IMG/VR virus record: IMGVR_UViG_3300008259_000147
Coordinates: 1-64,000 of that record
Reading direction: 5' to 3' (one strand)
Length of the DNA: 64,000 nt
From: a virus
Shown here: in pieces, positions 1-64,000 of the stretch
How positions within the stretch are numbered: the stretch's first letter is position 1
Layout: the number at the start of each line of letters is the position of its first letter
The notes under the pieces: model-generated
What the model saw: the letters and a program-made list of their open reading frames with translations, nothing else
Told to the model about the DNA's origin: nothing
The model's database searches: none
Translations under genes and position numbers: made by a program

Positions 1-102
1 GCCAGTACACCCTGGTTTAGTGATAGGAGTGCATTTACCTGCTGTACCTCTCTTCTTTATAGAGGCAGTAGCTTTCTGTATCCACTTCTTATCCTTAGCC
101 AT
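1..102 (-). CDS. Small basic protein, 3' end outside window (MAKDKKWIQKATASIKKRGTAGKCTPITKPGCTG...)
   Basis: Translated by hand; not in the ORF track. ATG at 102, open to the edge, Lys/Arg-rich, preceded by TATATTATA. Confidence 0.8.
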   Translation of the reverse strand, partial: MAKDKKWIQKATASIKKRGTAGKCTPITKPGCTG

Positions 103-104
103 AT

Positions 105-113
105 TATAATATA
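105..113 (-). promoter_or_regulatory. Putative phage late-promoter motif TATATTATA, 2 nt before ATG
   Basis: Identical 9-mer at the same spacing at 2016-2024; 1-mismatch copy at 53775-53783. Confidence 0.5.
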
Positions 114-119
114 ATGAAA

Positions 120-491
120 TTAATTGTAATGACCATTATTATACCACCTTCTTAGTGTAAGATATTCGCAGCTGTCTAGACCTAATCCTAATGTGTCTAC
201 ACCTAAACTATCTAATGCTACAGGAGGCATTGTTTTTTGGATAAATACTTTCTTATTAAATGTACCACTAATGCAAGTAGCATTTAATTGATCATAATTA
301 TAGAAGTTCCCATTTGGTGAACCTGTGCCATGACAACCACTCCCTGTATTGCAGTGAGCAGTAATAATAGGTTTGATATCTCTCTGATAAGAAATACTAG
401 TAGGTACACAAGCAGGTGCTGCTTTCTCTACCTCAGGTGCATCACTCTTGCAGGCTGCAAAGAATAATGCAATAATTAATAGCTTTTTCAT
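120..491 (-). CDS. c-type cytochrome-like lipoprotein
   Basis: Lipoprotein signal MKKLLIIALFFAA-C; 'ISYQRDIKPIITAHCNTGSGCH' (CX5CH); distal 'MPP' and C-terminal 'L..W...G', as in Bacteroidota mono-haem cytochrome c lipoproteins. Confidence 0.7.
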   Translation of the reverse strand: MKKLLIIALFFAACKSDAPEVEKAAPACVPTSISYQRDIKPIITAHCNTGSGCHGTGSPNGNFYNYDQLNATCISGTFNKKVFIQKTMPPVALDSLGVDTLGLGLDSCEYLTLRRWYNNGHYN

Positions 492-495
492 GATG

Positions 496-503
496 CTAAT
501 ATA
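496..503 (-). promoter_or_regulatory. Possible Bacteroidota-type -7 promoter element (TATATTAG vs consensus TAnnTTTG)
   Basis: One mismatch to consensus, 4 nt upstream of the cytochrome ATG in a 21-nt gap; could equally be a variant of the phage motif. Confidence 0.3.
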
Positions 504-512
504 AAAATAATT

Positions 513-767
513 TTAACATTTCCACTTCCTCAAAGACTTGTTAATCCTTGAGTTAGGATCTCTTGCAGTTTTTGCAGAGGTAAGTTTAGCTTTCATACCT
601 TTCATCCTAGCACAGAATGATTTCTTTCTAGGACCACCTTCTGGTTGTGGAGCTTTCAACCCTGGTTTCCCAGGGTTAGCTCTATTGTATGAAGCTCTGC
701 CTTTAGCATTAAGTCCACCTGATGCAGACTTACCCTCTTTTCTTTGCCAAGCTGGTGATTTTGCCAT
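513..767 (-). CDS. Small basic phage protein (DUF6321-like)
   Basis: 84 aa, very basic; 'GGLNAKGRASYN...RKKSFCARM...SLRKWKC' pattern recurrent in aquatic phages. Confidence 0.75.
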   Translation of the reverse strand: MAKSPAWQRKEGKSASGGLNAKGRASYNRANPGKPGLKAPQPEGGPRKKSFCARMKGMKAKLTSAKTARDPNSRINKSLRKWKC

Positions 768-782
768 ATTGTAAATTTTTAA

Positions 783-1580
783 TTATCCTATTACCCAGTT
801 TGAACCATCTGAAAATACTGGTACTACAAAAGCTCCAGCACCACTAGCTACATTTCCAAAATTACCAACTGCTGGTGAAGGAGAGTCATTAATCATTGCT
901 CTCATACCTGCACTACTTGGAGCAGCTGGTAACATACTATAATTTACAAGTGGAAATGCAATTGTTCCATTATTTGGATTAAATATCCAAGAAATACCAC
1001 TTCCAATAAATATACTACCTTCAATATTATCTACACTAGCACCACCTTGTATATAAACTATACCACCTGTACTAGCAGTTTGTGTAGTATATCCTCCTCT
1101 AATGGTTACATCCCCTCCAAATGCTTGAGTTCCAGATGTACTAGTACCTGCATCTCCTGCATATACTCTTACATTACCACCATCTCCTGCATTAGCTATT
1201 CCATCACTACTAGAACCATCTCCTGCATAGAAATAAGCATTACCACCAGTGTTTTCATCGTTTAGAAGTTTATCACCAGCTTGTATTGTAGCTCTATCTG
1301 TAGCATTAATAAGGATATCATCTCCATTAATAGGATCTGTAGCAATTGTTAAATCACCTGTATTTAAAAGAAGAAGACCTGTATCATTTAATACAAGTTC
1401 TCTAGTTCCAGCAGATAATTTACTTCCTGAACTATAAGTCTTTGCTGTCTTAGCAGCTTGTTTAAATTGTTTAGATGTAGGTGCCCCTTTAGCCCCTACT
1501 TTTCTCATTTTCTCTCCACTGCCTGCAGCTATTCTAGCTCTCTTTGCATGGATGTTTGCGTAAAGTCCTGCTTTTGCCAT
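783..1580 (-). CDS. Fusion of a small basic domain and a Gly-rich fibre-like domain
   Basis: Start better placed at MAKAGLYANIH (1580), just after the upstream stop at 1583. First ~47 aa basic, then 'GGNVRVYAGD/GGDVTIRGG' repeats and a fibre-type end 'VPVFSDGSNWVIG'. Confidence 0.7.
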   Translation of the reverse strand: MAKAGLYANIHAKRARIAAGSGEKMRKVGAKGAPTSKQFKQAAKTAKTYSSGSKLSAGTRELVLNDTGLLLLNTGDLTIATDPINGDDILINATDRATIQAGDKLLNDENTGGNAYFYAGDGSSSDGIANAGDGGNVRVYAGDAGTSTSGTQAFGGDVTIRGGYTTQTASTGGIVYIQGGASVDNIEGSIFIGSGISWIFNPNNGTIAFPLVNYSMLPAAPSSAGMRAMINDSPSPAVGNFGNVASGAGAFVVPVFSDGSNWVIG

Positions 1581-1582
1581 GG

Positions 1583-1867
1583 TTATGTACATTTTAAAGA
1601 TTGATAAATTTGTCTAAGATACGCTGGATAAATTTTAGTTTTATACCTAAGCAATACTCTCCACAGTGCTTCAGATTCTCCTAATTCACAATACTTTACA
1701 AGTTGCACATAAAGCTCTCTCATGTCTCTATACTTCCAATTGTAAAGTCCACCTCTAAGAGCTGGATTCTTTACATTATTATAAGCACCATAACCACTAC
1801 CTATATAGGGTTTGTTATTTAACTTAAGGATAGCATTCCATAATGCTTGTTTATGAGCGGGTGTCAT
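1583..1867 (-). CDS. Hypothetical protein (94 aa)
   Basis: Fills the gap in the operon; ATGA overlap with the upstream small ORF. Confidence 0.65.
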   Translation of the reverse strand: MTPAHKQALWNAILKLNNKPYIGSGYGAYNNVKNPALRGGLYNWKYRDMRELYVQLVKYCELGESEALWRVLLRYKTKIYPAYLRQIYQSLKCT

Positions 1868-2013
1868 TTTCCTTGTCTGTTATAAAGTTTCTTATAGTTC
1901 TTGCTTGTCTTCAGGCCACTGGTTTTCTTCTTAGAATGAACCCCAGGTCTTCTGACTTTAGCCTTCTTAATGAATCTTTTAACTATACTGCTGCTTGATT
2001 TAGTTTTAGCCAT
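1864..2013 (-). CDS. Small basic protein, 49 aa (MAKTKSSSSIVKRFIKKAKVRRPGVHSKKKTSGLKTSKNYKKLYNRQGK)
   Basis: Translated by hand; below the ORF-track cutoff. ATG at 2013, TGA at 1864-1866 overlapping the next ATG; preceded by TATATTATA. Confidence 0.85.
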   Translation of the reverse strand: MAKTKSSSSIVKRFIKKAKVRRPGVHSKKKTSGLKTSKNYKKLYNRQGK

Positions 2014-2015
2014 AC

Positions 2016-2024
2016 TATAATATA
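2016..2024 (-). promoter_or_regulatory. Putative phage late-promoter motif TATATTATA
   Basis: GTATATTATA-GT-ATG; same motif and spacing as 105-113. Confidence 0.5.
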
Positions 2025-2048
2025 CTAAGATTTTAGGTAAGTATCAAG

Positions 2049-5000
2049 TTATTTCTTTTTCTGATACATTGTTTTAAGTGCTGGTACTGGATCTATAAAG
2101 TCTTGGATATTTTCAAAACCAGTTAATTTATAGAATTGAGCCAATACTTTTGGAGTACCTTTAGGAAACCTAAATGTTTTCTTTTTGTAATATCCTTGCT
2201 CAAATGCATATTCTGAATCAAAACCTTCATAAGCAATGAGATATACTAAATTCTCAAATCCATCTTTAATTTGAATACCTTCATTAAATACTGAAGTAAA
2301 TGTACTAAAGTTCTTTATAAAGTCTTCTCCTTTTCCTATAAATGGAGCATATAACATTGATCTAGATTCATTTGACACCTTAGCTAATACCCTTAAAGCT
2401 TGGCCTTCAGCCCAACTCAATTTTTTAACCTTATCCTTATCATCATCATCATAAACAAGACCTCTACATAATATAAAAACTATTGTCCAAATAAATCCAT
2501 TCATGATTTCTCTTCTTGCTTGAGCAGCTTTGATACGATAGAATTCATTAGTTTCAAGTTTACCTGTCTTTTCAGCAATTATTTCAGGAAGTAGTGAAAG
2601 GAAGCCTTGGCCATAACCTAACTTAAAAAATATATCAGCAACTGCTGTCCACCACCCTCTTTGAACCTGACCACTATTCCAGTTTTTAGGATCACCCATT
2701 CCAAATGAACCTTTAAATCTATTCTCTGCAAATGGAACTAAGTACTTTCTGAAGAAGAAAGCTAATGTACCAATCATACCACTTTCAAACTGGGTTTGAT
2801 TTTGTTTAGCATAGTTACCTTGATGTTGCAAGTATTCCATTCTAGTTTTAGATCTTATAGATTCTAAATCATCAATAGTCATGGCAACATCACTTCTTAT
2901 ACCAGGTATCATTGTACCATTATCTATAAGTGCATCATAAGCACTAATTTGCAATAAGTCTCCATTAGAATCCTTTTTAAACATTGGATTATTAGAAGCA
3001 TCTAATTTTAAAGAGCCATCTGGATTTGTTTCATAAACATTATACTTATGAGCAATTAAATTCTTTAATAAAGTAGTTGTAGAAATTTCAACCTCACCCT
3101 TATCCTGAATTACATATGCTAAATCTCCAATAGCCAAAGCTCTCTTAAGTAATCTTTTCTGTTTAGATTGTCCTGCAAGATCAAGAAGCTTTTCTTGGGA
3201 ATTCATGGAAGTATTAAAATATCTAGATATTTTAGTTGCCATAGATACATCATCTATTTTACCCCAATCAGCAATAATATTCCACATAAATCCATCAGGG
3301 CTATACATTTGTTTTTTAGCCCAAGCCCAATCTTTATAAGTACCCATTCCATACTTTTCACCCTGAGCTGCTAAGAACATCTGAACATTACCCGAAACTA
3401 AGTTACCAAGTTGCATTGCAGGATCAAATGCTAATCTGCTATAACTAATTAGACCTGTAATTTGCTTTAATGTCTTTCTAAGTCTTAATTGATTTTTACT
3501 ATCTATGCCATCATAGTATTGGCCATACACAAATTTGTTTCTTTCGAACTCAAGCATATCAATTACTTTTTGATATTGCTTTCGAACAACTTCATCTTTA
3601 ATTAGATTCATAGATGATTTTAAAAAGTCAACAGATGGAGATAACAACAAGTTAGCTTCTTCCATTGCATCATAGATTTCATATTCTAATCCCCATTTTA
3701 ATATGGCATTGATACCATCTTTAGTTCCTAAACTAGTATCTAATCTGTAATTGTGACTAAATCTAACTCTTTGTTTACCTGAAATACCATATTCATTAGT
3801 TGCTTTTTCAAGTTCAGAACTATTGGCCAAGATGTGTTTGTTAACCCATTCTCTACCTTCTCTTATTGCACCTTCTAATCCATCTTGAGCAATTGTATCA
3901 ACAGCATGTTGTGTAACACCAGGAAAGAAAAATTCTAATTTATTGGCCGACATCCCAACTTGCTTGTTATAGAATTCATCCATAACATATTTGTTATAGA
4001 ATTCAGCAAGTTCTTTATCTTGCATCATTCTCATATATCTAGGATTTACCCACATCGCATCAGATGTCATCTCAAATCTACCTATATCAGCATTATATCT
4101 ATGTCCTTTAGGCATTGCATAATTCCCAGGGCCATATCTTTTTCTTTTGAGGGAAGGGGTATAGTTTGGATTATATGCTTCAGGTTTTAAAGATCTAGTT
4201 CTGTATTTAGAATTAGGTATTCTAATTAATAAACTAGGATTTGTTGGCATAGCCATTGTATTAAATCTTCTAGGTGCTGTTGCAACCTTGCCATTCTTTA
4301 CAATTGTACCTAGTGTATATTTTGAAGTATTATTTCTGTTATACCATTTTTGAAATGCTATATCTTTTATGTTTAGTTGTGCTTGTAACTTAGCTTTTTC
4401 TGCAACATCTGTAGTTTCACCTATTTGTTTATTTATTCTAATGATTTCACTCATGCGTTCATTCAACTCTTTCATATACTCAGGTCTATTTTGAGTTTGA
4501 CGCATTGAATCTAATTCTTTATCAATCTGATTTATTCTTTTTCTTGCAGCTTCACTTGGTTTAACACCTGTAGCTGATGAGTAAATCTCATCTATTGCTT
4601 CTTCTATTTGAGAAAACTGTTCATAATCTTCATCAGACATATACAAAGGATTGAAGATAGGCTTACTACTAAATACACTATTGAATCTGTATTTGTTCAT
4701 CATCTTTCTTCTTTGCTCATATAAGTCATCTAACACTGGATCAGAACTTCCATACAATTCTCTTTTTTCTTCTTCAAGTGCTCTTAAGTCTTCAAGCCAT
4801 GTAGGATCTGCTACTAAATCTGAATTTCGTTCTAAGAATAGTTTATACTCTACACTATCTTCTGAGTAAGTTTTTAAAACTTGTCTTCTAGCATATTCAA
4901 ACTTATCTTCATTTACATGAAAGTCATAGTACATATGCATTTTTTCATATACTGCGGCTATTTCAGGATTCTCTAAGATTGCTTGTTTTTTCAATAATGA

Positions 5001-8000
5001 AATTTCAGATTCTAAATCTTTTATTTCTATCATGTCAGAATCATCAATCAACCAATCTTCATTACTATTTCTAGATTTTATAGTTTGGATTTTAATATTA
5101 ATTGCATCAATTCTATCCTGTATCTCCACAGGTAAAGAAACTTTTAACAGGTACAATTCAGGAATAGTCTCTGTCTCTAAATTATCTACTTCCCACTTAG
5201 CTTGTTCTAGTTTAAGTTTTTTAAGTTTCTCATTTATTTCTTTTAATTGAGCCTTTTTAAAATCCTCACTACCATCTGATTTTTTTATAGTGCTTCTATC
5301 CTCATATAATTTTCGTATTTCATAATCATATTGATCTTGAATTTCTCTACTTTTATAATCATAAGGTGTAAGGAAAGACATAAAATTACGAGACTCACCT
5401 TTCTCAAAATCTGTTTCTGATACCATCTCACTAATTGCAGTATTAAGTGCTTGATAACTACCATACTTACTACTGTATTTTCTAACAAAACTATCAAACT
5501 TTAATTTGGCCATTCTATCAAAAAATCTAATACTTGCATTTTGTGTAGCATTAGATGCATAATATGCCAAAGCACTAATAGCTAATTCAGAATTACCAAG
5601 AGATGCTTTTAACTCATCACCTGACATACCTAATTTAATTGTAGAACCAATATAAAAATCAGACTCTGGATTAGTAAAAGTGTTATCAATGTATAAGTCT
5701 ACAAAGTTTCTATCAAACTTTTTGTTATTTAAAAAATACTTTATTTTATCTAACTTCTTTTGAGCTTCTTCTTTCATGTCACCTGTGATGACCTGTGTTT
5801 TAGCCTTTCTACCAAACATCTTTCTAACCTTACCACCTAAATAAAAAGTAAAGTTTTGAAGTACTGTTGCATCACCTGCAATTATTCTTTCAAGCTTTTT
5901 CATTTCAGGTTCAAAAAGTAATTCCATTTGAGCCATCATTTCTTCAGCAGTTATTTTTGGTGTAGATAAAAGCACTTTCACAAATTGCTCTCTAGCCATT
6001 TCAACATAAACTCCTTGACCAATTAATGCTGAGTCAATTGATTTATTAATCTCTGACATGATATCAGAATCTTCTGTTACATCAGAATTATTAATCAATA
6101 ATGTTTTAAAGAACTCTAAAAAGTTCTTCATGTCTTCTAGCTGATAATATCTATCACCTAATATGTTAATTACTTTTTCTTTTCCTGTAGAAGATGCTGC
6201 TACTTCTTCAGAGTCTTTTCTTAAGTTTGAAATTATTTCTCGCACTTTATCATAAAGACCTTTTAAAATTAATTCTTTAGGCAATTCTTTAAGTACTCCA
6301 TCTTCAATAGTTTGTCTACTAAACCAATCTCTTGCTTCTAAGAAAAGTCTTTTTCTAGCCTCTGCCTCATTTATCTTTGTTTGATCAGCATTATTCTTTT
6401 TAAGATTTGCTATTTCTGAGTTTATTTGACTTAACTGTTTATCTAAATTTTCTTTTAGATTATCAGATATAATCTTTAAAGTATCTTGAGGTATAGATGA
6501 TATGTAATTAATATTTTCTTTCACCTTAGCTTCAAGTTCTTCATCTGTTGTTTCACCAGGAACTTCAATAGATGTAGCAAGTGCTCTTAGTACTTGCTTA
6601 TACATAGGACTTAATTCAGGAAGTGGATTACCATACTCATCTAAATCTAAACTTAATCCTTGATCACCTTCAATATTTACAGCAGCCACATGCATATCTT
6701 CATATACCCACATGTCATCCATGTTTTGAAACTTTGCATTAGGTGAATAAATAATATTTATGATTTTATTATCCTTAGTGGTTATACCAATCCTCTTTAG
6801 TAATCTTTCATATACTCCAATCTGAGATAAGAAAATACTTGCTTTACTTCTTCCAGAAAATCTTTCAAATGCTGGATGAACACCATCTTCTAATGCTGTA
6901 GTATATCTTTCTTTAAAGATTGCCAAATGAGAATAGTTCTTCATTGGAAACTTAGCTCTAGTAGTCTTATAATCTCCAATAGAAGCTGTGCCATCTTTTC
7001 TAATAATTAGATAATCCAATCTACCCACGATAGCTCTACCCATTGAATCATATTCAAATATTGTAATCTCTGGAATAACTATATCACCTTTTGTAAAAGG
7101 ATCATTGATAATACCTACAATGTTTACTAAATGATCTGACAATACTTCTTCTCTAATTTTAGGTAACATTTTACTACCCTTTTCATTTAGGCCAGGAAGC
7201 TCAAGCATATCTAAATTCTTTTCATAAAAATCATGAAAATAATCAGGATTATTATTTAGTATCTGCAATGGAGTATATCCAAATTCTAAAGAATCAATAG
7301 TGATGTGATATAAAAAGTCATGAACAAATGTTCCAAAATTTGCAAACTTGTCAAATCTTTTTGCAAGTTTTTCATCATGCAGCGGACTACCTACAAACTT
7401 AGTTACAGATACTGTTTTAACATCATCTTCTATTAATTGTCTATAATCTCTAATGTTTTTTAAAAGTATTTCTACAGTAGTAACAATATTAGCTTTTGCA
7501 GGATCTTTCTTTAATTTTTTTAATAGATTTTCTAATCTCTTTATCTCATTAGCATTGTTCTCTAGCTTTTTTTCTTTTGTTGTTTTGCCTTCTTCTTTAG
7601 CTTGTTTCTCTACAGCCTCTTCTTCATTGTAATCATCTGACTTTGAAATTAAGTTAAATCTTGGTTCTATTACTTCGGCTCCTGATAAGACAATATTAGT
7701 ATCATCTAAAAATACAGCTACTTCTCCTATTGTAGAATTCAAGGGAAGTTGATCCATAGCATCTAACTGGAAACCAAATGTGTCATTTAAAAGATTCTTT
7801 AACCACTTTATAAATTGCTTAACAGATGTAGCAAAAGAACTAGCTGATGTTTCTTTTTCTTCTTGGACTCTCATATAAGAATCCTTTATAGCCCTAGTAA
7901 CTAACTCAATATCTCTAGCCTGTTGATTGAATCCTCTCTCATTAGTGTATTCACTTTCAATTTGAACAGCTAAACCAGGGTATTCTTTTAATGCCTGATT

Positions 8001-8852
8001 TCTTAATCCAATAAATAAAGTTTTTCTTTCAGTGACTAGTTTATCTACAAACAAATGCATTAATTCTTCTAATGCTATAGAAGTATTTACCTTACCTCTA
8101 ACTAAAAACACTTGGTTCTTAATTGTAACAGCATTAACTGTAACACCATTAGATATTAAAACTTTAGGATTAGCTCTAAGAATTTCTTGCATTTCATCTT
8201 CAGTAACCCAATTTACTTTAGCACCCTTAAATTTCTTTAATAGAGGGGCTATTGTATTTTGAACAACTAATTGATCAACTATATTTTTAACTTGCGCAGT
8301 TTCCATTGGAACATCAGGAGTTAAAATTTCTGTAGATCTTGATGGCTTATTGTGCAATGCTATTTTATACCTCTGTTCTCCATTAATAACCCTAGATTTA
8401 AAAGGTGTAGCTTCTAAATTAGGGTAACTCATGCTTAAACCAATTTTAAATTTACTTACCTCTTCCGAAGTAAGTTCAATAGACTGAGTAAAAGAAGCAC
8501 CAACATTGTTATCAGAAGGAATTAAATACTTATTTGTTAATTGTAGTGGAGTTAATGTAGAATCATTAGTGTAATCTGTTTGATACATTCTATTTTCAGG
8601 GTAATAGATTCCATGCAAAGCATCTATTTCACTAAACGTATTAGCAGAAAACACTACATTGTCATCAGTCATTGCAGCATAATCTACAATAGGTCTAGCA
8701 ATTCCAAATTGTTCTTTTAATCTATTCTTGAGTCTATTATCTGTTTCTTTTAAAGTATTCATATCCAATACTTTACCAGAAGCATCAATGGCTTTATCTT
8801 TTTCAAATTGATTAACTAGTGCTCTTCTAGCACCTACGCTACATATTTTCAT
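2049..8852 (-). CDS. Giant putative ejection protein 3 (2267 aa) with a degenerate zincin and a PD-(D/E)xK nuclease domain
   Basis: EELMH (~8055-8070); GTFVH...PEIT...GRLDYL...GDYKT...QIGVY (~6810-7340); C-terminal hydrophobic segment FIWTIVFILCRGLV; lies next to the RNAP gene. Confidence 0.75.
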   Translation of the reverse strand: MKICSVGARRALVNQFEKDKAIDASGKVLDMNTLKETDNRLKNRLKEQFGIARPIVDYAAMTDDNVVFSANTFSEIDALHGIYYPENRMYQTDYTNDSTLTPLQLTNKYLIPSDNNVGASFTQSIELTSEEVSKFKIGLSMSYPNLEATPFKSRVINGEQRYKIALHNKPSRSTEILTPDVPMETAQVKNIVDQLVVQNTIAPLLKKFKGAKVNWVTEDEMQEILRANPKVLISNGVTVNAVTIKNQVFLVRGKVNTSIALEELMHLFVDKLVTERKTLFIGLRNQALKEYPGLAVQIESEYTNERGFNQQARDIELVTRAIKDSYMRVQEEKETSASSFATSVKQFIKWLKNLLNDTFGFQLDAMDQLPLNSTIGEVAVFLDDTNIVLSGAEVIEPRFNLISKSDDYNEEEAVEKQAKEEGKTTKEKKLENNANEIKRLENLLKKLKKDPAKANIVTTVEILLKNIRDYRQLIEDDVKTVSVTKFVGSPLHDEKLAKRFDKFANFGTFVHDFLYHITIDSLEFGYTPLQILNNNPDYFHDFYEKNLDMLELPGLNEKGSKMLPKIREEVLSDHLVNIVGIINDPFTKGDIVIPEITIFEYDSMGRAIVGRLDYLIIRKDGTASIGDYKTTRAKFPMKNYSHLAIFKERYTTALEDGVHPAFERFSGRSKASIFLSQIGVYERLLKRIGITTKDNKIINIIYSPNAKFQNMDDMWVYEDMHVAAVNIEGDQGLSLDLDEYGNPLPELSPMYKQVLRALATSIEVPGETTDEELEAKVKENINYISSIPQDTLKIISDNLKENLDKQLSQINSEIANLKKNNADQTKINEAEARKRLFLEARDWFSRQTIEDGVLKELPKELILKGLYDKVREIISNLRKDSEEVAASSTGKEKVINILGDRYYQLEDMKNFLEFFKTLLINNSDVTEDSDIMSEINKSIDSALIGQGVYVEMAREQFVKVLLSTPKITAEEMMAQMELLFEPEMKKLERIIAGDATVLQNFTFYLGGKVRKMFGRKAKTQVITGDMKEEAQKKLDKIKYFLNNKKFDRNFVDLYIDNTFTNPESDFYIGSTIKLGMSGDELKASLGNSELAISALAYYASNATQNASIRFFDRMAKLKFDSFVRKYSSKYGSYQALNTAISEMVSETDFEKGESRNFMSFLTPYDYKSREIQDQYDYEIRKLYEDRSTIKKSDGSEDFKKAQLKEINEKLKKLKLEQAKWEVDNLETETIPELYLLKVSLPVEIQDRIDAINIKIQTIKSRNSNEDWLIDDSDMIEIKDLESEISLLKKQAILENPEIAAVYEKMHMYYDFHVNEDKFEYARRQVLKTYSEDSVEYKLFLERNSDLVADPTWLEDLRALEEEKRELYGSSDPVLDDLYEQRRKMMNKYRFNSVFSSKPIFNPLYMSDEDYEQFSQIEEAIDEIYSSATGVKPSEAARKRINQIDKELDSMRQTQNRPEYMKELNERMSEIIRINKQIGETTDVAEKAKLQAQLNIKDIAFQKWYNRNNTSKYTLGTIVKNGKVATAPRRFNTMAMPTNPSLLIRIPNSKYRTRSLKPEAYNPNYTPSLKRKRYGPGNYAMPKGHRYNADIGRFEMTSDAMWVNPRYMRMMQDKELAEFYNKYVMDEFYNKQVGMSANKLEFFFPGVTQHAVDTIAQDGLEGAIREGREWVNKHILANSSELEKATNEYGISGKQRVRFSHNYRLDTSLGTKDGINAILKWGLEYEIYDAMEEANLLLSPSVDFLKSSMNLIKDEVVRKQYQKVIDMLEFERNKFVYGQYYDGIDSKNQLRLRKTLKQITGLISYSRLAFDPAMQLGNLVSGNVQMFLAAQGEKYGMGTYKDWAWAKKQMYSPDGFMWNIIADWGKIDDVSMATKISRYFNTSMNSQEKLLDLAGQSKQKRLLKRALAIGDLAYVIQDKGEVEISTTTLLKNLIAHKYNVYETNPDGSLKLDASNNPMFKKDSNGDLLQISAYDALIDNGTMIPGIRSDVAMTIDDLESIRSKTRMEYLQHQGNYAKQNQTQFESGMIGTLAFFFRKYLVPFAENRFKGSFGMGDPKNWNSGQVQRGWWTAVADIFFKLGYGQGFLSLLPEIIAEKTGKLETNEFYRIKAAQARREIMNGFIWTIVFILCRGLVYDDDDKDKVKKLSWAEGQALRVLAKVSNESRSMLYAPFIGKGEDFIKNFSTFTSVFNEGIQIKDGFENLVYLIAYEGFDSEYAFEQGYYKKKTFRFPKGTPKVLAQFYKLTGFENIQDFIDPVPALKTMYQKKK

Positions 8853-8863
8853 TTTAGTTTATT

Positions 8864-11800
8864 TTAACAGAATGGGTCATTATCTTCTGACAATTGTTCA
8901 CTTTGTGTTTGTTTATTAGCAGCTTCTAAAGCATATAACAAAGGAGTGCTATAGTTGTAGTTAGACAAATCTACTAAATATCCACCTTCTCCACCTCTAA
9001 TTCCTGGAATAATTGGTTGCCAAACAAGCTTTATACCTGGAATTCTAGTCATAGCATTATATATAGCACCTGTTTCAATAGGTCTATCATTTGATATATT
9101 AAATATTTGATTTATAACCCTATTTGCAGCATGCTTATCTGTTTTTCTAAAAGCTGCTAAAGCCTTAATTCCTTTTTCAATTTCAGATTGTGGTACTTTG
9201 TCTTCACCTATTTTAACAATATATCTTGGAATTAAATCAAGTTCTAAAGCAGCTTCATATTTAATGTAATCAGCTTCTTCTTTTGTAAAAGCTACTTCAT
9301 CTTTTCCTGCATATATCAGAGCTGTACTTTTACTTCCTTGAGTAAGATTAGTAATGTTATAACCACTGAAATACATAGGCATAGCTTTACCATGATTCTT
9401 TATATGTTTTTGTATGGTATAGTGAACTAAAGGAGCAAAATATTTAAGTTCTAACTCAATTGTATCAGCTATAACTTCATCTTCTGGAAATGATTGATTT
9501 CTAAGTTTTTCAGTTTCCTCTTTTATTGCTTCATATTTTTTAAGTAACTCTTCTTTTGCAAATCCTTTTTCATTTTCACTTAATGTAGGAGTTTTAGATT
9601 GTAACTCTACTTCTCTCAATGCAACATTAGTTTCTAATAATCTTTGATTATATTGCATATTTTCAAATATTTTAACAAGTTGCTCTTGAGAAATATTTTG
9701 AAATGGTGTAAGAGAATTGAATTTAGTTAAAACTTTTTGAGAAGATATAAGTGATTTTTTTTCTAGAAATGCACTTTTAGCTTGATTTTCTAAAGATCTA
9801 TTTAGTGCATTAGCCAACAGTACTTTCATGTTTGTTTGTACTTTAGTACCTTCTGTTCTAGGTTTAATTCCTGCACGAACAAATCCAGCAATACTCCTAG
9901 CGTCTGTAGCTAGATCTACACCATATTTAGAACCAACTAGCTCTTTAATTAAATCATTTAATCTAGAGTTAAGAATAATTGAATCTGCCTCATCTTTAGG
10001 AATAACTACATCATCAATTCCCATATCTAACAATTGATCAGCATTATATGGTCTTTTATTTATTTGTTCTAACTGAAAAGTTAAGTCTATAAGCAATTGT
10101 CTACCCTCCTCACTTTCGTTTAATAATGCAAAAAAACCACCTTTATTTTTTATATCATTTAATATCAATTTTCTAGTATAGTAGTTATCTAATTTTTTTC
10201 TAATTTGAATCATATCGTATAAAATATCTTCAATACGAGGTAAAAGATTAATTTGCTCATCAATTTTTTCTAAGAAAATTTCATGTTTACGCTTGCTTGG
10301 AAGTCTATCTTGCGAATATAAATCATAAAGAATTGTATTAAGTGTTGTCGCATTTCCTAATAAAGCTTTTTTTCTTATATCTTCTACAAAAGGGTTAACA
10401 CTCACTTCTTTTAGTTTTCCTGATTCTATACGTTTAATCCTATCATCTGTATTTTTTGCTAAATCTTTTAGATAGTCATTTATCGCATCTTGTAAACCTT
10501 TTTTAGTATTTTTTTGTAGTTTTAATAATTCTTCAATATTATCATTTTGTATTTCATGTAATAATACAGCATCTTTAAATTTAGAATTACCTGTATAAAA
10601 ATATGTAAGATTGGCCCAAGCAGAAGGAGATAGATGAAAATGTGATCCTTGTCCATAACTTGTATGAAATGTATCATTAAATCTTAGTGATATTTTATTA
10701 TGCTTGACAGAACCCGTACCTCCATTAACTCCTAATATTCTAGCAACTCTCATTCTTTCTTGAGGAGGTAATGCCATTATCTGGTCCTCAGTCATATTAT
10801 TTACATCATACCCTATTTCTTCTAGTTCTTCCTGAATATCATCAGCTGGATCATAAGAATTTTTATTTCTAGGATTAATTGAAAATGTTTGATCAATTCT
10901 ATAATCTAAATAATTTTGTTCATTTGCAAAACCCAATGCATAATTAAATTCTAAGAAGTTATGAATTTCATTAACTAACTCTTCTGCTGTTATTGATCTT
11001 TTATTTGGATTTTCTTTTGCTATTGCATTTTTTATAGCTTCAATCATAGCAGACTCTTCTTTCTTAAGACCATCTACTTTAAGAGTTTCTGTTAAAGAAA
11101 TAGGAATACCTTTTATTTTGTTTTCCAATCTTGTTAACTCAGCATCATATTGTTCATTAGAAATTTCTTTTTTTAAATTTTTTTTAACTAATTCCACTTT
11201 TTGATCTATAGTTTCAGGAGAATCTTTTCTACCATACTTTTCAAGTATTAATGGTAATACTTTAAGAGTTGGTGTAATTTTTTCATAGCCGTTATTAGAG
11301 ATTAAGTTTTTTAATTGACTATCTGTTAATTTTTTTGTAAGTGCTGGCACAGCACTTTTTTTATAATCAAAACTCTCAATTAAATCCTCATCTAGTTTTA
11401 TTTCATCAATAGTTAAAAAACTATCAATTGTTTTTGATAAGTATCTAGTTCTTTTTTTATACCTATCATTTATTAACTTATCTATAAATTTTCTATCATC
11501 TTTTACTTCTTCTAGTTTTCTACTATGATTATCAACCATTTCTGGAAAAGTAGTTAATAACCAATTAAGCAGCTCACCTCCAAAATCAAAAGCAGTAGTT
11601 TCAATATAGTGCTCTCTCCAACTTTCCGCCATAGCTTTTTCAATCAACCCTTCTATTGCTTTTCTAGTTAGTCTACCTCTATTCCTCTCAAAATAATCTC
11701 CACCCGCTTGACTATACATACTAACATTAGGAAAAATATTATAAAGCTGTTCATCATCAAATCTTCTCAAAGCAGATTCTAATAATTTTTTACTATTTCT

Positions 11801-14800
11801 AACATTGAAACTAAAAACCACCTCATCTATATCAGTAATTTTATTTGCAAGAGTACCATATTGCTTAAGATCATCAAATTTTATATCTTCAAACGATGCT
11901 TCTGTTATTTTATCTGCAAAATAAATATAGTCATGTATTTTTGCATACTCCTTCATGGTCATTAAATCTGACATATCTGAAGTTAAAATTTTCATTGCAG
12001 CCACTTCAAATGGATCTTGCGTACTAGCAAAATATCCTGTAAAAGTTTTTAAAACTTTATTAATCCACTCAACAAATGCTTTAAGGAAAGAATAATCTTC
12101 AGGAGCTCCATTTTTTTCTTCTATTTTTTTAATTGCTTCTCCAATTAATTGACCAATAGATTCTTCAGTAAGAGCATCAATAATTGATGCATTATCAGAC
12201 ATTACAGACTCATACTCTTCTCCATATTGATTTTTCAATAGTACTTCTAATCTTTCACCTGTTTTTGCAGATTTCCACAACAAATCTTTTAATGGAGAAT
12301 TTGTCTTTAATAATCTATACCACCAGTGAGCTGCCTCCTCTGGCATCTTATTCCATGCGGCAGGTCTTTTATTAATGTCATCAATAATATCTACAGTACC
12401 TTTTACAAAGTTAGCAGCTGCCAATGCACCTTGGACAACAGAACCATCTTGTCTTAAAAACTCAGGAACTAATCTTTGTTGCACTCCTACAGTTTCTAAG
12501 AATTGAGAAACTGTATTTAAAGTGTTTATGTGAAACTCTATTGTATTATCGTTTTCACTATCTAATCCGAATAACTTTTCTTCTGAAGATCCAGGATCTT
12601 CTTTTCTAACCTCACCACTAATTGTTTCTGGTGCATAAGGTATTAACCAATACTCGCTAATTGATTTAGAGTTTAACCAAGTATTGAATGTAGTATCCTT
12701 AGTTGCTTCTTCATAAGAACTAAATCCTAATTTATTTGCAAACTCATTTAATTGTTGTTCATTCATAGACTTACCTTCCATGAATGCTTTACCATTTCTA
12801 GCAGAGTATCTTACACCTACAGAACTTATATTTAAGATTTGATTACCAGAAACATATCTAGCACCAGATATTTGAGTAAGTAGAGTTTTAGAATCTACTC
12901 TTAAGTTTGTAGTTCCTTGAACTACTTTAACATCACTAGGTAATGATTGAACAATATTTGAACTAGGTGCATTTACATTTGATGTACTATCTACAAGCTT
13001 TTTAATTTCTGTAGCAACATCATTTCTAAATGCATTAGGTGATATTCTATCAGCACCTTGTCTATCTACCACTACATACTTTGCTGTAGTACCTCTTAAT
13101 AAGAATTGGAATTCATCTGTACTCTTATATGAATCAAATAGATTTGCAAAGAACTCAGTTGTAAAAGGTTTACCATCTAATTCTGTAAGTAGGAATACTT
13201 GGTCCCCATTAAAGTTGTTTATCTGATATAATGGGAAAGAGTAATTACCATCTCTAGTTTGATAGATACCCTGAGGTAATAATAATCTATTTACCACATC
13301 TCTGTTTGTATCTGTGATGCCAGATAGGTCAAACATCAATTCATTATTACTATCTGCTTTCCAAAGTTCAAATCTTGTATTACTTCCCTTAAGACCTCTT
13401 TTAGTATTTATCCCAGCATTTACAGGAAGTATTTTTCTAATACCTTTTGGATTAGTTCTTACAGTGTAAATAAAGTCTTTGTTTTTTGGTAGAATGGTAT
13501 CTACAATACTCTTAAGTAATGTTAAAGAAATATCAGAATATTTACCTGGCAAGTACTTATCACTACCTGGATAAAAACTTAATCTAAGTGCTCCATTACC
13601 AATAGATTGTTTAGTTAATGTTGAAACAAGTTTTCTTAGAATAGAGTTTGTATAAGTAGCAGCTGTGTCTTTAGATATAGAAGGTAATGAATATATCTCT
13701 TTAAACACATCATTTAAGCCTTTTATGTATTTAGCAGATGTCATACCTTTTTGAGTATCCAACTTATACAACTTGTCTTGGATTATATCCAATCTCTTAC
13801 TCATGTGAATGAATAAATCAGGTGCAATTATCTTTAAGAATCCTTCATTTCTAGATATACCACCATCTTTTACAATACCATGAACAGCAACATTTACTGC
13901 CATTTTATAAACAGACTCATCAGAATCAGTTAGTAATTGATAGAAATCATTAATAACTCTATTTTGATTTTCTGATGATAATTTACCACCTAGTAATGAT
14001 GTAATTACTTTTGTCTTTCCTTTACCTGAAACTAATGCAGGCTTTATTGTCAAAGACTTTAGAAATTCATTCTTAGGAAACTTGCGCTTTAAAATATTTA
14101 AATCCTTTTCAATTTTATTATTTTGCCAATAAGAAATACTTGTGGCATCATGAATTGCTTTAACAAATACATCTTCTTGAGACATGTTGTTTTCATCAAT
14201 ATTGTCAATCCTTGATTGAACATATGCATTTAATGATGATAATCCAAGAATTGATTTCAACTCAAGAACTACATCTTCTATGTTTACTGATTTATCGTAT
14301 CTAAATAATGAAGTAAATGCTTTGAACAAATTAGTTTCATCTAACAACACTTCTTTTGATCTAGTTGACATTTCAGTAATACCATCCTTTGCAAGTTTTT
14401 CTAAGTAAGGATGTTGTTTAAAGATATCAGGTGCATTTTCAAAAATCTCATTGTTCTCTATAAAATCAACTGCATCTTTAATTCCAGATAATGTTCTAAA
14501 TGAAGGTCTTAATTTTTTAATTACATGAGCAAGCTTTCCAATCTTAAATGAAATAGCATTTCCAACTTTTAAAAACTCATTGTAAAATGACATTAATACA
14601 ATACTACCAAGCTCACCTGCAATAATTTCTCCTTTATTATTCTTAATAGTAATGTTAAAATTATCTAAAGTATTTCCTTCTACACCTGATTCAACATCAT
14701 TAAACTCTATCGTAATATTACTATGATCAATTTCAAATTTATTGATTTTGTTTTTAGATGGTTTTAATACTCCAAACTTTTCAAATGCTGTTTTATTAGC

Positions 14801-17800
14801 ATTTACTAATGATAGAGTTTTGTTATTTAAGAATACAGAGAATCCCATTCTAAATGAAATACTTCTAGAATAACTAGGGTCATCATTCAAGCTATATTCT
14901 TTAATGGCAGATGCAATTAAATCTACAGAGTTAATTAATCTAGCAAACTGAGAAGGATATCCATAAATGTATAACGCACCTACAACACCTGCATTAATTT
15001 TAGAAATTTTTAATGGTGCTAAACTTTGATGCTTAGCGTCATCTAATGAAACATCTGTTGCACCTCCCATCTTTTGAACAGACTCATCTATAGGCTTATT
15101 AGTTTCAATAGCCTTACCATTATGTACAAACTTAAATGTAAAAGCTTTTGAGAGTTTTACATTTGATGATCCAATTAAAGCTGCTGATTTTACTTGATTT
15201 GCATTAGCTGAAACTGAATCTAGTGTTCCATTATTAACAGATCTAATTCGACCTACTGTTTGAAACTGGTATGGATCAGATTTATCAATTCCTTTAAAAT
15301 CTGAAATAGAATCAACTATTTTTCTATCTGCTTTGTATTCATTAATTGCTTTTTCACCATCTGCATTTTTTATGTAAGTTTCATATACATCAGGGTTTCC
15401 TAATAACTCCATCTTCTCTAGTAAGATTTCATTATGCAATCTTGAGTGAACAGGATTACCTTCTTTTTTAGTAAATGCCTCAAGTGCATCAGGTGTAGAT
15501 GGTAGATTATAGTTGTTTATTACATTAACAACTGCAATCAATCTATCCATCAACTTAAGGATATTACCTAAACTCTTGTTAGATGATACAACATTAGCAC
15601 CCATTAACTGACCTAAAGACTCTAGGCCTGTTCCTTTCTTTTTGTTCTTATCATTTGTAGTTTGAATAGATAATGTTACACTCTTTCCTTTTGATAATTC
15701 TTTAAATACATCAGGAGATAATAAGTTTAACACATAGTCTTCAGTACCAGAAAAGAATTCGCGGACTTCATCTCCAAATAATCCAACAGCATTTGCTAAT
15801 GATCTAGTTTTAAATTCTTGATCAGAATTAATTCTGTCTTGCTCGCTATCTACAAGATCTGCAAAAACAGGATCAGTTGCCATGTAATGTAAATACTCAA
15901 GAAACTCAGCATTCTTTTTACTAAGTCCTAGTTTAGTATATCCACTATAGTCCCCATACTTAACTAACTTACCTAATGTATTTCTATAATAATCATATGT
16001 CTCTGCATACAATGCATCAATATCTAAGTCAGATCCAGCCCAGAAGTGAACTTGAGAAGGTACTATGATAGAGTTACCATAAGTAGCATCTATATAGTCA
16101 ACTACTTTAGCTCTAACCATAGATCTTTTATCAGCTGTTGGAATACGAGCTGCTAAGAAATCAGTGTAAAGTTTTTCAAAAAATTCTACTTCTTCTTTTG
16201 TAGAAGCTAATTCACGAGGAATAATTACTTCTACTACATAATCTATTAGCTTACCATTCTCATCATATGTTTCTTTTACAGTAGGGTATCTTCTTTTATA
16301 TCCTGCATATCGTTCAGGATTTGCATCTAATTCTTTTCTAGGAACAGGCTTATCATTTTCATCTACAATTAATTGATAACCTGCCACTGAAACATGGTAG
16401 AACTTTTTACCTGCTACTTTAGGACCAAATATTGAATTGTTAAATAAACTGAAAAAATAAAACATTGGTTGTTTACCTAAAATAGATAAATTCAAATTAA
16501 ATTTATTTTTATTGTTGGTATCCAGTGAGTAAAACTTTAATAAGTTTTCTCCAGCACCTTGTTTCATTAACCCAGCTTGAATTGCTTTAGTAACTAAAGT
16601 CTTAGGGTCATCAGTTTTAAATACTCTTTCTAATAACTGTAATCTTGATTTTACAATTTCTAATTGCAAATCAAGTATCTTTTTAGCACCTGGAAACTTC
16701 TTATGATCTAACTGAGCAGGTAATATCAGTTTCTTCTGAATACTATCTGTTGTTTTTTTAGAAATACCTGCAGTAGAAACTTGCTCATATACTAAATCAT
16801 TTGGTATAGCATGAGCATTATATTCTAAGTTAATGTAACCATCTTTATTAATTACAGGTTTAACACTATCATTAAATGTCATCTCACCATGCCCTTCTAG
16901 AATATTATTTTCTAATAGGTTCATGTTAATGATTAATGGTTGTACAGTTCCTTTTTTAGATACAGTGTCATCAAATGCTACATCTACTCTAAAGTATTCA
17001 AGAGCATTTAATAAGTGATGATTAAAAGCTCTACCTAATTTTGGTTTAAAATAGCTATGGATTTCTTTAATGATTTCTCTATGTCTAGCTAATGCATCAT
17101 CAGTGTATGTAGGATTGTCCATCTCTAATGCATCTAATTCCTCATATAATTCTGCAACACGATCTGGATCTGATACAAAGCTATTATCACTTCTATTAAT
17201 GTAATGCTCTGAATCTTTATAATAAAAGTAAGGGTGTCCCACGGCTGGTTTATCAGAACCTAAAAATATACCATTGTCATTAAGCTGTATAATTTCATCA
17301 GTACTTAATGTAGTGTATCTTAGCTTTTTAAGCATTGCTTCTAATTCAGGCGAAAGAATACCATCTTTTCTAAACTTTTTAATTCTTCTATCTATTCCAC
17401 TCCAACCTTGACCATCTGCTATTTTCATTTCTCTATCTCCACCCATTTCTTCATCAGTGGTAAGAGGTATTCCTGGATTATTAGAATCTAAAAATGCAGA
17501 AAGACCTTTGAATACTGCAAATACACTATTGTCATTGGCTTCTAGAATATTAATATTTCTATAGTTGTTACCTGCAATTACACCTGACTTTTGACGCTTA
17601 AAGAAGTTTATAACATTGTCAACACCAACAGCTAAATCCCCATCAAAAAGTTGGTTCATTTCTAAAGAGTTAAACCAAAAGTTATATCCAAAGTCTTCTA
17701 TAAAAAGATCTTTTAAAGGAGCTGTTTTATCTTGACTGTAATAAAATTTTTCTTCTATTTCTCCACTCTCTTTTCTTTCAACTACCTTATCATATTTAGC

Positions 17801-20800
17801 TAAAGAAGTGAATTCACCATTTACTCTAAATCCACTAGGAATATCATCTAATTGAATATCAATTGATTTAAAATATTGTGCAAGCTCTGCTATTTGATCT
17901 TCAGCATAGTCAAATAATAATTCAGATAAAACCTCATCTACTGTATAGTCATAAGGATTATTATTAGCATCATAATATGTTTGTGATAAGATGTCTTCAA
18001 ATGCTGTACCTGCAATTGCTGCATTTTTTAATATGCTATGGATATTACTTAAGCTGTCATTTTCTTCTCCAGCATAAGAAACTTCATAATCTCTTTCAAA
18101 AAATCCTTTTAATCTATTAAAGTTGTAAGCTCTTAATGTAAGATCTGATGATGTAACATTACGATCTTTAGTTGTTCTGCAATTATAATTTTCATATCTT
18201 ATTTTAACTGCATCTCTTGTAGACCACTCATTAGCAATTCTATTATACTCTTGTTTAATGATTTGTTTTAATTTACTCTTAACTTTTCTTGCACGAGTTT
18301 TCTTATTAGTATAATCATCATACAAACTAGTCATGTTAAACTGAGTACTAGTTGCTTCTAACTGAGTAATAGGTTTTTCAAACATGATAATCTCTTGACC
18401 ATAATTACCTGTTACAGAAAATCTATTAGCAAATAAACCTAATACACTTAATGCATACCCTTTATCACCTAAAGCTTTGTAAGTACTTTGTCTTCTATTG
18501 CCTTTACCAAACTCTTGGAACATCCCCCCAGCAACACTAATGTCAAAATTCTCAAAGAAGATACGAGCTGTATCTTGATCTATTGCAAATTGACTTTTAT
18601 CATTTGGATTAAATGTAGTATTATTTATTATGGCAGCTAATGTTGGATTGTCTTCAAAGAATTTAGTATCACCATAATACTTTAGTAAAGTAGCTGCTAG
18701 GCCTTTCCATCTAACTTCATTTAAAATTTGTACAGAAGGAACATAAGGAATAGATTGATTAATAGGTTTGTTATCCTGATTTAAAATAGTATTGCTGACT
18801 AATGAAGGATCATACTTGATAGCAAAAGGAACAATACTTTCATACTCAGACATAAAACTATTAACTGCACTAGTTTTAATAGCATCTGTTTTATTAAGAG
18901 AATTTAATATTGTGTTATACTTATCTATGAAATCCTGAATATTAAAATAATTTCCAGCATTTAAAAACTTTTTATTTTGAGCAAGTATAGGATCAACAAA
19001 AGTAGCTTTTTCTTTATAGTTCTCTTTAACAGAAGCAGCTACTGCAAACTCAATTACATTTCTAGGTATGTTTAGATTAGCATAAGATGTAATTGTATAT
19101 AACCTGTTTACAGTATAATCAAATGTTTCTTGATTAGTTGGTATAACATAATTATAGTTTTGAACTAAACTTTTAAGTTTTGCATATACTGGTAAATTAG
19201 ATTCTAATTTAAATGATTCAAGTCCAATTTCTAAATTAGTTCTAAGCTTATCTAATACTACTTTAGTGTTATATCGCTGTATTAAACTATTAACTCTAAA
19301 ACTATTTTTAACAGGAGACCTGTCAAAATTTTCTCTTTCATCTGTAGATACTTCTTCATAATTAGTATTTATACTAATAGCAGATATGTTTTTGTTTGCT
19401 CTATAAAACACATTAACAAACATGTTATAGAAAGGCATACCCAAAGATCTAGTTGGTAAAAAGTTATGCAATGATGCTTGTTCATCTAGTGTTTCATATA
19501 CAGCCTTTAGAGTGTTATAATCATCAATTGTTTGAATCATGTCTTCACGGATGTAGCCTAATTCACTAGCTAATCCTGATTCATTGAAGTTATCAATATT
19601 ACTTTTTAAATATTGGATATGAGTGTAGATAGCTTCAATTATATTCTCTTTTGGAGTATTATAAGTAATCTTTCTTATTTGATTAATTACATCACGGCTA
19701 TTTACCATTTTATCAAATGCCACTCCTAGTCTTTCATCAACAAAAGTATACTTGATATACTTGATTAACTTTTGAAATTCAATACTTCCCTCATATGGCT
19801 TATAAGTAAGAATACCTCCATCCTCAAAATTCTCTCCCATTTCATCCTCATCACTCCTATCAAAATATGAATCATCTTCATTTTCATCAGACTCATCTCT
19901 TTCTGTTTGATCTTCTTCAGATGTTTTATCTTTAATAACTCCTACACTTCCAAATGATTTTTGCACTAGCTGTTTAACTTCTTCATATGTCTTATATGAA
20001 AAAGCATTAGAGCCATCTATATCTAAGAATGAATAACCATTAAGATCTAAATCATCAGTTAGGTTGTCTAATATAAAGTCTTCATTAACATCTGTTCTAT
20101 GTGCAGCTCCCATCATGAATCTCATGTTTCTAAACATGGGCTCATATGTAGCAATTATTTCAGCAGAGTTTGGATTATCATCTGTAATAAAGTTGTTGAT
20201 GTTAAAATAGTTGATTAAATCTCTAGTTATTTCATCATATACTTGATTAAAACTTTCCTGATTTCCTTTGACAATGTCACCAGATCTTTTAAGCATCTCT
20301 CTAGTAATTCTGTCAACTAACTGATCTGTAGTATAGTTGTCAACTTGCTTATAATCCATTTGAACATTGTCCCCAACTTTGATAAGCGAAGTAGGGATAC
20401 TAGATAACGCATAAGCCCTAGGTGCAGCATACTTATCACCAATTACATCAGCATATTCTCCTTTATCAATCTTACCATATAAGTCATTAATTGAATTTTT
20501 AGCATCTCTGTATCCACGGCTCTTAAATAAATTAATAAAACCATCTAATAAAGAATAAAGCATTTTAATTAATGCATTCTTAGGTTCTGACTTATTTAAT
20601 TTATAATCTCTAAATCCATCTGCTAAATATTCTTCATAGATATAATCTACAATGATGTTATCTTCAACTCCTGCAAAATTTCTTTTCTTTCTAAATTCAT
20701 CCAAGTATACTTTTTCAGAACCAACTTGAAGATACTTACCAATAGAATCTGTTTTATAACTACCTAAGATAGTTTTAGCTGCTTCTAAGTATCTAAGTCT

Positions 20801-23800
20801 TTCTTCAGTTGTCAATGCTAATCTGAATACAGCATGAAATGCTTCATGATATATAACTCCACTTATAGGAAGAAGTTTGTTTAATGTGATTACATTATCT
20901 TCAATATAACCTAAAACAAAAGCAGACTCAACTTTATCAGCAATTATAGTAGGATCAATCTTAACAGATGATCCTAACATTCTTTTTACATCATCAATTT
21001 GTTTTTGAATTTCTTTACTTGCAACAAATGATAAACCATTTAAAGAAGTAACTAAACTATTAGCTCTATCAGATCTATCAGGTCTAATGCCTATCTTTCT
21101 AATAGAAGCTGGTTTTTTTTCTTCAGTCTTAACAGGAGTAGCTACTGTAGTTGTTTTAACTGTTGCAGCAGTTCCTAATGAAGGTTTTGCTGGTGTAATA
21201 ATAAGCTCTCTTAAACTATTCTCTAAGTTATGCTCAAACACTTTATAGTTTAATAAAGGATTTGTAGATTTTTGTCTAGATGCTAATTTAAATTCTAAAG
21301 TATTAAGATTTCTAAATAACAAATACTTAATGTCCTTAGGATTTACTAAAGTTTTATTTTCTGGGTTTTTATCAGCCTTCTTAGATTCTTTTTCTATAAG
21401 GTTGTTTAAACTTGTATTTAGATTACTAATAGTGTTTTTAAATTCATTTTCAATCTCTGCTAGTACTTTCTTAGCAGTAGGAGTTAACAAATGTTTATTG
21501 TCTTCTATTTTAGCCTGAAGAATGTTTCCAAATCTCAACATGTTTTCTACAGAAGAAGAATATTCTTTAGGATTAATATTCAACTCTCTGTAAAGAATGT
21601 TTAATTGCTTTTGTATATCATAGTAATCAAAACTAAATTCAATAGACAAATTAGCTTTGTTAAGATTTTCTGCATATGCATAATCACCCGATGCTCTAAA
21701 TCTAACACCAAACACAGGCTCATCATTCCAAATTCTTAAGAAATCAATATTTGCAGAAATACCTTTGTATGCATTAAAACCCCATCCTCTATTATTAAAA
21801 GTTCTAATCAACTGATTTAAAGCATCCGCAGTTTCTTCTGAAAACTCTGGCCTAAAAGTTTGCAATGCACCTAATGTAGATAAAAAGTTTACAACCTCTG
21901 ATACTTCTGTAACAGGAGCAGCTCTATACATTGGCTTTAGAATCCACTCATTATTCTTAGTCCTTAATAAATAAAAATCATTGTATTTAGAGTTAACTGT
22001 ATTCTTTAAAAGATCTGCAATTTTAGATTTAGATAAATTTTCCTTTTCAAATACTTTCTCATAAGAAAGTTCTTCATTGTTTTCATCAATGATTGTGTAT
22101 CCTTGTTCAATTGAAGGTTCAAAAATAAATCCTAGTAGTGCATCCTTTTTAACAATACCAATGATGTTTTCTTCTCTTATGCTACTAGGTATAGCTTTCC
22201 CAGCAGACATTTGAGCTATTCTTACTGGTACTAAAGAATTAGTTGCCACTAAGTTTTCTTTAAACTTATCTAAAGTCTGAACAGGTTTGTATAAACCATT
22301 TTGTTCTTTTACAAAATCTGTAGAAGAAAATACATTAGATATGTCAAAGTATTTAGAAAACATTTGATGAGGAATTTGTAAAACAGTATCTTCATCCATC
22401 ATTTCTAAGATTTCAGATTTCATTTCTTTTATCTTAGCTACAATGTTTTTTATATTTTCTATTTCTGCATCTGTAGGCATTTCATAAGTATATGCTTGAG
22501 CAGGGTTTTCATCAGGACCTTTTTGTACGTATTCTTCATATTTTTTAATACGTGTTGCTTCTTTGAAAATCTTTAAATCTTCATTGTTTGTCCAATCAAT
22601 AAATCTAATTGTGCCATCAGGATAAACAAATCCTAAAGTATCTAATGACATTAGGTAATCCCAGTTCTGATCATCCTTAGAAGATATGATTATATCTAAA
22701 CCAGCTCTTGGCATTAGGTTAGTTACAACAGGAGCTGCATTAGGGTTTGAAGCTAAGTAACTAAATTGAGTAGGTGTTAATCCAGTTTCAAAATCAATAG
22801 GATAACCTTGCTCATTTAATAAAGCAACTCTAGCTCTATTTGCTAAAATTCTTCTTCTATCAGCAATGATTTTAATTTGATTTGCTAGACCTACACCTAA
22901 TGATAAACTATCTGATATTTTTTGATTACCTGTTCTATTATCTGAAGGAGTTTCTGATTGGATGCCTTGTTCATAAATTCTAACATCTTCAAACCCAACT
23001 CCATTTTTAGCAAGGTTTGCATTCAATCTATATTGACTTCCTGAAGAGTTTGTAATTTCTAAATTATCTTGACCATACACAGGAGTAATATAATCAGTTG
23101 GCTCTACAGTGTATAATGTTAATTCACTTTCATTTTCTCCAGTATACTCAGGGCTATAAACAAAGTATTGATCATTCTTGAATACAAGAAGTTTTATCTG
23201 ACCATCTTTCTTTCTAACATATTGCATTTCTCCAAGTGAAGGAATGGCTCTAACATTAATTAGTTTTGATGCACTTTCTTCTATTTCAGATAACTCAGCT
23301 TTCTTCTGATCAATTAATGCTCTTAATGAAGTAGCAGAAGTATTCTTTACTTTAGATATAGCTTCTAAAAACTTATTGTATGCATTAATCTTAGCAGAGT
23401 TATCATACAATGCATCTTTATTTATAACATCTTCAAACTCTGCAAACAAATCATTTAATGTAGCATCAGATGCTTTTGTAAGCTTTGTAAAAATGTTATT
23501 TAATTTCTGAGCAGTTGTTAAAGGTTTTTTTGTTTCTTCTTTCTTAGCTGTAGTACCTGTACCTAAAAATCCTCTCTCTTGCCACAATCTGTCATCTCTT
23601 TCTTGTTCTCTTAAGTCTTCTAGTCTTTCTCTTTTAGGACCAGCTGCAGAAAGATCTGTCAATGCTGCTTCTTTAAGTTCATTATTTACTTTTGATATTT
23701 CGCCTGCTGTAGTAAGTTTTTCTCCTTTTACTTCAGGCTTACCTTCTGCAGCTAGTTCTGAAAAATATTTATTGGTAAAAATAACTTTAGATTGATCTAT

Positions 23801-24592
23801 TTCTGCTATTATTTTATCAATGCTAGATTTCCAAGATTGTAAAATTTCAGGATTATCTCCTCTTTCAGTAGTTCTTTTTATAAAAGTTTCTTTACTTGTA
23901 GTAATTATTTTATCAAAATCATTTAAATTTTCTTTTAAAAATAACATATCGGAAACTACAAGCATTTTCCCACTTCTTTTAGATTCAGCAACAGCCTCTT
24001 TCCAAACTTCTCTCATAACAGCTTCAAATTCTGCTTTGTTTGAATCATTTCTCCATTCATTTAATCCTTTACTGTTTTGTTTATTTGCAGGTAAACCTAA
24101 TTTTTTTGCAACTTTGGGTTTAAAATCAGTATCAAAATCTAATACTCCAGTAGGATTTTGTTCTTTAAAAGTAGTTTTTCCTAATCCTGGATGTCCCCAA
24201 ATAATTTTATCAGTAGCTGACAGTTTAATTTCCCCACTTAAATCAGCTTCATCTGCTGCTACAGGTTCTGTAAGGATTGATTCAATACCTTTTAATAACT
24301 CTTTAAAGTCTGTAGATGTTTCATTTAATTTATCCTTTACTAAATCTGAGATTTTAATAGGCAATCCTTCTGTAACAATACCATTAGTTTCAGTGGCTGA
24401 TTCTACATTTAAAGCATTGTTATATACTATACCCATAAACCAAATAGCATGGACCTTTGCCTCATCTTCAATAGGCATTGCCATAATACTTTTAATAGAT
24501 TCCCTATAGTATCTATATTTTCCTCTATCATAGTTGATTGACTTTATGAATAATGTTTTAAGATTTTCGTAAGGAATTCTACAAATTTTCAT
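8864..24592 (-). CDS. Virion RNA polymerase polyprotein (5242 aa), crAss-like two-barrel RNAP with accessory domains
   Basis: 'ARIPTADK...NSIIVP...AGSDLDIDALY' with DxDxD at 16016-16030 and 'ADGQG' at ~17405-17420, matching the phi14:2 gp66-type vRNAP pattern. Also a P-loop (GHPGLGKT) and HEAFH and EEAAH zincin-like motifs. Confidence 0.88.
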   Translation of the reverse strand: MKICRIPYENLKTLFIKSINYDRGKYRYYRESIKSIMAMPIEDEAKVHAIWFMGIVYNNALNVESATETNGIVTEGLPIKISDLVKDKLNETSTDFKELLKGIESILTEPVAADEADLSGEIKLSATDKIIWGHPGLGKTTFKEQNPTGVLDFDTDFKPKVAKKLGLPANKQNSKGLNEWRNDSNKAEFEAVMREVWKEAVAESKRSGKMLVVSDMLFLKENLNDFDKIITTSKETFIKRTTERGDNPEILQSWKSSIDKIIAEIDQSKVIFTNKYFSELAAEGKPEVKGEKLTTAGEISKVNNELKEAALTDLSAAGPKRERLEDLREQERDDRLWQERGFLGTGTTAKKEETKKPLTTAQKLNNIFTKLTKASDATLNDLFAEFEDVINKDALYDNSAKINAYNKFLEAISKVKNTSATSLRALIDQKKAELSEIEESASKLINVRAIPSLGEMQYVRKKDGQIKLLVFKNDQYFVYSPEYTGENESELTLYTVEPTDYITPVYGQDNLEITNSSGSQYRLNANLAKNGVGFEDVRIYEQGIQSETPSDNRTGNQKISDSLSLGVGLANQIKIIADRRRILANRARVALLNEQGYPIDFETGLTPTQFSYLASNPNAAPVVTNLMPRAGLDIIISSKDDQNWDYLMSLDTLGFVYPDGTIRFIDWTNNEDLKIFKEATRIKKYEEYVQKGPDENPAQAYTYEMPTDAEIENIKNIVAKIKEMKSEILEMMDEDTVLQIPHQMFSKYFDISNVFSSTDFVKEQNGLYKPVQTLDKFKENLVATNSLVPVRIAQMSAGKAIPSSIREENIIGIVKKDALLGFIFEPSIEQGYTIIDENNEELSYEKVFEKENLSKSKIADLLKNTVNSKYNDFYLLRTKNNEWILKPMYRAAPVTEVSEVVNFLSTLGALQTFRPEFSEETADALNQLIRTFNNRGWGFNAYKGISANIDFLRIWNDEPVFGVRFRASGDYAYAENLNKANLSIEFSFDYYDIQKQLNILYRELNINPKEYSSSVENMLRFGNILQAKIEDNKHLLTPTAKKVLAEIENEFKNTISNLNTSLNNLIEKESKKADKNPENKTLVNPKDIKYLLFRNLNTLEFKLASRQKSTNPLLNYKVFEHNLENSLRELIITPAKPSLGTAATVKTTTVATPVKTEEKKPASIRKIGIRPDRSDRANSLVTSLNGLSFVASKEIQKQIDDVKRMLGSSVKIDPTIIADKVESAFVLGYIEDNVITLNKLLPISGVIYHEAFHAVFRLALTTEERLRYLEAAKTILGSYKTDSIGKYLQVGSEKVYLDEFRKKRNFAGVEDNIIVDYIYEEYLADGFRDYKLNKSEPKNALIKMLYSLLDGFINLFKSRGYRDAKNSINDLYGKIDKGEYADVIGDKYAAPRAYALSSIPTSLIKVGDNVQMDYKQVDNYTTDQLVDRITREMLKRSGDIVKGNQESFNQVYDEITRDLINYFNINNFITDDNPNSAEIIATYEPMFRNMRFMMGAAHRTDVNEDFILDNLTDDLDLNGYSFLDIDGSNAFSYKTYEEVKQLVQKSFGSVGVIKDKTSEEDQTERDESDENEDDSYFDRSDEDEMGENFEDGGILTYKPYEGSIEFQKLIKYIKYTFVDERLGVAFDKMVNSRDVINQIRKITYNTPKENIIEAIYTHIQYLKSNIDNFNESGLASELGYIREDMIQTIDDYNTLKAVYETLDEQASLHNFLPTRSLGMPFYNMFVNVFYRANKNISAISINTNYEEVSTDERENFDRSPVKNSFRVNSLIQRYNTKVVLDKLRTNLEIGLESFKLESNLPVYAKLKSLVQNYNYVIPTNQETFDYTVNRLYTITSYANLNIPRNVIEFAVAASVKENYKEKATFVDPILAQNKKFLNAGNYFNIQDFIDKYNTILNSLNKTDAIKTSAVNSFMSEYESIVPFAIKYDPSLVSNTILNQDNKPINQSIPYVPSVQILNEVRWKGLAATLLKYYGDTKFFEDNPTLAAIINNTTFNPNDKSQFAIDQDTARIFFENFDISVAGGMFQEFGKGNRRQSTYKALGDKGYALSVLGLFANRFSVTGNYGQEIIMFEKPITQLEATSTQFNMTSLYDDYTNKKTRARKVKSKLKQIIKQEYNRIANEWSTRDAVKIRYENYNCRTTKDRNVTSSDLTLRAYNFNRLKGFFERDYEVSYAGEENDSLSNIHSILKNAAIAGTAFEDILSQTYYDANNNPYDYTVDEVLSELLFDYAEDQIAELAQYFKSIDIQLDDIPSGFRVNGEFTSLAKYDKVVERKESGEIEEKFYYSQDKTAPLKDLFIEDFGYNFWFNSLEMNQLFDGDLAVGVDNVINFFKRQKSGVIAGNNYRNINILEANDNSVFAVFKGLSAFLDSNNPGIPLTTDEEMGGDREMKIADGQGWSGIDRRIKKFRKDGILSPELEAMLKKLRYTTLSTDEIIQLNDNGIFLGSDKPAVGHPYFYYKDSEHYINRSDNSFVSDPDRVAELYEELDALEMDNPTYTDDALARHREIIKEIHSYFKPKLGRAFNHHLLNALEYFRVDVAFDDTVSKKGTVQPLIINMNLLENNILEGHGEMTFNDSVKPVINKDGYINLEYNAHAIPNDLVYEQVSTAGISKKTTDSIQKKLILPAQLDHKKFPGAKKILDLQLEIVKSRLQLLERVFKTDDPKTLVTKAIQAGLMKQGAGENLLKFYSLDTNNKNKFNLNLSILGKQPMFYFFSLFNNSIFGPKVAGKKFYHVSVAGYQLIVDENDKPVPRKELDANPERYAGYKRRYPTVKETYDENGKLIDYVVEVIIPRELASTKEEVEFFEKLYTDFLAARIPTADKRSMVRAKVVDYIDATYGNSIIVPSQVHFWAGSDLDIDALYAETYDYYRNTLGKLVKYGDYSGYTKLGLSKKNAEFLEYLHYMATDPVFADLVDSEQDRINSDQEFKTRSLANAVGLFGDEVREFFSGTEDYVLNLLSPDVFKELSKGKSVTLSIQTTNDKNKKKGTGLESLGQLMGANVVSSNKSLGNILKLMDRLIAVVNVINNYNLPSTPDALEAFTKKEGNPVHSRLHNEILLEKMELLGNPDVYETYIKNADGEKAINEYKADRKIVDSISDFKGIDKSDPYQFQTVGRIRSVNNGTLDSVSANANQVKSAALIGSSNVKLSKAFTFKFVHNGKAIETNKPIDESVQKMGGATDVSLDDAKHQSLAPLKISKINAGVVGALYIYGYPSQFARLINSVDLIASAIKEYSLNDDPSYSRSISFRMGFSVFLNNKTLSLVNANKTAFEKFGVLKPSKNKINKFEIDHSNITIEFNDVESGVEGNTLDNFNITIKNNKGEIIAGELGSIVLMSFYNEFLKVGNAISFKIGKLAHVIKKLRPSFRTLSGIKDAVDFIENNEIFENAPDIFKQHPYLEKLAKDGITEMSTRSKEVLLDETNLFKAFTSLFRYDKSVNIEDVVLELKSILGLSSLNAYVQSRIDNIDENNMSQEDVFVKAIHDATSISYWQNNKIEKDLNILKRKFPKNEFLKSLTIKPALVSGKGKTKVITSLLGGKLSSENQNRVINDFYQLLTDSDESVYKMAVNVAVHGIVKDGGISRNEGFLKIIAPDLFIHMSKRLDIIQDKLYKLDTQKGMTSAKYIKGLNDVFKEIYSLPSISKDTAATYTNSILRKLVSTLTKQSIGNGALRLSFYPGSDKYLPGKYSDISLTLLKSIVDTILPKNKDFIYTVRTNPKGIRKILPVNAGINTKRGLKGSNTRFELWKADSNNELMFDLSGITDTNRDVVNRLLLPQGIYQTRDGNYSFPLYQINNFNGDQVFLLTELDGKPFTTEFFANLFDSYKSTDEFQFLLRGTTAKYVVVDRQGADRISPNAFRNDVATEIKKLVDSTSNVNAPSSNIVQSLPSDVKVVQGTTNLRVDSKTLLTQISGARYVSGNQILNISSVGVRYSARNGKAFMEGKSMNEQQLNEFANKLGFSSYEEATKDTTFNTWLNSKSISEYWLIPYAPETISGEVRKEDPGSSEEKLFGLDSENDNTIEFHINTLNTVSQFLETVGVQQRLVPEFLRQDGSVVQGALAAANFVKGTVDIIDDINKRPAAWNKMPEEAAHWWYRLLKTNSPLKDLLWKSAKTGERLEVLLKNQYGEEYESVMSDNASIIDALTEESIGQLIGEAIKKIEEKNGAPEDYSFLKAFVEWINKVLKTFTGYFASTQDPFEVAAMKILTSDMSDLMTMKEYAKIHDYIYFADKITEASFEDIKFDDLKQYGTLANKITDIDEVVFSFNVRNSKKLLESALRRFDDEQLYNIFPNVSMYSQAGGDYFERNRGRLTRKAIEGLIEKAMAESWREHYIETTAFDFGGELLNWLLTTFPEMVDNHSRKLEEVKDDRKFIDKLINDRYKKRTRYLSKTIDSFLTIDEIKLDEDLIESFDYKKSAVPALTKKLTDSQLKNLISNNGYEKITPTLKVLPLILEKYGRKDSPETIDQKVELVKKNLKKEISNEQYDAELTRLENKIKGIPISLTETLKVDGLKKEESAMIEAIKNAIAKENPNKRSITAEELVNEIHNFLEFNYALGFANEQNYLDYRIDQTFSINPRNKNSYDPADDIQEELEEIGYDVNNMTEDQIMALPPQERMRVARILGVNGGTGSVKHNKISLRFNDTFHTSYGQGSHFHLSPSAWANLTYFYTGNSKFKDAVLLHEIQNDNIEELLKLQKNTKKGLQDAINDYLKDLAKNTDDRIKRIESGKLKEVSVNPFVEDIRKKALLGNATTLNTILYDLYSQDRLPSKRKHEIFLEKIDEQINLLPRIEDILYDMIQIRKKLDNYYTRKLILNDIKNKGGFFALLNESEEGRQLLIDLTFQLEQINKRPYNADQLLDMGIDDVVIPKDEADSIILNSRLNDLIKELVGSKYGVDLATDARSIAGFVRAGIKPRTEGTKVQTNMKVLLANALNRSLENQAKSAFLEKKSLISSQKVLTKFNSLTPFQNISQEQLVKIFENMQYNQRLLETNVALREVELQSKTPTLSENEKGFAKEELLKKYEAIKEETEKLRNQSFPEDEVIADTIELELKYFAPLVHYTIQKHIKNHGKAMPMYFSGYNITNLTQGSKSTALIYAGKDEVAFTKEEADYIKYEAALELDLIPRYIVKIGEDKVPQSEIEKGIKALAAFRKTDKHAANRVINQIFNISNDRPIETGAIYNAMTRIPGIKLVWQPIIPGIRGGEGGYLVDLSNYNYSTPLLYALEAANKQTQSEQLSEDNDPFC

Positions 24593-24603
24593 AATTGTGT
24601 AAT

Positions 24604-27600
24604 TTATCTTTTACAGATGAAGTCTTTAAATAAAGAATCATCATCATATGGATTTTGTTTAGTTTTTTGTTTCTTAGATGCTTTTAAATCTTTTGGATTT
24701 AACTGAGCCATATCAATAGCTTTGTCTATATCAGGTGCTGTAAATAGATTAGCAGCAGGAAGTAGCTCTTCCATTTTAACAGCCACTTCTTTTCTATGCT
24801 TTTCTATTTGATCTTTTGCATTATCAACAGCTTCTACTATTCCTGTCTTTTTTGTTTTTGAAACACCTCTAGTACCTCTAGTACCTTGTTTTGGTCCTTT
24901 GGTTGTAGATTTTCCAGAGCCATCAGCAGTTTTATCTTTTGCTTTGCTAGACTTTGTTGCTTTTCGTTTTGGTTTGGTAATGATTTGTTCTCCATATTTT
25001 CTATTAATAGGATTTATAATGTGCTTACTAATATAGTCAATTGCATTAACAACATATACACTTTGTTCTATTTTTTGAAGTTTTTCATAAGTGTCTTGAG
25101 CCCATGCTGATAACTTCTTAATTTCTTCTTCTGATAATTGATTTCTTGTTTTATTGTTAAAGTACTTGTCATAGATATCTGCAACATCATCAGGCATTGC
25201 ATCAATCATATCATTAACTATATTCTTAGTAATCTGACCTTTAGATCTAAGTTTAACTCTAACTGTCTCTGCAGGAGTAATGCTTTCTAAAACTTTATTT
25301 GCTTCATCTAGTGTTTCTTGTGTAACATTTACACCATTTTGAATTCTAGAAATTCTTGCAGTATTTACTAAAAAAGCAACTTTACTATCAGGATTTCTTT
25401 TAGCTTCTTCAATTGTCAAAAATACAGTATTTCCATCTTGATCTGTATATGTTATGCCTAAGAAACTACCTTTCTCATCTTCTTGTATTGTGTATTCTCT
25501 ACCATCAATTCGAAGAGTACTTTCTGAAATATACTCAACTGTATGTCTATTAATGGTTTGGCTATTAGGATTAACTCCTGTAATAGTTTGTTCTTCTTCA
25601 GCTAATCCATCTTCAATAAGTTCAAGACCAACAATATCATCTAATATCAAATCATTAGACTTATCAACCATTTCAAGTCGCCCTGTTTGTTCATTTGTTT
25701 CCCATATAAATGATGTAGACCCATAAGAATTATCCTCACCTATTTCAATGATGTCTTCTGTACTATCTAACTGAATGTAAAAACCTTTTTCATTACGCTG
25801 TAATGTTCCTTTTCTACCTTGGTATATTACTTGCTTACCTACTAGATTCTTAAGTTTCTTTACTTCATTTGCAATTACTTGATGTTCTTCAGTTGATTCA
25901 GGAGTTTCTGTTGTACCAGCTTCTTTATCATATAGAGCTTGTTCATAGTTCTCTATAAAGAAAAACAAATCATCGGTACTCATATCAAATAGTTTGAAAC
26001 CTTCTTTGTCTTTAAAAAAGTTTTCAATTTGTTCATCAGGAATTAAATGACTAATTTGCTTATTACCATCTGCATCTTTATAAACTCTTTGAAGCTCTCC
26101 TAAAAAATTACCATCATCATCTTGCTTTGCTTCGTAATGATCTGATAAGAATTCAACAGCTTCTTCTTCAGTCATTAATCTAATATTAACAGGAGCTGAT
26201 GCAAGCATATTAAATGCTTCTTTTTGTAAATTTAAAAAGGCTGCTTCTGCTTCTTTCTTTTTTACTTCAGATTGTTCTACTTGTTCATCATTGAAATCAT
26301 TGATCATTTTATTAATTCTTTCTAAATGATCATATAACTTTTTACTAGTTTCAATAGATGTAAAAGGTGAACGAGCTATCTTTAATAACTCATCCATGTC
26401 ATTAGGATTATTGTTTACATATCTTTCAAAGATCCCACTCATCTTTGCAAGCTCAGTGTACTTATCATGCATCAATCTTGCAAATGCACCAACCCTGGCA
26501 TCTTCAAAAGAATGCATTAGTTTCAATGAGTTCTTAGGATCTGCTAGAAGATTTACAGAATACATATATTCTTTATAGTCTCTGTTCAATCTTTGATAAT
26601 CATTGATGTCTTGAAGAATATTAGTTATCTCTGTTTTAGAAACTACAGTTTTTATATTATTTTGTTTGTTCTTAATTGTATAATATTCAGCAAGAATACC
26701 TGATAAGTTATCTTGTTCTTCTGCTGTTAAAGTTGTAAAATCTAAAGGAAGAGAAACCTCTTGAGTTTCCTCTTGATTATTTTCTTCATTTATTGAAGTT
26801 TGCTCTTCTATTTTATAAGCTGCTGCATTCCATTTCTTTAGTACTTCTAATTCTTTTTTCTTTAACTCAATTAGATTAAGAGTCTCCTTTGTTTTAACTC
26901 CTTCTATTTCTTCTAATGTTTTTATTTCATTATTTAATATGCTAACTTGTACTTCCCCTAATTGATAATCCGTAATAGTATTGAAAGTACTTGTTGCAGC
27001 ATTACCTATTGATTTATTTTTTTCAGAAATATTTCTAGCAATTTCACCAGCTCTTGTCAGACTATTTTCTGCTTTAGCTTCATTAAATGCTATATTATGA
27101 ATAGCATCTTGTAAAGCAGCTACAGAAAAACTATATCTTTGTTTTGCATGAGGATCAGTTCCAACATTTTCTATTGTAAAATACTGACCAAATTGATTAT
27201 TATATTTGTCATATAATTCTGAATATCTTTCTAATTTTCCAGTTAGATCTGACATAAATTCTGCAGGAGAACTTTTTCCAAATTCTTCTACATCAATACC
27301 AGTAGCTTCTTTAAATTCTTTAGGATCATATTCAGTTCCATATGCATTTAAAAAAGTTTTGAATGCATCAAAGGTTCCTGTTCTCTTTGCATAAAGAGCT
27401 TGAGTTATAATTGCAGAAGAGCTGTTGTTAAAGTATTCATATTTTAAACCACTCTTTGCAGCATCTGTCATTGCAGAATTAAAAGATAATTGAGACTTAA
27501 TATTTCTAATAGGCTCTTCTAATACTGAAGAAGGTTTTGAACCTAACACATTCAAGCTTTCTAACATCTTATTTAGTTGCTCTCTGTGCTCTTTAGATTC

Positions 27601-29271
27601 ATTAAGTCTTGTTGACACTCTTTCCATAGTTCCTGTGATAGGACTAATGAATAACCCTGTCATTGCACCTTGTAAAAAAGTAGCCCACCCTTTTTCAGAA
27701 ACTTGATCATCAACTGCTGCTTTAAAATCATCACTCCAAGTAGATACTTTACCATCATAAATATCTTTATAATGCTTTCTTAAAGAGAAATTAATCCCAT
27801 CTTGAATATTCTCTTGTAAACCTTCTAGTAATTGAATTTTACCCAAGCCTCTAGCAAAGTCTTTACCTACTTGTTTTGCAACAGCTTTTGATCCAAACAA
27901 TTTATAGATATCTCCTGCATCTGAAAATGCTCCTAAAAATTTTCTCTTGTATGTTTTGAATATAGCTTTCTCACCAACTCCTGCAGTAATCCCATAAAAC
28001 TTACCAGCATCATTAGCAATAAGATTTAAGAATTTAGAATCAGCTCCAAACTTTCTAAAGAAATTACCAAATGCTATCTTATTCATTATTGCTAATACAA
28101 CAGCATTTCTACCAAAATCTTTTGTAGCTCCTTCTAAAGCATTCTGTCTAAATAATTGTTTAGTAGCTTCATCAGGATCATTGTTATCATTTTTTTCTTT
28201 ATATGAGCTAATAGCATCTTCGTATATATCTGCATATGTACCACCACCTTCTGTAGCTGCTTCTGACACTGCAAAATTATATTCTTGATAACCTCTTGCT
28301 AAACCACCTACACCAATTCTAGCAATTTCTGCTTCTGTAAATGCAGCTACTCCCATAGTAGCTCTTGCCGCATTTGCTTTTTGAATTAAAGAACCTGCTT
28401 CTATAACACTTCCTACAATTGGAATATGCTTTCCAGCATTTGCAAATTTTTCAAATAATGTCTTCTGACCTAGTCTGCCAGTATTTTCTGTAATCATTCT
28501 TTCAGCAGACTCTTTTAATGCTTTTTCTTTAGCTGCTGTACTTATGACATTTGTAGTTTCTCCTATTTCTGCTGCGACAGTTGCAGATCTAGCTGCAGCA
28601 CTTCCTTGAAATAGTTTAGATAAGTTTCCAAATTTTTTAAATAAAAAAACATCTTGTGCAAATCCTGCCATTGTACCTAAAGTAAAACCAGCATTTTGAA
28701 AAGCAGATGACAAAAATTGTCTTGTAAAAATATCATGTTGACCTACTCCTTCAGGATAGTATATAGGATTATCTAAAGCTGTTTTTTCTTGTTCTTTTCC
28801 AATTGCAGCAAACTCAGCTTCTGTCTTACCCAAGTAACTTGTATCAAAGTGATACATTGCTCTTAGTAATCTAGGAAATCCTGTATTGTATTCTCCATAT
28901 GCTGCTATGCCATTATCAAGCATACCAGATATACCCGTTTTTAAAGCATCTAACTTTGACCAATTATCTGCTGCAACTTTTTCATTATCAGCTAGAGGAT
29001 TCATGAAAGGAGCATATTCAGCACTAGGCCTATATCTCTTTAAATCATCAGGATTATAATATTGAGTAGTTGGTGCAGATGGGCCTGGAATAAATACTTT
29101 ACCACTGTGCAGAGTCTTTCTAAAAATATCATTGTCATCAAGTGGATTAGGATTTGATACTCCTAGTTGTCCACTTGCAATTGTATTTGTTATTTGACTA
29201 CTTGAAGACATTAAAGGGTCTGATGATTCAAAACCAAAATCCCCAGGTTTAACACCTAATATTTTTTCCAT
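24604..29271 (-). CDS. Giant putative ejection protein 1 (1555 aa), membrane-active N-terminal half
   Basis: Ala/Gly-rich hydrophobic helices (AGFTLGTMAGFA; WATFLQGAMTGLFISPI), 'EGLQENIQ' motif, coiled-coil middle; immediately upstream of the vRNAP. Confidence 0.65.
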   Translation of the reverse strand: MEKILGVKPGDFGFESSDPLMSSSSQITNTIASGQLGVSNPNPLDDNDIFRKTLHSGKVFIPGPSAPTTQYYNPDDLKRYRPSAEYAPFMNPLADNEKVAADNWSKLDALKTGISGMLDNGIAAYGEYNTGFPRLLRAMYHFDTSYLGKTEAEFAAIGKEQEKTALDNPIYYPEGVGQHDIFTRQFLSSAFQNAGFTLGTMAGFAQDVFLFKKFGNLSKLFQGSAAARSATVAAEIGETTNVISTAAKEKALKESAERMITENTGRLGQKTLFEKFANAGKHIPIVGSVIEAGSLIQKANAARATMGVAAFTEAEIARIGVGGLARGYQEYNFAVSEAATEGGGTYADIYEDAISSYKEKNDNNDPDEATKQLFRQNALEGATKDFGRNAVVLAIMNKIAFGNFFRKFGADSKFLNLIANDAGKFYGITAGVGEKAIFKTYKRKFLGAFSDAGDIYKLFGSKAVAKQVGKDFARGLGKIQLLEGLQENIQDGINFSLRKHYKDIYDGKVSTWSDDFKAAVDDQVSEKGWATFLQGAMTGLFISPITGTMERVSTRLNESKEHREQLNKMLESLNVLGSKPSSVLEEPIRNIKSQLSFNSAMTDAAKSGLKYEYFNNSSSAIITQALYAKRTGTFDAFKTFLNAYGTEYDPKEFKEATGIDVEEFGKSSPAEFMSDLTGKLERYSELYDKYNNQFGQYFTIENVGTDPHAKQRYSFSVAALQDAIHNIAFNEAKAENSLTRAGEIARNISEKNKSIGNAATSTFNTITDYQLGEVQVSILNNEIKTLEEIEGVKTKETLNLIELKKKELEVLKKWNAAAYKIEEQTSINEENNQEETQEVSLPLDFTTLTAEEQDNLSGILAEYYTIKNKQNNIKTVVSKTEITNILQDINDYQRLNRDYKEYMYSVNLLADPKNSLKLMHSFEDARVGAFARLMHDKYTELAKMSGIFERYVNNNPNDMDELLKIARSPFTSIETSKKLYDHLERINKMINDFNDEQVEQSEVKKKEAEAAFLNLQKEAFNMLASAPVNIRLMTEEEAVEFLSDHYEAKQDDDGNFLGELQRVYKDADGNKQISHLIPDEQIENFFKDKEGFKLFDMSTDDLFFFIENYEQALYDKEAGTTETPESTEEHQVIANEVKKLKNLVGKQVIYQGRKGTLQRNEKGFYIQLDSTEDIIEIGEDNSYGSTSFIWETNEQTGRLEMVDKSNDLILDDIVGLELIEDGLAEEEQTITGVNPNSQTINRHTVEYISESTLRIDGREYTIQEDEKGSFLGITYTDQDGNTVFLTIEEAKRNPDSKVAFLVNTARISRIQNGVNVTQETLDEANKVLESITPAETVRVKLRSKGQITKNIVNDMIDAMPDDVADIYDKYFNNKTRNQLSEEEIKKLSAWAQDTYEKLQKIEQSVYVVNAIDYISKHIINPINRKYGEQIITKPKRKATKSSKAKDKTADGSGKSTTKGPKQGTRGTRGVSKTKKTGIVEAVDNAKDQIEKHRKEVAVKMEELLPAANLFTAPDIDKAIDMAQLNPKDLKASKKQKTKQNPYDDDSLFKDFICKR

Positions 29272-29273
29272 TA

Positions 29274-32177
29274 TTAGCTTAACTTTACATAGTTATTTGA
29301 ATTATTTACCACATTCTGAGCATGTGTTCGCTGATTTTTTTCCATGTCGCTGATAATATAATTTTTAACTGTATTTAAAGTTTGCTCTATTAGGCTATTA
29401 ATTTCTTGGCTTTTTCCAGATTGATTATTTAAATACTCGCCATATGTTATATCTGCAGGATATTCTTTCCATCTACCTCGTGCTTTTACTCCTACATATA
29501 GTTCACTCTTTACTTTATCAAAAGTAATATAACCATCTTCAATTCCATGAGTAAACATGTAACTTGGTAAATCTACTTTACTACTTCCTTTAGCTAAACC
29601 ATCAATAATCCAACTAACAGGTTCACCTGCTTGTCTAAAGTAGTTAGCTACATTTGATAAATCACCATACACAGGATAGTTATATGTTTTACCTAAGAAA
29701 GATGTTTCTCCAGTAGCTCCCCAAATATTATTAGCATCAGATGCACTAACATAAAAAACAGCACTTGGTTCATCAGCACCACCTAGCAATGGAGTACCAT
29801 CTTTCTTTGTCTGTAAAGGAACTTCTATTCTAAAATCACCAGTTGGTAATTTTGCAATATTAAAACTTGGTACAAAGTAATTAGCTAATTGAGCACCTAA
29901 ATTTCCATACTTAGTTTGCCATTTACGATAATCTTCTATATCTTCTTTACTTCCTTTGTTTGAACCAATGCCATCTATCTTATAAGCTTTTTGAATTAAT
30001 TCTCCAATTGCATTATAATTAAAACTTTTAGGGTCGTTTACTATGTTTGCAGTACTTGACCTCTCACCAGCTCTATTTTTAAGAGCAGCATAGTTTGGTA
30101 TAATTCTTTCTAAAAATGCATCTCTTTTTTCTTCAGTAAATGCATAACCACCCACAAGAGGTAATCTTGAATACCAAGAATTACTAGCATCTGTTCTAGG
30201 AATTGTTCTACCAGTAGGTTTACCATCTTTATCTTTTTCTTCTACCCAATATTCGGTTGTCTTATAAGATTCAGGTAAGTTTTTAATCATTTCTTCTTCT
30301 TTCTTCTTTAAAGAAACATAATCACTAAATGCAAGAGCACCTTGTCGAACTTTATCATTTGCTTCTTTATACTTAAGGAAGTCACCTGAATAACTTCTAA
30401 CTCCTGCAAGAATAGTATTAGGAATATCTGAAGTTGAATTTATCGCATTAATATTGCCATTAATTAACTTTAAAAAACCTAAAGCAGTGTTATAATCTTT
30501 TTTGTATTGATCATTTGCACCTTGAAATGTCTTACTACCAGGTTTACCATATGTAGCATAGTTTTGCATTACATTCATTAATGCAGATTGAGCAGCTGTG
30601 TGCAGATACTTATCAGAATCATGAGTAGCTGCTTGTAAAACAGTTTCATTTAAATAACCATCTAATGCTGTTGTCTGAAGATCTGATAATTGATTTTGAT
30701 ACATTTGATTAAGATCTATATCTTGCTCAGCACTTCTTGGTGCACCAGGTGTTATTTTTCCAGTACCAAAGTTACCACCACCCCCACCAGATCCACTTCC
30801 TCCACCAGCCCCAGCTAATGCTTTTTCAAAATCAAGTCTAGCTTGAAAAGTAGCTTTGTCTTTATCATTATTTAATTTATAATCTTCTTGTTTTTTAAAT
30901 ATTTCCCAATCTAATTTTTTCTCTTCAATACCATATAAGTAATCTGCATTTTTTCTTTTTAAATCTAAATCAAAATTATAACCTGCCATGAATTTTTGCC
31001 AAGCATGATTTTCATCTTGAAGTACTTTTTGATTTACTTGTATTGAGCGTTCTGCATTACTCATTGCATATGTCTGAGCCCATCCTTTAGCTAAACTATC
31101 TTTCATTGATGGCAGTAAAGAATACTCAGGATTATTCATAAACTGTTGAAATACATTCTGAATCTGTTGGTCTTTATCTGTTTGATTTGAAGCTAAATCA
31201 GCTAACTCTGTTTCGTATTTAGTTTTTAACTCAGATAATTGATTATACATTTGCTCATCTTGACTTCCTTTTGGAACATAGTTCTTATACTTATTTTTAA
31301 TCTTTTTAAGTTCTATGTCTATGTTAGCTATTCCATCATTTAATCCTTTCTTATAATCTTCATGATTTGCATAGATACCTAATGAATTATCTTTAGCAAC
31401 TTGCTGATAAGCTTGCTCTTTAGTCATGTTAGGATCAGATTGCATTAATGCATCTATCTGCTGTCTAACTTTAACTTTACCTGAGACTAAGAATTGTTGA
31501 TCATATGTATCACCCATTTGCTGTCTAGCCCAATCTGTAAAGTTTGGAATAGCTTGTCTGCCATTTACATCAGTAACAATATAAGCACCTGTTAATCTAT
31601 CTTCTTTTATCTGTAGTTTTTGCTTAGCAGCTGCTTCATTCAATACATTTTGAATATTAGCAAAAGGTACAAATTTCTGAGGAGATACTTTAAAGATACT
31701 ACCATTACCTCTTTTAGCATTTTTCATATCCTGCTCAGCATAACCCATAGCAGCTTCCATTACAGGGCTATATTGAGAAAATACTTTTTCATCAGTAGAT
31801 GATCTAACTTGTTCTAATTTAGATCTTTCTGAAGCTTGCATTGATGAAAAATTTAAATCAGTTACAAATTCTCTATCCTTCACCAATGGCTCCATTAAAG
31901 CACTTGCCACAGAAACATTTCCTGGATTAGAAAAATCTACTCCACTAAGATTATTTAAATACTCGTCTATTTTTTTAAAGTACTCAGATCTAAATTTCTT
32001 ATTATCATCTGAAGTAATGTTAGCATTAAGTAATGAAGTAATTGTTGATTTATATTTATTGAATCCTTCTAGATATCTTCCTTGTACAGATGCTGCTGCT
32101 TTAGTAAGCATACTAAAGTCAGGAGCTTCCACACTTACATTTGCTATTACTGAAGATGGATTAAATGCTGTTGCCAT
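29274..32177 (-). CDS. Putative virion cargo protein (967 aa)
   Basis: Helical/coiled-coil N-half and poly-Gly linker (~30770-30815); position upstream of the giant trio. Confidence 0.55.
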   Translation of the reverse strand: MATAFNPSSVIANVSVEAPDFSMLTKAAASVQGRYLEGFNKYKSTITSLLNANITSDDNKKFRSEYFKKIDEYLNNLSGVDFSNPGNVSVASALMEPLVKDREFVTDLNFSSMQASERSKLEQVRSSTDEKVFSQYSPVMEAAMGYAEQDMKNAKRGNGSIFKVSPQKFVPFANIQNVLNEAAAKQKLQIKEDRLTGAYIVTDVNGRQAIPNFTDWARQQMGDTYDQQFLVSGKVKVRQQIDALMQSDPNMTKEQAYQQVAKDNSLGIYANHEDYKKGLNDGIANIDIELKKIKNKYKNYVPKGSQDEQMYNQLSELKTKYETELADLASNQTDKDQQIQNVFQQFMNNPEYSLLPSMKDSLAKGWAQTYAMSNAERSIQVNQKVLQDENHAWQKFMAGYNFDLDLKRKNADYLYGIEEKKLDWEIFKKQEDYKLNNDKDKATFQARLDFEKALAGAGGGSGSGGGGGNFGTGKITPGAPRSAEQDIDLNQMYQNQLSDLQTTALDGYLNETVLQAATHDSDKYLHTAAQSALMNVMQNYATYGKPGSKTFQGANDQYKKDYNTALGFLKLINGNINAINSTSDIPNTILAGVRSYSGDFLKYKEANDKVRQGALAFSDYVSLKKKEEEMIKNLPESYKTTEYWVEEKDKDGKPTGRTIPRTDASNSWYSRLPLVGGYAFTEEKRDAFLERIIPNYAALKNRAGERSSTANIVNDPKSFNYNAIGELIQKAYKIDGIGSNKGSKEDIEDYRKWQTKYGNLGAQLANYFVPSFNIAKLPTGDFRIEVPLQTKKDGTPLLGGADEPSAVFYVSASDANNIWGATGETSFLGKTYNYPVYGDLSNVANYFRQAGEPVSWIIDGLAKGSSKVDLPSYMFTHGIEDGYITFDKVKSELYVGVKARGRWKEYPADITYGEYLNNQSGKSQEINSLIEQTLNTVKNYIISDMEKNQRTHAQNVVNNSNNYVKLS

Positions 32178-32192
32178 ATTATAATTTTAAAT

Positions 32193-35100
32193 TTATTGTC
32201 CAAATGGGCTTAGTATTGCACCACCAGTACCTGTTCCTCTATTGCGTTGGTAAATTGAATTAAGATAATTTCTTGCAGCAGTATTTGCAGCATCAATTGC
32301 TTCTTTTTTATCTAGGCCATACCCATTAGGGTCTGAATACATTTTGTAATAATAATCAAATGCATCATTATAATCAACACCTGATCCACCACCTGTTAAA
32401 GGAGTATCATAAATACTTTTCAATGTAGGGTTTACAGCAACACTATATGGTGTTTGGAACTGATAAGGATACTGTGCATTTATCAACATCTGATTTAATA
32501 CATTATTATAGCCTTTACCAAAAGCACTTGCAAATCCTGCATCTTTAGCATTTTGATTCATTGCGTTTTCTTTAGCAATTGCATTAATGCTATTCATATA
32601 ATCACTCTTTTCTTTCTCACCCAGCATTGTAAATTGATTAATGTTTTGAACATTAGCCGCTTGAGTCTTTAAGAATTGATCTGTATTTAATGCTTCTGTT
32701 TGTTGTTGAATATCTGAAGCAGCTTTTAATCCTTTTCCAGTAACACCTAATGCAGAACCTCTTGCTTCAGGACCTGTACCCATTCCTTCAACTGTTTGAG
32801 TAACAGCACCTATTGGTTCATAGTTTTCATTTCTATAAACAGGAGACATTAAAGAAGGATTTGGTAATCCATAGTATGCATGATAATCAGGTATTTTCAT
32901 ACCTGCTGCAGCAATCATAGCAGCTTGATCTGAAGGAAACCATTGACCTAATCCATAACCTGTAGGTGATTGAAATCCTGGTTTCCGTGTAGTTATAACT
33001 TCTTCTTCTGGTGTTTCTTCTGGATCCTTCTCAGTTTTAGTTTCAACTTTTTTAACTTTCTTTTTAATACCTGGTGCAGACCATGTATAAATACCAAACT
33101 TTTTATCTTTTTGATATGGGCCTTTTTTATTGACAAAATACTCAGATAAACCATTGGCCTTTCTCCACTCATTGTATTTATTTTGAAACCATTCTACAGC
33201 TTTCTCTCTTGTTGCGTTATCTCTAGATGTAGCATCTGCTCTCCATGAATCAACACCACTACCATAATCTTTAAGAATAGTATCATGACGAGTAATAAAG
33301 TTGTCTACATCCAATGCTTCTTGTGCATTAGTTTCAGAATTAGTTACTGTATAGTACCCTAAATCTGGATCATAATGTTGTGTATCAAATGCTCCAAACT
33401 TTTTATTAGGCATTATTACTTCAAAATCATCTGTATTTTGAAGAGCTGTTTCTGGAATAAGTTGAGTAAATTCTCCAGTATCTGCAAACTTTTGTAATTC
33501 ACCACCTGTTTTCTTAGGCCATAAATAACTACCTGTTGTATCCTTAGGATGATAATTACCACGTCTTATTTTTATTACTTTCTTTTTCTTTTCTGCTGCA
33601 GCTTTGGCTGCTGCTTCTGCTCTAGCTTTAGCTTCTGCCTCTGCTTGTGCTTTAGCAGCTGCTGCTTGTGCTTGTGCTTGTGCTATACTATCTGCAGCTG
33701 AATAATTAGTTAGTACTTTATTAGAATCTACTGCTACCTTGTTAGAATCTACCATAGGGGTAGTTCTAAACATGCTATCTGCAATATGATATGCTACAGG
33801 ATCCCTCATCATCTTTTTAATATCATCATTAGATGCTGTAGGATAAAGTTGTTTAAATATATTAAACATTGCTAAACTATCTGCCTGAGCTTTTGCAAGT
33901 TTACCAGTATCAGTAACAGAAGGAACTGTAGGAGTTCCTATAGGATTTGCAGGTATGCTTTTACCAGGATTACCAGGTTGAGGTCCACTAAGTAAATCAG
34001 TAGTTGCATCTACAATTCCTAATCCACCAGCTAAACCTACCCATGGTAAAACTTTTTTTAACAAAGGAGATCCTGCATAGATATCTTTTGCTTGTTGCCA
34101 TCTTGTATATGCTTCTGCAGATGCATTTGCTTGCTCTGCTGTAGCACCAGCTGACTCTGCTGCTGCATAAGCAGCTTCATATGCTGCTGCTGCTTCTTCA
34201 GATTCTTGAAGCCCTTGCTCTGATGGTCTAGTCCATCTTCTGCCTTTTTTTACAGCATTGGCTGCAACTTTTTCTGCTTCTGCAGCTGCTTCTGCAGCCT
34301 TTGCTGCAGTCTCTGCAGTTTTAGCTGCTTTAGTACCTCTAATTGTATTTAGAGTCCATTTACCAGCATTCCACACTAGTTTACCAGCTTGTGTTATTCC
34401 CCATAAGCCTCCAGTAAGACCTAATACATCTAACATGCCAGCATCACCTGTAGGCCTTATTTTTGGCACAGCCCCAGATTGCCATGTATCAAGTCTTTGT
34501 CCATCAGGAGTTTGCCAATATTCAAATCCAGGTCTTTGTTCATAAGATTGACGAAAATAATAATCAAGTGGTAACTTACCTTCTACCACCACCTCATCCA
34601 TCAATGGACTTATGTTGCCTGTAGATTGATCTACAAAATAATTTTGACCTGGTCTTCTAATGCCTACTGGAATACTTTGATCACCTGGATCATAAAATAC
34701 TCCTGGATCAGATGGATTAGCTTCTAACTTATAACCTAATCTTCTTTCAAGATCATCTAAAGTTTCATATTGGTATTTATGATCACTACCAGACCTTGTC
34801 ATCCACTTTGTTTCTTCACCATCTTGTGCTCTACGTAGTGTTCCACCTCTTTTCATTTTTTGTGGACCTTGTGGGTGTTTAAAATCTGATCCTAACAAAG
34901 GCATAGCAATAGCAGGAATTCCATCAGGAAATCCTTTCATACCTTCTTGCACAAGTGCCAACTGACCCAACTTTTTCATGTTGTTGTCAATCATCAACTG
35001 AGCAGTCTTCTTTGTCATTGCATCCGCATTAGGATCATTTAACAATGCTTTATATTTATTGAGATCATATCTCTGAGCTACCTTAGCAGGAGTCACTGCT

Positions 35101-35459
35101 TTACTACTAGACATATTAAAGATACCCTTCAATAAATCTTTATTTTTTATTAAAAGACCTCTATAGTCAGAGAATACAAAGCTACCATCTGGAACATTTA
35201 ATGGTGTACCACCTTGAGAGTGTCTCTTGCCACCAATCTTAGCATGTTCAACCATGCCATCATTGTCAAGATCTCCCACCACAGTTTCTCCTCTCTCAGC
35301 CTCAATAGTAGCCTCATCTCTTGGTACAGCAGAAAGTGTAGTAGTTACATTATTACTTGCTGTTTTATTTTCGTAGTTCCAAATACTACCTGTTACAAGG
35401 CCATAGTTGCGCTGGTCTCCCATACTACCACCTCTGACTCTATTAATTTTTACTTTCAT
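32193..35459 (-). CDS. Putative virion cargo protein (1088 aa) with GG-linkers
   Basis: N-domain 'IEAERGETVV...GKRHSQGG...FVFSD' resembles crAss-like cargo proteins; GG-linkers at 34818-34856 and 33474-33515; Ala-rich and hydrophobic central module. Confidence 0.6.
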   Translation of the reverse strand: MKVKINRVRGGSMGDQRNYGLVTGSIWNYENKTASNNVTTTLSAVPRDEATIEAERGETVVGDLDNDGMVEHAKIGGKRHSQGGTPLNVPDGSFVFSDYRGLLIKNKDLLKGIFNMSSSKAVTPAKVAQRYDLNKYKALLNDPNADAMTKKTAQLMIDNNMKKLGQLALVQEGMKGFPDGIPAIAMPLLGSDFKHPQGPQKMKRGGTLRRAQDGEETKWMTRSGSDHKYQYETLDDLERRLGYKLEANPSDPGVFYDPGDQSIPVGIRRPGQNYFVDQSTGNISPLMDEVVVEGKLPLDYYFRQSYEQRPGFEYWQTPDGQRLDTWQSGAVPKIRPTGDAGMLDVLGLTGGLWGITQAGKLVWNAGKWTLNTIRGTKAAKTAETAAKAAEAAAEAEKVAANAVKKGRRWTRPSEQGLQESEEAAAAYEAAYAAAESAGATAEQANASAEAYTRWQQAKDIYAGSPLLKKVLPWVGLAGGLGIVDATTDLLSGPQPGNPGKSIPANPIGTPTVPSVTDTGKLAKAQADSLAMFNIFKQLYPTASNDDIKKMMRDPVAYHIADSMFRTTPMVDSNKVAVDSNKVLTNYSAADSIAQAQAQAAAAKAQAEAEAKARAEAAAKAAAEKKKKVIKIRRGNYHPKDTTGSYLWPKKTGGELQKFADTGEFTQLIPETALQNTDDFEVIMPNKKFGAFDTQHYDPDLGYYTVTNSETNAQEALDVDNFITRHDTILKDYGSGVDSWRADATSRDNATREKAVEWFQNKYNEWRKANGLSEYFVNKKGPYQKDKKFGIYTWSAPGIKKKVKKVETKTEKDPEETPEEEVITTRKPGFQSPTGYGLGQWFPSDQAAMIAAAGMKIPDYHAYYGLPNPSLMSPVYRNENYEPIGAVTQTVEGMGTGPEARGSALGVTGKGLKAASDIQQQTEALNTDQFLKTQAANVQNINQFTMLGEKEKSDYMNSINAIAKENAMNQNAKDAGFASAFGKGYNNVLNQMLINAQYPYQFQTPYSVAVNPTLKSIYDTPLTGGGSGVDYNDAFDYYYKMYSDPNGYGLDKKEAIDAANTAARNYLNSIYQRNRGTGTGGAILSPFGQ

Positions 35460-35477
35460 AAACTTTTAAAATTTATT

Positions 35478-35508
35478 TTTGTAAATGCTGCTTATTTAAA
35501 TTTACAAA
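35478..35508 (-). promoter_or_regulatory. 9-bp inverted repeat (TTTGTAAAT-N13-ATTTACAAA) overlapping a promoter-like TTTGTAAATT
   Basis: Arms at 35478-35486 and 35500-35508 in one of the few intergenic gaps; TTTGTAAATT also occurs upstream of 53773. Confidence 0.4.
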
Positions 35509-35523
35509 TATTTTGTGAAATTA

Positions 35524-38292
35524 TCAAATAAATTCTACACTTCCTCCAGCTGCATATATTTGCTGAATGAATGCATCTTGTTCTTCAGGACTAAGAGTTG
35601 ATAAATCTACTTCAGAACCATCTTCATAATCATCTAATATGCTACCACCCATTTTAGCTTCACCGATTTGAGTTAAATATGCTGATGGAAAATTGTTATA
35701 TCCAAAGTTTTGATTACCAGGAGTATATGCATTCATTCCCATGTAGTTAGTAGTACCAACAGGACTTGGTGTACCATTTCTTGTAGGAGCTTTATTAGCA
35801 GCTCCTTTGTATGCCATTCCTGTACTCACAGTATTAAAGTTATCTTGAGCATTTTTATAGAGAGCTTTTCTATCATTTTCTTTAATTCCTGACATTACTC
35901 CAGATTGAAAGGCCATAGTATTCATATAGTTATTCATTCCACTTAATGGTGTACGATATGAGAATGTCCAATGAGCATCTCCACCAGGAGCATACTTTTC
36001 AATTCCTCCTCCAAACTCATATCCATTCCAACCTTTGCCGCGACCTCTTGCCCAATGCTTATAAGCCCTATCATCATTTCTATATAAGCCAGTATTAAAA
36101 TCATCATCTGCATTATACATTTCATTTAATGCATCTTGTCTTTTTTGCATTCTTGAAGCTTCCCAACCTCTTCCATTAGGATTTCCCCATGGTTTATACG
36201 GGTTATAATCAGTATCATTTATTCCTTTTCCATAGTTTCTAAAAGCTCTTTCTAAATTATGATATCGTGTTTCATCAAAATTAGGATCATTCATCATATC
36301 TGCATATTTAGGGTTATAAATATTTTGATCATAATCCCAACCTTTTCCTCTGTAATTTTCATTTTTAATACCTCTCTCATATTGTCGTAATGCTTTATTC
36401 TGATTACGATATGCATTTATATTAAAATTAGTATCTGCTAACATAGCATTCATTCTATCTTGCAAATTACTATTTTTATTATTTGAATTTGAGTTTTGAT
36501 CATTGTTTTCAGAAGTTTGATCACTGTCATTATTTCCAGAACCTTGATTATTATTTGAACCAGGTCCACTATTTGTATTAGGTCCACTATTTGTACCAGC
36601 TCCTTGACCAGAAGCACCAAAGTAATAAGGAACTGCTGCTAATGCTCCTGCATTTTTAGCTCTAAATCTTTGTTTCTTACCATCAGCATTGTAGTAAGTA
36701 CCTCTAAATTTAGGCTTGCCCATCAGTCCCATCATTCCCATTGGATTTGCACCCATGCCAAAAGCACCTAGTGCTTGTCCTAATAATCCAAGACCTGCTC
36801 CTGCTTGACTACCTAAAAGTTGAGTAATTGCATTACCTCCAACATATGATGCATATGGATTAGAAAAATTAGAACCACCTGGATTAGAACCACCACCTGA
36901 ATTACCAGAACCTTGATTATTACCACCTTGGTTATTACCAGGATTAGTTGACCCTGCTCTATTTGAACCAGCTACACCAGGGTTGTTGCTATAATACATG
37001 TCATAATAACCAGATTCATTTGCTGGTAAATTATATGCTGTACCATCATCCCCTTCATAATACCACTCATTAAATTTATTATCAAATTTTATTTTTCTAT
37101 TTTGACCACTTAAATCTTGATATACATAATTTGGATCATTATAGTTAATTCCATCTGCAGCTTTAGGTAAAGATCCACCATTCACATATTTTGCAAAATC
37201 ATTTACACTACCAAATTTACCTTTCTTCTTTTTCTTAGGATTGTGATCCATACCACCTTCTTTTAAAATTTGATATAACTCATCAATATTAGATTGACCA
37301 CCCATCTCAAACATAAAGTTAGGTGTAGTTTCACCTGCTCTATCATATGGTAAATATGTTTGAGCTTGAGGAAATGCTTCTCCACCTGCTTTCATTGCAC
37401 CCAATGCACCTTGCATTTGCACTTGCAAATTTGCAGGTAATTGATTTATAGGAATTTGCCCATTCATAGCTTGTTGCATAAGCATACCTTCTTTATCAGA
37501 TTTACCATACAAATCTGAATACATTGGATTATTTATTGGATTACCCATTCCCATCATAGAATCACCCATGTTTCCAAAACCACCAAGGAAATTGCCTAAA
37601 TTACCTAGACCAGCTTTAGGCAAAGATTGCCCACCTGCTTCATATAAGTCATCCATCATATAAGCAGTACCACCATTAGCTTTATAATACCAATTAAGAT
37701 TTTGAGCTTGTGGTGATGGATTATAATTGTCAAAACAATCAATGCAAGGTTGGCCACCCATCTCGGCCATCCCCATTTGCTCTTGATCTTGTTGCATCAT
37801 ATCTTGTTCATCTTCTTGAGATACTTGTTCTTCTTGAGATGCTTGTAATTCTTTAGCAACAGCTGTCACTAATCCTTGGGCCTGTTCAACTGACATTCCC
37901 ATTTTTACAAGTTCTTGCATAATTTGTTTGGGATCAGCACCTTGCTGAAGCCCTTGAGCAACCATACTGATTATTTTTTGTTGTTGATCAGAAGATGCTC
38001 CACCTTCTTGAGCGTATTGCATTGTATTCATTTTATCTGAGTTTGAATAATTAAATGTACCTAATGAGTTAGCAGGTATTTCAACTGCCATGTTTCCTGG
38101 AACCACTACATTCTCTTGACCAGGTTGAGCAAATATAACATCTCCTGTTGGACTTAGTATGTAAGTGTGATCTATTTGATTCTTAAAAGTAAGAGGAGTA
38201 TATCCATCTCTGCCTTTAATGATTGCACCATTTGTAGGATCTACATCTAGTCCTTGCTGGTCTGTTCTAAAGTGTATTGGTTTTCTATCCAT
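35524..38292 (-). CDS. Low-complexity Q/N/G/M-rich putative cargo protein (922 aa) with about 11 xxxGG motifs
   Basis: Composition and repeated YEAGG, MKAGG, FEMGG, YVNGG, YEFGG and similar motifs. Confidence 0.6.
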   Translation of the reverse strand: MDRKPIHFRTDQQGLDVDPTNGAIIKGRDGYTPLTFKNQIDHTYILSPTGDVIFAQPGQENVVVPGNMAVEIPANSLGTFNYSNSDKMNTMQYAQEGGASSDQQQKIISMVAQGLQQGADPKQIMQELVKMGMSVEQAQGLVTAVAKELQASQEEQVSQEDEQDMMQQDQEQMGMAEMGGQPCIDCFDNYNPSPQAQNLNWYYKANGGTAYMMDDLYEAGGQSLPKAGLGNLGNFLGGFGNMGDSMMGMGNPINNPMYSDLYGKSDKEGMLMQQAMNGQIPINQLPANLQVQMQGALGAMKAGGEAFPQAQTYLPYDRAGETTPNFMFEMGGQSNIDELYQILKEGGMDHNPKKKKKGKFGSVNDFAKYVNGGSLPKAADGINYNDPNYVYQDLSGQNRKIKFDNKFNEWYYEGDDGTAYNLPANESGYYDMYYSNNPGVAGSNRAGSTNPGNNQGGNNQGSGNSGGGSNPGGSNFSNPYASYVGGNAITQLLGSQAGAGLGLLGQALGAFGMGANPMGMMGLMGKPKFRGTYYNADGKKQRFRAKNAGALAAVPYYFGASGQGAGTNSGPNTNSGPGSNNNQGSGNNDSDQTSENNDQNSNSNNKNSNLQDRMNAMLADTNFNINAYRNQNKALRQYERGIKNENYRGKGWDYDQNIYNPKYADMMNDPNFDETRYHNLERAFRNYGKGINDTDYNPYKPWGNPNGRGWEASRMQKRQDALNEMYNADDDFNTGLYRNDDRAYKHWARGRGKGWNGYEFGGGIEKYAPGGDAHWTFSYRTPLSGMNNYMNTMAFQSGVMSGIKENDRKALYKNAQDNFNTVSTGMAYKGAANKAPTRNGTPSPVGTTNYMGMNAYTPGNQNFGYNNFPSAYLTQIGEAKMGGSILDDYEDGSEVDLSTLSPEEQDAFIQQIYAAGGSVEFI
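36044..36445 (-). repeat. Three ~25-aa protein repeats (M..D.NF....Y.N..[KR]A...[YW]..G)
   Basis: MLADTNFNINAYRNQNKALRQYERG / MMNDPNFDETRYHNLERAFRNYGKG / MYNADDDFNTGLYRNDDRAYKHWARG. Confidence 0.7.
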
Positions 38293-38300
38293 TTTATTTA

Positions 38301-40277
38301 TTATTTATAGCCTCTTGCTTTTAAGGCATTTATTATTGTATTATACATTTGATCATCTATATCTGCTTTTGCATCCACTTTAGTTTTTTTATCGTTTGGA
38401 TCATTAATTATTAGCTTACCATCTTTGTCTTTTTTACCTTCATAATATTTCATATAACCATCTCTAATTTCTTTATGAGTTATAATATCTTTTAGCTTTA
38501 AGTTATATGTATCTAATAGTTCACTAATAGCTTCTACAGTAGATTCTAATTGATTAGGTGTAAGAGGTGGTGCATAACCACCACTATCATTTCCTGGATT
38601 TTGAAGTTCTATACCATATGAAAAATCATTTACATTATCTCTATTTTCATATCTAGAGTGACCTGCGTGAGCTGTTACTTGTTCTGGTGAAGCATAAACT
38701 CTTCTTGTACCATTTGCTAATACTGCAAGATGTGCATCATTTTCACCAGGTCTCATAAATTGATTATGTAAATCTATATCAGATTGTGTCCAATCACCTT
38801 TTGCATCAGGTTTAAATGCAGTCCAATGTAATACAATTTTTTTCATTTCATTTTTTAAAGCATGTCCTTTTTTATAACTTTCATCTTTTTCAGTTCTAAT
38901 ATTAGGACTTTGATAGTATTCTACTTTGTGTCTGCTAGGGGTTGTGCCTGTACCTGCAATATACAATACATTACCTGCTACACCACCTGAATTTAATGCA
39001 TCATATTCTTTTAGTCTATCAGAGGTAAAAGTTTTATCTTTAAATGAAAGTCCTTTTGAATAAGTTCCATTATCTGTTGCATAAACAGTAACATATTTTG
39101 AATTACCTTTTATCTTCTTAAATTCATTTTTAATATGTTTAAGACTACCCATTACAAAGTATGTCTTTTTAGTATCAGGGTTTTGCATAATAAATTTACC
39201 ACCTTCTACAGAACCAAAATAATCTTCATCACCATTAGTTCTTGTCATGATATTGATACTACCTTTTTTTTCAGTCTTCTCATCATCTGATAACATATTA
39301 GTAATAGGTATTTGATAATTATTATTACCATGATCTAAATCAGGTTTTGTTCTAGATTTACCATCTATTTCATCAAACGATACCACCTTGTTAGAAAATG
39401 TTTGTGAAATTAATACATCCTTTCTGTTTTTAAAATCTTTGAATGTACCAGCTACAAAATTTCCATTTGCATCAACTCCAAAGTATGTGCTATTATCAGA
39501 TGCTGCCTTATACTCACTTGGAGCAAGGAATGGTCTAAATGCAGTTATTATTGCACCATCTGATTGGAAAGGTGTATAGTCTCCTCTATTTCTAACTTTA
39601 AATTTCATATTAGCTAAATTTATATTACCTGCTAATAAAGTTTGACCTGTTTTGTTTGTTACATTTGGTATTTCAACTTCTTTTAATTGAACTTTATTTT
39701 TGTTAAGTTTGTTATAATATTCAATTGTTCCTAGTGGTTTAGGTGTTTGCTTTTCACTAAAATCTATTTTAACTGCATCAGGATCATCTCCACTATACAT
39801 TTTATATTTTCTAGTTAATCCATTTATTGCAAGATTTTTATAGTAGTTAGCTACGTCAGCTGCTTCATTATAAGTATTTTTAATATCTCCAACTACAGTT
39901 GCTAAATAATCTTCTGTTCCACCAACAAGAGTTGATAATTCATTTTGAATGTTTTCAGTCAATGAAGGTTTTTGTTTAACTACTTTTGAACTAGAATTAC
40001 CTTTTACATAACCATTAAAAGGATCAATGTTTATTTTAGGTGATGCAACTGATCCACTTGACCAAAGATATTGTAATGAAGGTTCTTGTTTTTTAGGAGT
40101 AGGATTATATCTTTGTTGATAGTTATATTGATTAGATTTTAACAATCCTAAAATATCTTTTTCTTCATTGCTATAACCCATCATTTGATATGTGTTATCC
40201 AAAAACCCATATAAGTTTTTCTTAGCAATATCATTATCTGAAATATCTAGCCAATTATCTTTTCCTTTATCTGTCAT
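38301..40277 (-). CDS. Protein with C-terminal N-acetylmuramoyl-L-alanine amidase (Amidase_2-like)
   Basis: IVLHWTA...AHL...TAHAG...NDFSYGIEL...Q...IITHKEI zinc-amidase motifs in the last ~190 aa. Confidence 0.8.
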   Translation of the reverse strand: MTDKGKDNWLDISDNDIAKKNLYGFLDNTYQMMGYSNEEKDILGLLKSNQYNYQQRYNPTPKKQEPSLQYLWSSGSVASPKINIDPFNGYVKGNSSSKVVKQKPSLTENIQNELSTLVGGTEDYLATVVGDIKNTYNEAADVANYYKNLAINGLTRKYKMYSGDDPDAVKIDFSEKQTPKPLGTIEYYNKLNKNKVQLKEVEIPNVTNKTGQTLLAGNINLANMKFKVRNRGDYTPFQSDGAIITAFRPFLAPSEYKAASDNSTYFGVDANGNFVAGTFKDFKNRKDVLISQTFSNKVVSFDEIDGKSRTKPDLDHGNNNYQIPITNMLSDDEKTEKKGSINIMTRTNGDEDYFGSVEGGKFIMQNPDTKKTYFVMGSLKHIKNEFKKIKGNSKYVTVYATDNGTYSKGLSFKDKTFTSDRLKEYDALNSGGVAGNVLYIAGTGTTPSRHKVEYYQSPNIRTEKDESYKKGHALKNEMKKIVLHWTAFKPDAKGDWTQSDIDLHNQFMRPGENDAHLAVLANGTRRVYASPEQVTAHAGHSRYENRDNVNDFSYGIELQNPGNDSGGYAPPLTPNQLESTVEAISELLDTYNLKLKDIITHKEIRDGYMKYYEGKKDKDGKLIINDPNDKKTKVDAKADIDDQMYNTIINALKARGYK

Positions 40278-43200
40278 ATAAACCTGCTTGTGAGTTTAAT
40301 TTATTATACTCATGAGCACCTATACTATGCCATTCATTTAATTGATTAGGACTTGAAAAAGCAGCAGAAGGACTATTCCAATTTTTAAACTGTTGGTTGC
40401 TTAAAGGAAAATCACCTCTTTGTTGTACATAGTATTTATCTCCTTCTTGTTTAGTTTCAAAGTATCTATTAGGTTTACCATGCACCATGCTAAAAATAGA
40501 CATATCATTAGGATCTGTTCCATAAATAGATTTACCAAATCGTGCCTTAGATAATAAACCTCCTTGAGCTTTAGGTAAAAACTCACCACCTCTTTCTTTA
40601 TAAGTTGATGGATCTACCATATCAAGGTTAATTCCAAAATCCTTTAAAAAGAACTCTACTGTTCCTTTATTTCTTTCACGATTTGGAGCTTTCTTAGTAC
40701 CTCTAGCATATTGTTTTGCAATAATATTTCTATATTTTAATCTATCAGCATCTGACTTTGCTTGATTATAATCAACAATTGCATCAAGAAACTTAGGAAA
40801 AGCTTTTGAATATTTTTCAGTATCTTTTTGAAAAAAGTCTGGCCCTAGATTATACACATAATCTTCTATAAGTAATTGTTGATTATAAGGTAATGTATCA
40901 AATGTTAGATTTCTATCTTTAAATCTTTTATTATATCCTTGTACAGATTGATCATAATGAGAATTAAAATCATCTTTCATTAATTTAATAGCTTGATCAT
41001 CTGTAATTCCTTTTGCAAATCTTTTAGTTTTTACATCTTCAGGTGTTAACTTATGACCATAACCTATTGTAGGAAGCCCACCTTCATGAGATTTATAAGG
41101 CATCCATACATTTAATTTAGAATCCCAACCCTTTTTTACACCATTCTCTTGATATTTTAACCAATCATAATAATCATTAAGCTGTCTAGTTTTTAATTTT
41201 TCTTTATCTACAGTGGATTGGTTGGTTTGAGGAGAATCTGAATCATTAACTAAATTATTCCAAAGAGACTTACCAGCAAGCTTGAGAAAATCAATGTTTC
41301 CAAAAAGAACAGGGTTGGTCATAATAGCTGAACCAATTGTACCAAGATCACCTATAAATGAGTTTCCTCCATCTTGTTTTTTAGCAGGATAAAACTTTTT
41401 ATTAGAAGTGTTGGTAACATCTGCATCTGTTAAACGAACATACTGATCACTAGCATGTTGTCTACCATACCATGTATTTCCATAAGCTGGACTTAATGAT
41501 CCATCAGGACCTCTATGATACCAATAACCTGTTGCTTTATCATAAACAGATCCTTGTTTTTGATCTTGAGATCTAGACCAATATGTTACACCAGGTGTAT
41601 CTGCTGTATATGTATTTTTATAATAAAAATCTCTACCATTATTTAGCAACACTCTTCTCTCTTGTTCTGAAAGTTTATAAATATCTTTTTTATATTTATT
41701 CCATTCATTATCTAAATTTTGTTGTAAGGTAGGTGTCCAAGCATCTGTTTTAATATCTACATTATATGAACCTCTATTTGGTAATCCTGATTGCCCTATG
41801 CTTTTTAAATATTGATCAAGCATGTATACTCTAGGATCTCTTCCTGCATTATACATAAAATCTCCAGCAGATGCTTTTTCCATTGCTGTAGGAAATGCTC
41901 CAAGTTGAGGATAATATTTATCCATGTACCAATTTACAGCATCATCTTTACTAGCACCAACTGGTAATGCAGGATTACCAAAGTTAGATAAACCATAACC
42001 ACTAGCACTACCTCTATTATCTTCCCATGTCATTGAGTTGTATCCCATGTTCTGCACACTATCTCTTGGAGATACTTGTCCATACTTCCATTGATATTTA
42101 TCTAATGATCCACCTTCTCCAAAAAACTTATTTTGCAACATTTTAAATTCCATATCACTTAATATGGCGGCAGCATCTCTTACTTTAGCTCCTTTAGTTC
42201 CTATAATAGGAGTGATTAAATTAGGACCTACTCTTAAAGTTTTATCTTCAAACAAAACACCAGATGGAATTTGATTTATATCAAAATCAGGAAAATATCT
42301 ACTGTAATTTTTTCTGAGTCTTGATGTATTTCTTAATTGGTTTACTTGGTTATTTAAACCTATTGGCATAGGATCTGCAAAAACTTTGACATAGTAAGGA
42401 TTATTACCACCATATCTTTCTCCTATCCATGTAGGGTCTTCAGCAAAATAAAGAATGTCTTTATTTGATCCTTGTAATAATTGATCATGCCCACCACTTC
42501 TTCTACCTCTGTTAATAACATTTTCAGGAGCTGTGCTTGTTCCCATTATTTCTGCAACATCATAAGGGTTATCTGGATTTTTTCCTAAGCTCGCCATCCT
42601 CTTTCTAAATAAAGGATCATTTATAATTTCAGGACTTACATCCACAACTCTGTATAAAGGTCTTTGATTATACTGCGTTTGTAACCAACTTTCAAAACCT
42701 TCTGGAGATTCTGGCAAATATTTAATTAATCCTTCCTTTTGATAACTTTTAGCTAAGTTATAAGCACTTAATACATCTTGAGAAATTGGTGTTGATTTTT
42801 TAAATAACTCACTAAATGATTTTGGAAATATTCCCATTTGAGGATTGACTCCAAAAGCCATCCTACCTGCATTATCAAATGCATTAACAAATCTTTTAGT
42901 ACCTTTTAAACCTGTTCCAACAAAAGGATTTTGAAAAGTTGCTCTAGTAGATCCTTCAGGTGCTAATTTAGTATCATCTCTAAATTCACCTTGTGCAGGA
43001 TTATAATATTCATAATTACCGTAACCAGGTTTATTAGTATATATTTTAGATTCTTTTTGAGCAGCTTGTGATTTCTTAAAAGCTTTTGCTTGTTCTGCTT
43101 TTTCAATGCTACCATATGTTGCAATATCTTTAGCCACAGATTGTGCAGCTACATTTTTTGGAGCAACAGTTACAGTACTCCTTACATTAGCTGGATTAGT

Positions 43201-45258
43201 TTGCCCTAATGCTTGATTAATTAATTGAGCACTTACAGATCCTGTAAGTTGATGTTTAGGAAGTGAGCCTCCTTGTTTAGCATATTGAATATTATCAAGC
43301 ATTTGATTTTGATCAGGCTCATTTCTAGATATGGTATTTAACATATCTATAATTTGATCATCTGTATAAACACCTCTAAGTTGTTCTAATGCATCATAAC
43401 TACTATCAGTTAAAGGTTTATAAGAGCCAAACATATCTATAGTAGCCTTTTCTGTAAAAGGATTATAAATACCTTGATTTTTCATTTCAAACCTTAATGC
43501 ATTTAATCTAGCTCTTGTTTCAGTAGGACTAGCTACATAATAATTAAATTCATCCATGCCTACCATTTTAGGATAATGACCAAACATATTAGGTTTTTGT
43601 CTTTTACGAGCAGTATTGTATGCATATTTCCCCATCAAATTTATATCTGAAATAGGAATTAACGGACCACCAAAATCACTTGCATGACTTATTTCATGAA
43701 CATCAGTATCTAAAAGATTATCTTTTGAAAATGGTGTATTGGTTATTCTAGAGATAGGAGAATTTCTAATTTTAGAATCATCAGTTGGATAATAACCCAA
43801 TGCATTATAAGCATTTGATCCTTCGTATCCAATAACCTCCATATTATCTGATGTTCCATAACTATCAAGATAATTTCCACTTGTGTCATACCAATCCCGA
43901 AGATCATGTTTCCAATATTTTTGCTTTAATTTGGGATTTATATTTCTTGCAAAATTCCAATATGATGAAGGATACTTATCCAATTCAGTTCTACTAAATC
44001 CAGATACACCTTTATCTTCAGGATATTTTTCATCTATCTCCTTACGTGAAAATTTAACATCTATATTATTAATATTTTCTAATCTTTTATCTCTTATTTG
44101 TTGCCAAAATGGATCTGTAGAGTAAAATGAATATGTGTCAGTATCAAATGACAAAGGTCTATGATTAGTAAAAAACTGTTCCCATCCAGTTGGATTATCT
44201 TTTTGAACAGATCTTTGTAACATTTGTTGAGCCATTGGAGAATTTGTCCAATCTCTCATAAAGTCTCTTCCTTGTTCTACTAACTGATCATAATAGTTAA
44301 CTTCTACACCTTTCATCATACAAGTTTGAAATTCTTCATTCCATACTTGACCTTCAGGACATTCTCCTTTATTTCCAGATTGAGCTCTACGCAATGAGCC
44401 CCCTTGTCTATATCCATAATCTTGAGCATATGGACTAGGCCCTTGAAATTGCTTTTCAAAGTTTCTAGCTTCTCCTTCTAAAGTCCAAGGAGTATCATAC
44501 ATTGCAGGGTTAACATATCTATTATAAACTACTTCAGGAGAAGCAAAATTGAATGATGGATTGTTAGATAAAAATTCATCAGTAATATATTTTTGATCTA
44601 ATGCTCTTCTATTCCAATATTGCATTGCTGCATCATTCCCTGAAGGAATAGTTGGTTCTTTTAAAGGACCAGGATAAAATTCTGAATAACCAGAGTCTCC
44701 ATTTATGTCTTGCCAGTAATGAAACATTTCATGAGGAACAACTCCTGGTATATGTTTATCTGCATCTGATAAATGTATAGTCTTAGTTAAAGGCTCATAA
44801 AAGCTATTACCTTGATTTGTAGTATCAAAGTATACACCACCTTGACCACCTGTTTGACGAACACCCTCTTTCATTGAATCTAAAAACAAACTTTTTGGAG
44901 ATGCAGGATCTGCAGAATGCTGTCTCATAAGTTTATAAACTATATCATACTGAAGTCTTTCTGCAGGAGTTAACTGATTTGTAACATATAAGTATGTATC
45001 TAAATTCTCTGGATTCCTATCTGCTTCTGGATTTACCTTAGGCATATTTGAAGTATCTCTTATACACTTTTTTGTAACAGGATCTTTAATCCATCCTGTA
45101 GGACAACCACCTGTTTGTGTTTCTTTCTTTACAGGTTTTTTTGGTGTATTAAAATAATAGTCTACCATACCTTGCTGAGCTTTAGGTAATGGCAATGCAC
45201 CACCTGAGCGCATTACTCTCTTTTGTTGGATAAGGTGAAGAAGCTTGTCAGTTTTCAT
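40267..45258 (-). CDS. Modular multi-enzyme cargo protein (1663 aa): two zincins, ART-like domain, two lysozyme-like domains, separated by GG-linkers
   Basis: HEMFH 44719-44733; HEISH 43684-43698; LYR...LYFAED ~42434-42663; WEDNRG...DFMYNAG ~41843-42037; QENG...EGGLPTIGYGH...DYVYNLG ~40842-41161. Confidence 0.7.
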   Translation of the reverse strand: MKTDKLLHLIQQKRVMRSGGALPLPKAQQGMVDYYFNTPKKPVKKETQTGGCPTGWIKDPVTKKCIRDTSNMPKVNPEADRNPENLDTYLYVTNQLTPAERLQYDIVYKLMRQHSADPASPKSLFLDSMKEGVRQTGGQGGVYFDTTNQGNSFYEPLTKTIHLSDADKHIPGVVPHEMFHYWQDINGDSGYSEFYPGPLKEPTIPSGNDAAMQYWNRRALDQKYITDEFLSNNPSFNFASPEVVYNRYVNPAMYDTPWTLEGEARNFEKQFQGPSPYAQDYGYRQGGSLRRAQSGNKGECPEGQVWNEEFQTCMMKGVEVNYYDQLVEQGRDFMRDWTNSPMAQQMLQRSVQKDNPTGWEQFFTNHRPLSFDTDTYSFYSTDPFWQQIRDKRLENINNIDVKFSRKEIDEKYPEDKGVSGFSRTELDKYPSSYWNFARNINPKLKQKYWKHDLRDWYDTSGNYLDSYGTSDNMEVIGYEGSNAYNALGYYPTDDSKIRNSPISRITNTPFSKDNLLDTDVHEISHASDFGGPLIPISDINLMGKYAYNTARKRQKPNMFGHYPKMVGMDEFNYYVASPTETRARLNALRFEMKNQGIYNPFTEKATIDMFGSYKPLTDSSYDALEQLRGVYTDDQIIDMLNTISRNEPDQNQMLDNIQYAKQGGSLPKHQLTGSVSAQLINQALGQTNPANVRSTVTVAPKNVAAQSVAKDIATYGSIEKAEQAKAFKKSQAAQKESKIYTNKPGYGNYEYYNPAQGEFRDDTKLAPEGSTRATFQNPFVGTGLKGTKRFVNAFDNAGRMAFGVNPQMGIFPKSFSELFKKSTPISQDVLSAYNLAKSYQKEGLIKYLPESPEGFESWLQTQYNQRPLYRVVDVSPEIINDPLFRKRMASLGKNPDNPYDVAEIMGTSTAPENVINRGRRSGGHDQLLQGSNKDILYFAEDPTWIGERYGGNNPYYVKVFADPMPIGLNNQVNQLRNTSRLRKNYSRYFPDFDINQIPSGVLFEDKTLRVGPNLITPIIGTKGAKVRDAAAILSDMEFKMLQNKFFGEGGSLDKYQWKYGQVSPRDSVQNMGYNSMTWEDNRGSASGYGLSNFGNPALPVGASKDDAVNWYMDKYYPQLGAFPTAMEKASAGDFMYNAGRDPRVYMLDQYLKSIGQSGLPNRGSYNVDIKTDAWTPTLQQNLDNEWNKYKKDIYKLSEQERRVLLNNGRDFYYKNTYTADTPGVTYWSRSQDQKQGSVYDKATGYWYHRGPDGSLSPAYGNTWYGRQHASDQYVRLTDADVTNTSNKKFYPAKKQDGGNSFIGDLGTIGSAIMTNPVLFGNIDFLKLAGKSLWNNLVNDSDSPQTNQSTVDKEKLKTRQLNDYYDWLKYQENGVKKGWDSKLNVWMPYKSHEGGLPTIGYGHKLTPEDVKTKRFAKGITDDQAIKLMKDDFNSHYDQSVQGYNKRFKDRNLTFDTLPYNQQLLIEDYVYNLGPDFFQKDTEKYSKAFPKFLDAIVDYNQAKSDADRLKYRNIIAKQYARGTKKAPNRERNKGTVEFFLKDFGINLDMVDPSTYKERGGEFLPKAQGGLLSKARFGKSIYGTDPNDMSIFSMVHGKPNRYFETKQEGDKYYVQQRGDFPLSNQQFKNWNSPSAAFSSPNQLNEWHSIGAHEYNKLNSQAGLYDR

Positions 45259-48200
45259 CGTGGACTTAGAGTTTCTTTTGTTGTTACTACTTTTAAATTC
45301 ATTTTTTCAGATCCTGATTGCAATCTTCTTAAGATAACTCTATTTCCATAGTGTCTAAACTTCTTCCTTTGCAAAGGTGACTTAGCATAATTAACAGCTT
45401 GAGGATTTAGATTCTTCCTATAGCCATTACATTCTGTGATAAAGTTAGTAATTTGTAAGCCATTAAACTCACCTCTATCTCTTGTAGCATCCCAGAATTG
45501 ATTAAATCTGTATTTATTCTCTTCTTTAGCCACATGAATATCTATACTATCTAAATTTATCTTAGGGTAATTTAACAAAGCTACAGGATTATTTTTAGGT
45601 TTAATATGTAAATTTAATAAACCTGAGGTTTGTTCTGTATTATAAATAAGAGCTTGATCAAAGTTTCCATCCAACACATGATATCTATCTACACATCCTG
45701 TGTTGTATTTGAATACTTCTAAGTAATACTCCACACTTTTTATTGTAGTAACCGAAGCACCTGTGTTTACAGGAAACTCTATCTCCCATCCATAGTTTAC
45801 ACCATAGTAATTATTATAGCTATTACATAATACATTGTGTTTCCAAAAGTCATTACCTTTTATAGTGTAGAAATGATCATTTGTAGAGAACTCTAAGTTA
45901 GGATGCCAGTCATGAAAACTTATCCACATCTTAGTTTTAGGATCATAACTAATAGTCCAAGAGCAATCTTCAAAGTAGTTAGTATCGCTAGGATCAATTA
46001 AAGTTTTATTAGATGTGTTAATAGGAATTAAAGTAACTACAAATTTATTAATAAGATTTAATTGAATATTGGCAGGTACTTTAGAATCAATCAGTGTAAT
46101 ATTAATTTTAAAACTACCATCTGAAATATAAGGAAATGCTTTTTTAATATTTGGTGCTTTTTCTATTTCAGTGGCCACACAATTTACAAATGATTCAATA
46201 CCTGCATTTGTAGGAACTGTTGCAGTGTAAGTACATGTTGCAAGATCATATCCATTTATATTTCCAGATATCTGATAGCCATCTTGTAATTGAGTTGTAC
46301 TTGATCCATAAGTAACTTTGAAATTATATGAGTATGATGTTACTCGGAAGTTTTTAGTGTCAGGCATATACTCTATATCTGTCCCTACTTCTATTCCAGG
46401 CAATAACTTATAATCCTTTTTAGAGAAATATACAATCTCATATTGATTATCATATGTTGTTTGACATCCAATTCCTTTTACAGGATTATCTGTTAAATCG
46501 TAATTTGGAAAAGATTTTGTCAAACTGTATATCAGATTTTCTGCAAACCAATATCTCATACCATTCATAGAAATATCAACTATCTGATTACCAGCTAACT
46601 GCATAATCTTTCCATTTCTTTGACTCATGTAGAAAATACCATATGTAGTATTAATTACACTTCTTGTAGATTGACAAGAACCATATTCTAATTCAAGATC
46701 TGCATTTACAAGAGCTTGAAATGGTTGGTTAAATAAACCACCATCACCAATTGTAATTCTATTACCTGTAGATGTTTGTAATTCATCTACCCCATTAATA
46801 GTTGTAGGTGTTGCATCATCAAAGAAAATAGCAGAACCTGTTCTATTAATTGGCTTTACATTAGTAATTACATTTTCAAAATCTTTGTAGTTGTTGTTTA
46901 AGTATATTCTCCAGTTATCTCTAGATTGTTCATACTGCTGCTGCAAACTATAAACCATTCTAGCAGGATAATATTCAAAACAAGATGCAGGAATATCTGG
47001 ATCATATGATCTAGGCAAAACACTTGACCAACTTGTATTATTTATTGAAGCTTTTGATACAGATAAACTATAATCATATTTAAAGAACTCTGGCACTTTT
47101 ATAATGTCTGTTCTAAATAACTCATATAGATTAGTGTTGCCATATGGATTATAGAATTGCTCAGAAGGTAGAGCACCATAATCTCTACTTGCTAAATTAA
47201 TCTCAGACTCACAATAAAAATCCTTAACCCCATTTACAAAAAGATAGAAGTATCCATTCTTAATATAGAATGTCTTCTTTAACATATCCTGAATTCTTAA
47301 TCTATATGAATTTGGATCTCTATCTAAATGATATAATTTACTTGGGCCAAGTACCCAACTAGTAATTGTACCAACTGGATTAGTTACTAATTTTGCAAAC
47401 TTGCGAGCAAAATCTCTAATAAATCTTAAAGGATTTAAACTAAGTCTAGGAAATGCACTTGTGTTAATTGAAATATCATTAAAGTCTATTCCTTCAAATG
47501 TAGACCAATATCTAGGATACGCAACATTAGCATATAGCTTATAATCAAAGTCAGTTCCATCAGGCATGTTAAATAGCCATTGATTAAATAATGGAAATGT
47601 ATTTTTCTCAGTATATCTATTAATGTAGACATCTCCTCTAAAATAAACAGAAGAAGTGTGAGGATAGTTTTTTGTATATACAATCTTCTCTACACAAGTT
47701 GATACAGGAATCTGAGTTATAGATGATAATTGACCATATGCACCTTTTAAATCTAACTTTAATCCTACATAATAAGAAGAAATGTTTAAAGTAAAATTAT
47801 TATTTGTTGTTGTCCAAGCTTTTAATTGATTTACAGTTCTTCTACTTTGATCAATTGTTGAAGGATTTACTAATGTTCCAATTGTATTTATTATTGCAGT
47901 ATTTGGTCTAAATAAATTATTCACGGTATATGTTCCATCAAATACTTGAACACCTGACTCAACATATCTAGCTGCTTTAATTTGTCTTCTGTAGTTTTGA
48001 TTTTGAGGATTCTTTTTTGAACTATAAAATCCATGGCTATTATATTGTAATGCATATTGTCTCCAAGGCAAAAGTTCCATTACAAGCTTCATAGCATTAC
48101 CAAATCCTTGAGCTAACATGAATCCACCAATGCTAAATATTAAATTCATCTGAGTAATAAAACTCATTATGTCAGGAAGTATTCCAGGTTTTTTAGTAGA

Positions 48201-50498
48201 AGGATTTAAAGTAGTAAGTTCATTTCCTTCAGAGTTCATTGTTGGAGCTCCTACCCAAGATCCTGAACCAGCAGGACCTAAAAAACCTCCTGCAAAAGTA
48301 CCACCCAATGCTGCAGCATATGCTAATGCTGCTTTTCCACCAGCACCACCTGCAACTCCAACAGCAGTTGTTAAAGGAATTGAAGTAGGGTCTTTTGCAG
48401 TGTTACCTTTCACTGTTGTCTTTTTTCCAACTAAAGCTAAAATAGCAGAACCAAGTCCTAATAGTAGACATCCTATAAATGCACCTTGTGATGGAATTTT
48501 ATGTTTAGGATGACCATAAGGTGGTGTAAAAGTTCCTATAGAATTACCATAGTATTCTGAATAAACTCTTACCTCATTTGGATTTAAATAAGTTCCTCTA
48601 AAATTAAAATCAGGAGTATGAAATGTAAAGTAATCTTTTCTATATAGTGTTATAGGATTCTTAGTGTCATCATGCTCTTGTGGTCCTGGAGGATTATACC
48701 ATGTGTTTTTGTATAAATAATAATCAGGATCTAAACAATTGTATGGATAGTTCTGATATAGTGCTTTTGCATTAGGTTGATTAGGTATGTCATACTCAAA
48801 CATATTATTAATCAAACCTTTTGCAATAACTGTTTTATTACCAGTTCTTGATCCTCTTAATATTTCATATCCAACAATTGATTTAATAACATCTCCATTC
48901 TCATCAAGAGGTGGTTTTATATTTTCAAATTGTATACCTAATAATTGAATTGATTTATTCGCATTATCATAAATTGGAGAAACTATGTCATCTGGAAATT
49001 TATGATGCCTAATGTATTGTCCACACAAATCATAGTCACTAATTTGTGAATTAGGATAAGGGGTTGTAGTAATAGTACTCCAAGTATATTCACTAGGATT
49101 CCAAATTCTAGGTTTGTTGGGATATCTATTTTCAGATTCCCAATAAGCCATATATCCTTTGTTTCTAATTTTTGCACCATCTGCTGTTGAGCCAGATCCT
49201 CCAAGTGAAATCCCTGTGTTATAGACTCTCCACTTTTCAGCTGATGTAGCTCCATTATTATCATAAGGAAGAACATCAGGACCACTAACTGTTATGTTAT
49301 CCCAGCCTGGTCTAATAGGTCTTCCTGGAATATGATAAGATGCAGATTTATCACCTGTCTTATAAGCCCATCTAATAAAGAAAGAATATATCTCATCTCT
49401 CATATATCCTGTTTCATTATTACCTTTTACATAATAATCTGCAGGATATTCTACTTGTACCCATTTTGTAACAATTTGATTTGCAAGAGGCTGATAATTA
49501 AAATCAGCTTTGCTTTTCATTCCAGTTCTTAATAGATAAAAGTTTAATAAAAACATCTTGTCAGATGTTTCATATATTGTCTGATTAATTGGAATATCTT
49601 CAAGTGGTACTTGAACTAATGTATCATTGTTATTATCAATGTGTACTTTAGTTTGAGAAGTATTAAAAAAACCAACACGCTTTGCATTAGTTACAGAATT
49701 AATAGTGCTTATTAGTACAACTTCATATTCCTCAAAGTTTGTATCTATTTGAGTAAATGTTAAATCTATTGATCCACCATTATTCTCATGATCCCAAATA
49801 CTTACAATATTACTCGGCATAAAGTAATTACTCACTCTTAAACCATTGATGCTATAAGCAACTACTACTTGATATGATCCATTAAATAATGTACCTGAAC
49901 TATTAGATCTTACAATGGAGAAACAAGGTAGATCTATTAGATAGTGTAATCTTGTTTTATCACAATCTAAAACAGGAGGATCATAATAAATTGGCTCAGG
50001 ACAATCAGGATTAGTTGTATCATATTGTTTAATCAACCAAGGAATTTTATCAAGATTAATAGCTCTATCTGGATTTAATCCATCTGCAAAATAAAATGTG
50101 TAAGTACAATCAAAATTAGATTGAGTAACTCCTGTAATTAAATTTGATCTTTTAAATCCTAAACAACTAGATGAAATATATCTAGTATACTCACAACTAT
50201 TTTCATCAAATATTCCAATCTCACTTGTTATGTCATTTGTAGAACAAACAAACCAAGTTGTCGCATCTCTGCGAACAATTCCAATAACATCAAAATTAGT
50301 AGATGTGCAATATTGAGTAGATGGCTCATTTCCAATAGTACCCCCATCTCCTAAGTTAGAACTTGTCATAGCATTAATTGCATTAGTCCAAACTCCCTCA
50401 GGAACATAGCTATCATTAAAATCTTTGTAAAGTCCTTTAGTATAAGTATTAGACTTTGCATCAATTAAATTTTGAGTGTTATCTTGCTGTTTAGCCAT
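45255..50498 (-). CDS. Tail stabilisation / muzzle-like protein (1747 aa)
   Basis: N-terminal 'KGLYKD...NAIN...IGNE', 'FYFADGLNPDR', 'YMRDEIYSF' and C-terminal 'WTISY...WISFHDW' patterns of crAss-like stabilisation proteins; follows the ring genes. Confidence 0.75.
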   Translation of the reverse strand: MAKQQDNTQNLIDAKSNTYTKGLYKDFNDSYVPEGVWTNAINAMTSSNLGDGGTIGNEPSTQYCTSTNFDVIGIVRRDATTWFVCSTNDITSEIGIFDENSCEYTRYISSSCLGFKRSNLITGVTQSNFDCTYTFYFADGLNPDRAINLDKIPWLIKQYDTTNPDCPEPIYYDPPVLDCDKTRLHYLIDLPCFSIVRSNSSGTLFNGSYQVVVAYSINGLRVSNYFMPSNIVSIWDHENNGGSIDLTFTQIDTNFEEYEVVLISTINSVTNAKRVGFFNTSQTKVHIDNNNDTLVQVPLEDIPINQTIYETSDKMFLLNFYLLRTGMKSKADFNYQPLANQIVTKWVQVEYPADYYVKGNNETGYMRDEIYSFFIRWAYKTGDKSASYHIPGRPIRPGWDNITVSGPDVLPYDNNGATSAEKWRVYNTGISLGGSGSTADGAKIRNKGYMAYWESENRYPNKPRIWNPSEYTWSTITTTPYPNSQISDYDLCGQYIRHHKFPDDIVSPIYDNANKSIQLLGIQFENIKPPLDENGDVIKSIVGYEILRGSRTGNKTVIAKGLINNMFEYDIPNQPNAKALYQNYPYNCLDPDYYLYKNTWYNPPGPQEHDDTKNPITLYRKDYFTFHTPDFNFRGTYLNPNEVRVYSEYYGNSIGTFTPPYGHPKHKIPSQGAFIGCLLLGLGSAILALVGKKTTVKGNTAKDPTSIPLTTAVGVAGGAGGKAALAYAAALGGTFAGGFLGPAGSGSWVGAPTMNSEGNELTTLNPSTKKPGILPDIMSFITQMNLIFSIGGFMLAQGFGNAMKLVMELLPWRQYALQYNSHGFYSSKKNPQNQNYRRQIKAARYVESGVQVFDGTYTVNNLFRPNTAIINTIGTLVNPSTIDQSRRTVNQLKAWTTTNNNFTLNISSYYVGLKLDLKGAYGQLSSITQIPVSTCVEKIVYTKNYPHTSSVYFRGDVYINRYTEKNTFPLFNQWLFNMPDGTDFDYKLYANVAYPRYWSTFEGIDFNDISINTSAFPRLSLNPLRFIRDFARKFAKLVTNPVGTITSWVLGPSKLYHLDRDPNSYRLRIQDMLKKTFYIKNGYFYLFVNGVKDFYCESEINLASRDYGALPSEQFYNPYGNTNLYELFRTDIIKVPEFFKYDYSLSVSKASINNTSWSSVLPRSYDPDIPASCFEYYPARMVYSLQQQYEQSRDNWRIYLNNNYKDFENVITNVKPINRTGSAIFFDDATPTTINGVDELQTSTGNRITIGDGGLFNQPFQALVNADLELEYGSCQSTRSVINTTYGIFYMSQRNGKIMQLAGNQIVDISMNGMRYWFAENLIYSLTKSFPNYDLTDNPVKGIGCQTTYDNQYEIVYFSKKDYKLLPGIEVGTDIEYMPDTKNFRVTSYSYNFKVTYGSSTTQLQDGYQISGNINGYDLATCTYTATVPTNAGIESFVNCVATEIEKAPNIKKAFPYISDGSFKINITLIDSKVPANIQLNLINKFVVTLIPINTSNKTLIDPSDTNYFEDCSWTISYDPKTKMWISFHDWHPNLEFSTNDHFYTIKGNDFWKHNVLCNSYNNYYGVNYGWEIEFPVNTGASVTTIKSVEYYLEVFKYNTGCVDRYHVLDGNFDQALIYNTEQTSGLLNLHIKPKNNPVALLNYPKINLDSIDIHVAKEENKYRFNQFWDATRDRGEFNGLQITNFITECNGYRKNLNPQAVNYAKSPLQRKKFRHYGNRVILRRLQSGSEKMNLKVVTTKETLSPR

Positions 50499-50883
50499 TT
50501 TGATTATCTACTTTTTCAAATTCTTTTTTGACTTTTTCACTGCCTATAAATTTATAGAATTCTTCACACAGAAACCCCATCAACCAAGCACATGTTTCTT
50601 CATCTGTAATATCTCTATCTTCTGCTATTCTTTTTGCAGCATGAAATAACTCATGACCTATTGTGTTATGATTAAGAAACTTAGCATCTATCATTACAAT
50701 GTATAAGCCACCATCTACAGTAATAGTAATACCTTCTGCTTCTTCAGCTGCAGTACCAGGAACTAATGTTCCCTTTGCATATTTCTTTTGTAAATACTTT
50801 TCTGACTTTCCCATCTCATTTGTTATTACAAATAAGATAGAACAATTGAATGTATTTACTCTTACTTTTTTAGTAATTCTCAT
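50491..50883 (-). CDS. Small zincin-like metalloprotein (130 aa)
   Basis: TIGHELFH...DEETCAWL (HExxH plus downstream Glu). Confidence 0.65.
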   Translation of the reverse strand: MRITKKVRVNTFNCSILFVITNEMGKSEKYLQKKYAKGTLVPGTAAEEAEGITITVDGGLYIVMIDAKFLNHNTIGHELFHAAKRIAEDRDITDEETCAWLMGFLCEEFYKFIGSEKVKKEFEKVDNQNG

Positions 50884-51982
50884 AAGGTCCCCTTACAGTT
50901 TTAAACCCACCATACCACGCATAGCTATTAAACATATTATAATACTTAGCATACATTGCTTTTCTATTTTTCTCCCACATTCTCTTTAGTTCACCAAAGT
51001 CAGGAGTATTAATAAAGCTAAGAGCATTTGTTCTTGCAGGTCTAAGCTTAGCTTGTATAAGCTGTAACTTTTGACTAGTATTCTCACCATTTAAAAATAA
51101 GTTCTCAAGTATTCTTTCTTTAAGAGCATATTCATAATAGTCATTAACTACTGGATGATCAAGCACTAATAAATTACCTTCATCATCTTCCATTACAGAT
51201 TCATAGTTAATATATACTCTACCTTCTTTAAAATTAATAGTATGAATAAATCCATCTCTAATTTTAAGTCTATAATTATAAGAACCTACATTTCTTAAGT
51301 TACACTCTGGTTCCCCATAGTTATATGGTAAAATCTCAATAGGAACTGGTCTAGGAAATTCTCTAATTAACCCTGGTCTTGTCTCTGTAATCTTACAACC
51401 ATCTGGACAATTGTCCACAGAAATAGAACAATTGGCTACAATGTTAGCAGCAGCAATAATGTTAATTCTTGCACCTGCGTAGTGTTCAAATACTTTAATC
51501 TTTACTTGATCAGGATTGATAATTACATATTCAAAGTTTACATAATCTTTACTTGAATTTTGAACAGTAAGTACAATATTAGTTGAAGCTAAATTATGAG
51601 TTACAATGTTATCTCCAACAGATAAATCAGCCACTTGAATCAATGGTCTTGCATTTGTAATCTCTGCAAGTTTTAACATTTGATCATACATTGTCTGAAT
51701 CTGTGATGATACACAACTTGTATATGTATCATTACCAACCCCACACAACATTGCAAAATTCATTACATAAAAATCAGCAGGAAGTTTAGCTCTGCCATCT
51801 TTTACATCAATCATTTTACCCCTTGATTGATTAATCTTTAAACCAAGTTCATAATTGATCTTAATTGCAATCTTTAATAATTCTTGAGGATTGATAAAGT
51901 TATCCTGATCATAAGTGTAGAAATCACTTCTGACAGAATTCATTAAATCATCAAAGTTTCTATATTGGAGTTCTGTCTTCAT
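50870..51982 (-). CDS. Tail tubular / ring protein (370 aa)
   Basis: 'AKLPADFY' and 'FKEGRVYINY...DDEG...V.D' pattern of crAss-like ring proteins; synteny. Confidence 0.65.
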   Translation of the reverse strand: MKTELQYRNFDDLMNSVRSDFYTYDQDNFINPQELLKIAIKINYELGLKINQSRGKMIDVKDGRAKLPADFYVMNFAMLCGVGNDTYTSCVSSQIQTMYDQMLKLAEITNARPLIQVADLSVGDNIVTHNLASTNIVLTVQNSSKDYVNFEYVIINPDQVKIKVFEHYAGARINIIAAANIVANCSISVDNCPDGCKITETRPGLIREFPRPVPIEILPYNYGEPECNLRNVGSYNYRLKIRDGFIHTINFKEGRVYINYESVMEDDEGNLLVLDHPVVNDYYEYALKERILENLFLNGENTSQKLQLIQAKLRPARTNALSFINTPDFGELKRMWEKNRKAMYAKYYNMFNSYAWYGGFKTVRGPYENY

Positions 51983-52656
51983 TACTTAGTGTTGCTTAAG
52001 AAGTCTTGATTAATATCTTGAGGAACTTGTAAACTTGTAGTTAAATCTTTCATTACACTTTGTTCCATTTCTCCATATAAGTACATAGGTACTGAGAATG
52101 GCTCATCTTGTCTATAAATACAATCATGGTCTGTATCACAATTGTATTGACCAATACCAGATCTAAATAATCCTTCCACTCTAATTGCTGGCCAATCTAC
52201 ACTAGGTACATAGATATAGTCATTTACAATGTAGTAGTAAGGAGTCTTGTTATATCTAAATGTCTTCTGCTTAATCATAGCTTGATAAGTAGAAGGAAAA
52301 GTTAAAGTAAGTGGAGTAGTTCCATCTATACTTGTAATAGATCTAATGATAGGACCATAACTACCCTCATACGCAGGGGGAATTTTATCCTTGCTTCTCT
52401 TAATAGTACAGCCTGATTCTATGCAAAAACAACCAGTGTCTGCTTTATCTACATCTATTAAACAGAAATAGTCTAAGGTGTGAAATATATTGTTGTACTT
52501 TCTAAGTACACCTTTATCATCCTCTCTTTTAATGAGCCATGATACGTGTTTGAGAATTAAAGAAAAGATATATCTATCTGTAACAAAGGCATCTATGTTT
52601 ACAGATTTAATCTGATTCCTAATTCTACTAATTGCTTCTGATACTGTTGCTACCAT
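51982..52656 (-). CDS. Tail ring / adaptor protein (224 aa)
   Basis: 'T..E.ISRIR...D.F.TDR.I', 'YY.IVNDYIY' and 'IRVEGLF' pattern; synteny. Confidence 0.6.
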   Translation of the reverse strand: MVATVSEAISRIRNQIKSVNIDAFVTDRYIFSLILKHVSWLIKREDDKGVLRKYNNIFHTLDYFCLIDVDKADTGCFCIESGCTIKRSKDKIPPAYEGSYGPIIRSITSIDGTTPLTLTFPSTYQAMIKQKTFRYNKTPYYYIVNDYIYVPSVDWPAIRVEGLFRSGIGQYNCDTDHDCIYRQDEPFSVPMYLYGEMEQSVMKDLTTSLQVPQDINQDFLSNTK

Positions 52657-53198
52657 TATTTACAAGTTTTACCAAAGTAATAATCTGCTTCGTCTTTTCT
52701 TCTTTTGACTAATCCAGCAAGTGTTTTGCCATCAGCTTTAATCCACTTATTAAATTCATTTCTAATTGTTTCATCTTCAGGATCTGCATTTACTTTTTTA
52801 AGTAATGTACTTTTCTTAAGATTACCAATTCCTACATTGTATGTAAAGCTAACTAATGCATCAAACTGACAATCATTTAACTCTACTCTAACTACATCTG
52901 ATACCATACCAGCAAACTGATTTAGTACATCTGAGAATAGTTTTTCAGCTTCTGCTTTAGTAATAGTCTCTCCAGGTTTAACAGGAGTGCCATCAGCATA
53001 GAATGTATTACCATAGCCAATAGTCCATACACCTCCTGCATCAGGATATGCTTTAGACATATAGCCTTCAAACTTCTTTATCTTTTGAGTCATCTCATCT
53101 GATACACTATATACACCAGTAAGCTGCTCAGTTTCTTCTTTAATTTCTGTTACACCTTTAATAAGGCCTCTCAAGAAAGTTAATAATGCTTTCATCAT
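52656..53198 (-). CDS. Phage lysozyme (GH24 muramidase)
   Basis: IKKFEG...AYPDAGGVWTIGYG (E-x8-D-x5-T), FDALVSFTYNVG, GLVKRR..E. Confidence 0.93.
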   Translation of the reverse strand: MMKALLTFLRGLIKGVTEIKEETEQLTGVYSVSDEMTQKIKKFEGYMSKAYPDAGGVWTIGYGNTFYADGTPVKPGETITKAEAEKLFSDVLNQFAGMVSDVVRVELNDCQFDALVSFTYNVGIGNLKKSTLLKKVNADPEDETIRNEFNKWIKADGKTLAGLVKRRKDEADYYFGKTCK

Positions 53199-53773
53199 AG
53201 TTCTAATGGATTATAATTTTCTAATCTATATTCATCTAATTCTTTTCTTTCATCTTGATACATAGCACTTCTGTACAAGCTTGCAATCTTTAAAGTATGA
53301 TCAACTTGAATGTATTTCTTCCAGTTTTCAGGATACTTTCTGCCAACCTCTTTTGTAAAGTTTCTACAGGCTTTAAATCCCCACAACTCATTAAATTTAA
53401 ATTTGTATTTAGTTTCATAATTACTGTAAAAGATTTTAGCTAAGTAGTTATCACTTTCCCAATTTCTATGTTGTATTACTTTTAAATAATGATCTGTTGT
53501 TTTAAAGTCTACATTCTTTCTAACTTTTGGTTGACAAGTTCCAAGAAACATATAACCTAATTGCTCAGGTAACTCTATACCATCTCTTGTGTCAATTATT
53601 TCTTTTGCAATCAATTCATTAGCAGCAATGATAATCTTCTTTATACTCTTTTGGTCTTTGACTAGGCACTCCTTAGACTTATAGATATCAGATACCCATT
53701 CATCTGATAATGTGTTCAATCTAGGTGCTTTATACCTCGGACCCTTTCTGTTTAATTTCACTGCACTATTCAT
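53195..53773 (-). CDS. IHF/HU-like DNA-binding protein
   Basis: 'IELPEQLGYMFL...WGFKACRNF' HU-fold pattern; located beside the ring genes as in crAss-like phages. Confidence 0.5.
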   Translation of the reverse strand: MNSAVKLNRKGPRYKAPRLNTLSDEWVSDIYKSKECLVKDQKSIKKIIIAANELIAKEIIDTRDGIELPEQLGYMFLGTCQPKVRKNVDFKTTDHYLKVIQHRNWESDNYLAKIFYSNYETKYKFKFNELWGFKACRNFTKEVGRKYPENWKKYIQVDHTLKIASLYRSAMYQDERKELDEYRLENYNPLEL

Positions 53774-53774
53774 A

Positions 53775-53783
53775 TATAATTTA
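53775..53783 (-). promoter_or_regulatory. Putative late-promoter motif TAAATTATA, 1 nt before ATG
   Basis: 1-mismatch variant of the TATATTATA motif, heading the tail operon. Confidence 0.45.
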
Positions 53784-53815
53784 CAAAATTTTTTTGATTT
53801 TTAAAAGATAAATTT

Positions 53816-55120
53816 TTAAAGTTTATAATTGTAGTTAAACTCTGCAACTTTGCCATTTACAGGATTGTACAACTCAAGTACAGCAGCTCTTTTATTGCCA
53901 GTGAACTTATTATGATAATGCCAGTAATCTGTTGCTGAAAGTGAAGGTAACACTTTTATTGTAAATCCATGTATTTCATTATCAGTTACAAACTCAGTTG
54001 TCTTTTTAGTGTGCAAGTGACCTGTAAATAAAGTTCTATAACTAGTTTGGCCCCACTCATATGGATGCTCAGTTGCGTATACTAATGGAGTCATCTTTTT
54101 AGATATATCACCATGTTCAAAGCAAAACATATTCTCTCCATACACAAGCACCTTTCTTTCAGCATATTGGCTAGAGAAAGTAAAACCATCTGCATCTCCA
54201 AATGACTGAGATAATGCATGTACTAAGTGAAATGAACTAAGTCTATCGTGATTCCCTGGTATAAACATTACATGCACATTGTTAGCATAGTTTCTAACTA
54301 ATGACAAAAGTAGATATAATCCTTCAAAGGCTTGAATGTAAGCATCTTGTGCAGACATACTTGCTTCTACAGGTGTACCCTTAGTTGTAGTGTTGTTGAA
54401 TGTATCTACTTGTAGAGTATCTCCTCCTAATACAATCACAACCTTTTCTAGATCATAGCTATCACGACATTTATCTAAAAGATTATTCACTGTGTTTATA
54501 GCTATGCTAGACATTGACTCATTACCAGGCTTTCCAAAATGAAGATCTTGTAAACTAAGAATACCACACACACCTTCTAAAAGATCTGACTTTTTAGTTT
54601 TAAAGGTAGTTTCTACTTTAGGAAACTTGTAGTCAGAAAGCATACCATAAAAATTAAGGAGGTCAGTTTCCTCCTTATGTATCTGTGTCACTAATGCTGA
54701 GATTAACCAACCTGTTCCTTTTTGTTTGTTCCAGTATTGAGATAATCTCCACTTAGTTGTATCTATGTTTAGTATTTCTATAATCTCTTCTGGAGTCTTT
54801 GGTTCTTTAGAAGAGTAAGCTTCTAAAGTCATTTTACCAGAATCCATATCACTATGAGATTTTATCACCCCTCCTTTTTCTTCAATTGTTTTGTAAATAC
54901 CAAGCTCTATTTTAGTAGGGCAGACTTCTCCTATAATTGATTTTTCTATTGCATCTTGTATTGCTTCATCTACTGTTTCTCTATAGTGCAACATCTTTTT
55001 ATACACTAACCTTTTAAGAGAAACGTATTCATCTAAAGGCATTCCTATTCTATTTGCAGAATACTCATCTGACTTTTTCCATTTGACAATGGAGCTATAT
55101 ACTTCTTTTATCTTATTCAT
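53816..55120 (-). CDS. Calcineurin-like metallophosphoesterase with N-terminal extension
   Basis: DLHFG, GGD, GNHD, EHGD and GHLH motifs in canonical order. Confidence 0.85.
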   Translation of the reverse strand: MNKIKEVYSSIVKWKKSDEYSANRIGMPLDEYVSLKRLVYKKMLHYRETVDEAIQDAIEKSIIGEVCPTKIELGIYKTIEEKGGVIKSHSDMDSGKMTLEAYSSKEPKTPEEIIEILNIDTTKWRLSQYWNKQKGTGWLISALVTQIHKEETDLLNFYGMLSDYKFPKVETTFKTKKSDLLEGVCGILSLQDLHFGKPGNESMSSIAINTVNNLLDKCRDSYDLEKVVIVLGGDTLQVDTFNNTTTKGTPVEASMSAQDAYIQAFEGLYLLLSLVRNYANNVHVMFIPGNHDRLSSFHLVHALSQSFGDADGFTFSSQYAERKVLVYGENMFCFEHGDISKKMTPLVYATEHPYEWGQTSYRTLFTGHLHTKKTTEFVTDNEIHGFTIKVLPSLSATDYWHYHNKFTGNKRAAVLELYNPVNGKVAEFNYNYKL

Positions 55121-55134
55121 CTTTTATATTTTAG

Positions 55135-55191
55135 GGTGAACCCCCTTATTGCTAAGGGGATGTCACCTGCTCAGGGCTACCAACAACCTGA
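55135..55191 (-). other. GC-rich two-hairpin intergenic element
   Basis: Minus strand: TCAGG-N11-CCTGA, then GGTGA..CCCCTTA-GCAA-TAAGGGG..TCACC (GNRA tetraloop); no U-tract. Confidence 0.6.
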
Positions 55192-55194
55192 ATA

Positions 55195-56172
55195 TTAAAT
55201 GCATGGAAGACAAGGTTGACCATCTAGTGTGGGTGGACTTGTTGATGTATCATAATTATATTGACTAGGATCACAAGGTCCTATGTCTGTAGCATGTGCT
55301 CCATTTGTTACTACACCTGATGAATTAAATCTAGGAGGCAACAATACACCACCACCTCCACAAAAATAAGTATTGGGCTTACCTATAGAACAAATACTAA
55401 ATGGAGTTCCTATTCCATTAACTGTTGGAGGATGTGGAATAGCATTACCACAAGATAGTTGATTACCATCGCAATCTGTCCATTCTATATACCATTCATC
55501 TCCTGTATCAATTCTATACATGCTACATGTAGGTGTAACCACTGATTTAGAAGGACAATTTATAGTTGTTTCAGTACCAGTTGAAGTTGTTATAATTACA
55601 TTTACAGTAATATAATATGTAGTAGCAAATGCAATACCTCCTGGTATATTATTTTGATCTAAGATATAAATATAAGGAGAAGGTAAATTTGCTATTGCAT
55701 CTACTTGATCTAAAATATATGTAGCTAGTGGTGGTTGTGTTAAATCATCATATACTATTATTTCATATCCAACAACACTTGTTGAAGAAGAGAAAGGATA
55801 TATTGTAACAGGGATATAATAACCACCGCCATTTAAATTCCATACCCAACTTCTTATACTGACATCAGCACATTGAAATGAATAGTAATCTCCATCAATA
55901 GGACTAAATGTTTCAGTGACACCATCTTGACATACTTGCCTCATTCTAAATTGATAAGTTGTATTACTTAAGAAATCAGGAGGATTACCTATGTTACCTT
56001 GAACTCCTGTTAGAGTTCCTGTAAGAGGTGTAATATATCCATTGATATTTCCAATGCTATTAGTAGCAGTAACCCAAGGACTAAATGTTCCATCAAAGTT
56101 TACTTTTCTATACTCTAAGTATCCACCTAAAGCAGTTGGGTCAAATGTGTAAGTTAAATCAAATGTTATCAT
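55195..56172 (-). CDS. Structural protein with FnIII/Ig-like domains and Cys-rich C-terminus (325 aa)
   Basis: 'YLEYRK...W...TTYQFRMRQVC' FnIII-like pattern; Thr/Cys-rich. Confidence 0.55.
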   Translation of the reverse strand: MITFDLTYTFDPTALGGYLEYRKVNFDGTFSPWVTATNSIGNINGYITPLTGTLTGVQGNIGNPPDFLSNTTYQFRMRQVCQDGVTETFSPIDGDYYSFQCADVSIRSWVWNLNGGGYYIPVTIYPFSSSTSVVGYEIIVYDDLTQPPLATYILDQVDAIANLPSPYIYILDQNNIPGGIAFATTYYITVNVIITTSTGTETTINCPSKSVVTPTCSMYRIDTGDEWYIEWTDCDGNQLSCGNAIPHPPTVNGIGTPFSICSIGKPNTYFCGGGGVLLPPRFNSSGVVTNGAHATDIGPCDPSQYNYDTSTSPPTLDGQPCLPCI

Positions 56173-59100
56173 TAGAAGTTTATAGTTACTGAGTTAATAA
56201 ATGGACAACTAGGGTTTTGTGGATTATCAAATGTAAACAGAAGTACATCTCCATTACTTAAGTTAACACTATCTGCTTTAATTACAAATGCTAACATTGA
56301 GTTTAGTGTATTGTAAGTAGGGAATGTTGCTAAGTTAGTATAACTTGGAACATCATAGATAGTACTTGTTGTAGTGTTCTCAACAGACAATAAAGTGTTA
56401 GATGTACTAAACATTGTAAACTCTATAATCTCATTTGCATTTACTGTAATGTTAGATCCACCAGGAATACTTGCCCAAGTAGTATCAGTGTTTACTTTCC
56501 ATTGACCAAATGTATCAGAAAGATTACTAAATGAGTAAAGATCATATGTATCAGTTGCACTAGTTAAACCATCACTTGATGTAATGTTTAGATAATCGTG
56601 CGTATCATCTTGATAAGTTCTGTTACCAAGATCTAATCTAAACCATAATCTAGTGGGAGTATCTGTAAGAGCATATGCACTAAAATAAGGAACACCATAT
56701 GCATTTTCTAATGTAAATACAGTACTTAATTTATTATAAGGATTTGTCATTCTGTTAAATGAACTACTTCTAACTAAGCTATTAGTTATTGTACTAAATA
56801 CATAAACAGGTTCTGTAGGGTTATTAGAGTACAAATAAATTTCATCTGTATCTTCAGAGTATTGGAATCTTCCACCAAAACTATCAGGATTTCCCCAAAT
56901 ATCTAATAAACCATTTATAAATGATAAATCAATTGTTGCTATTGTTGCTAATGTAGCATCATCTAATACTTTAATTACATAGTTGCCACTAAGAGAAACT
57001 GAACCATCGCTAACATATGTACCTGGAGATGCTCCTGTATAAGATATCTCAAATCCAGTAGGATCTGCTGCTATAATAGGCACTCTAGTTAAATTAAATG
57101 TTGAAGGAATTATCCCACTAATGCTAATAACTTTTCCAACTGCAAAACTGTTAGGTATATCATATCTAATAGTTTGAGCAATAGGATTATATGTAACACC
57201 TGTAATTCCAGAAATAGTACAAGATGGATTTTTGCTACCCATTACCCAATAAGTATTTTGAGTAGGAACATGAAGTAAAAATGCATTACTTAATTGTCCA
57301 TGACCTCTGCCTACAGATGGTGTTCCCAAACCACGAAATAATTGATCAGGTGTAGCAACACATGGTGAACTTGTAATTCCTGTTGTATATACTTTAGGAT
57401 TTTCTCTCTGTGTAAATAAATCATCTGATTCATACTTTAATACAAATGTAGTTCCTGCATTATTGTATCCTGTTATACCATTACCTGCACCAGTTCCTGT
57501 AAGAATAATACTTCCTTTATTATCTATTGCCATGCTTCCAAAATTACTTGCTGTATAAATACTAGCCCATACTGCATCTATTACAGTACCACCACTTGTA
57601 TATGTAGCAGTTGCATTATAGTCATTAGCAATAGTAAATGTAGTTGGAGTTACTGAAAGAATAGTTGCATAAGTAGTTGAACTAGTATTGCTATTTGGAA
57701 AGTTTAATTCATCTACTGGAGAACTTACAATTCCTGATATTTTAACAACTTCCCCCACTGCATAATGATGAGGAAATATTCCATTATACCCAGCATTAAT
57801 AGCATTAGGTCTTACACTATATGTAATTGTATTAAGAACATTATCTATAGATACATCATATACAGTTGTTTGTTTTCCACTTAAATATGTACTTACAGCT
57901 AGTCCTCCTATATTTGATGCAACATTATATTTACCAGTAATACCATTATCATTTACACCATATGAACCAACTAAGTTATTGGGATTAATTACATAAAATT
58001 GAGCACTTACATTACTTTGAGTTATAGGAATTGTAATAACTCTTTCATTAAAAGAATCATAAGCTATATAAGAAAATTGACTATATGCATCTAAAATTGT
58101 TCTTTTAGATTGAACTAATGAACCATTAGATTGAATATTCCATATCCTAATTAACTTACTAGCAGGACAATCTCCTGCAGCTCCTGTACCCCATATTTGA
58201 GCAACACCAGATTCAGTGTGTGATTCTGACATATAGATTTGATCAGAAACAGCTTTTTTCCAAAATATTCTACCATTAGAATCTACTTTAATTCCTAATC
58301 CACCATAGCAATAATCAGTGTTATAATCATTTATTCCAAAAAATTCACCATGATAATTAAGATTATAAGAAGTGGCTGCTCCAGAATAAGAACTAACACC
58401 TGTACCTACTAATGCTTGATCTACAGTATTAGTTGCATAATCGTACACAAATAAGTTTGCTACATCATAAACATATTTAAGTTCTGTACTAAATGTTTGT
58501 TGTAAGTAATTCATTACAACAAACTTTCCTCCACCTATATGAGTTGCTCCTTGTATTCTTTCTATGCCACCCTGCAATCTAGATAAAGGTGAAGCAGGAC
58601 CATATTCATATCCATCAAATTTTTCATATACAGAAGGAACAATTTCAACATTCCATGCTTCTGTAACAACATTGTATTGATAAAAATTTCTTGTGTACTT
58701 TCCAGTAAAGTATAAGAAATCAGAATCCATTGATATCTGACCACAAATGTTTTCATCCCATAATCCAGAGCCTGCTATAACACCTACTTGAGCTGTTTGA
58801 TTAAATACATAAATATTCATATCATCAACATCAGATCTTGCATCTCTAGCAATACCATATACTAAATTTGAATTAGGATCTGCCACCATTTGTAATGATC
58901 CATCTACCTGAGTAGTAGTACCAGGAAAATCTTTATACAGTTGAATAGTAATTATAGGAGAACCTGAACTAGGAATTACTTGAACCACTCCACCATCAAG
59001 GGACACAAATACTTTATTATTATTTGTATTATAACAAGTACCACCATCTTTTATTTCATAAAGTAAGTACTCACTTGTATCATCTAATCCCTGAAGAAAG

Positions 59101-61811
59101 TTAATTTGTTTGTCTATCCTATTGCTATTTACATATAAACGTCTGCCATAGCTATCAGGAACAACATAAGTTGGATTTAGAACTGGAGTAGCAATAAATC
59201 CATTGGATCCTCCATTTCTTCCATTCTCAATTAAATACCTAGCAGTATTTTCCCAACTTCTAGAAGTAAAGTTTTCATTATAATCAACTATAAGATAACT
59301 ACTAAATAGTCCATAACTATCTCCTGATAAAGAAGCAAATGTAGAATATGTAACATTTGTTGCTGTTAAAGTACTATCAATTGCTGCTGATATTGCAATA
59401 GTATCTCCTGATATTCCTCGTAAATTATAATAAGGATCTCCTGCATCATAATATGTTTTAAATCCTAATTGTTGTGTATCAAAATTATATACCTTAAAAA
59501 ATCCTGTATCATATGAATTGCCTACAGGCCAATTTTTTGTACTATCTTGAAATAACTCTGATCTAACACCATCATTGCGCCCTACTACCCAATTAGGTAC
59601 TCCCGTAGGACATGGTGGAGCAACAGGGCCACCAGCAATACAAGCACAAGGCATTGTAGAACAAAGTATAGGTTGTTCAGGAGGTGCACTTGTAATAGTA
59701 CCCATTGCTGCAGTTGGTCCAGTTGTTATATTATTCCAAGCTGTAATATTACCTCTTTTTAAATAATTAGTTTGAGCATAAGTACCTACATGACCCACAC
59801 TCCAAGTCCCCACTAATGGATTTAATACAATACGAAAGTTGTTAGATGAACCATCAGTAAATACATACAAGTAATTATCTGTAGTATTATACTCCATTAA
59901 TCTTATAGGAGTTGTAGGACCATTAAATAGAAGAGAAAGATCTTGACTATCTACAAAAGTAGTTCCATTATACACTGATACTGTAGTGTTATCTGCAACA
60001 TAAATATATCCTGTATTAGAATTAGTTGCAATGTTTAAAGAGTAGTCTCCACCACTAACAATATGATCTAAAGAATATACAGTAGTAGGTGGTGCTTGTT
60101 CAACTAATGCCATTGTCCAAATAGGTATATCAATATCGTGACCATAACTAGTTGGAGGATCTACAAGATTAACATCTGATGCTATAATTTCTGCAGTAGT
60201 TGATGTATAATATGATGCATATAAAAAGTCATTATAACTTACAGAAGAAGAAGTTGCATATGCAAGTGAACCAGCTTGTGAAATTTGAGGAATATCAGGA
60301 CCTCCTTTTGTAAGGATATTAGGTCCTTCAAATATTACAGATGCACTTGTATAAGTAGAATCAGGCACATCTATTTTAAGATATGGTAATCCTGCAATTA
60401 CTACTGCAGATGCTGTATAAACACCAGCATTGTTAATTGCAGTTGCAATTTGAGTTAATGCTTGAATTAAAGTAAGGCCTGAATAGTTTTGATTAGTTAG
60501 TATAATAACATTTTGTGCAGGTTGCAAGTCTACAGTAATAGTCATATTATCAGTAAGTTCTGCATACCCTGATGCAGTGCCACCTGTTTGATAAGTACCT
60601 GCAGGAGTAAAAGATCCAACTGTGAATGAATTGGGAGTTGCTGCAGTAATTGTTTTAGAAGTTGTTGCAAAAGCAAAAGTATCTGGATTTATACTATTTA
60701 CAAATACTTCTTGTCCTACAGTAAACGCATTAATACCACCTGTGTAGGTATAAGTAGTGCTACCACCTGATACTACAGCATTTGTAATAGTATATCCTAA
60801 TGCAGTACCACCACCTGGCGCAGTTGTTTGAATCTTAATAGGAGCATAGATATTATAACTTCCATTACTTGAGGTAATGGGATTACCTGCATTATCTAAT
60901 AATGGTAGAGCAGGTGATACTCCATCAGATGTACTAAATGAAAAAGTATAATCATTAACATTTGTTGTACCTGTACCATCACCTATTGTGAAATTTACTA
61001 ATCCTGTCAAAGGATCAAAGCAAATAGCACTACTTAATAAAGTAATATCAGGATCAGGACTATTAGTAAAAGTATATACTGGGGCTGATGGGGCTAAAGT
61101 ACAAGTAGTATCAACAGTACTAAAGTTAATAGTTACACCTAATGCAACTGTATCAATTATAGTTGTAAGCTGAAACTTGTATGTATTTCCTTGTCTAAAT
61201 AAAAGAGGATCTGTTGTAGTACCATCACATAAGAAAGGATTAAATCCCACCATAGTGTCTAATCCATAGTATCCCACACCTGATGCACCTGTATTTGGTA
61301 CAGTATAATCTAGAATTTGCTTAACACAACTTACAATATTTGGTGTAGTACAGCCATCTGCTATTTGATAAGATGTTCTACCAATAGGTATGGCAGTAGG
61401 GCCAGCACCACAATCATCTAAAAATCTATCATCAAATGTAGTATCATATACAAGTATTTCTGTATTTGTTACATGAGTGGCATCAGGATAGTTTACAGAA
61501 TAAAACATAGTTTGTTCTGAGTTTACAACTGGCCCTTGCCAAAATGATATTATAGGACACACTATATTTATATAGGTAGCTTCATCTACATAAGATCCCC
61601 CACCTACGCAAGACTTAGTAACAGCTACTCTATAGATTGTATTAGGATTTAATCCTGTAATTGTATAAGTAGTTGTTGTAGAAGGAAGAGGAGTTGTATT
61701 AGCAAGTACCCAATTATTTAATCCACTGGCATCCCATACTTTGTATAGTACATCATACTCATCAGTTGGTAATTGATTTATAGGGAGGGCCCAAGTTAGT
61801 GTAATATCCAT
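56172..61811 (-). CDS. Large beta-rich adhesin/tail-appendage protein (1879 aa)
   Basis: N-terminal FnIII (ITLTW...YTITGLNPNTIYRVAV); propeller-like blades ('YNTTDNYLYV', 'YNTNNNKVFV', 'DPNSNLVY'); three repeated beta modules. Confidence 0.6.
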   Translation of the reverse strand: MDITLTWALPINQLPTDEYDVLYKVWDASGLNNWVLANTTPLPSTTTTYTITGLNPNTIYRVAVTKSCVGGGSYVDEATYINIVCPIISFWQGPVVNSEQTMFYSVNYPDATHVTNTEILVYDTTFDDRFLDDCGAGPTAIPIGRTSYQIADGCTTPNIVSCVKQILDYTVPNTGASGVGYYGLDTMVGFNPFLCDGTTTDPLLFRQGNTYKFQLTTIIDTVALGVTINFSTVDTTCTLAPSAPVYTFTNSPDPDITLLSSAICFDPLTGLVNFTIGDGTGTTNVNDYTFSFSTSDGVSPALPLLDNAGNPITSSNGSYNIYAPIKIQTTAPGGGTALGYTITNAVVSGGSTTYTYTGGINAFTVGQEVFVNSINPDTFAFATTSKTITAATPNSFTVGSFTPAGTYQTGGTASGYAELTDNMTITVDLQPAQNVIILTNQNYSGLTLIQALTQIATAINNAGVYTASAVVIAGLPYLKIDVPDSTYTSASVIFEGPNILTKGGPDIPQISQAGSLAYATSSSVSYNDFLYASYYTSTTAEIIASDVNLVDPPTSYGHDIDIPIWTMALVEQAPPTTVYSLDHIVSGGDYSLNIATNSNTGYIYVADNTTVSVYNGTTFVDSQDLSLLFNGPTTPIRLMEYNTTDNYLYVFTDGSSNNFRIVLNPLVGTWSVGHVGTYAQTNYLKRGNITAWNNITTGPTAAMGTITSAPPEQPILCSTMPCACIAGGPVAPPCPTGVPNWVVGRNDGVRSELFQDSTKNWPVGNSYDTGFFKVYNFDTQQLGFKTYYDAGDPYYNLRGISGDTIAISAAIDSTLTATNVTYSTFASLSGDSYGLFSSYLIVDYNENFTSRSWENTARYLIENGRNGGSNGFIATPVLNPTYVVPDSYGRRLYVNSNRIDKQINFLQGLDDTSEYLLYEIKDGGTCYNTNNNKVFVSLDGGVVQVIPSSGSPIITIQLYKDFPGTTTQVDGSLQMVADPNSNLVYGIARDARSDVDDMNIYVFNQTAQVGVIAGSGLWDENICGQISMDSDFLYFTGKYTRNFYQYNVVTEAWNVEIVPSVYEKFDGYEYGPASPLSRLQGGIERIQGATHIGGGKFVVMNYLQQTFSTELKYVYDVANLFVYDYATNTVDQALVGTGVSSYSGAATSYNLNYHGEFFGINDYNTDYCYGGLGIKVDSNGRIFWKKAVSDQIYMSESHTESGVAQIWGTGAAGDCPASKLIRIWNIQSNGSLVQSKRTILDAYSQFSYIAYDSFNERVITIPITQSNVSAQFYVINPNNLVGSYGVNDNGITGKYNVASNIGGLAVSTYLSGKQTTVYDVSIDNVLNTITYSVRPNAINAGYNGIFPHHYAVGEVVKISGIVSSPVDELNFPNSNTSSTTYATILSVTPTTFTIANDYNATATYTSGGTVIDAVWASIYTASNFGSMAIDNKGSIILTGTGAGNGITGYNNAGTTFVLKYESDDLFTQRENPKVYTTGITSSPCVATPDQLFRGLGTPSVGRGHGQLSNAFLLHVPTQNTYWVMGSKNPSCTISGITGVTYNPIAQTIRYDIPNSFAVGKVISISGIIPSTFNLTRVPIIAADPTGFEISYTGASPGTYVSDGSVSLSGNYVIKVLDDATLATIATIDLSFINGLLDIWGNPDSFGGRFQYSEDTDEIYLYSNNPTEPVYVFSTITNSLVRSSSFNRMTNPYNKLSTVFTLENAYGVPYFSAYALTDTPTRLWFRLDLGNRTYQDDTHDYLNITSSDGLTSATDTYDLYSFSNLSDTFGQWKVNTDTTWASIPGGSNITVNANEIIEFTMFSTSNTLLSVENTTTSTIYDVPSYTNLATFPTYNTLNSMLAFVIKADSVNLSNGDVLLFTFDNPQNPSCPFINSVTINF

Positions 61812-61827
61812 TTTATCTTTTATTTAT

Positions 61828-62130
61828 TTATTCAACTATTTGCCAATAGACTGTACCATTGTCATTTATGTTAGTACTGCGTATCTCAAAACTTACATTA
61901 GGAATGGTGTTAGGAGAATATACATATAAGTTACCAATTAAAGTGGTAGTATCTTGATTTCTTGTTATCAATACAGCCTTGCCTGCATTGAAAGTATTTA
62001 CTGTTACTTTACCTAGTGCAATATCAGCAAAGCCTGATGTCTCATAGTTTACATCAGGAGTTATCTCAACATTTGTGAGTTCTTGTTCTCCTGTTATAGG
62101 ATTTAAAGTATATGTTTCTATTCTTGCCAT
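61828..62130 (-). CDS. Small fibre-associated structural protein (100 aa)
   Basis: TAATG-coupled to the fibre gene; beta-rich, ends 'FEIRSTN..D.GTVYWQIV'. Confidence 0.55.
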   Translation of the reverse strand: MARIETYTLNPITGEQELTNVEITPDVNYETSGFADIALGKVTVNTFNAGKAVLITRNQDTTTLIGNLYVYSPNTIPNVSFEIRSTNINDNGTVYWQIVE

Positions 62131-64000
62131 TATGAGTAAAAATATACTGCTGGTACTGTAGTAGTTAACAATGATAAAGTTAATGCACTAGTATTTGCAG
62201 GAAGTGCTGCATAAGTAAATGTGCCACTATAATGTGTATAATTAGCATTGTTTCCGCCAGCAGGTGCTAAGCTGGCTAATGGATATAAGTTAGATACTGG
62301 ATGACTGCTAAATGTAACATTTGCTACAGAGTTATTTACTGAACATAACCATGCTACTCCTGCTGGTAAAGTTCCACTTAGACCTGTTAAAGTTTTTCCT
62401 GCTATTGAATCACATGTAAATTCACCACTATCTAATATTAAAGCACTAGGGTAACCATTTACATCTGAATAAATTCCAAGTCTTCCTCTACTTCCTGCTG
62501 TACCTGCATTAGTTACATTGCACCCAAGCCTTGTAACAGTGATAGCATTTGCTATGTATATTTTGTAAAATTTAATTATGTTTCCAGGTAATGAGATAGT
62601 AGATAAACTGCCACCACCTTGCACTCCTAAGTTCCAATAACCTGCTGTAACATAATTAGGTTTGCTATTAAATGTAGTCCAATCAGTACTACTCAAATAA
62701 CCATTAGTTGATGTTGTTGCTTGAGTAATAGCAAGAGTTCTATCAGAACTTAAACTACCACCACCTGTTAAAGGTGCTGTTGTATTAATCAATAATGCAG
62801 GACTAACAGGTGTATAACCTAATATTGTCGCAATAGATGCAGTTTTCCATTGTGTAACTGCACTATCAAAATATAATGTATTTCTATCTGCAGGACTCTG
62901 AGCTTGTACATCATGCAACTCTTTTAACTCATAACCATTCTGTACTTTAACATACATTCTTCCTGCTGCACCATTTGATGCAGTAGTAACATAACCAAGA
63001 TAAACTAAATGATTAGGAGCATATGGTTTTACATTGGTAATAGTTCCTGCTGTTGCACCTAAGTAGATATAATCTCCATCTGCCCATGTAGCTGTTGGAA
63101 ACAATGTAAGTCCATCTAATTGTCCTTGTACTATAACAAGTCCTTTCTGATTAGCACCAATAGATGTAGATTGAACTACACCAATTGTCTGAGCAGATGT
63201 TCCATCAGTTGTGTTGTATGCTAACTTAACTTTTATTCTATCTCCTTGTCCACCGAATACATATACAGGTTGACCTTTGTTGATGGTGATAGATTCAGCA
63301 TTGGTTACATACGCAAGGAGAGTGTTAGGTGCTGTACCTATACATTGGAATCCTACTAATGTAGCATTATATACTAATAGCATCTCTGCCCCATTCACAA
63401 TATCACCACCAATTAATGCACCATCATTGTTTCTGTATAATGCAACCGCACCTAATCCATTAATATCAATAGTTGCACTTGTTGTATTACCATTGATAAA
63501 CCTAATCAGATAACAATCTCCATCTGCATAGCCTATTACTCCTGTAATAGTAGTTGTGTAAGTATCAGTTCCTGCTGCCGTTCCTTTAGTAATACTTCCA
63601 CTAACATTAGCACTCAAAGTAGTGCCTGATAAAGTAAGACCTGACCCTACAGTAATCTCTTCCATTATACCTGCTGTCACAGAGTTTCTACCTACTAACT
63701 TTCCTTTATCAACTGAAGAAGAAATATCAGGAGTAGTTCCTCCACTAGAAGTTAATAGACCTGTTGCTGTTACTGCTGTAACTCCACCACCTCCACCTGA
63801 AGCAGCAATAGTAACATCTACTTTATTATTTGTAGGATCATCTACTGCAGTAATTGTAATATTAGTTCCTTCAATAAAGTTTAAAGTTGGTTCTTGCCCT
63901 ACGTCTACTCCATTTTTCTGAACTTTTGTATCAGAACCACTTTGAAGCATTTTGATTAATTGCTCTAATAAATCATCTCTATCAGTTGCAATAGGAAATG
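62130..64000 (-). CDS. Tail fibre protein, probably 5'-truncated by the window edge
   Basis: Frame stays open from 63950 to the edge (...FPIATDRDDLLEQLIK-MLQSG). G/T/S-rich fibre motifs: LNFIEG.NI, VGSGLTLSGTTL, NGYEL.ELHDV, TAPLTGGG, NGYLSSTDW.TFN.K. Confidence 0.8.
   Translation of the reverse strand, partial: FPIATDRDDLLEQLIKMLQSGSDTKVQKNGVDVGQEPTLNFIEGTNITITAVDDPTNNKVDVTIAASGGGGGVTAVTATGLLTSSGGTTPDISSSVDKGKLVGRNSVTAGIMEEITVGSGLTLSGTTLSANVSGSITKGTAAGTDTYTTTITGVIGYADGDCYLIRFINGNTTSATIDINGLGAVALYRNNDGALIGGDIVNGAEMLLVYNATLVGFQCIGTAPNTLLAYVTNAESITINKGQPVYVFGGQGDRIKVKLAYNTTDGTSAQTIGVVQSTSIGANQKGLVIVQGQLDGLTLFPTATWADGDYIYLGATAGTITNVKPYAPNHLVYLGYVTTASNGAAGRMYVKVQNGYELKELHDVQAQSPADRNTLYFDSAVTQWKTASIATILGYTPVSPALLINTTAPLTGGGSLSSDRTLAITQATTSTNGYLSSTDWTTFNSKPNYVTAGYWNLGVQGGGSLSTISLPGNIIKFYKIYIANAITVTRLGCNVTNAGTAGSRGRLGIYSDVNGYPSALILDSGEFTCDSIAGKTLTGLSGTLPAGVAWLCSVNNSVANVTFSSHPVSNLYPLASLAPAGGNNANYTHYSGTFTYAALPANTSALTLSLLTTTVPAVYFYS

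Follow-up and report, generated by a model that had tools for sequence, protein, structure and literature searches.

An order-wide terminal cysteine rule in crassvirus cargo proteins, lost at gene fusions, suggests an end-to-end disulfide tether

Introduction

Modules homologous to the locus studied here occur in the phages crAss001 and phi14:2. Their RNA polymerase module proteins were detected in virions by mass spectrometry, and virion presence and delivery into the host are known from mass spectrometry combined with transcription assays (PMC10172136; 10.1101/2020.03.07.982082). Disulfides between subunits occur in the crAss001 virion, whose cargo has to unfold in part on its way through the tail; the same paper is silent on cargo cysteines (PMC10172136). 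In phi14:2, three module proteins are present in virions, and some phages have them as a single fused polyprotein; a DFDxD motif was described for the polymerase, and DTT or TCEP was used throughout the work on it (10.1101/2020.03.07.982082). The published descriptions of crAss001 and phi14:2 do not mention terminal cysteines (PMC10172136; 10.1101/2020.03.07.982082), and our literature search found no paper on terminal cysteines in crassvirus cargo.

Two further systems are relevant. In the pre-ejectosome of cyanophage A4, a disulfide between gp27 Cys1715 and gp26 Cys5 was seen by cryo-EM beside a docked C-terminal helix, and it is not presented as a general rule (PNAS 2025, PMC12002296). In the Schitoviridae, the ejection proteins (N4 gp50, DEV gp71-gp73) contain 0.00075% cysteine compared to 0.865% proteome-wide (PMC11445570). 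Here we describe a pattern of terminal cysteines in three giant proteins of a freshwater crAss-like phage, its conservation across the order and its covariation with chain breaks.

Results

The window, a stretch of 64,000 nucleotides, contains CrAss_Ring_1 (50870-51982) and CrAss_Ring_2 (51982-52656) matches above the Pfam cut-offs. The ring genes are followed by large cysteine-poor open reading frames with lysozyme and amidase domains and then by three genes on the minus strand, denoted A (24604..29271, 1555 aa), B (8864..24592, 5242 aa) and C (2049..8852, 2267 aa). These form the first, middle and last links of a chain, with spacers of 11 nt at both the A/B (24593..24603) and B/C (8853..8863) junctions. 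The location of A, B and C downstream of tail ring, muzzle and cargo genes is that of the crassvirus module. A thioredoxin-family search of the 78.6-kb phage record, which is 63% complete, gave no match, and no thiol oxidase was identified. The sequencing runs listed for the phage include no RNA data set.

An exact count with verified codon coordinates gives 6 cysteines in the 9,064 residues of A, B and C (0.066%), in agreement with the earlier note, which had estimated by eye about 6 in roughly 9000 and placed four of them at the junction termini. The four that face a junction are the lone Cys1553 of A (codon 24613-24615, minus strand), located at position -3 of the tail ...DFICKR; Cys4 of B, in the sequence MKIC (24581-24583, minus); Cys5242, the final residue of B (...NDPFC; 8867-8869, minus); and Cys4 of C, again in MKIC (8841-8843, minus). 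As that note had also stated, A has no N-terminal and C no C-terminal cysteine. The probability of finding at least four of six cysteines within the 20 junction-facing terminal positions by chance is 2.6e-10. The remaining two, B Cys2138 (18179-18181, minus) and C Cys2129 (2466-2468, minus), are recent and lineage-specific, with B2138 replaced by V, S, A or T and C2129 by F or L in more distant relatives. Other open reading frames of the window have a cysteine frequency of 0.73%, with values of 0.8-3.4% for those from 45255 to 63950. Hence, cysteine is far rarer in A, B and C than in the rest of the proteome, as is typical of the suppression seen in Schitoviridae.

The first ~125 residues of B, starting MKIC-RIPYENL (24218..24592, minus), form a domain that is better conserved than other parts of the protein, with residues 4-128 at 49-71% identity in relatives compared to 43-63% for the core. 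The tail of A may dock at this domain. Prediction of a complex between A residues 1460-1555 and B residues 1-130, using only the window sequences, gave a score of 0.03. A P-loop kinase-like module follows (GHPGLGKTT at B133; 23663..24295, minus), with sub-threshold Pfam matches to AAA_18/CPT; it is mobile, as 54-73% identical copies occur at varied positions in the giant proteins P0038-P0044. Further downstream are an invariant HEAFH zincin motif (residues 1249-1253; 20834..20848, minus), in a region homologous to crAss001 gp47 residues 2048-2293 (E 9e-12), and an invariant GSDLDID motif (residues 2853-2859; 16016..16036, minus) that fits the catalytic DxDxD known from virion RNA polymerases of the crAss type. 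Profile matches of B to crAss001 gp50 (E 2e-11), to a Rudgehvirus 'RNAP catalytic subunit' (E 2e-20) and to the phi14:2 virion RNA polymerase (E 2e-5) are in line with this assignment, as is tblastn. B hence carries the marks of the crassvirus RNA polymerase/cargo module: a DxDxD motif with virion RNA polymerase homology and a zincin (HExxH) domain.

The core homology of B stops near residue 3990 in most relatives. The remaining ~1250 residues (3990-5242; 8867..12625, minus), ending in the acidic tail ...SEDNDPFC, are found only in the closest relatives such as P0032, and a Pfam search of this extension gave nothing meaningful. For C, Pfam returned only sub-threshold matches, to EAD9 and to PD-(D/E)XK nucleases, the latter a weak signal at residues 497-638. 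A PHROGs search gave no match for A, B or C, nor was there a match in PDB sequence and profile searches (including no direct PDB sequence match for the B polymerase), in a megablast of the region against phages or in a single-protein scan of viral contigs. The best explanation for the three proteins is that they form the virion-packaged RNA polymerase module of a freshwater crAss-like phage, with zincin and DxDxD polymerase core located in B. The label of ejection proteins used in the earlier note would follow, on sequence grounds, from the relationship of B to crAss001 gp47/gp50, which are packaged in the virion, and to the phi14:2 virion RNA polymerase.

The terminal cysteines are conserved in all three families and across the order. 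A C-terminal cysteine is present in all 17 members of the A family and an N-terminal cysteine in none; for the C family the situation is reversed (N-terminal 11/11, C-terminal 0/11). In the B family the C-terminal cysteine is found in 16/16 and the N-terminal cysteine in 12/16. A Cys1553 is an invariant column among 14 aligned homologues, B Cys4 and Cys5242 are invariant in 11 homologues with identities as low as 22%, and C Cys4 is invariant in 11 homologues and the sole cysteine in 8 of them. Internal cysteine in these families amounts to 0.004-0.012%. With the terminal cysteines invariant, the complete absence of conserved cysteine typical of the Schitoviridae proteins does not apply here. 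In a wider survey of 99 representatives of giant RNA polymerase core proteins (mutual identity ≤50%), cysteine occurs within the last 10 residues of 95 and within the first 6 residues of 71, with 0.022% internal cysteine and a median internal count of 0; the other four break the C-terminal rule. Residues flanking the N-terminal cysteine vary while the cysteine itself is kept (MSC, MAC, MNC, MKVC, MASSC).

The homologous modules of crAss001 (gp47/gp50/gp49) and phi14:2 (gp65-gp66-gp67; GenBank gp078-gp076) display the same pattern, with cysteines at gp47 -3, gp50 5 and -9, and gp49 5 in crAss001 and with all 4 cysteines of the 5,398 residues terminal in phi14:2. The C-terminal cysteine of crAss001 gp50 lies 9 residues from the end. 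Rudgehvirus, cr118_1, Fpv1 and crAssphage ZA also follow the rule. Compared to crAss001 and phi14:2, the window phage has its chain breaks elsewhere, a much larger B (5242 aa, with the P-loop module and the 1250-aa extension) and a freshwater source. Among crAss001, phi14:2, Rudgehvirus and cr118_1 proteins, the A profile found no match, and the sole match of the C profile was to the final protein of cr118_1.

The cysteine pairs track the chain breaks rather than the domains. This argument rests on A-B fusions and on a shifted zincin breakpoint. Four proteins (P0063, P0074, P0123 and P0125) have an N-terminus matching the A profile (E 2e-155 to 4e-26) with the polymerase core downstream, and each contains a single, C-terminal cysteine, the fusion point being cysteine-free. 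P0039 and P0042-44, guessed to be further A-B fusions from the look of their N-termini, were not supported as such by BLAST. In crAss001 the zincin, in gp47, precedes the first break; in window B it comes after it. The fused crAss polyproteins have the same domain content, with peptide bonds in place of the proposed Cys-Cys links and no cysteine pair at the fusion point.

A relative at 45% identity (G001) has four proteins rather than three, arranged as A' ...LNCNM / MSC..B1..KKLC / MANC..B2..NPFCL / MKVC..C', with all 6 cysteines of its 8,837 residues located at its three junctions (P = 9e-16). The B1 tail and B2, an extra protein of 655 aa for which a Pfam search gave nothing meaningful, have no similarity to window B 3990-5242. 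A simple split of window B into B1 and B2 was rejected for this reason, and an additional module is the more fitting description of B2.

Discussion

We propose that the terminal cysteines of A, B and C tie the three proteins end to end by disulfides into one thread of 9,064 residues, and assign this reading a probability of about 0.6. Internal cysteine has been eliminated, as from other proteins obliged to leave the capsid unfolded via the tail, with one cysteine retained on each side of a break (0-4 residues from the C-terminus, position 3-5 at the N-terminus). The C-terminal cysteine of A would bond to Cys4 of B, and that of B to Cys4 of C, probably through disulfides formed in the assembled particle. 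The unbranched, polarity-preserving thread that results would act like a single polyprotein, such that A, B and C may be co-packaged in equal copy number, exit the particle in succession and come apart once they are reduced in the cytoplasm of the host. The earlier note had suggested C-terminus-to-N-terminus disulfides or metal clasps in gene order. Pairing in that order is strongly supported by the comparison, with invariant pairs at every break, absent at fusions and independent of gene adjacency; the bond itself, disulfide or metal, is what we infer from it. Points against the disulfide reading are the reducing cytoplasm in which the particles assemble, with no thiol oxidase identified, the more distant C-terminal cysteine of crAss001 gp50, and the four of 99 representatives that depart from the rule.

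Cyanophage A4 offers a structurally resolved counterpart. As in the window, adjacent genes encode large ejection proteins, the upstream one with a lone C-terminal cysteine and the downstream one with a cysteine at position 3-5; in Anabaena phage A-4L, gp27 has its single cysteine at -3 (...DNPCQF) and gp26 at 5. The tail of A4 gp27 resembles that of window B (...DNDPFC). The A4 system differs in having a single link, which joins two proteins of a pentameric ring, compared to a chain of three to four giant proteins, and in the lack of an RNA polymerase. A blastp comparison of A4 gp26 and gp27 with A, B and C gave no hit below E 0.036. The two systems resemble each other in design and not by family, and the A4 precedent is an analogy because gp26 and gp27 lack sequence similarity to A, B and C. 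The Schitoviridae proteins are likewise giant, ejected, nearly cysteine-free and inclusive of a virion RNA polymerase (internal cysteine here 0.004-0.022%); however, the N4-like polymerase is a single polypeptide without terminal cysteine, whereas here cysteine is kept at every inter-protein junction.

Crassviruses have to package ~0.7-1 MDa of polymerase-related cargo and deliver it to the host, and the proposed tether bears on how they do so. If true, it explains co-packaging of separate gene products in fixed proportion, the missing internal cysteine, sequential passage through a narrow tail and a module split or fused at different places by lineage, and it extends the single A4 observation to an order-wide rule. 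It is conceivable, at somewhat less than even odds, that crassviruses, along with Fipvunavirus and cyanophage A4 at the least, build a 'virtual polyprotein', in which cysteine-ended cargo is coupled by disulfides into a train that can reach ~9,000 residues. Modules could then be freely broken, fused or inserted (e.g. the 655-aa B2 above), exit as one thread and fall apart on reduction in the host. The terminal cysteine pattern is also a simple sequence signature for spotting injected cargo in uncultured phages.

An unlikely alternative is that bonds form with partners other than the chain-order neighbour, as homotypic A-A and C-C pairs, as a cyclised B together with an A-C pair, or by anchoring to capsid, portal or tail. 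The topology of pairing is not fixed by sequence alone, the tail and portal-vertex proteins of crAss001 have many inter-subunit disulfides, and some other cargo carries an unpaired C-terminal cysteine (the 795-aa protein of crAssphage ZA at -2, Rudgehvirus g49 at -11). Such partners leave unexplained, however, why the first protein lacks an N-terminal and the last a C-terminal cysteine, why both a C- and an N-terminal cysteine are gained at the new B1/B2 break, and why both are lost on fusion. Furthermore, in A4 it is the C-terminus of the upstream protein that is bonded to the N-terminus of the downstream one.

Head-to-tail joining could instead involve a shared metal site, with Zn or Fe bound by two thiolates and nearby Asp, Glu or His, for which all comparative evidence fits equally well. 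Particles assemble in the reducing cytoplasm, where a metal site is able to form, and the Asp/Glu/Asn-rich tails preceding the cysteine (...DDDSLFKDFIC, ...SEDNDPFC) could provide extra ligands. We nevertheless consider it distinctly unlikely: each terminus has a single conserved thiol with no conserved His or second Cys nearby, the variable distance from the ends (3-5; -1 to -9) better suits a flexible disulfide, and the only structurally resolved case with the cysteine signature is a disulfide (PMC12002296).

It is very improbable that the cysteines are not links at all and represent a remnant of polyprotein cleavage sites, a 'cysteine switch' for zincin latency or a packaging tag. The phi14:2 authors propose cleavage of the fused forms and point out that the module includes a zincin protease, and the HEAFH motif of B is invariant. 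However, a cysteine-free fusion point means that the cysteine is not in a retained cleavage motif; a cysteine switch requires one cysteine, not one per break; and the zincin is located in different chain members by lineage while the cysteine pattern is constant. Where the literature proposes cleavage of fused forms into parts, the window pattern suggests re-joining of separate parts.

Chance, an annotation artefact or a nucleotide junction motif, in which TGT belongs to a coupling or regulatory signal as both downstream window genes begin ATGAAAAT[T/A]TGTAG after the 11-nt spacer, is effectively refuted by the probabilities above (~3e-10 in the window), by the varying neighbours of a persistent cysteine in relatives, and by crAss001, where gp47 and gp50 are non-adjacent and on opposite strands yet carry the pair, so that the terminal cysteine is not a DNA junction motif.

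Cysteine content of the three giant cargo proteins

The window, part of a 78.6-kb viral contig, comprises a single extended operon of a crAss-like phage on the minus strand. Downstream of the genes for crassvirus tail ring proteins 1 (50870-51982) and 2 (51982-52656), both assigned by Pfam, come a Cys-rich protein of 1747 aa and five large ORFs poor in Cys, of which two have lysozyme or amidase domains. These are followed by genes A (29271..24604, 1555 aa), B (24592..8864, 5242 aa) and C (8852..2049, 2267 aa), all on the minus strand. B contains two invariant motifs, HEAFH (zincin) and GSDLDID. Profile comparison relates it to gp47 and gp50 of crAss001 and to the "RNAP catalytic subunit" of Rudgehvirus, with a weaker match to the polymerase of phi14:2, which has been crystallised. 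The virions of phi14:2 and crAss001 contain the polymerase and its two neighbours, and the polymerase transcribes the early genes following injection (PMC10172136; 10.1101/2020.03.07.982082); in some phages all three form one fused polyprotein (10.1101/2020.03.07.982082). No annotated family was found for A or C, with C giving a weak PD-(D/E)XK signal.

An exact count, with the codon position of each Cys verified, gives 6 Cys in the 9,064 residues of A, B and C: Cys1553 of A (three residues from the C-terminal end), Cys4, Cys2138 and the final residue Cys5242 of B, and Cys4 and Cys2129 of C. Four of these face a junction between consecutive proteins, in agreement with the estimate by eye in the earlier note (about 6 Cys in roughly 9000 aa, 4 at junction termini). 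The probability of at least four of six falling within the 20 junction-facing terminal positions is P = 2.6e-10. Other ORFs in the window average 0.73% Cys, with 0.8-3.4% for those between 45255 and 63950. The internal Cys2138 (B) and Cys2129 (C) are confined to the closest relatives, and are replaced elsewhere by V/S/A/T or F/L.

Conservation of the terminal cysteines

The survey of relatives that the earlier note had proposed found the terminal Cys kept in all three families. A homologues (down to 22% identity) all possess a C-terminal Cys 1-3 residues from the end, which is the sole Cys in 15 of 16, and none of those examined has one at the N-terminus. Across 11 aligned B homologues (down to 22% identity), neither Cys4 nor the terminal Cys varies. 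Every C homologue (as low as 46% identity) retains a Cys at residue 4 or 5, the only one present in 8 of 10. A query of the B core against 1.84 billion representative proteins yielded 99 giant proteins (at least 2000 aa, at most 50% mutual identity). A Cys is present in the last 10 residues of 95/99 and in the first 6 residues of 71/99, with internal Cys at 0.022% and a median of zero per protein.

The same rule is seen in other phages. In crAss001, gp47 has its sole Cys at -3 (third residue from the end), gp50 has Cys5 and a Cys at -9, and gp49 has its sole Cys at position 5. By residue number, the two near the C-termini are Cys2339 of gp47 and Cys2404 of gp50; the three proteins together amount to about 694 kDa. 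As gp47 is encoded on the strand opposite to gp50 and gp49, neither a DNA motif at the junction nor translational coupling can be the cause. All 4 Cys in the 5,398 residues of phi14:2 are terminal, namely Cys1797 of gp078, Cys3 and Cys2179 of gp077 and Cys3 of gp076. The rule also holds for Rudgehvirus jaberico, cr118_1 and Flavobacterium phage Fpv1, as well as for crAssphage ZA (MK238400) once a mis-annotated start is shifted to MSC. The annotated start of the crAssphage ZA RNAP subunit appears 21 codons too early (locus L011, 11668-11733); from the first ATG the protein reads MSCGNIKL, matching the N-terminal Cys rule. The giant protein P0036 has an over-extended start of the same kind.

A lone C-terminal Cys also occurs in the gp45-like cargo proteins of crAssphage ZA (L011 774-3161, 795 aa, at -2) and Rudgehvirus (locus L007, 4822-7095, 757 aa, at -11). 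The protein following each lacks an N-terminal Cys, and the window equivalents have no such lone C-terminal Cys.

Cysteine pairs follow the chain breaks

Comparison of related sequences shows that what the Cys pair tracks is the chain break, rather than any domain or the DNA itself, on the strength of four observations: the relative G001, A-B fusions, a shifted zincin breakpoint and the crAss001 strand arrangement. G001, 42-48% identical, has four proteins in series where the window has three: A' ends in LNCNM, B1 runs from MSC to KKLC, B2 (655 aa) from MANC to NPFCL, and C' starts with MKVC. Its 8,837 residues include six Cys, each located at one of the three junctions (P = 9e-16). Five giant proteins, P0063, P0074, P0182, P0123 and P0125, are true A-B fusions: their first 900-1000 residues match the A profile (E 2e-155 to 4e-26), with the polymerase core further downstream. 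All but one of the five have a single Cys, at the C-terminus; hence no pair is present at a point where the parts are linked by a peptide bond. Finally, the zincin region is C-terminal in the first protein of crAss001 (gp47 2048-2293) but ~1,250 residues into the second protein here, and despite this difference each lineage places the Cys pair exactly at its own break.

The two junction types differ in their tails (FICKR with MKIC-RIPYE; DNDPFC with MKIC-SVG), which suggests that order may be set by cognate docking. The 1250-aa C-terminal extension of B (residues 3990-5242, window 8867-12625) has no detectable similarity to the B1 tail plus B2 of G001 (locus L003, 8637-10604), and an acidic DN(D)PFC tail facing C is common to both. 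At the nucleotide level, the MKIC starts of both downstream genes read ATGAAAAT[T/A]TGTAG after an 11-nt spacer (window 24578-24592 and 8838-8852). Relatives start with MSC, MNC, MKVC or MASSC instead, so the identity of the two starts is lineage-specific.

Proposed role of the terminal cysteines

The closest experimental case is that of the cyanophage Anabaena phage A-4L (A4). We checked the sequences of its ejection proteins, each of which has one Cys: at -3 in gp27 (DNPCQF) and at position 5 in gp26. The cryo-EM structure shows a disulfide between the two, with a docked C-terminal helix next to it (PMC12002296). In crAss001 virions, too, several disulfides connect subunits, and passage through the tail requires partial unfolding of the cargo (PMC10172136). 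A head-to-tail disulfide tether of A, B and C is therefore the most likely reading (probability roughly 0.6). As only a few residues separate each Cys from its terminus, the joined proteins would be nearly unbranched and of one N-to-C polarity, akin to a polypeptide, and the purge of internal Cys would avert wrong pairings. We infer that the proteins could thereby be co-packaged in fixed proportion, ejected in order and released by reduction. Cys suppression in ejected proteins is established for N4-like phages (PMC11445570) and is common to both systems; the window adds the Cys kept at every inter-protein end.

Bonds from the terminal Cys to partners other than the chain neighbour are improbable, and a metal clasp at the termini is slightly more doubtful. 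A role as signals that link nothing is quite unlikely. Chance or a DNA motif is negligible as a cause given the P of 2.6e-10 in the window and the opposite-strand gp47.

No paper describing the terminal-Cys pattern in crassviruses was found in the literature searched, and the A4 study reports one such bond without generalising (PMC12002296). New here are the four-protein relative, the A-B fusions devoid of Cys at the fusion point, the zincin breakpoint shifted between crAss001 and the window, and the census of 99 giant representatives.

Other modules and genomic context

Within B, a P-loop (GHPGLGKTT) kinase-like module follows the conserved N-terminal domain and precedes the core (residues ~100-310, window 23663-24295). 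In giant phage proteins P0038-P0044, copies with 54-73% identity occupy very different positions and are far more alike than the flanking sequence; the module looks like a mobile cargo domain. An antisense 229-aa ORF within B (23820-24509, plus strand) is most likely spurious, since B is conserved.

The sole two Cys of a 922-aa ORF (35524-38292) form a CxxC motif (PCIDCFDNYNPSPQAQNLNWYYKA, residues 183 and 186), kept in G001 (185 and 188) within an otherwise Cys-free cargo-like protein. The site may be redox-active or bind metal; that it makes or breaks the terminal links is pure speculation. The 1663-aa lysozyme-domain ORF (40267-45258) has four Cys, in two copies of G-x-CP-x-G...x12...C (52/65 and 300/313), and its G001 homologue (2230 aa, fused with the amidase protein) has one (35/48). 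Downstream of the cargo genes, a Cys-rich 123-aa ORF (120-491, minus strand) with a signal peptide and lipobox-like sequence (MKKLLIIALFFAAC) encodes a probable lipoprotein.

DNA near-identical to window 6000-12000 is present in lake-water and freshwater metagenome runs from many studies, and thus the phage is environmental and not of the gut. Runs labelled "fungus metagenome" also contain it.

Follow-up and report, generated by a model that had tools for sequence, protein, structure and literature searches.

This locus raises the question of why one short Gly-Gly peptide recurs within three neighbouring large genes of a phage, and whether it is a point at which the encoded proteins are cut, a handle by which they are held, or a seam along which they are assembled. 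Few viruses of gut and aquatic Bacteroidota are as abundant as the crAss-like phages, whose particles have to load and eject megadaltons of protein. The window analysed is a stretch of 64,000 bp from the 78.6 kb contig of an uncultured freshwater crAss-like phage, and the cargo interval lies within it. The genes concerned are the following.

45255..50498, minus strand: muzzle-protein homologue of 1747 aa, start of the cargo block, with 0 motif matches (tblastn, PHROG 37948)
40267..45258, minus strand: slot-1 cargo protein P0001, 1663 aa (translation, Pfam, PHROG, mosaic homology)
38301..40277, minus strand: 658-aa Amidase_2 ORF, a seventh slot-1 module (Pfam PF01510, E-value 9e-13)
35524..38292, minus strand: slot-2 cargo protein P0002, 922 aa (68 homologues, alignments, AF2 model)
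32193..35459, minus strand: slot-3 cargo protein P0003, 1088 aa (223 homologues, AF2 model)

In tblastn queries the 1747-aa protein matched the "Muzzle protein" of csAssE-Sib and the virion protein gp042 of Cellulophaga phage phi4:1, which is verified by mass spectrometry (MS). Within the virion module the muzzle gene is followed directly by the cargo genes, an order repeated at 11 other loci drawn from IMG/VR and JGI. The phage has no cultured relative, and only the distant phi4:1 has MS-verified virion proteins at the equivalent positions. No match to P0002 or P0003 was obtained by tblastn against 50,697 phage records, and the leader of P0001 returned nothing relevant from GenBank phages; no cultured carrier is known. 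Judging from sequence and gene order, the 1663, 922 and 1088 aa proteins are most likely packaged in the particle and then injected, and the three genes directly after the muzzle are best read as coding for those cargo (ejection) proteins of a crAss-like podophage that breach the envelope.

The junction peptide, hydrophobic-basic-x-Gly-Gly-x-Leu-Pro-Lys-Ala/His/Tyr-Gln-x-Gly, extends over about 16–20 residues (hydrophobic, K/R, x, G-G, 0–2 residues, L, P/x, K/R, A/H/Y/F, Q, x, G). All eleven peptides quoted in the initial annotation were found in the genes named, and the count of about 20 copies given there holds if bare hydrophobic-x-x-GG cores are included, but not for the extended motif, of which eight copies were scored by a profile HMM. 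The HMM was trained on 203 instances from 214 other proteins, a set from which the window and any relative at least 69% identical to it had been left out. All eight copies (4.3–20.2 bits) fell in the three cargo proteins; the remaining 42 ORFs of the contig had none and scored 3.1 at best, and the best score in 20 shuffled proteomes was 2.5. The eight copies, three degenerate copies and the eight invariant or nearly invariant GG pairs of the 922-aa family make up the "about 20". The bare core alone was clearly enriched only in the 922-aa protein (12 against 5.1 expected, reached by 2 of 500 shuffles) and weakly so in the 1663-aa protein (7 against 3.3), while the expression GG.{2,4}[KR][AYFH][AQ] gave 4, 3 and 2 matches in the three proteins, against about 0.1 expected per protein, and a single match in the other 20 ORFs.

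The motif had been reported as missing from the flanking genes, and this holds for the entire contig as well as for a complete 125 kb relative, in which the top three matches among 142 ORFs sit in slots 2 and 3. Over 12 loci, slots 1–3 gave 62 matches in 36,586 aa, and other proteins, 45,167 aa in total, gave 0; neither the muzzle nor the ring proteins nor the giant cargo proteins encoded further downstream carry the motif. The extended motif was not found in the distant relatives phi4:1 and csAssE-Sib. The pattern is real and clade-wide, and apparently undescribed: a full-text literature search for its core strings returned unrelated papers only and no description of the peptide. The copies differ in codons (top nucleotide identity between copies 0.59), from which it follows that selection acts on the peptide and not on the DNA; a DNA-level repeat or recombination site was ruled out on the same ground. 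A DNA-level scan of IMG/VR for N-GG-x-LPKHQ found nothing.

P0001 consists of a leader and six modules, two of which carry HExxH (residues 176 and 521), two are of unknown function, one is a phage lysozyme (Pfam Phage_lysozyme, residues 1387–1479; PHROG 4290), and one is C-terminal. The lysozyme was the only module named in Pfam and PDB-sequence searches of the single modules, the HExxH modules matching no family or sequence, and an ESM Atlas search returned unnamed viral clusters only, below 0.9. The leader and the junctions lie as follows.

45169..45258, minus strand: N-terminal leader MKTDKLLHLIQQKRVMRSGGALPLPKAQQG, ending in motif copy 1 (leader search)
45169-45219, minus strand: motif copy 1 of P0001 (window coordinates)
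44368..44418, minus strand: motif copy 2, YGYRQGGSLRRAQSGNK, end of HExxH module A (13.8 bits; HSP ends at residues 293–297)
43237..43287, minus strand: motif copy 3, QYAKQGGSLPKHQLTGS, border of modules B and C (20.2 bits; HSP ends and starts at residues 654–670)
42079..42129, minus strand: motif copy 4, KFFGEGGSLDKYQWKYG, border of modules C and D (6.4 bits; nine HSP ends or starts at residues 1045–1062)
41365..41379, minus strand: weak junction KKQDGG, border of module D and lysozyme (no HMM score; HSP ends and starts at residues 1297–1311)
40555..40605, minus strand: motif copy 6, TYKERGGEFLPKAQGGL, after the lysozyme module (9.1 bits; HSP ends at residues 1560–1570)

The leader of 28 aa was restricted to residues 1–30 in 44 clusters among 1.84 billion representatives. 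In 37 proteins it is 87% identical, while the downstream sequence could be aligned in just 46 of 666 pairs (7%). The 658-aa amidase ORF and P0001 form one gene in relatives, represented by P0072 (2428 aa) and L016 (2367 aa); a linker of about 71 aa, with a further motif copy in P0072, is missing in this genome, and the frame is changed. A natural gene split at the motif, as evidence of cleavage, was therefore ruled out, slot 1 being a single ORF in every relative and the split here a local deletion with frame change.

The organisation of P0002 comprises folded N-terminal, helical and C-terminal domains and conserved, disordered GG-rich stretches, with pLDDT <50 at every GG stretch of the AF2 model. 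The eight GG pairs of the family are 15–40 residues apart, and most of the 67 slot-2 homologues end in AAGGS[VI]E[YF][LI]-COOH.

37351..37650, minus strand: conserved disordered centre of P0002 with degenerate copies GGQSLPKAGLG and GGEAFPQAQ (37600-37650, 37351-37401; pLDDT <50 at residues 167–265 and 300–336)
37144..37194, minus strand: motif copy AKYVNGGSLPKAADGIN, aligned to the family consensus F-x-x-Y-V-M-K-N-GG-x-LPKHQ (6.8 bits; pLDDT <50 at residues 372–384)
35977..36027, minus strand: degenerate copy NGYEFGGGIEKYAPGGD (1.5–8.8 bits depending on the model; pLDDT <50 at residues 753–771)
35527..35553, minus strand: conserved slot-2 C-terminus IYAAGGSVEFI (alignments)

P0003 is built as a conserved N-domain, motif, variable middle, motif and conserved C-region, GG205/206 being invariant and G653 nearly invariant in the family. 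The N-terminal HSPs of 119 homologues stop at residues 180–220, and the C-terminal HSPs begin at residues 620–660. The whole 1088-aa model, as query in Foldseek and VIA, gave only helical matches at chance level, with no gp45 chain listed; for a full-length query this is no sign of a new fold. A TonB-box reading of PLMDEVVVEGK in P0003 was ruled out, the peptide not being conserved even in a 69%-identical relative.

34812..34862, minus strand: motif copy QKMKRGGTLRRAQDGEE, end of the N-domain of P0003 (17.1 bits; pLDDT <50 at residues 192–218)
33471..33521, minus strand: motif copy WPKKTGGELQKFADTGE, before the conserved C-region of P0003 (5.3 bits; pLDDT <50 at residues 623–661)

The copies in the 1663-aa protein had been placed at apparent domain boundaries. 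The boundary position is confirmed by homology breakpoints, from which the borders in that protein are taken, and by the AF2 models of the 922- and 1088-aa proteins. Among 10,410 internal HSP ends, 19% fell within 10 aa of a motif, against 3.7% by random placement, so that homology between relatives breaks at motifs five times above chance. The HExxH module of P0001 recurs elsewhere in six proteins of the 922-aa family and ends at a motif each time; in P0081 the leader motif is joined directly to module B, and since module A is lacking between them, "module A plus motif" was inserted between two motif copies in this phage. A 28-aa insertion distinguishes P0001 from P0072 directly after motif copy 6, the variable middle of slot 3 is bounded by two conserved copies, and relatives carry differing wall-hydrolase modules (Amidase_2, SLT, YkuD, glucosaminidase, PG_binding_1). 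The three proteins are mosaics of folded modules, the nameable ones being cell-wall hydrolases. Breakpoints bound to the motif, together with a leader shared by proteins that are mostly unalignable, demonstrate module exchange, and the sequence comparisons place gains, losses and moves of modules precisely at the motif peptides. The proposed swapping of interchangeable modules at the motif is thereby upheld in the orthologue comparison.

Such exchange would also be expected of a passive seam, i.e. a flexible hinge of a Gly-Gly helix cap and an extended stretch, which lets modules unfold and refold independently through the tail and persists since recombinants joined there are in frame and viable. 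Indels and swaps do cluster at the motif, and short helices in the AF2 model end right before GG346, GG372, GG882 and GG916. However, a hinge needs neither conserved L, P, K, Q and trailing G in more than 200 independent contexts nor an 87%-identical leader, and the copies share no DNA identity to drive homologous recombination, so that we regard this as the least probable of the readings. The motif copies lie in predicted disordered linkers, with pLDDT <50 at every copy between domains at 80–95 in the 922- and 1088-aa models; copies that are conserved, yet disordered by prediction, would behave as linear binding motifs do.

A precedent for such binding is offered by the cargo proteins C1 (gp45) and C2 (gp46) of Bacteroides phage crAss001 (Bayfield et al. 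2023, PMC10172136; PDB 7QOG, 7QOI, 7QOJ, 7QOL, 8CKB), whose genes likewise lie directly after the muzzle. These two proteins are packaged, and N-to-C ejection was proposed for them (PMC10172136). Short segments of gp45 are bound to the rings, muzzle and portal (PMC10172136), and its 6–7 aromatic-GG-x-L cores (209, 263, 332, 427, 562 and others) flank the resolved segments 214–245 and 425–552. In contrast, the LPK-x-Q extension is missing from gp45 and gp46 (best HMM score −1.9), as are enzyme modules and a shared leader; BLAST against the cargo proteins found nothing, and hhalign of the slot-3 family (A3) against gp45 was non-significant (E 0.33; P0003 84–156 with gp45 466–531).

By this analogy the peptide would be a short linear motif binding a conserved partner in the particle, the candidates being the tail-barrel rings, muzzle and portal. 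The rings (51982-52656 and 50870-51982) are well-conserved candidates, as they are 78–86% identical between relatives in which the muzzle is only 45–47% identical; the portal lies at 77.8–78.6 kb of the contig and the major capsid protein at contig positions 75073-76698. Binding would hold every module on its tether and in its place during loading and N-to-C ejection. Since any motif-flanked module would then be handled correctly, selection would tolerate in-frame exchanges at the motif, which would thus double as a seam. The bound gp45 segments, the conserved disorder resembling that of short linear motifs, the near-invariant leader, the synteny with the muzzle and the lysozyme domain of internal-virion type all speak for docking, and the initially proposed capsid-loading tag is plausible by analogy. 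Against docking, a protein may carry anything between 0 and 6 copies, and among the 119 slot-3 homologues 48 have no copy of at least 7 bits, more latitude than an obligatory docking tag would lead one to expect. The spacing from GG to L-x-K also differs by 0–2 residues among copies, the crAss001 analogy concerns a much simpler core without significant sequence homology, the domain borders of P0001 come from homology breakpoints alone, and a motif at every module boundary and in the N-terminal leader is equally expected of a processing site.

The partner might instead belong to the host: as an interaction epitope, the motif would, once ejected, bind some conserved component of the periplasm or outer membrane of the Bacteroidota host. 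Its role would then be that of the TolB, TonB and porin-binding boxes which colicins carry in their disordered translocation domains, and each module would be anchored in the envelope or threaded into it. Its confinement to cargo with named cell-wall modules would fit, as would its disordered, Gly/Asn/Ser/Gln-rich surroundings, which resemble those domains; but no candidate host partner is known, the nearby TonB-box-like PLMDEVVVEGK is not conserved even in the 69%-identical relative, and the near-invariant leader better suits a conserved phage partner. We consider a host epitope improbable.

The initial annotation had combined loading with maturation cleavage at the Gly-Gly pairs. Of that interpretation the motif-delimited, interchangeable modules stand, whereas cutting of the joints gains no support and meets evidence against it. 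If the joints were cut, whether inside the particle or in the periplasm of the host, the protein would lose its leader and each wall-hydrolase module would be released, in a layout like that of a polyvalent protein or MARTX-type effector array. The candidate enzymes are a zincin-like HExxH cargo module, the giant 5242-aa cargo protein of RNA-polymerase type with its HExxH region (about residues 1100–1450), and a host periplasmic protease. With one copy behind the conserved N-terminal leader and others at each module border, the arrangement resembles the capsid-targeting sequences of T4 with their gp21 sites. P0001 has two HExxH modules, a motif copy always coming directly after module A, and HExxH is conserved in the giant cargo protein of the G000 genome (residue 1249) and of the complete G004 (residue 1228). 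Embedded zincins have been predicted to process polyvalent proteins (PMC5512222), and the motif occurs only on cargo whose named modules act on the cell wall, not on the downstream giant cargo.

Several results oppose this reading. No C48, C5, C39, S78, S77, ClpP or MPTase-PolyVal family was detected in G000–G004, the complete G004 included: PF02902, PF00770 and PF03412, the profiles searched for Gly-Gly cysteine proteases, were absent from all of these, and PF04586, PF03420 and PF00574 from G000, G003 and G004 at the level of family profiles, which a divergent protease could escape. The two HExxH modules of P0001 matched neither PF18818 nor a Pfam zincin at E-values up to 10, and nothing among PDB sequences; slots 1–3 of G004 lack any HExxH and keep the motif. 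About 10 positions are conserved on both sides of GG, rather many for a site of cleavage, and cuts at the closely spaced slot-2 GG pairs and at the GG five residues from the C-terminus would leave tiny peptides. The gp45 joint 427/428 lies inside the contiguous modelled segment 425–552 of the solved particle, and slot 1 is one ORF in every relative. Adenain requires Met, Ile or Leu at P4, its site being (M/I/L)-x-G-G↓x; here P4 was K/R in 152 of the 217 copies (70%), and Pro follows GG directly in 13 (6%). Double-glycine leaders have hydrophobic residues at −4, −7, −12 and −15, and a double-glycine bacteriocin leader was ruled out by the absence of PF03412 and by R at −4 and −7 in the leader of P0001. 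Autoproteolysis via N–O shift at G↓S/T/C was ruled out by the L, S, E, P, Y and other residues after GG, and Asn-Gly self-cleavage by the occurrence of N before GG in a minority of copies only. Cleavage is thus, in our estimate, rather unlikely, and an uncut recognition or docking handle is favoured over it, as a tentative choice.

Slightly less likely again is an extended form, in which the peptide would serve as the code that a dedicated system for processing and delivery recognises, with a packaged zincin or conserved Bacteroidota periplasmic protease cutting each joint during or after ejection, removing a muzzle-docking leader and releasing phage-specific wall-degrading enzymes. If true, phages would have their own equivalent of MARTX-type effector arrays, complete with a universal seam for plugging in modules.

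With either a docked or a cut joint, the junction peptide and the near-invariant leader offer a concrete, mutable handle on cargo loading and ejection. The peptide would predict where cargo contacts the tail barrel or gets cut, would explain the quick reshuffling of the wall-breaching enzyme set between phages, and might serve, in laboratory phage-host systems, as a ready-made tag with which foreign modules are loaded into such particles. Motif and leader are also simple annotation markers for envelope-breaching cargo genes in uncultured crAss-like genomes.

Among known systems, those with Gly-Gly proteases of the adenain C5, Ulp-like C48 and C39 types share the invariant Gly-Gly, their protease families not being encoded here. 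The internal proteins of T4 with gp21, and the ejection proteins of phiKZ and SPN3US (PMC5694885, PMC10052503), similarly have a conserved N-terminal leader on packaged, ejected proteins and a recurrent short motif at processing points; no prohead protease family was detected here, however, and the present motif is longer and conserved on both sides of GG. SP6-like internal virion proteins (T7 gp16 type; SP6 gp36) match the lysozyme module of P0001 (residues 1329–1501, 29–31% identical), but have single, fixed architectures with neither a repeated junction motif nor module arrays. In polymorphic toxins, a short conserved peptide (VENN of CdiA, PxxxxDPxGL of Rhs) stands between a conserved delivery part and exchangeable modules, and MARTX toxins carry several effector domains in series. 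These differ from the cargo in unrelated sequence, in the many internal copies per protein here, and in the use of a phage particle in place of a secretion system; a search for an autoprotease domain, either CPD or the Rhs aspartyl site, has no positive result to set beside them. Phages and conjugative elements also encode polyvalent proteins (Iyer, Burroughs, Anand, de Souza, Aravind 2017, PMC5512222), which are similarly large, multidomain and extensively mosaic, are delivered with DNA, and are predicted to be processed into units (PMC5512222). They contain HExxH zincin-like modules amid lysozyme and other enzymes, to which the two HExxH modules of P0001 may correspond. A single polypeptide from a phage late or virion gene carries 2 to 15 unrelated effector domains in that class, and P0001 with the amidase has seven modules, the lysozyme and Amidase_2 confirmed by Pfam. 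The MPTase-PolyVal Pfam model found no match, and the named modules here are mostly peptidoglycan hydrolases, whereas theirs are nucleic-acid and anti-restriction domains. The account of polyvalent proteins (PMC5512222) describes neither a conserved junction peptide nor a leader, the word "linker" being absent from its text, and the defined seam of the present cargo proteins extends the polyvalent protein concept.

The window comprises the first 64 kb of a linear 78,655-bp virus contig (G000) with a CheckV completeness of about 63%; it has a GC content of about 31% and carries nearly all of its genes on the minus strand. The following features make up or surround the gene block of interest:

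75-78 kb of the contig: portal and major head protein
50870-52656: ring-protein homologues
45255-50498: muzzle homologue (1747 aa), matching the annotated muzzle protein of csAssE-Sib and gp042 of phi4:1
40267-45258, minus strand: slot-1 cargo protein P0001 (1663 aa), downstream of the muzzle gene on the coding strand
38301-40277: Amidase_2 ORF (658 aa), between P0001 and P0002
35524-38292, minus strand: slot-2 cargo protein P0002 (922 aa)
32193-35459, minus strand: slot-3 cargo protein P0003 (1088 aa)
beyond P0003 on the coding strand: ORFs of 967, 1555, 5242 and 2267 aa

The muzzle match in Cellulophaga phage phi4:1, gp042, is an MS-verified virion protein. [quoted passage not shown] In four IMG/VR and seven JGI metagenome loci the genes are arranged alike: rings, muzzle, slots 1 to 3, 967-family and 1555-family. 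Between the window and loci L006 and L007, the ring-protein homologues were 78-86% identical, the muzzle only 45-47% (66-69% over its last 250 residues), and the cargo was mostly unalignable. An ORF of 130 aa at 50491-50883, flanked by the ring genes and the muzzle gene, contained HELFH and had no family match.

Every Gly-Gly peptide listed in the initial annotation was found in the sequence. The motif is real. The proposed number of about 20 copies is reached only by including bare GG cores; the extended form totals about 8-11. A regular expression for this form gave 4, 3 and 2 matches in the three proteins, with about 0.1 expected in each, and one match in the other 20 ORFs. A non-circular profile, trained on 203 distinct instances taken from 214 other proteins and leaving out the window and relatives of at least 69% identity, recovered eight copies in P0001, P0002 and P0003 at 4.3-20.2 bits, with maxima of 3.1 in the other 42 contig ORFs and 2.5 in 20 shuffled proteomes. 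Three further copies were degenerate (GGQSLPKAGLG, GGEAFPQAQ, GGGIEKYAPGG), and the bare hydrophobic-x-x-GG core was no more than modestly enriched when taken alone. Eight GG pairs were invariant or nearly so over 20-49 homologues of the P0002 family. Codons differed between copies (pairwise nucleotide identity at most 0.59), so the conservation sits in the peptide, and a DNA repeat as its basis is ruled out. The consensus of 217 unique instances reads: hydrophobic M/Y/V at P5-P7, K/R at P4, K/R/N at P3, G-G, a spacer of 0-2 residues, then L, P (or V/T/K), K/R, A/H/Y/F, Q, x, G.

The homologues retrieved for P0001 (30), P0002 (68) and P0003 (223) were all metagenomic, and the majority carried the motif. 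Across 12 loci, the profile at a threshold of at least 5 bits gave 62 matches within slots 1-3 (36,586 aa) and none in 45,167 aa of muzzle, 967-family, 1555-family, giant and other ORFs. In the complete relative G004 (125,114 bp, direct terminal repeats), the top three profile matches among 142 ORFs fell in slots 2 and 3. The extended motif was not found in the distant relatives phi4:1 and csAssE-Sib; gp45 of crAss001 has 6-7 aromatic-GG-x-L cores and lacks the LPK-x-Q part. A full-text literature search for the motif returned no paper containing it, and the searchable literature apparently contains no description of it.

The motif marks module borders, and modules are exchanged at it. When P0001 was compared by BLAST with all collected proteins, the ends of local matches clustered at about 30, 293-297, 654-670, 1045-1062, 1297-1311 and 1560-1570, coinciding with the motif positions, the weak KQDGG included. 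All-vs-all, 19% of 10,410 internal HSP ends lay within 10 aa of a motif, against 3.7% for random placement (maximum 6.2% in 300 trials); because the pairs are not independent, the figure should be read as an effect size rather than as a P value. HExxH module A (P0001 residues 126-285) reappeared in six proteins of the slot-2 family, close to their C-termini, where the motif always followed directly and homology ended. In the metagenome protein P0081, the leader motif leads straight into module B, which opens with SGNKGQCPEGQ..., and P0001 thus differs by a cassette of module A plus motif between two motif copies. The 119 homologues of the slot-3 family share a conserved N-domain up to the invariant GG205/206 (N-terminal HSP ends at 180-220) and a variable middle, followed by a second copy (G653, nearly invariant) at the start of the conserved C-terminal half. 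Together, these patterns support the earlier idea of interchangeable cassettes. In AlphaFold2 models with family alignments, all P0002 and P0003 copies lay in stretches of pLDDT below 50 flanked by domains at 80-95, and short helices ended directly at several GG pairs.

At the N-terminus of slot 1, 19 of 31 proteins start with MKTDKLLxLIQQK-x-x-MRSGGALPLPK[AH]Q and diverge straight afterwards. Searched with phmmer against 1.84 billion cluster representatives, this leader turned up in 44 clusters and in each of them spanned residues 1 to about 30. Identity over residues 1-28 was 87% in 37 full-length carriers, while in residues 33-332 just 46 of 666 pairs had any alignable similarity; the array behind this hyper-conserved handle is hypervariable.

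Pfam and PHROGs identified a phage lysozyme at P0001 1387-1479, with 29-31% identity to the lysozyme domain found in internal virion proteins of the SP6 type, as well as Amidase_2 in the 658-aa ORF; the two HExxH modules of P0001 matched no family. Relatives carried SLT, YkuD, glucosaminidase, PG_binding_1 and Amidase_2, so the cell wall is the target of those modules that could be named. In P0072 (94% identical, 2428 aa) and L016 (2367 aa), a single protein comprises both P0001 and the amidase, and in P0072 the junction between them holds a further motif copy, YKTYAQGGSLPKAQTG. Relative to P0072, about 71 codons including this copy are gone at 40267-40290 and the frame is shifted, so that in the window an internal ATG is the sole start from which the amidase module could be made. 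As slot 1 is one ORF in every relative, the split stems from either a local lesion or a misassembly, and is ruled out as evidence of modular gene splitting. A 28-aa insertion relative to P0072 (LLSKARFGKSIYGTDPNDMSIFSMVH..., 40471-40554, P0001 about 1569-1596) lies directly behind motif copy 6; indels seem to gather at the seams.

Further sequence features were noted in P0002 and P0003. In the slot-2 family, the disordered centre contains the nearly invariant GG-x-P-C-I-D-C-F-D (CxxC; P0002 179-187, 37735-37760) and PQAQNLNW-Y/F-YK; a metal or redox site is a possibility here. The slot-2 C-terminus (35527-35553) is formed by the conserved AAGGS[VI]E[YF][LI]-COOH, i.e. a GG followed by a beta-strand-like tail with a hydrophobic last residue. 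A TonB-box-like PLMDEVVVEGK in P0003 (285-295, 34560-34595) reads AYFPGAGAEGK in a 69%-identical relative and is missing from the 119 homologues; the resemblance is probably chance.

The junction motif, accompanied by a leader, is peptide-level, clade-wide and cargo-specific. Tentatively, we favour an uncut recognition or docking handle: a linear motif that would bind a conserved particle partner, with rings, muzzle and portal as candidates. Being conserved yet disordered is a signature of linear binding motifs. A host-envelope epitope is improbable, and a passive hinge or seam still more so. In favour of docking, the candidate partners are conserved, with ring proteins at 78-86% identity against 45-47% for the muzzle. 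The crAss001 rings hold a short gp45 segment, 214-245, its muzzle a 14-residue cargo helix, and its portal also a short cargo segment (PMC10172136). The gp45 segment begins four residues past AYGG, and 14 residues is also the length of TDKLLHLIQQKRVM in the window.

The initial annotation read the motif as a maturation-cleavage and/or capsid-loading tag; of the two, cleavage is the less likely. A processing site, although somewhat less likely than docking, would agree with the layout itself (motif at borders, plus leader), with the presence of HExxH modules and of a giant cargo protein with a conserved HExxH in both G000 and G004, and with the prediction that embedded zincins process polyvalent proteins (PMC5512222). 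However, C48, C5, C39, S78, S77, ClpP and MPTase-PolyVal were all absent from five genomes, the complete one included, even if a host periplasmic protease would leave the phage without a gene for it, and slots 1-3 of G004 keep the motif without any HExxH. The peptide also argues against cutting, with K/R at P4, Pro after GG in 13 of 217 copies, about 10 conserved positions flanking GG on both sides, slot-2 GG pairs spaced by 15-40 residues, and a slot-2 GG lying five residues ahead of the C-terminus. Moreover, gp45 425-552 is modelled as one compact portal-bound domain (PMC10172136), and by sequence A-F-G427-G428-W-L lies inside it. The HExxH of the giant RNA-polymerase-type cargo protein (YHEAFHAVF / YHETFHVVF; 20840-20860, about residue 1249 of the 5242-aa ORF, and residue 1228 of G004 ORF 32275-44238) matched no Pfam family; it may be a zincin of the kind present in the N4 virion polymerase.

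In comparison with known systems, those defining features of adenain, Ulp and C39 Gly-Gly systems, and of prohead-protease maturation, that were tested were absent here. The crAss001 cargo proteins are alike in position and role, but their GG core is simpler and homology is not demonstrable. P0003 84-156 (34990-35210) weakly resembles gp45 466-531 in the portal-bound domain, with G-x-P-x-x-V-x-x-G...VFSD in common, at a non-significant hhalign E-value of 0.33. The polyvalent proteins of Iyer et al. are likewise multi-enzyme, mosaic, HExxH-bearing and delivered with DNA. A universal junction peptide together with a common leader is described for neither crAss001 cargo nor polyvalent proteins, and to polymorphic-toxin demarcation motifs and MARTX arrays the likeness is one of logic only.
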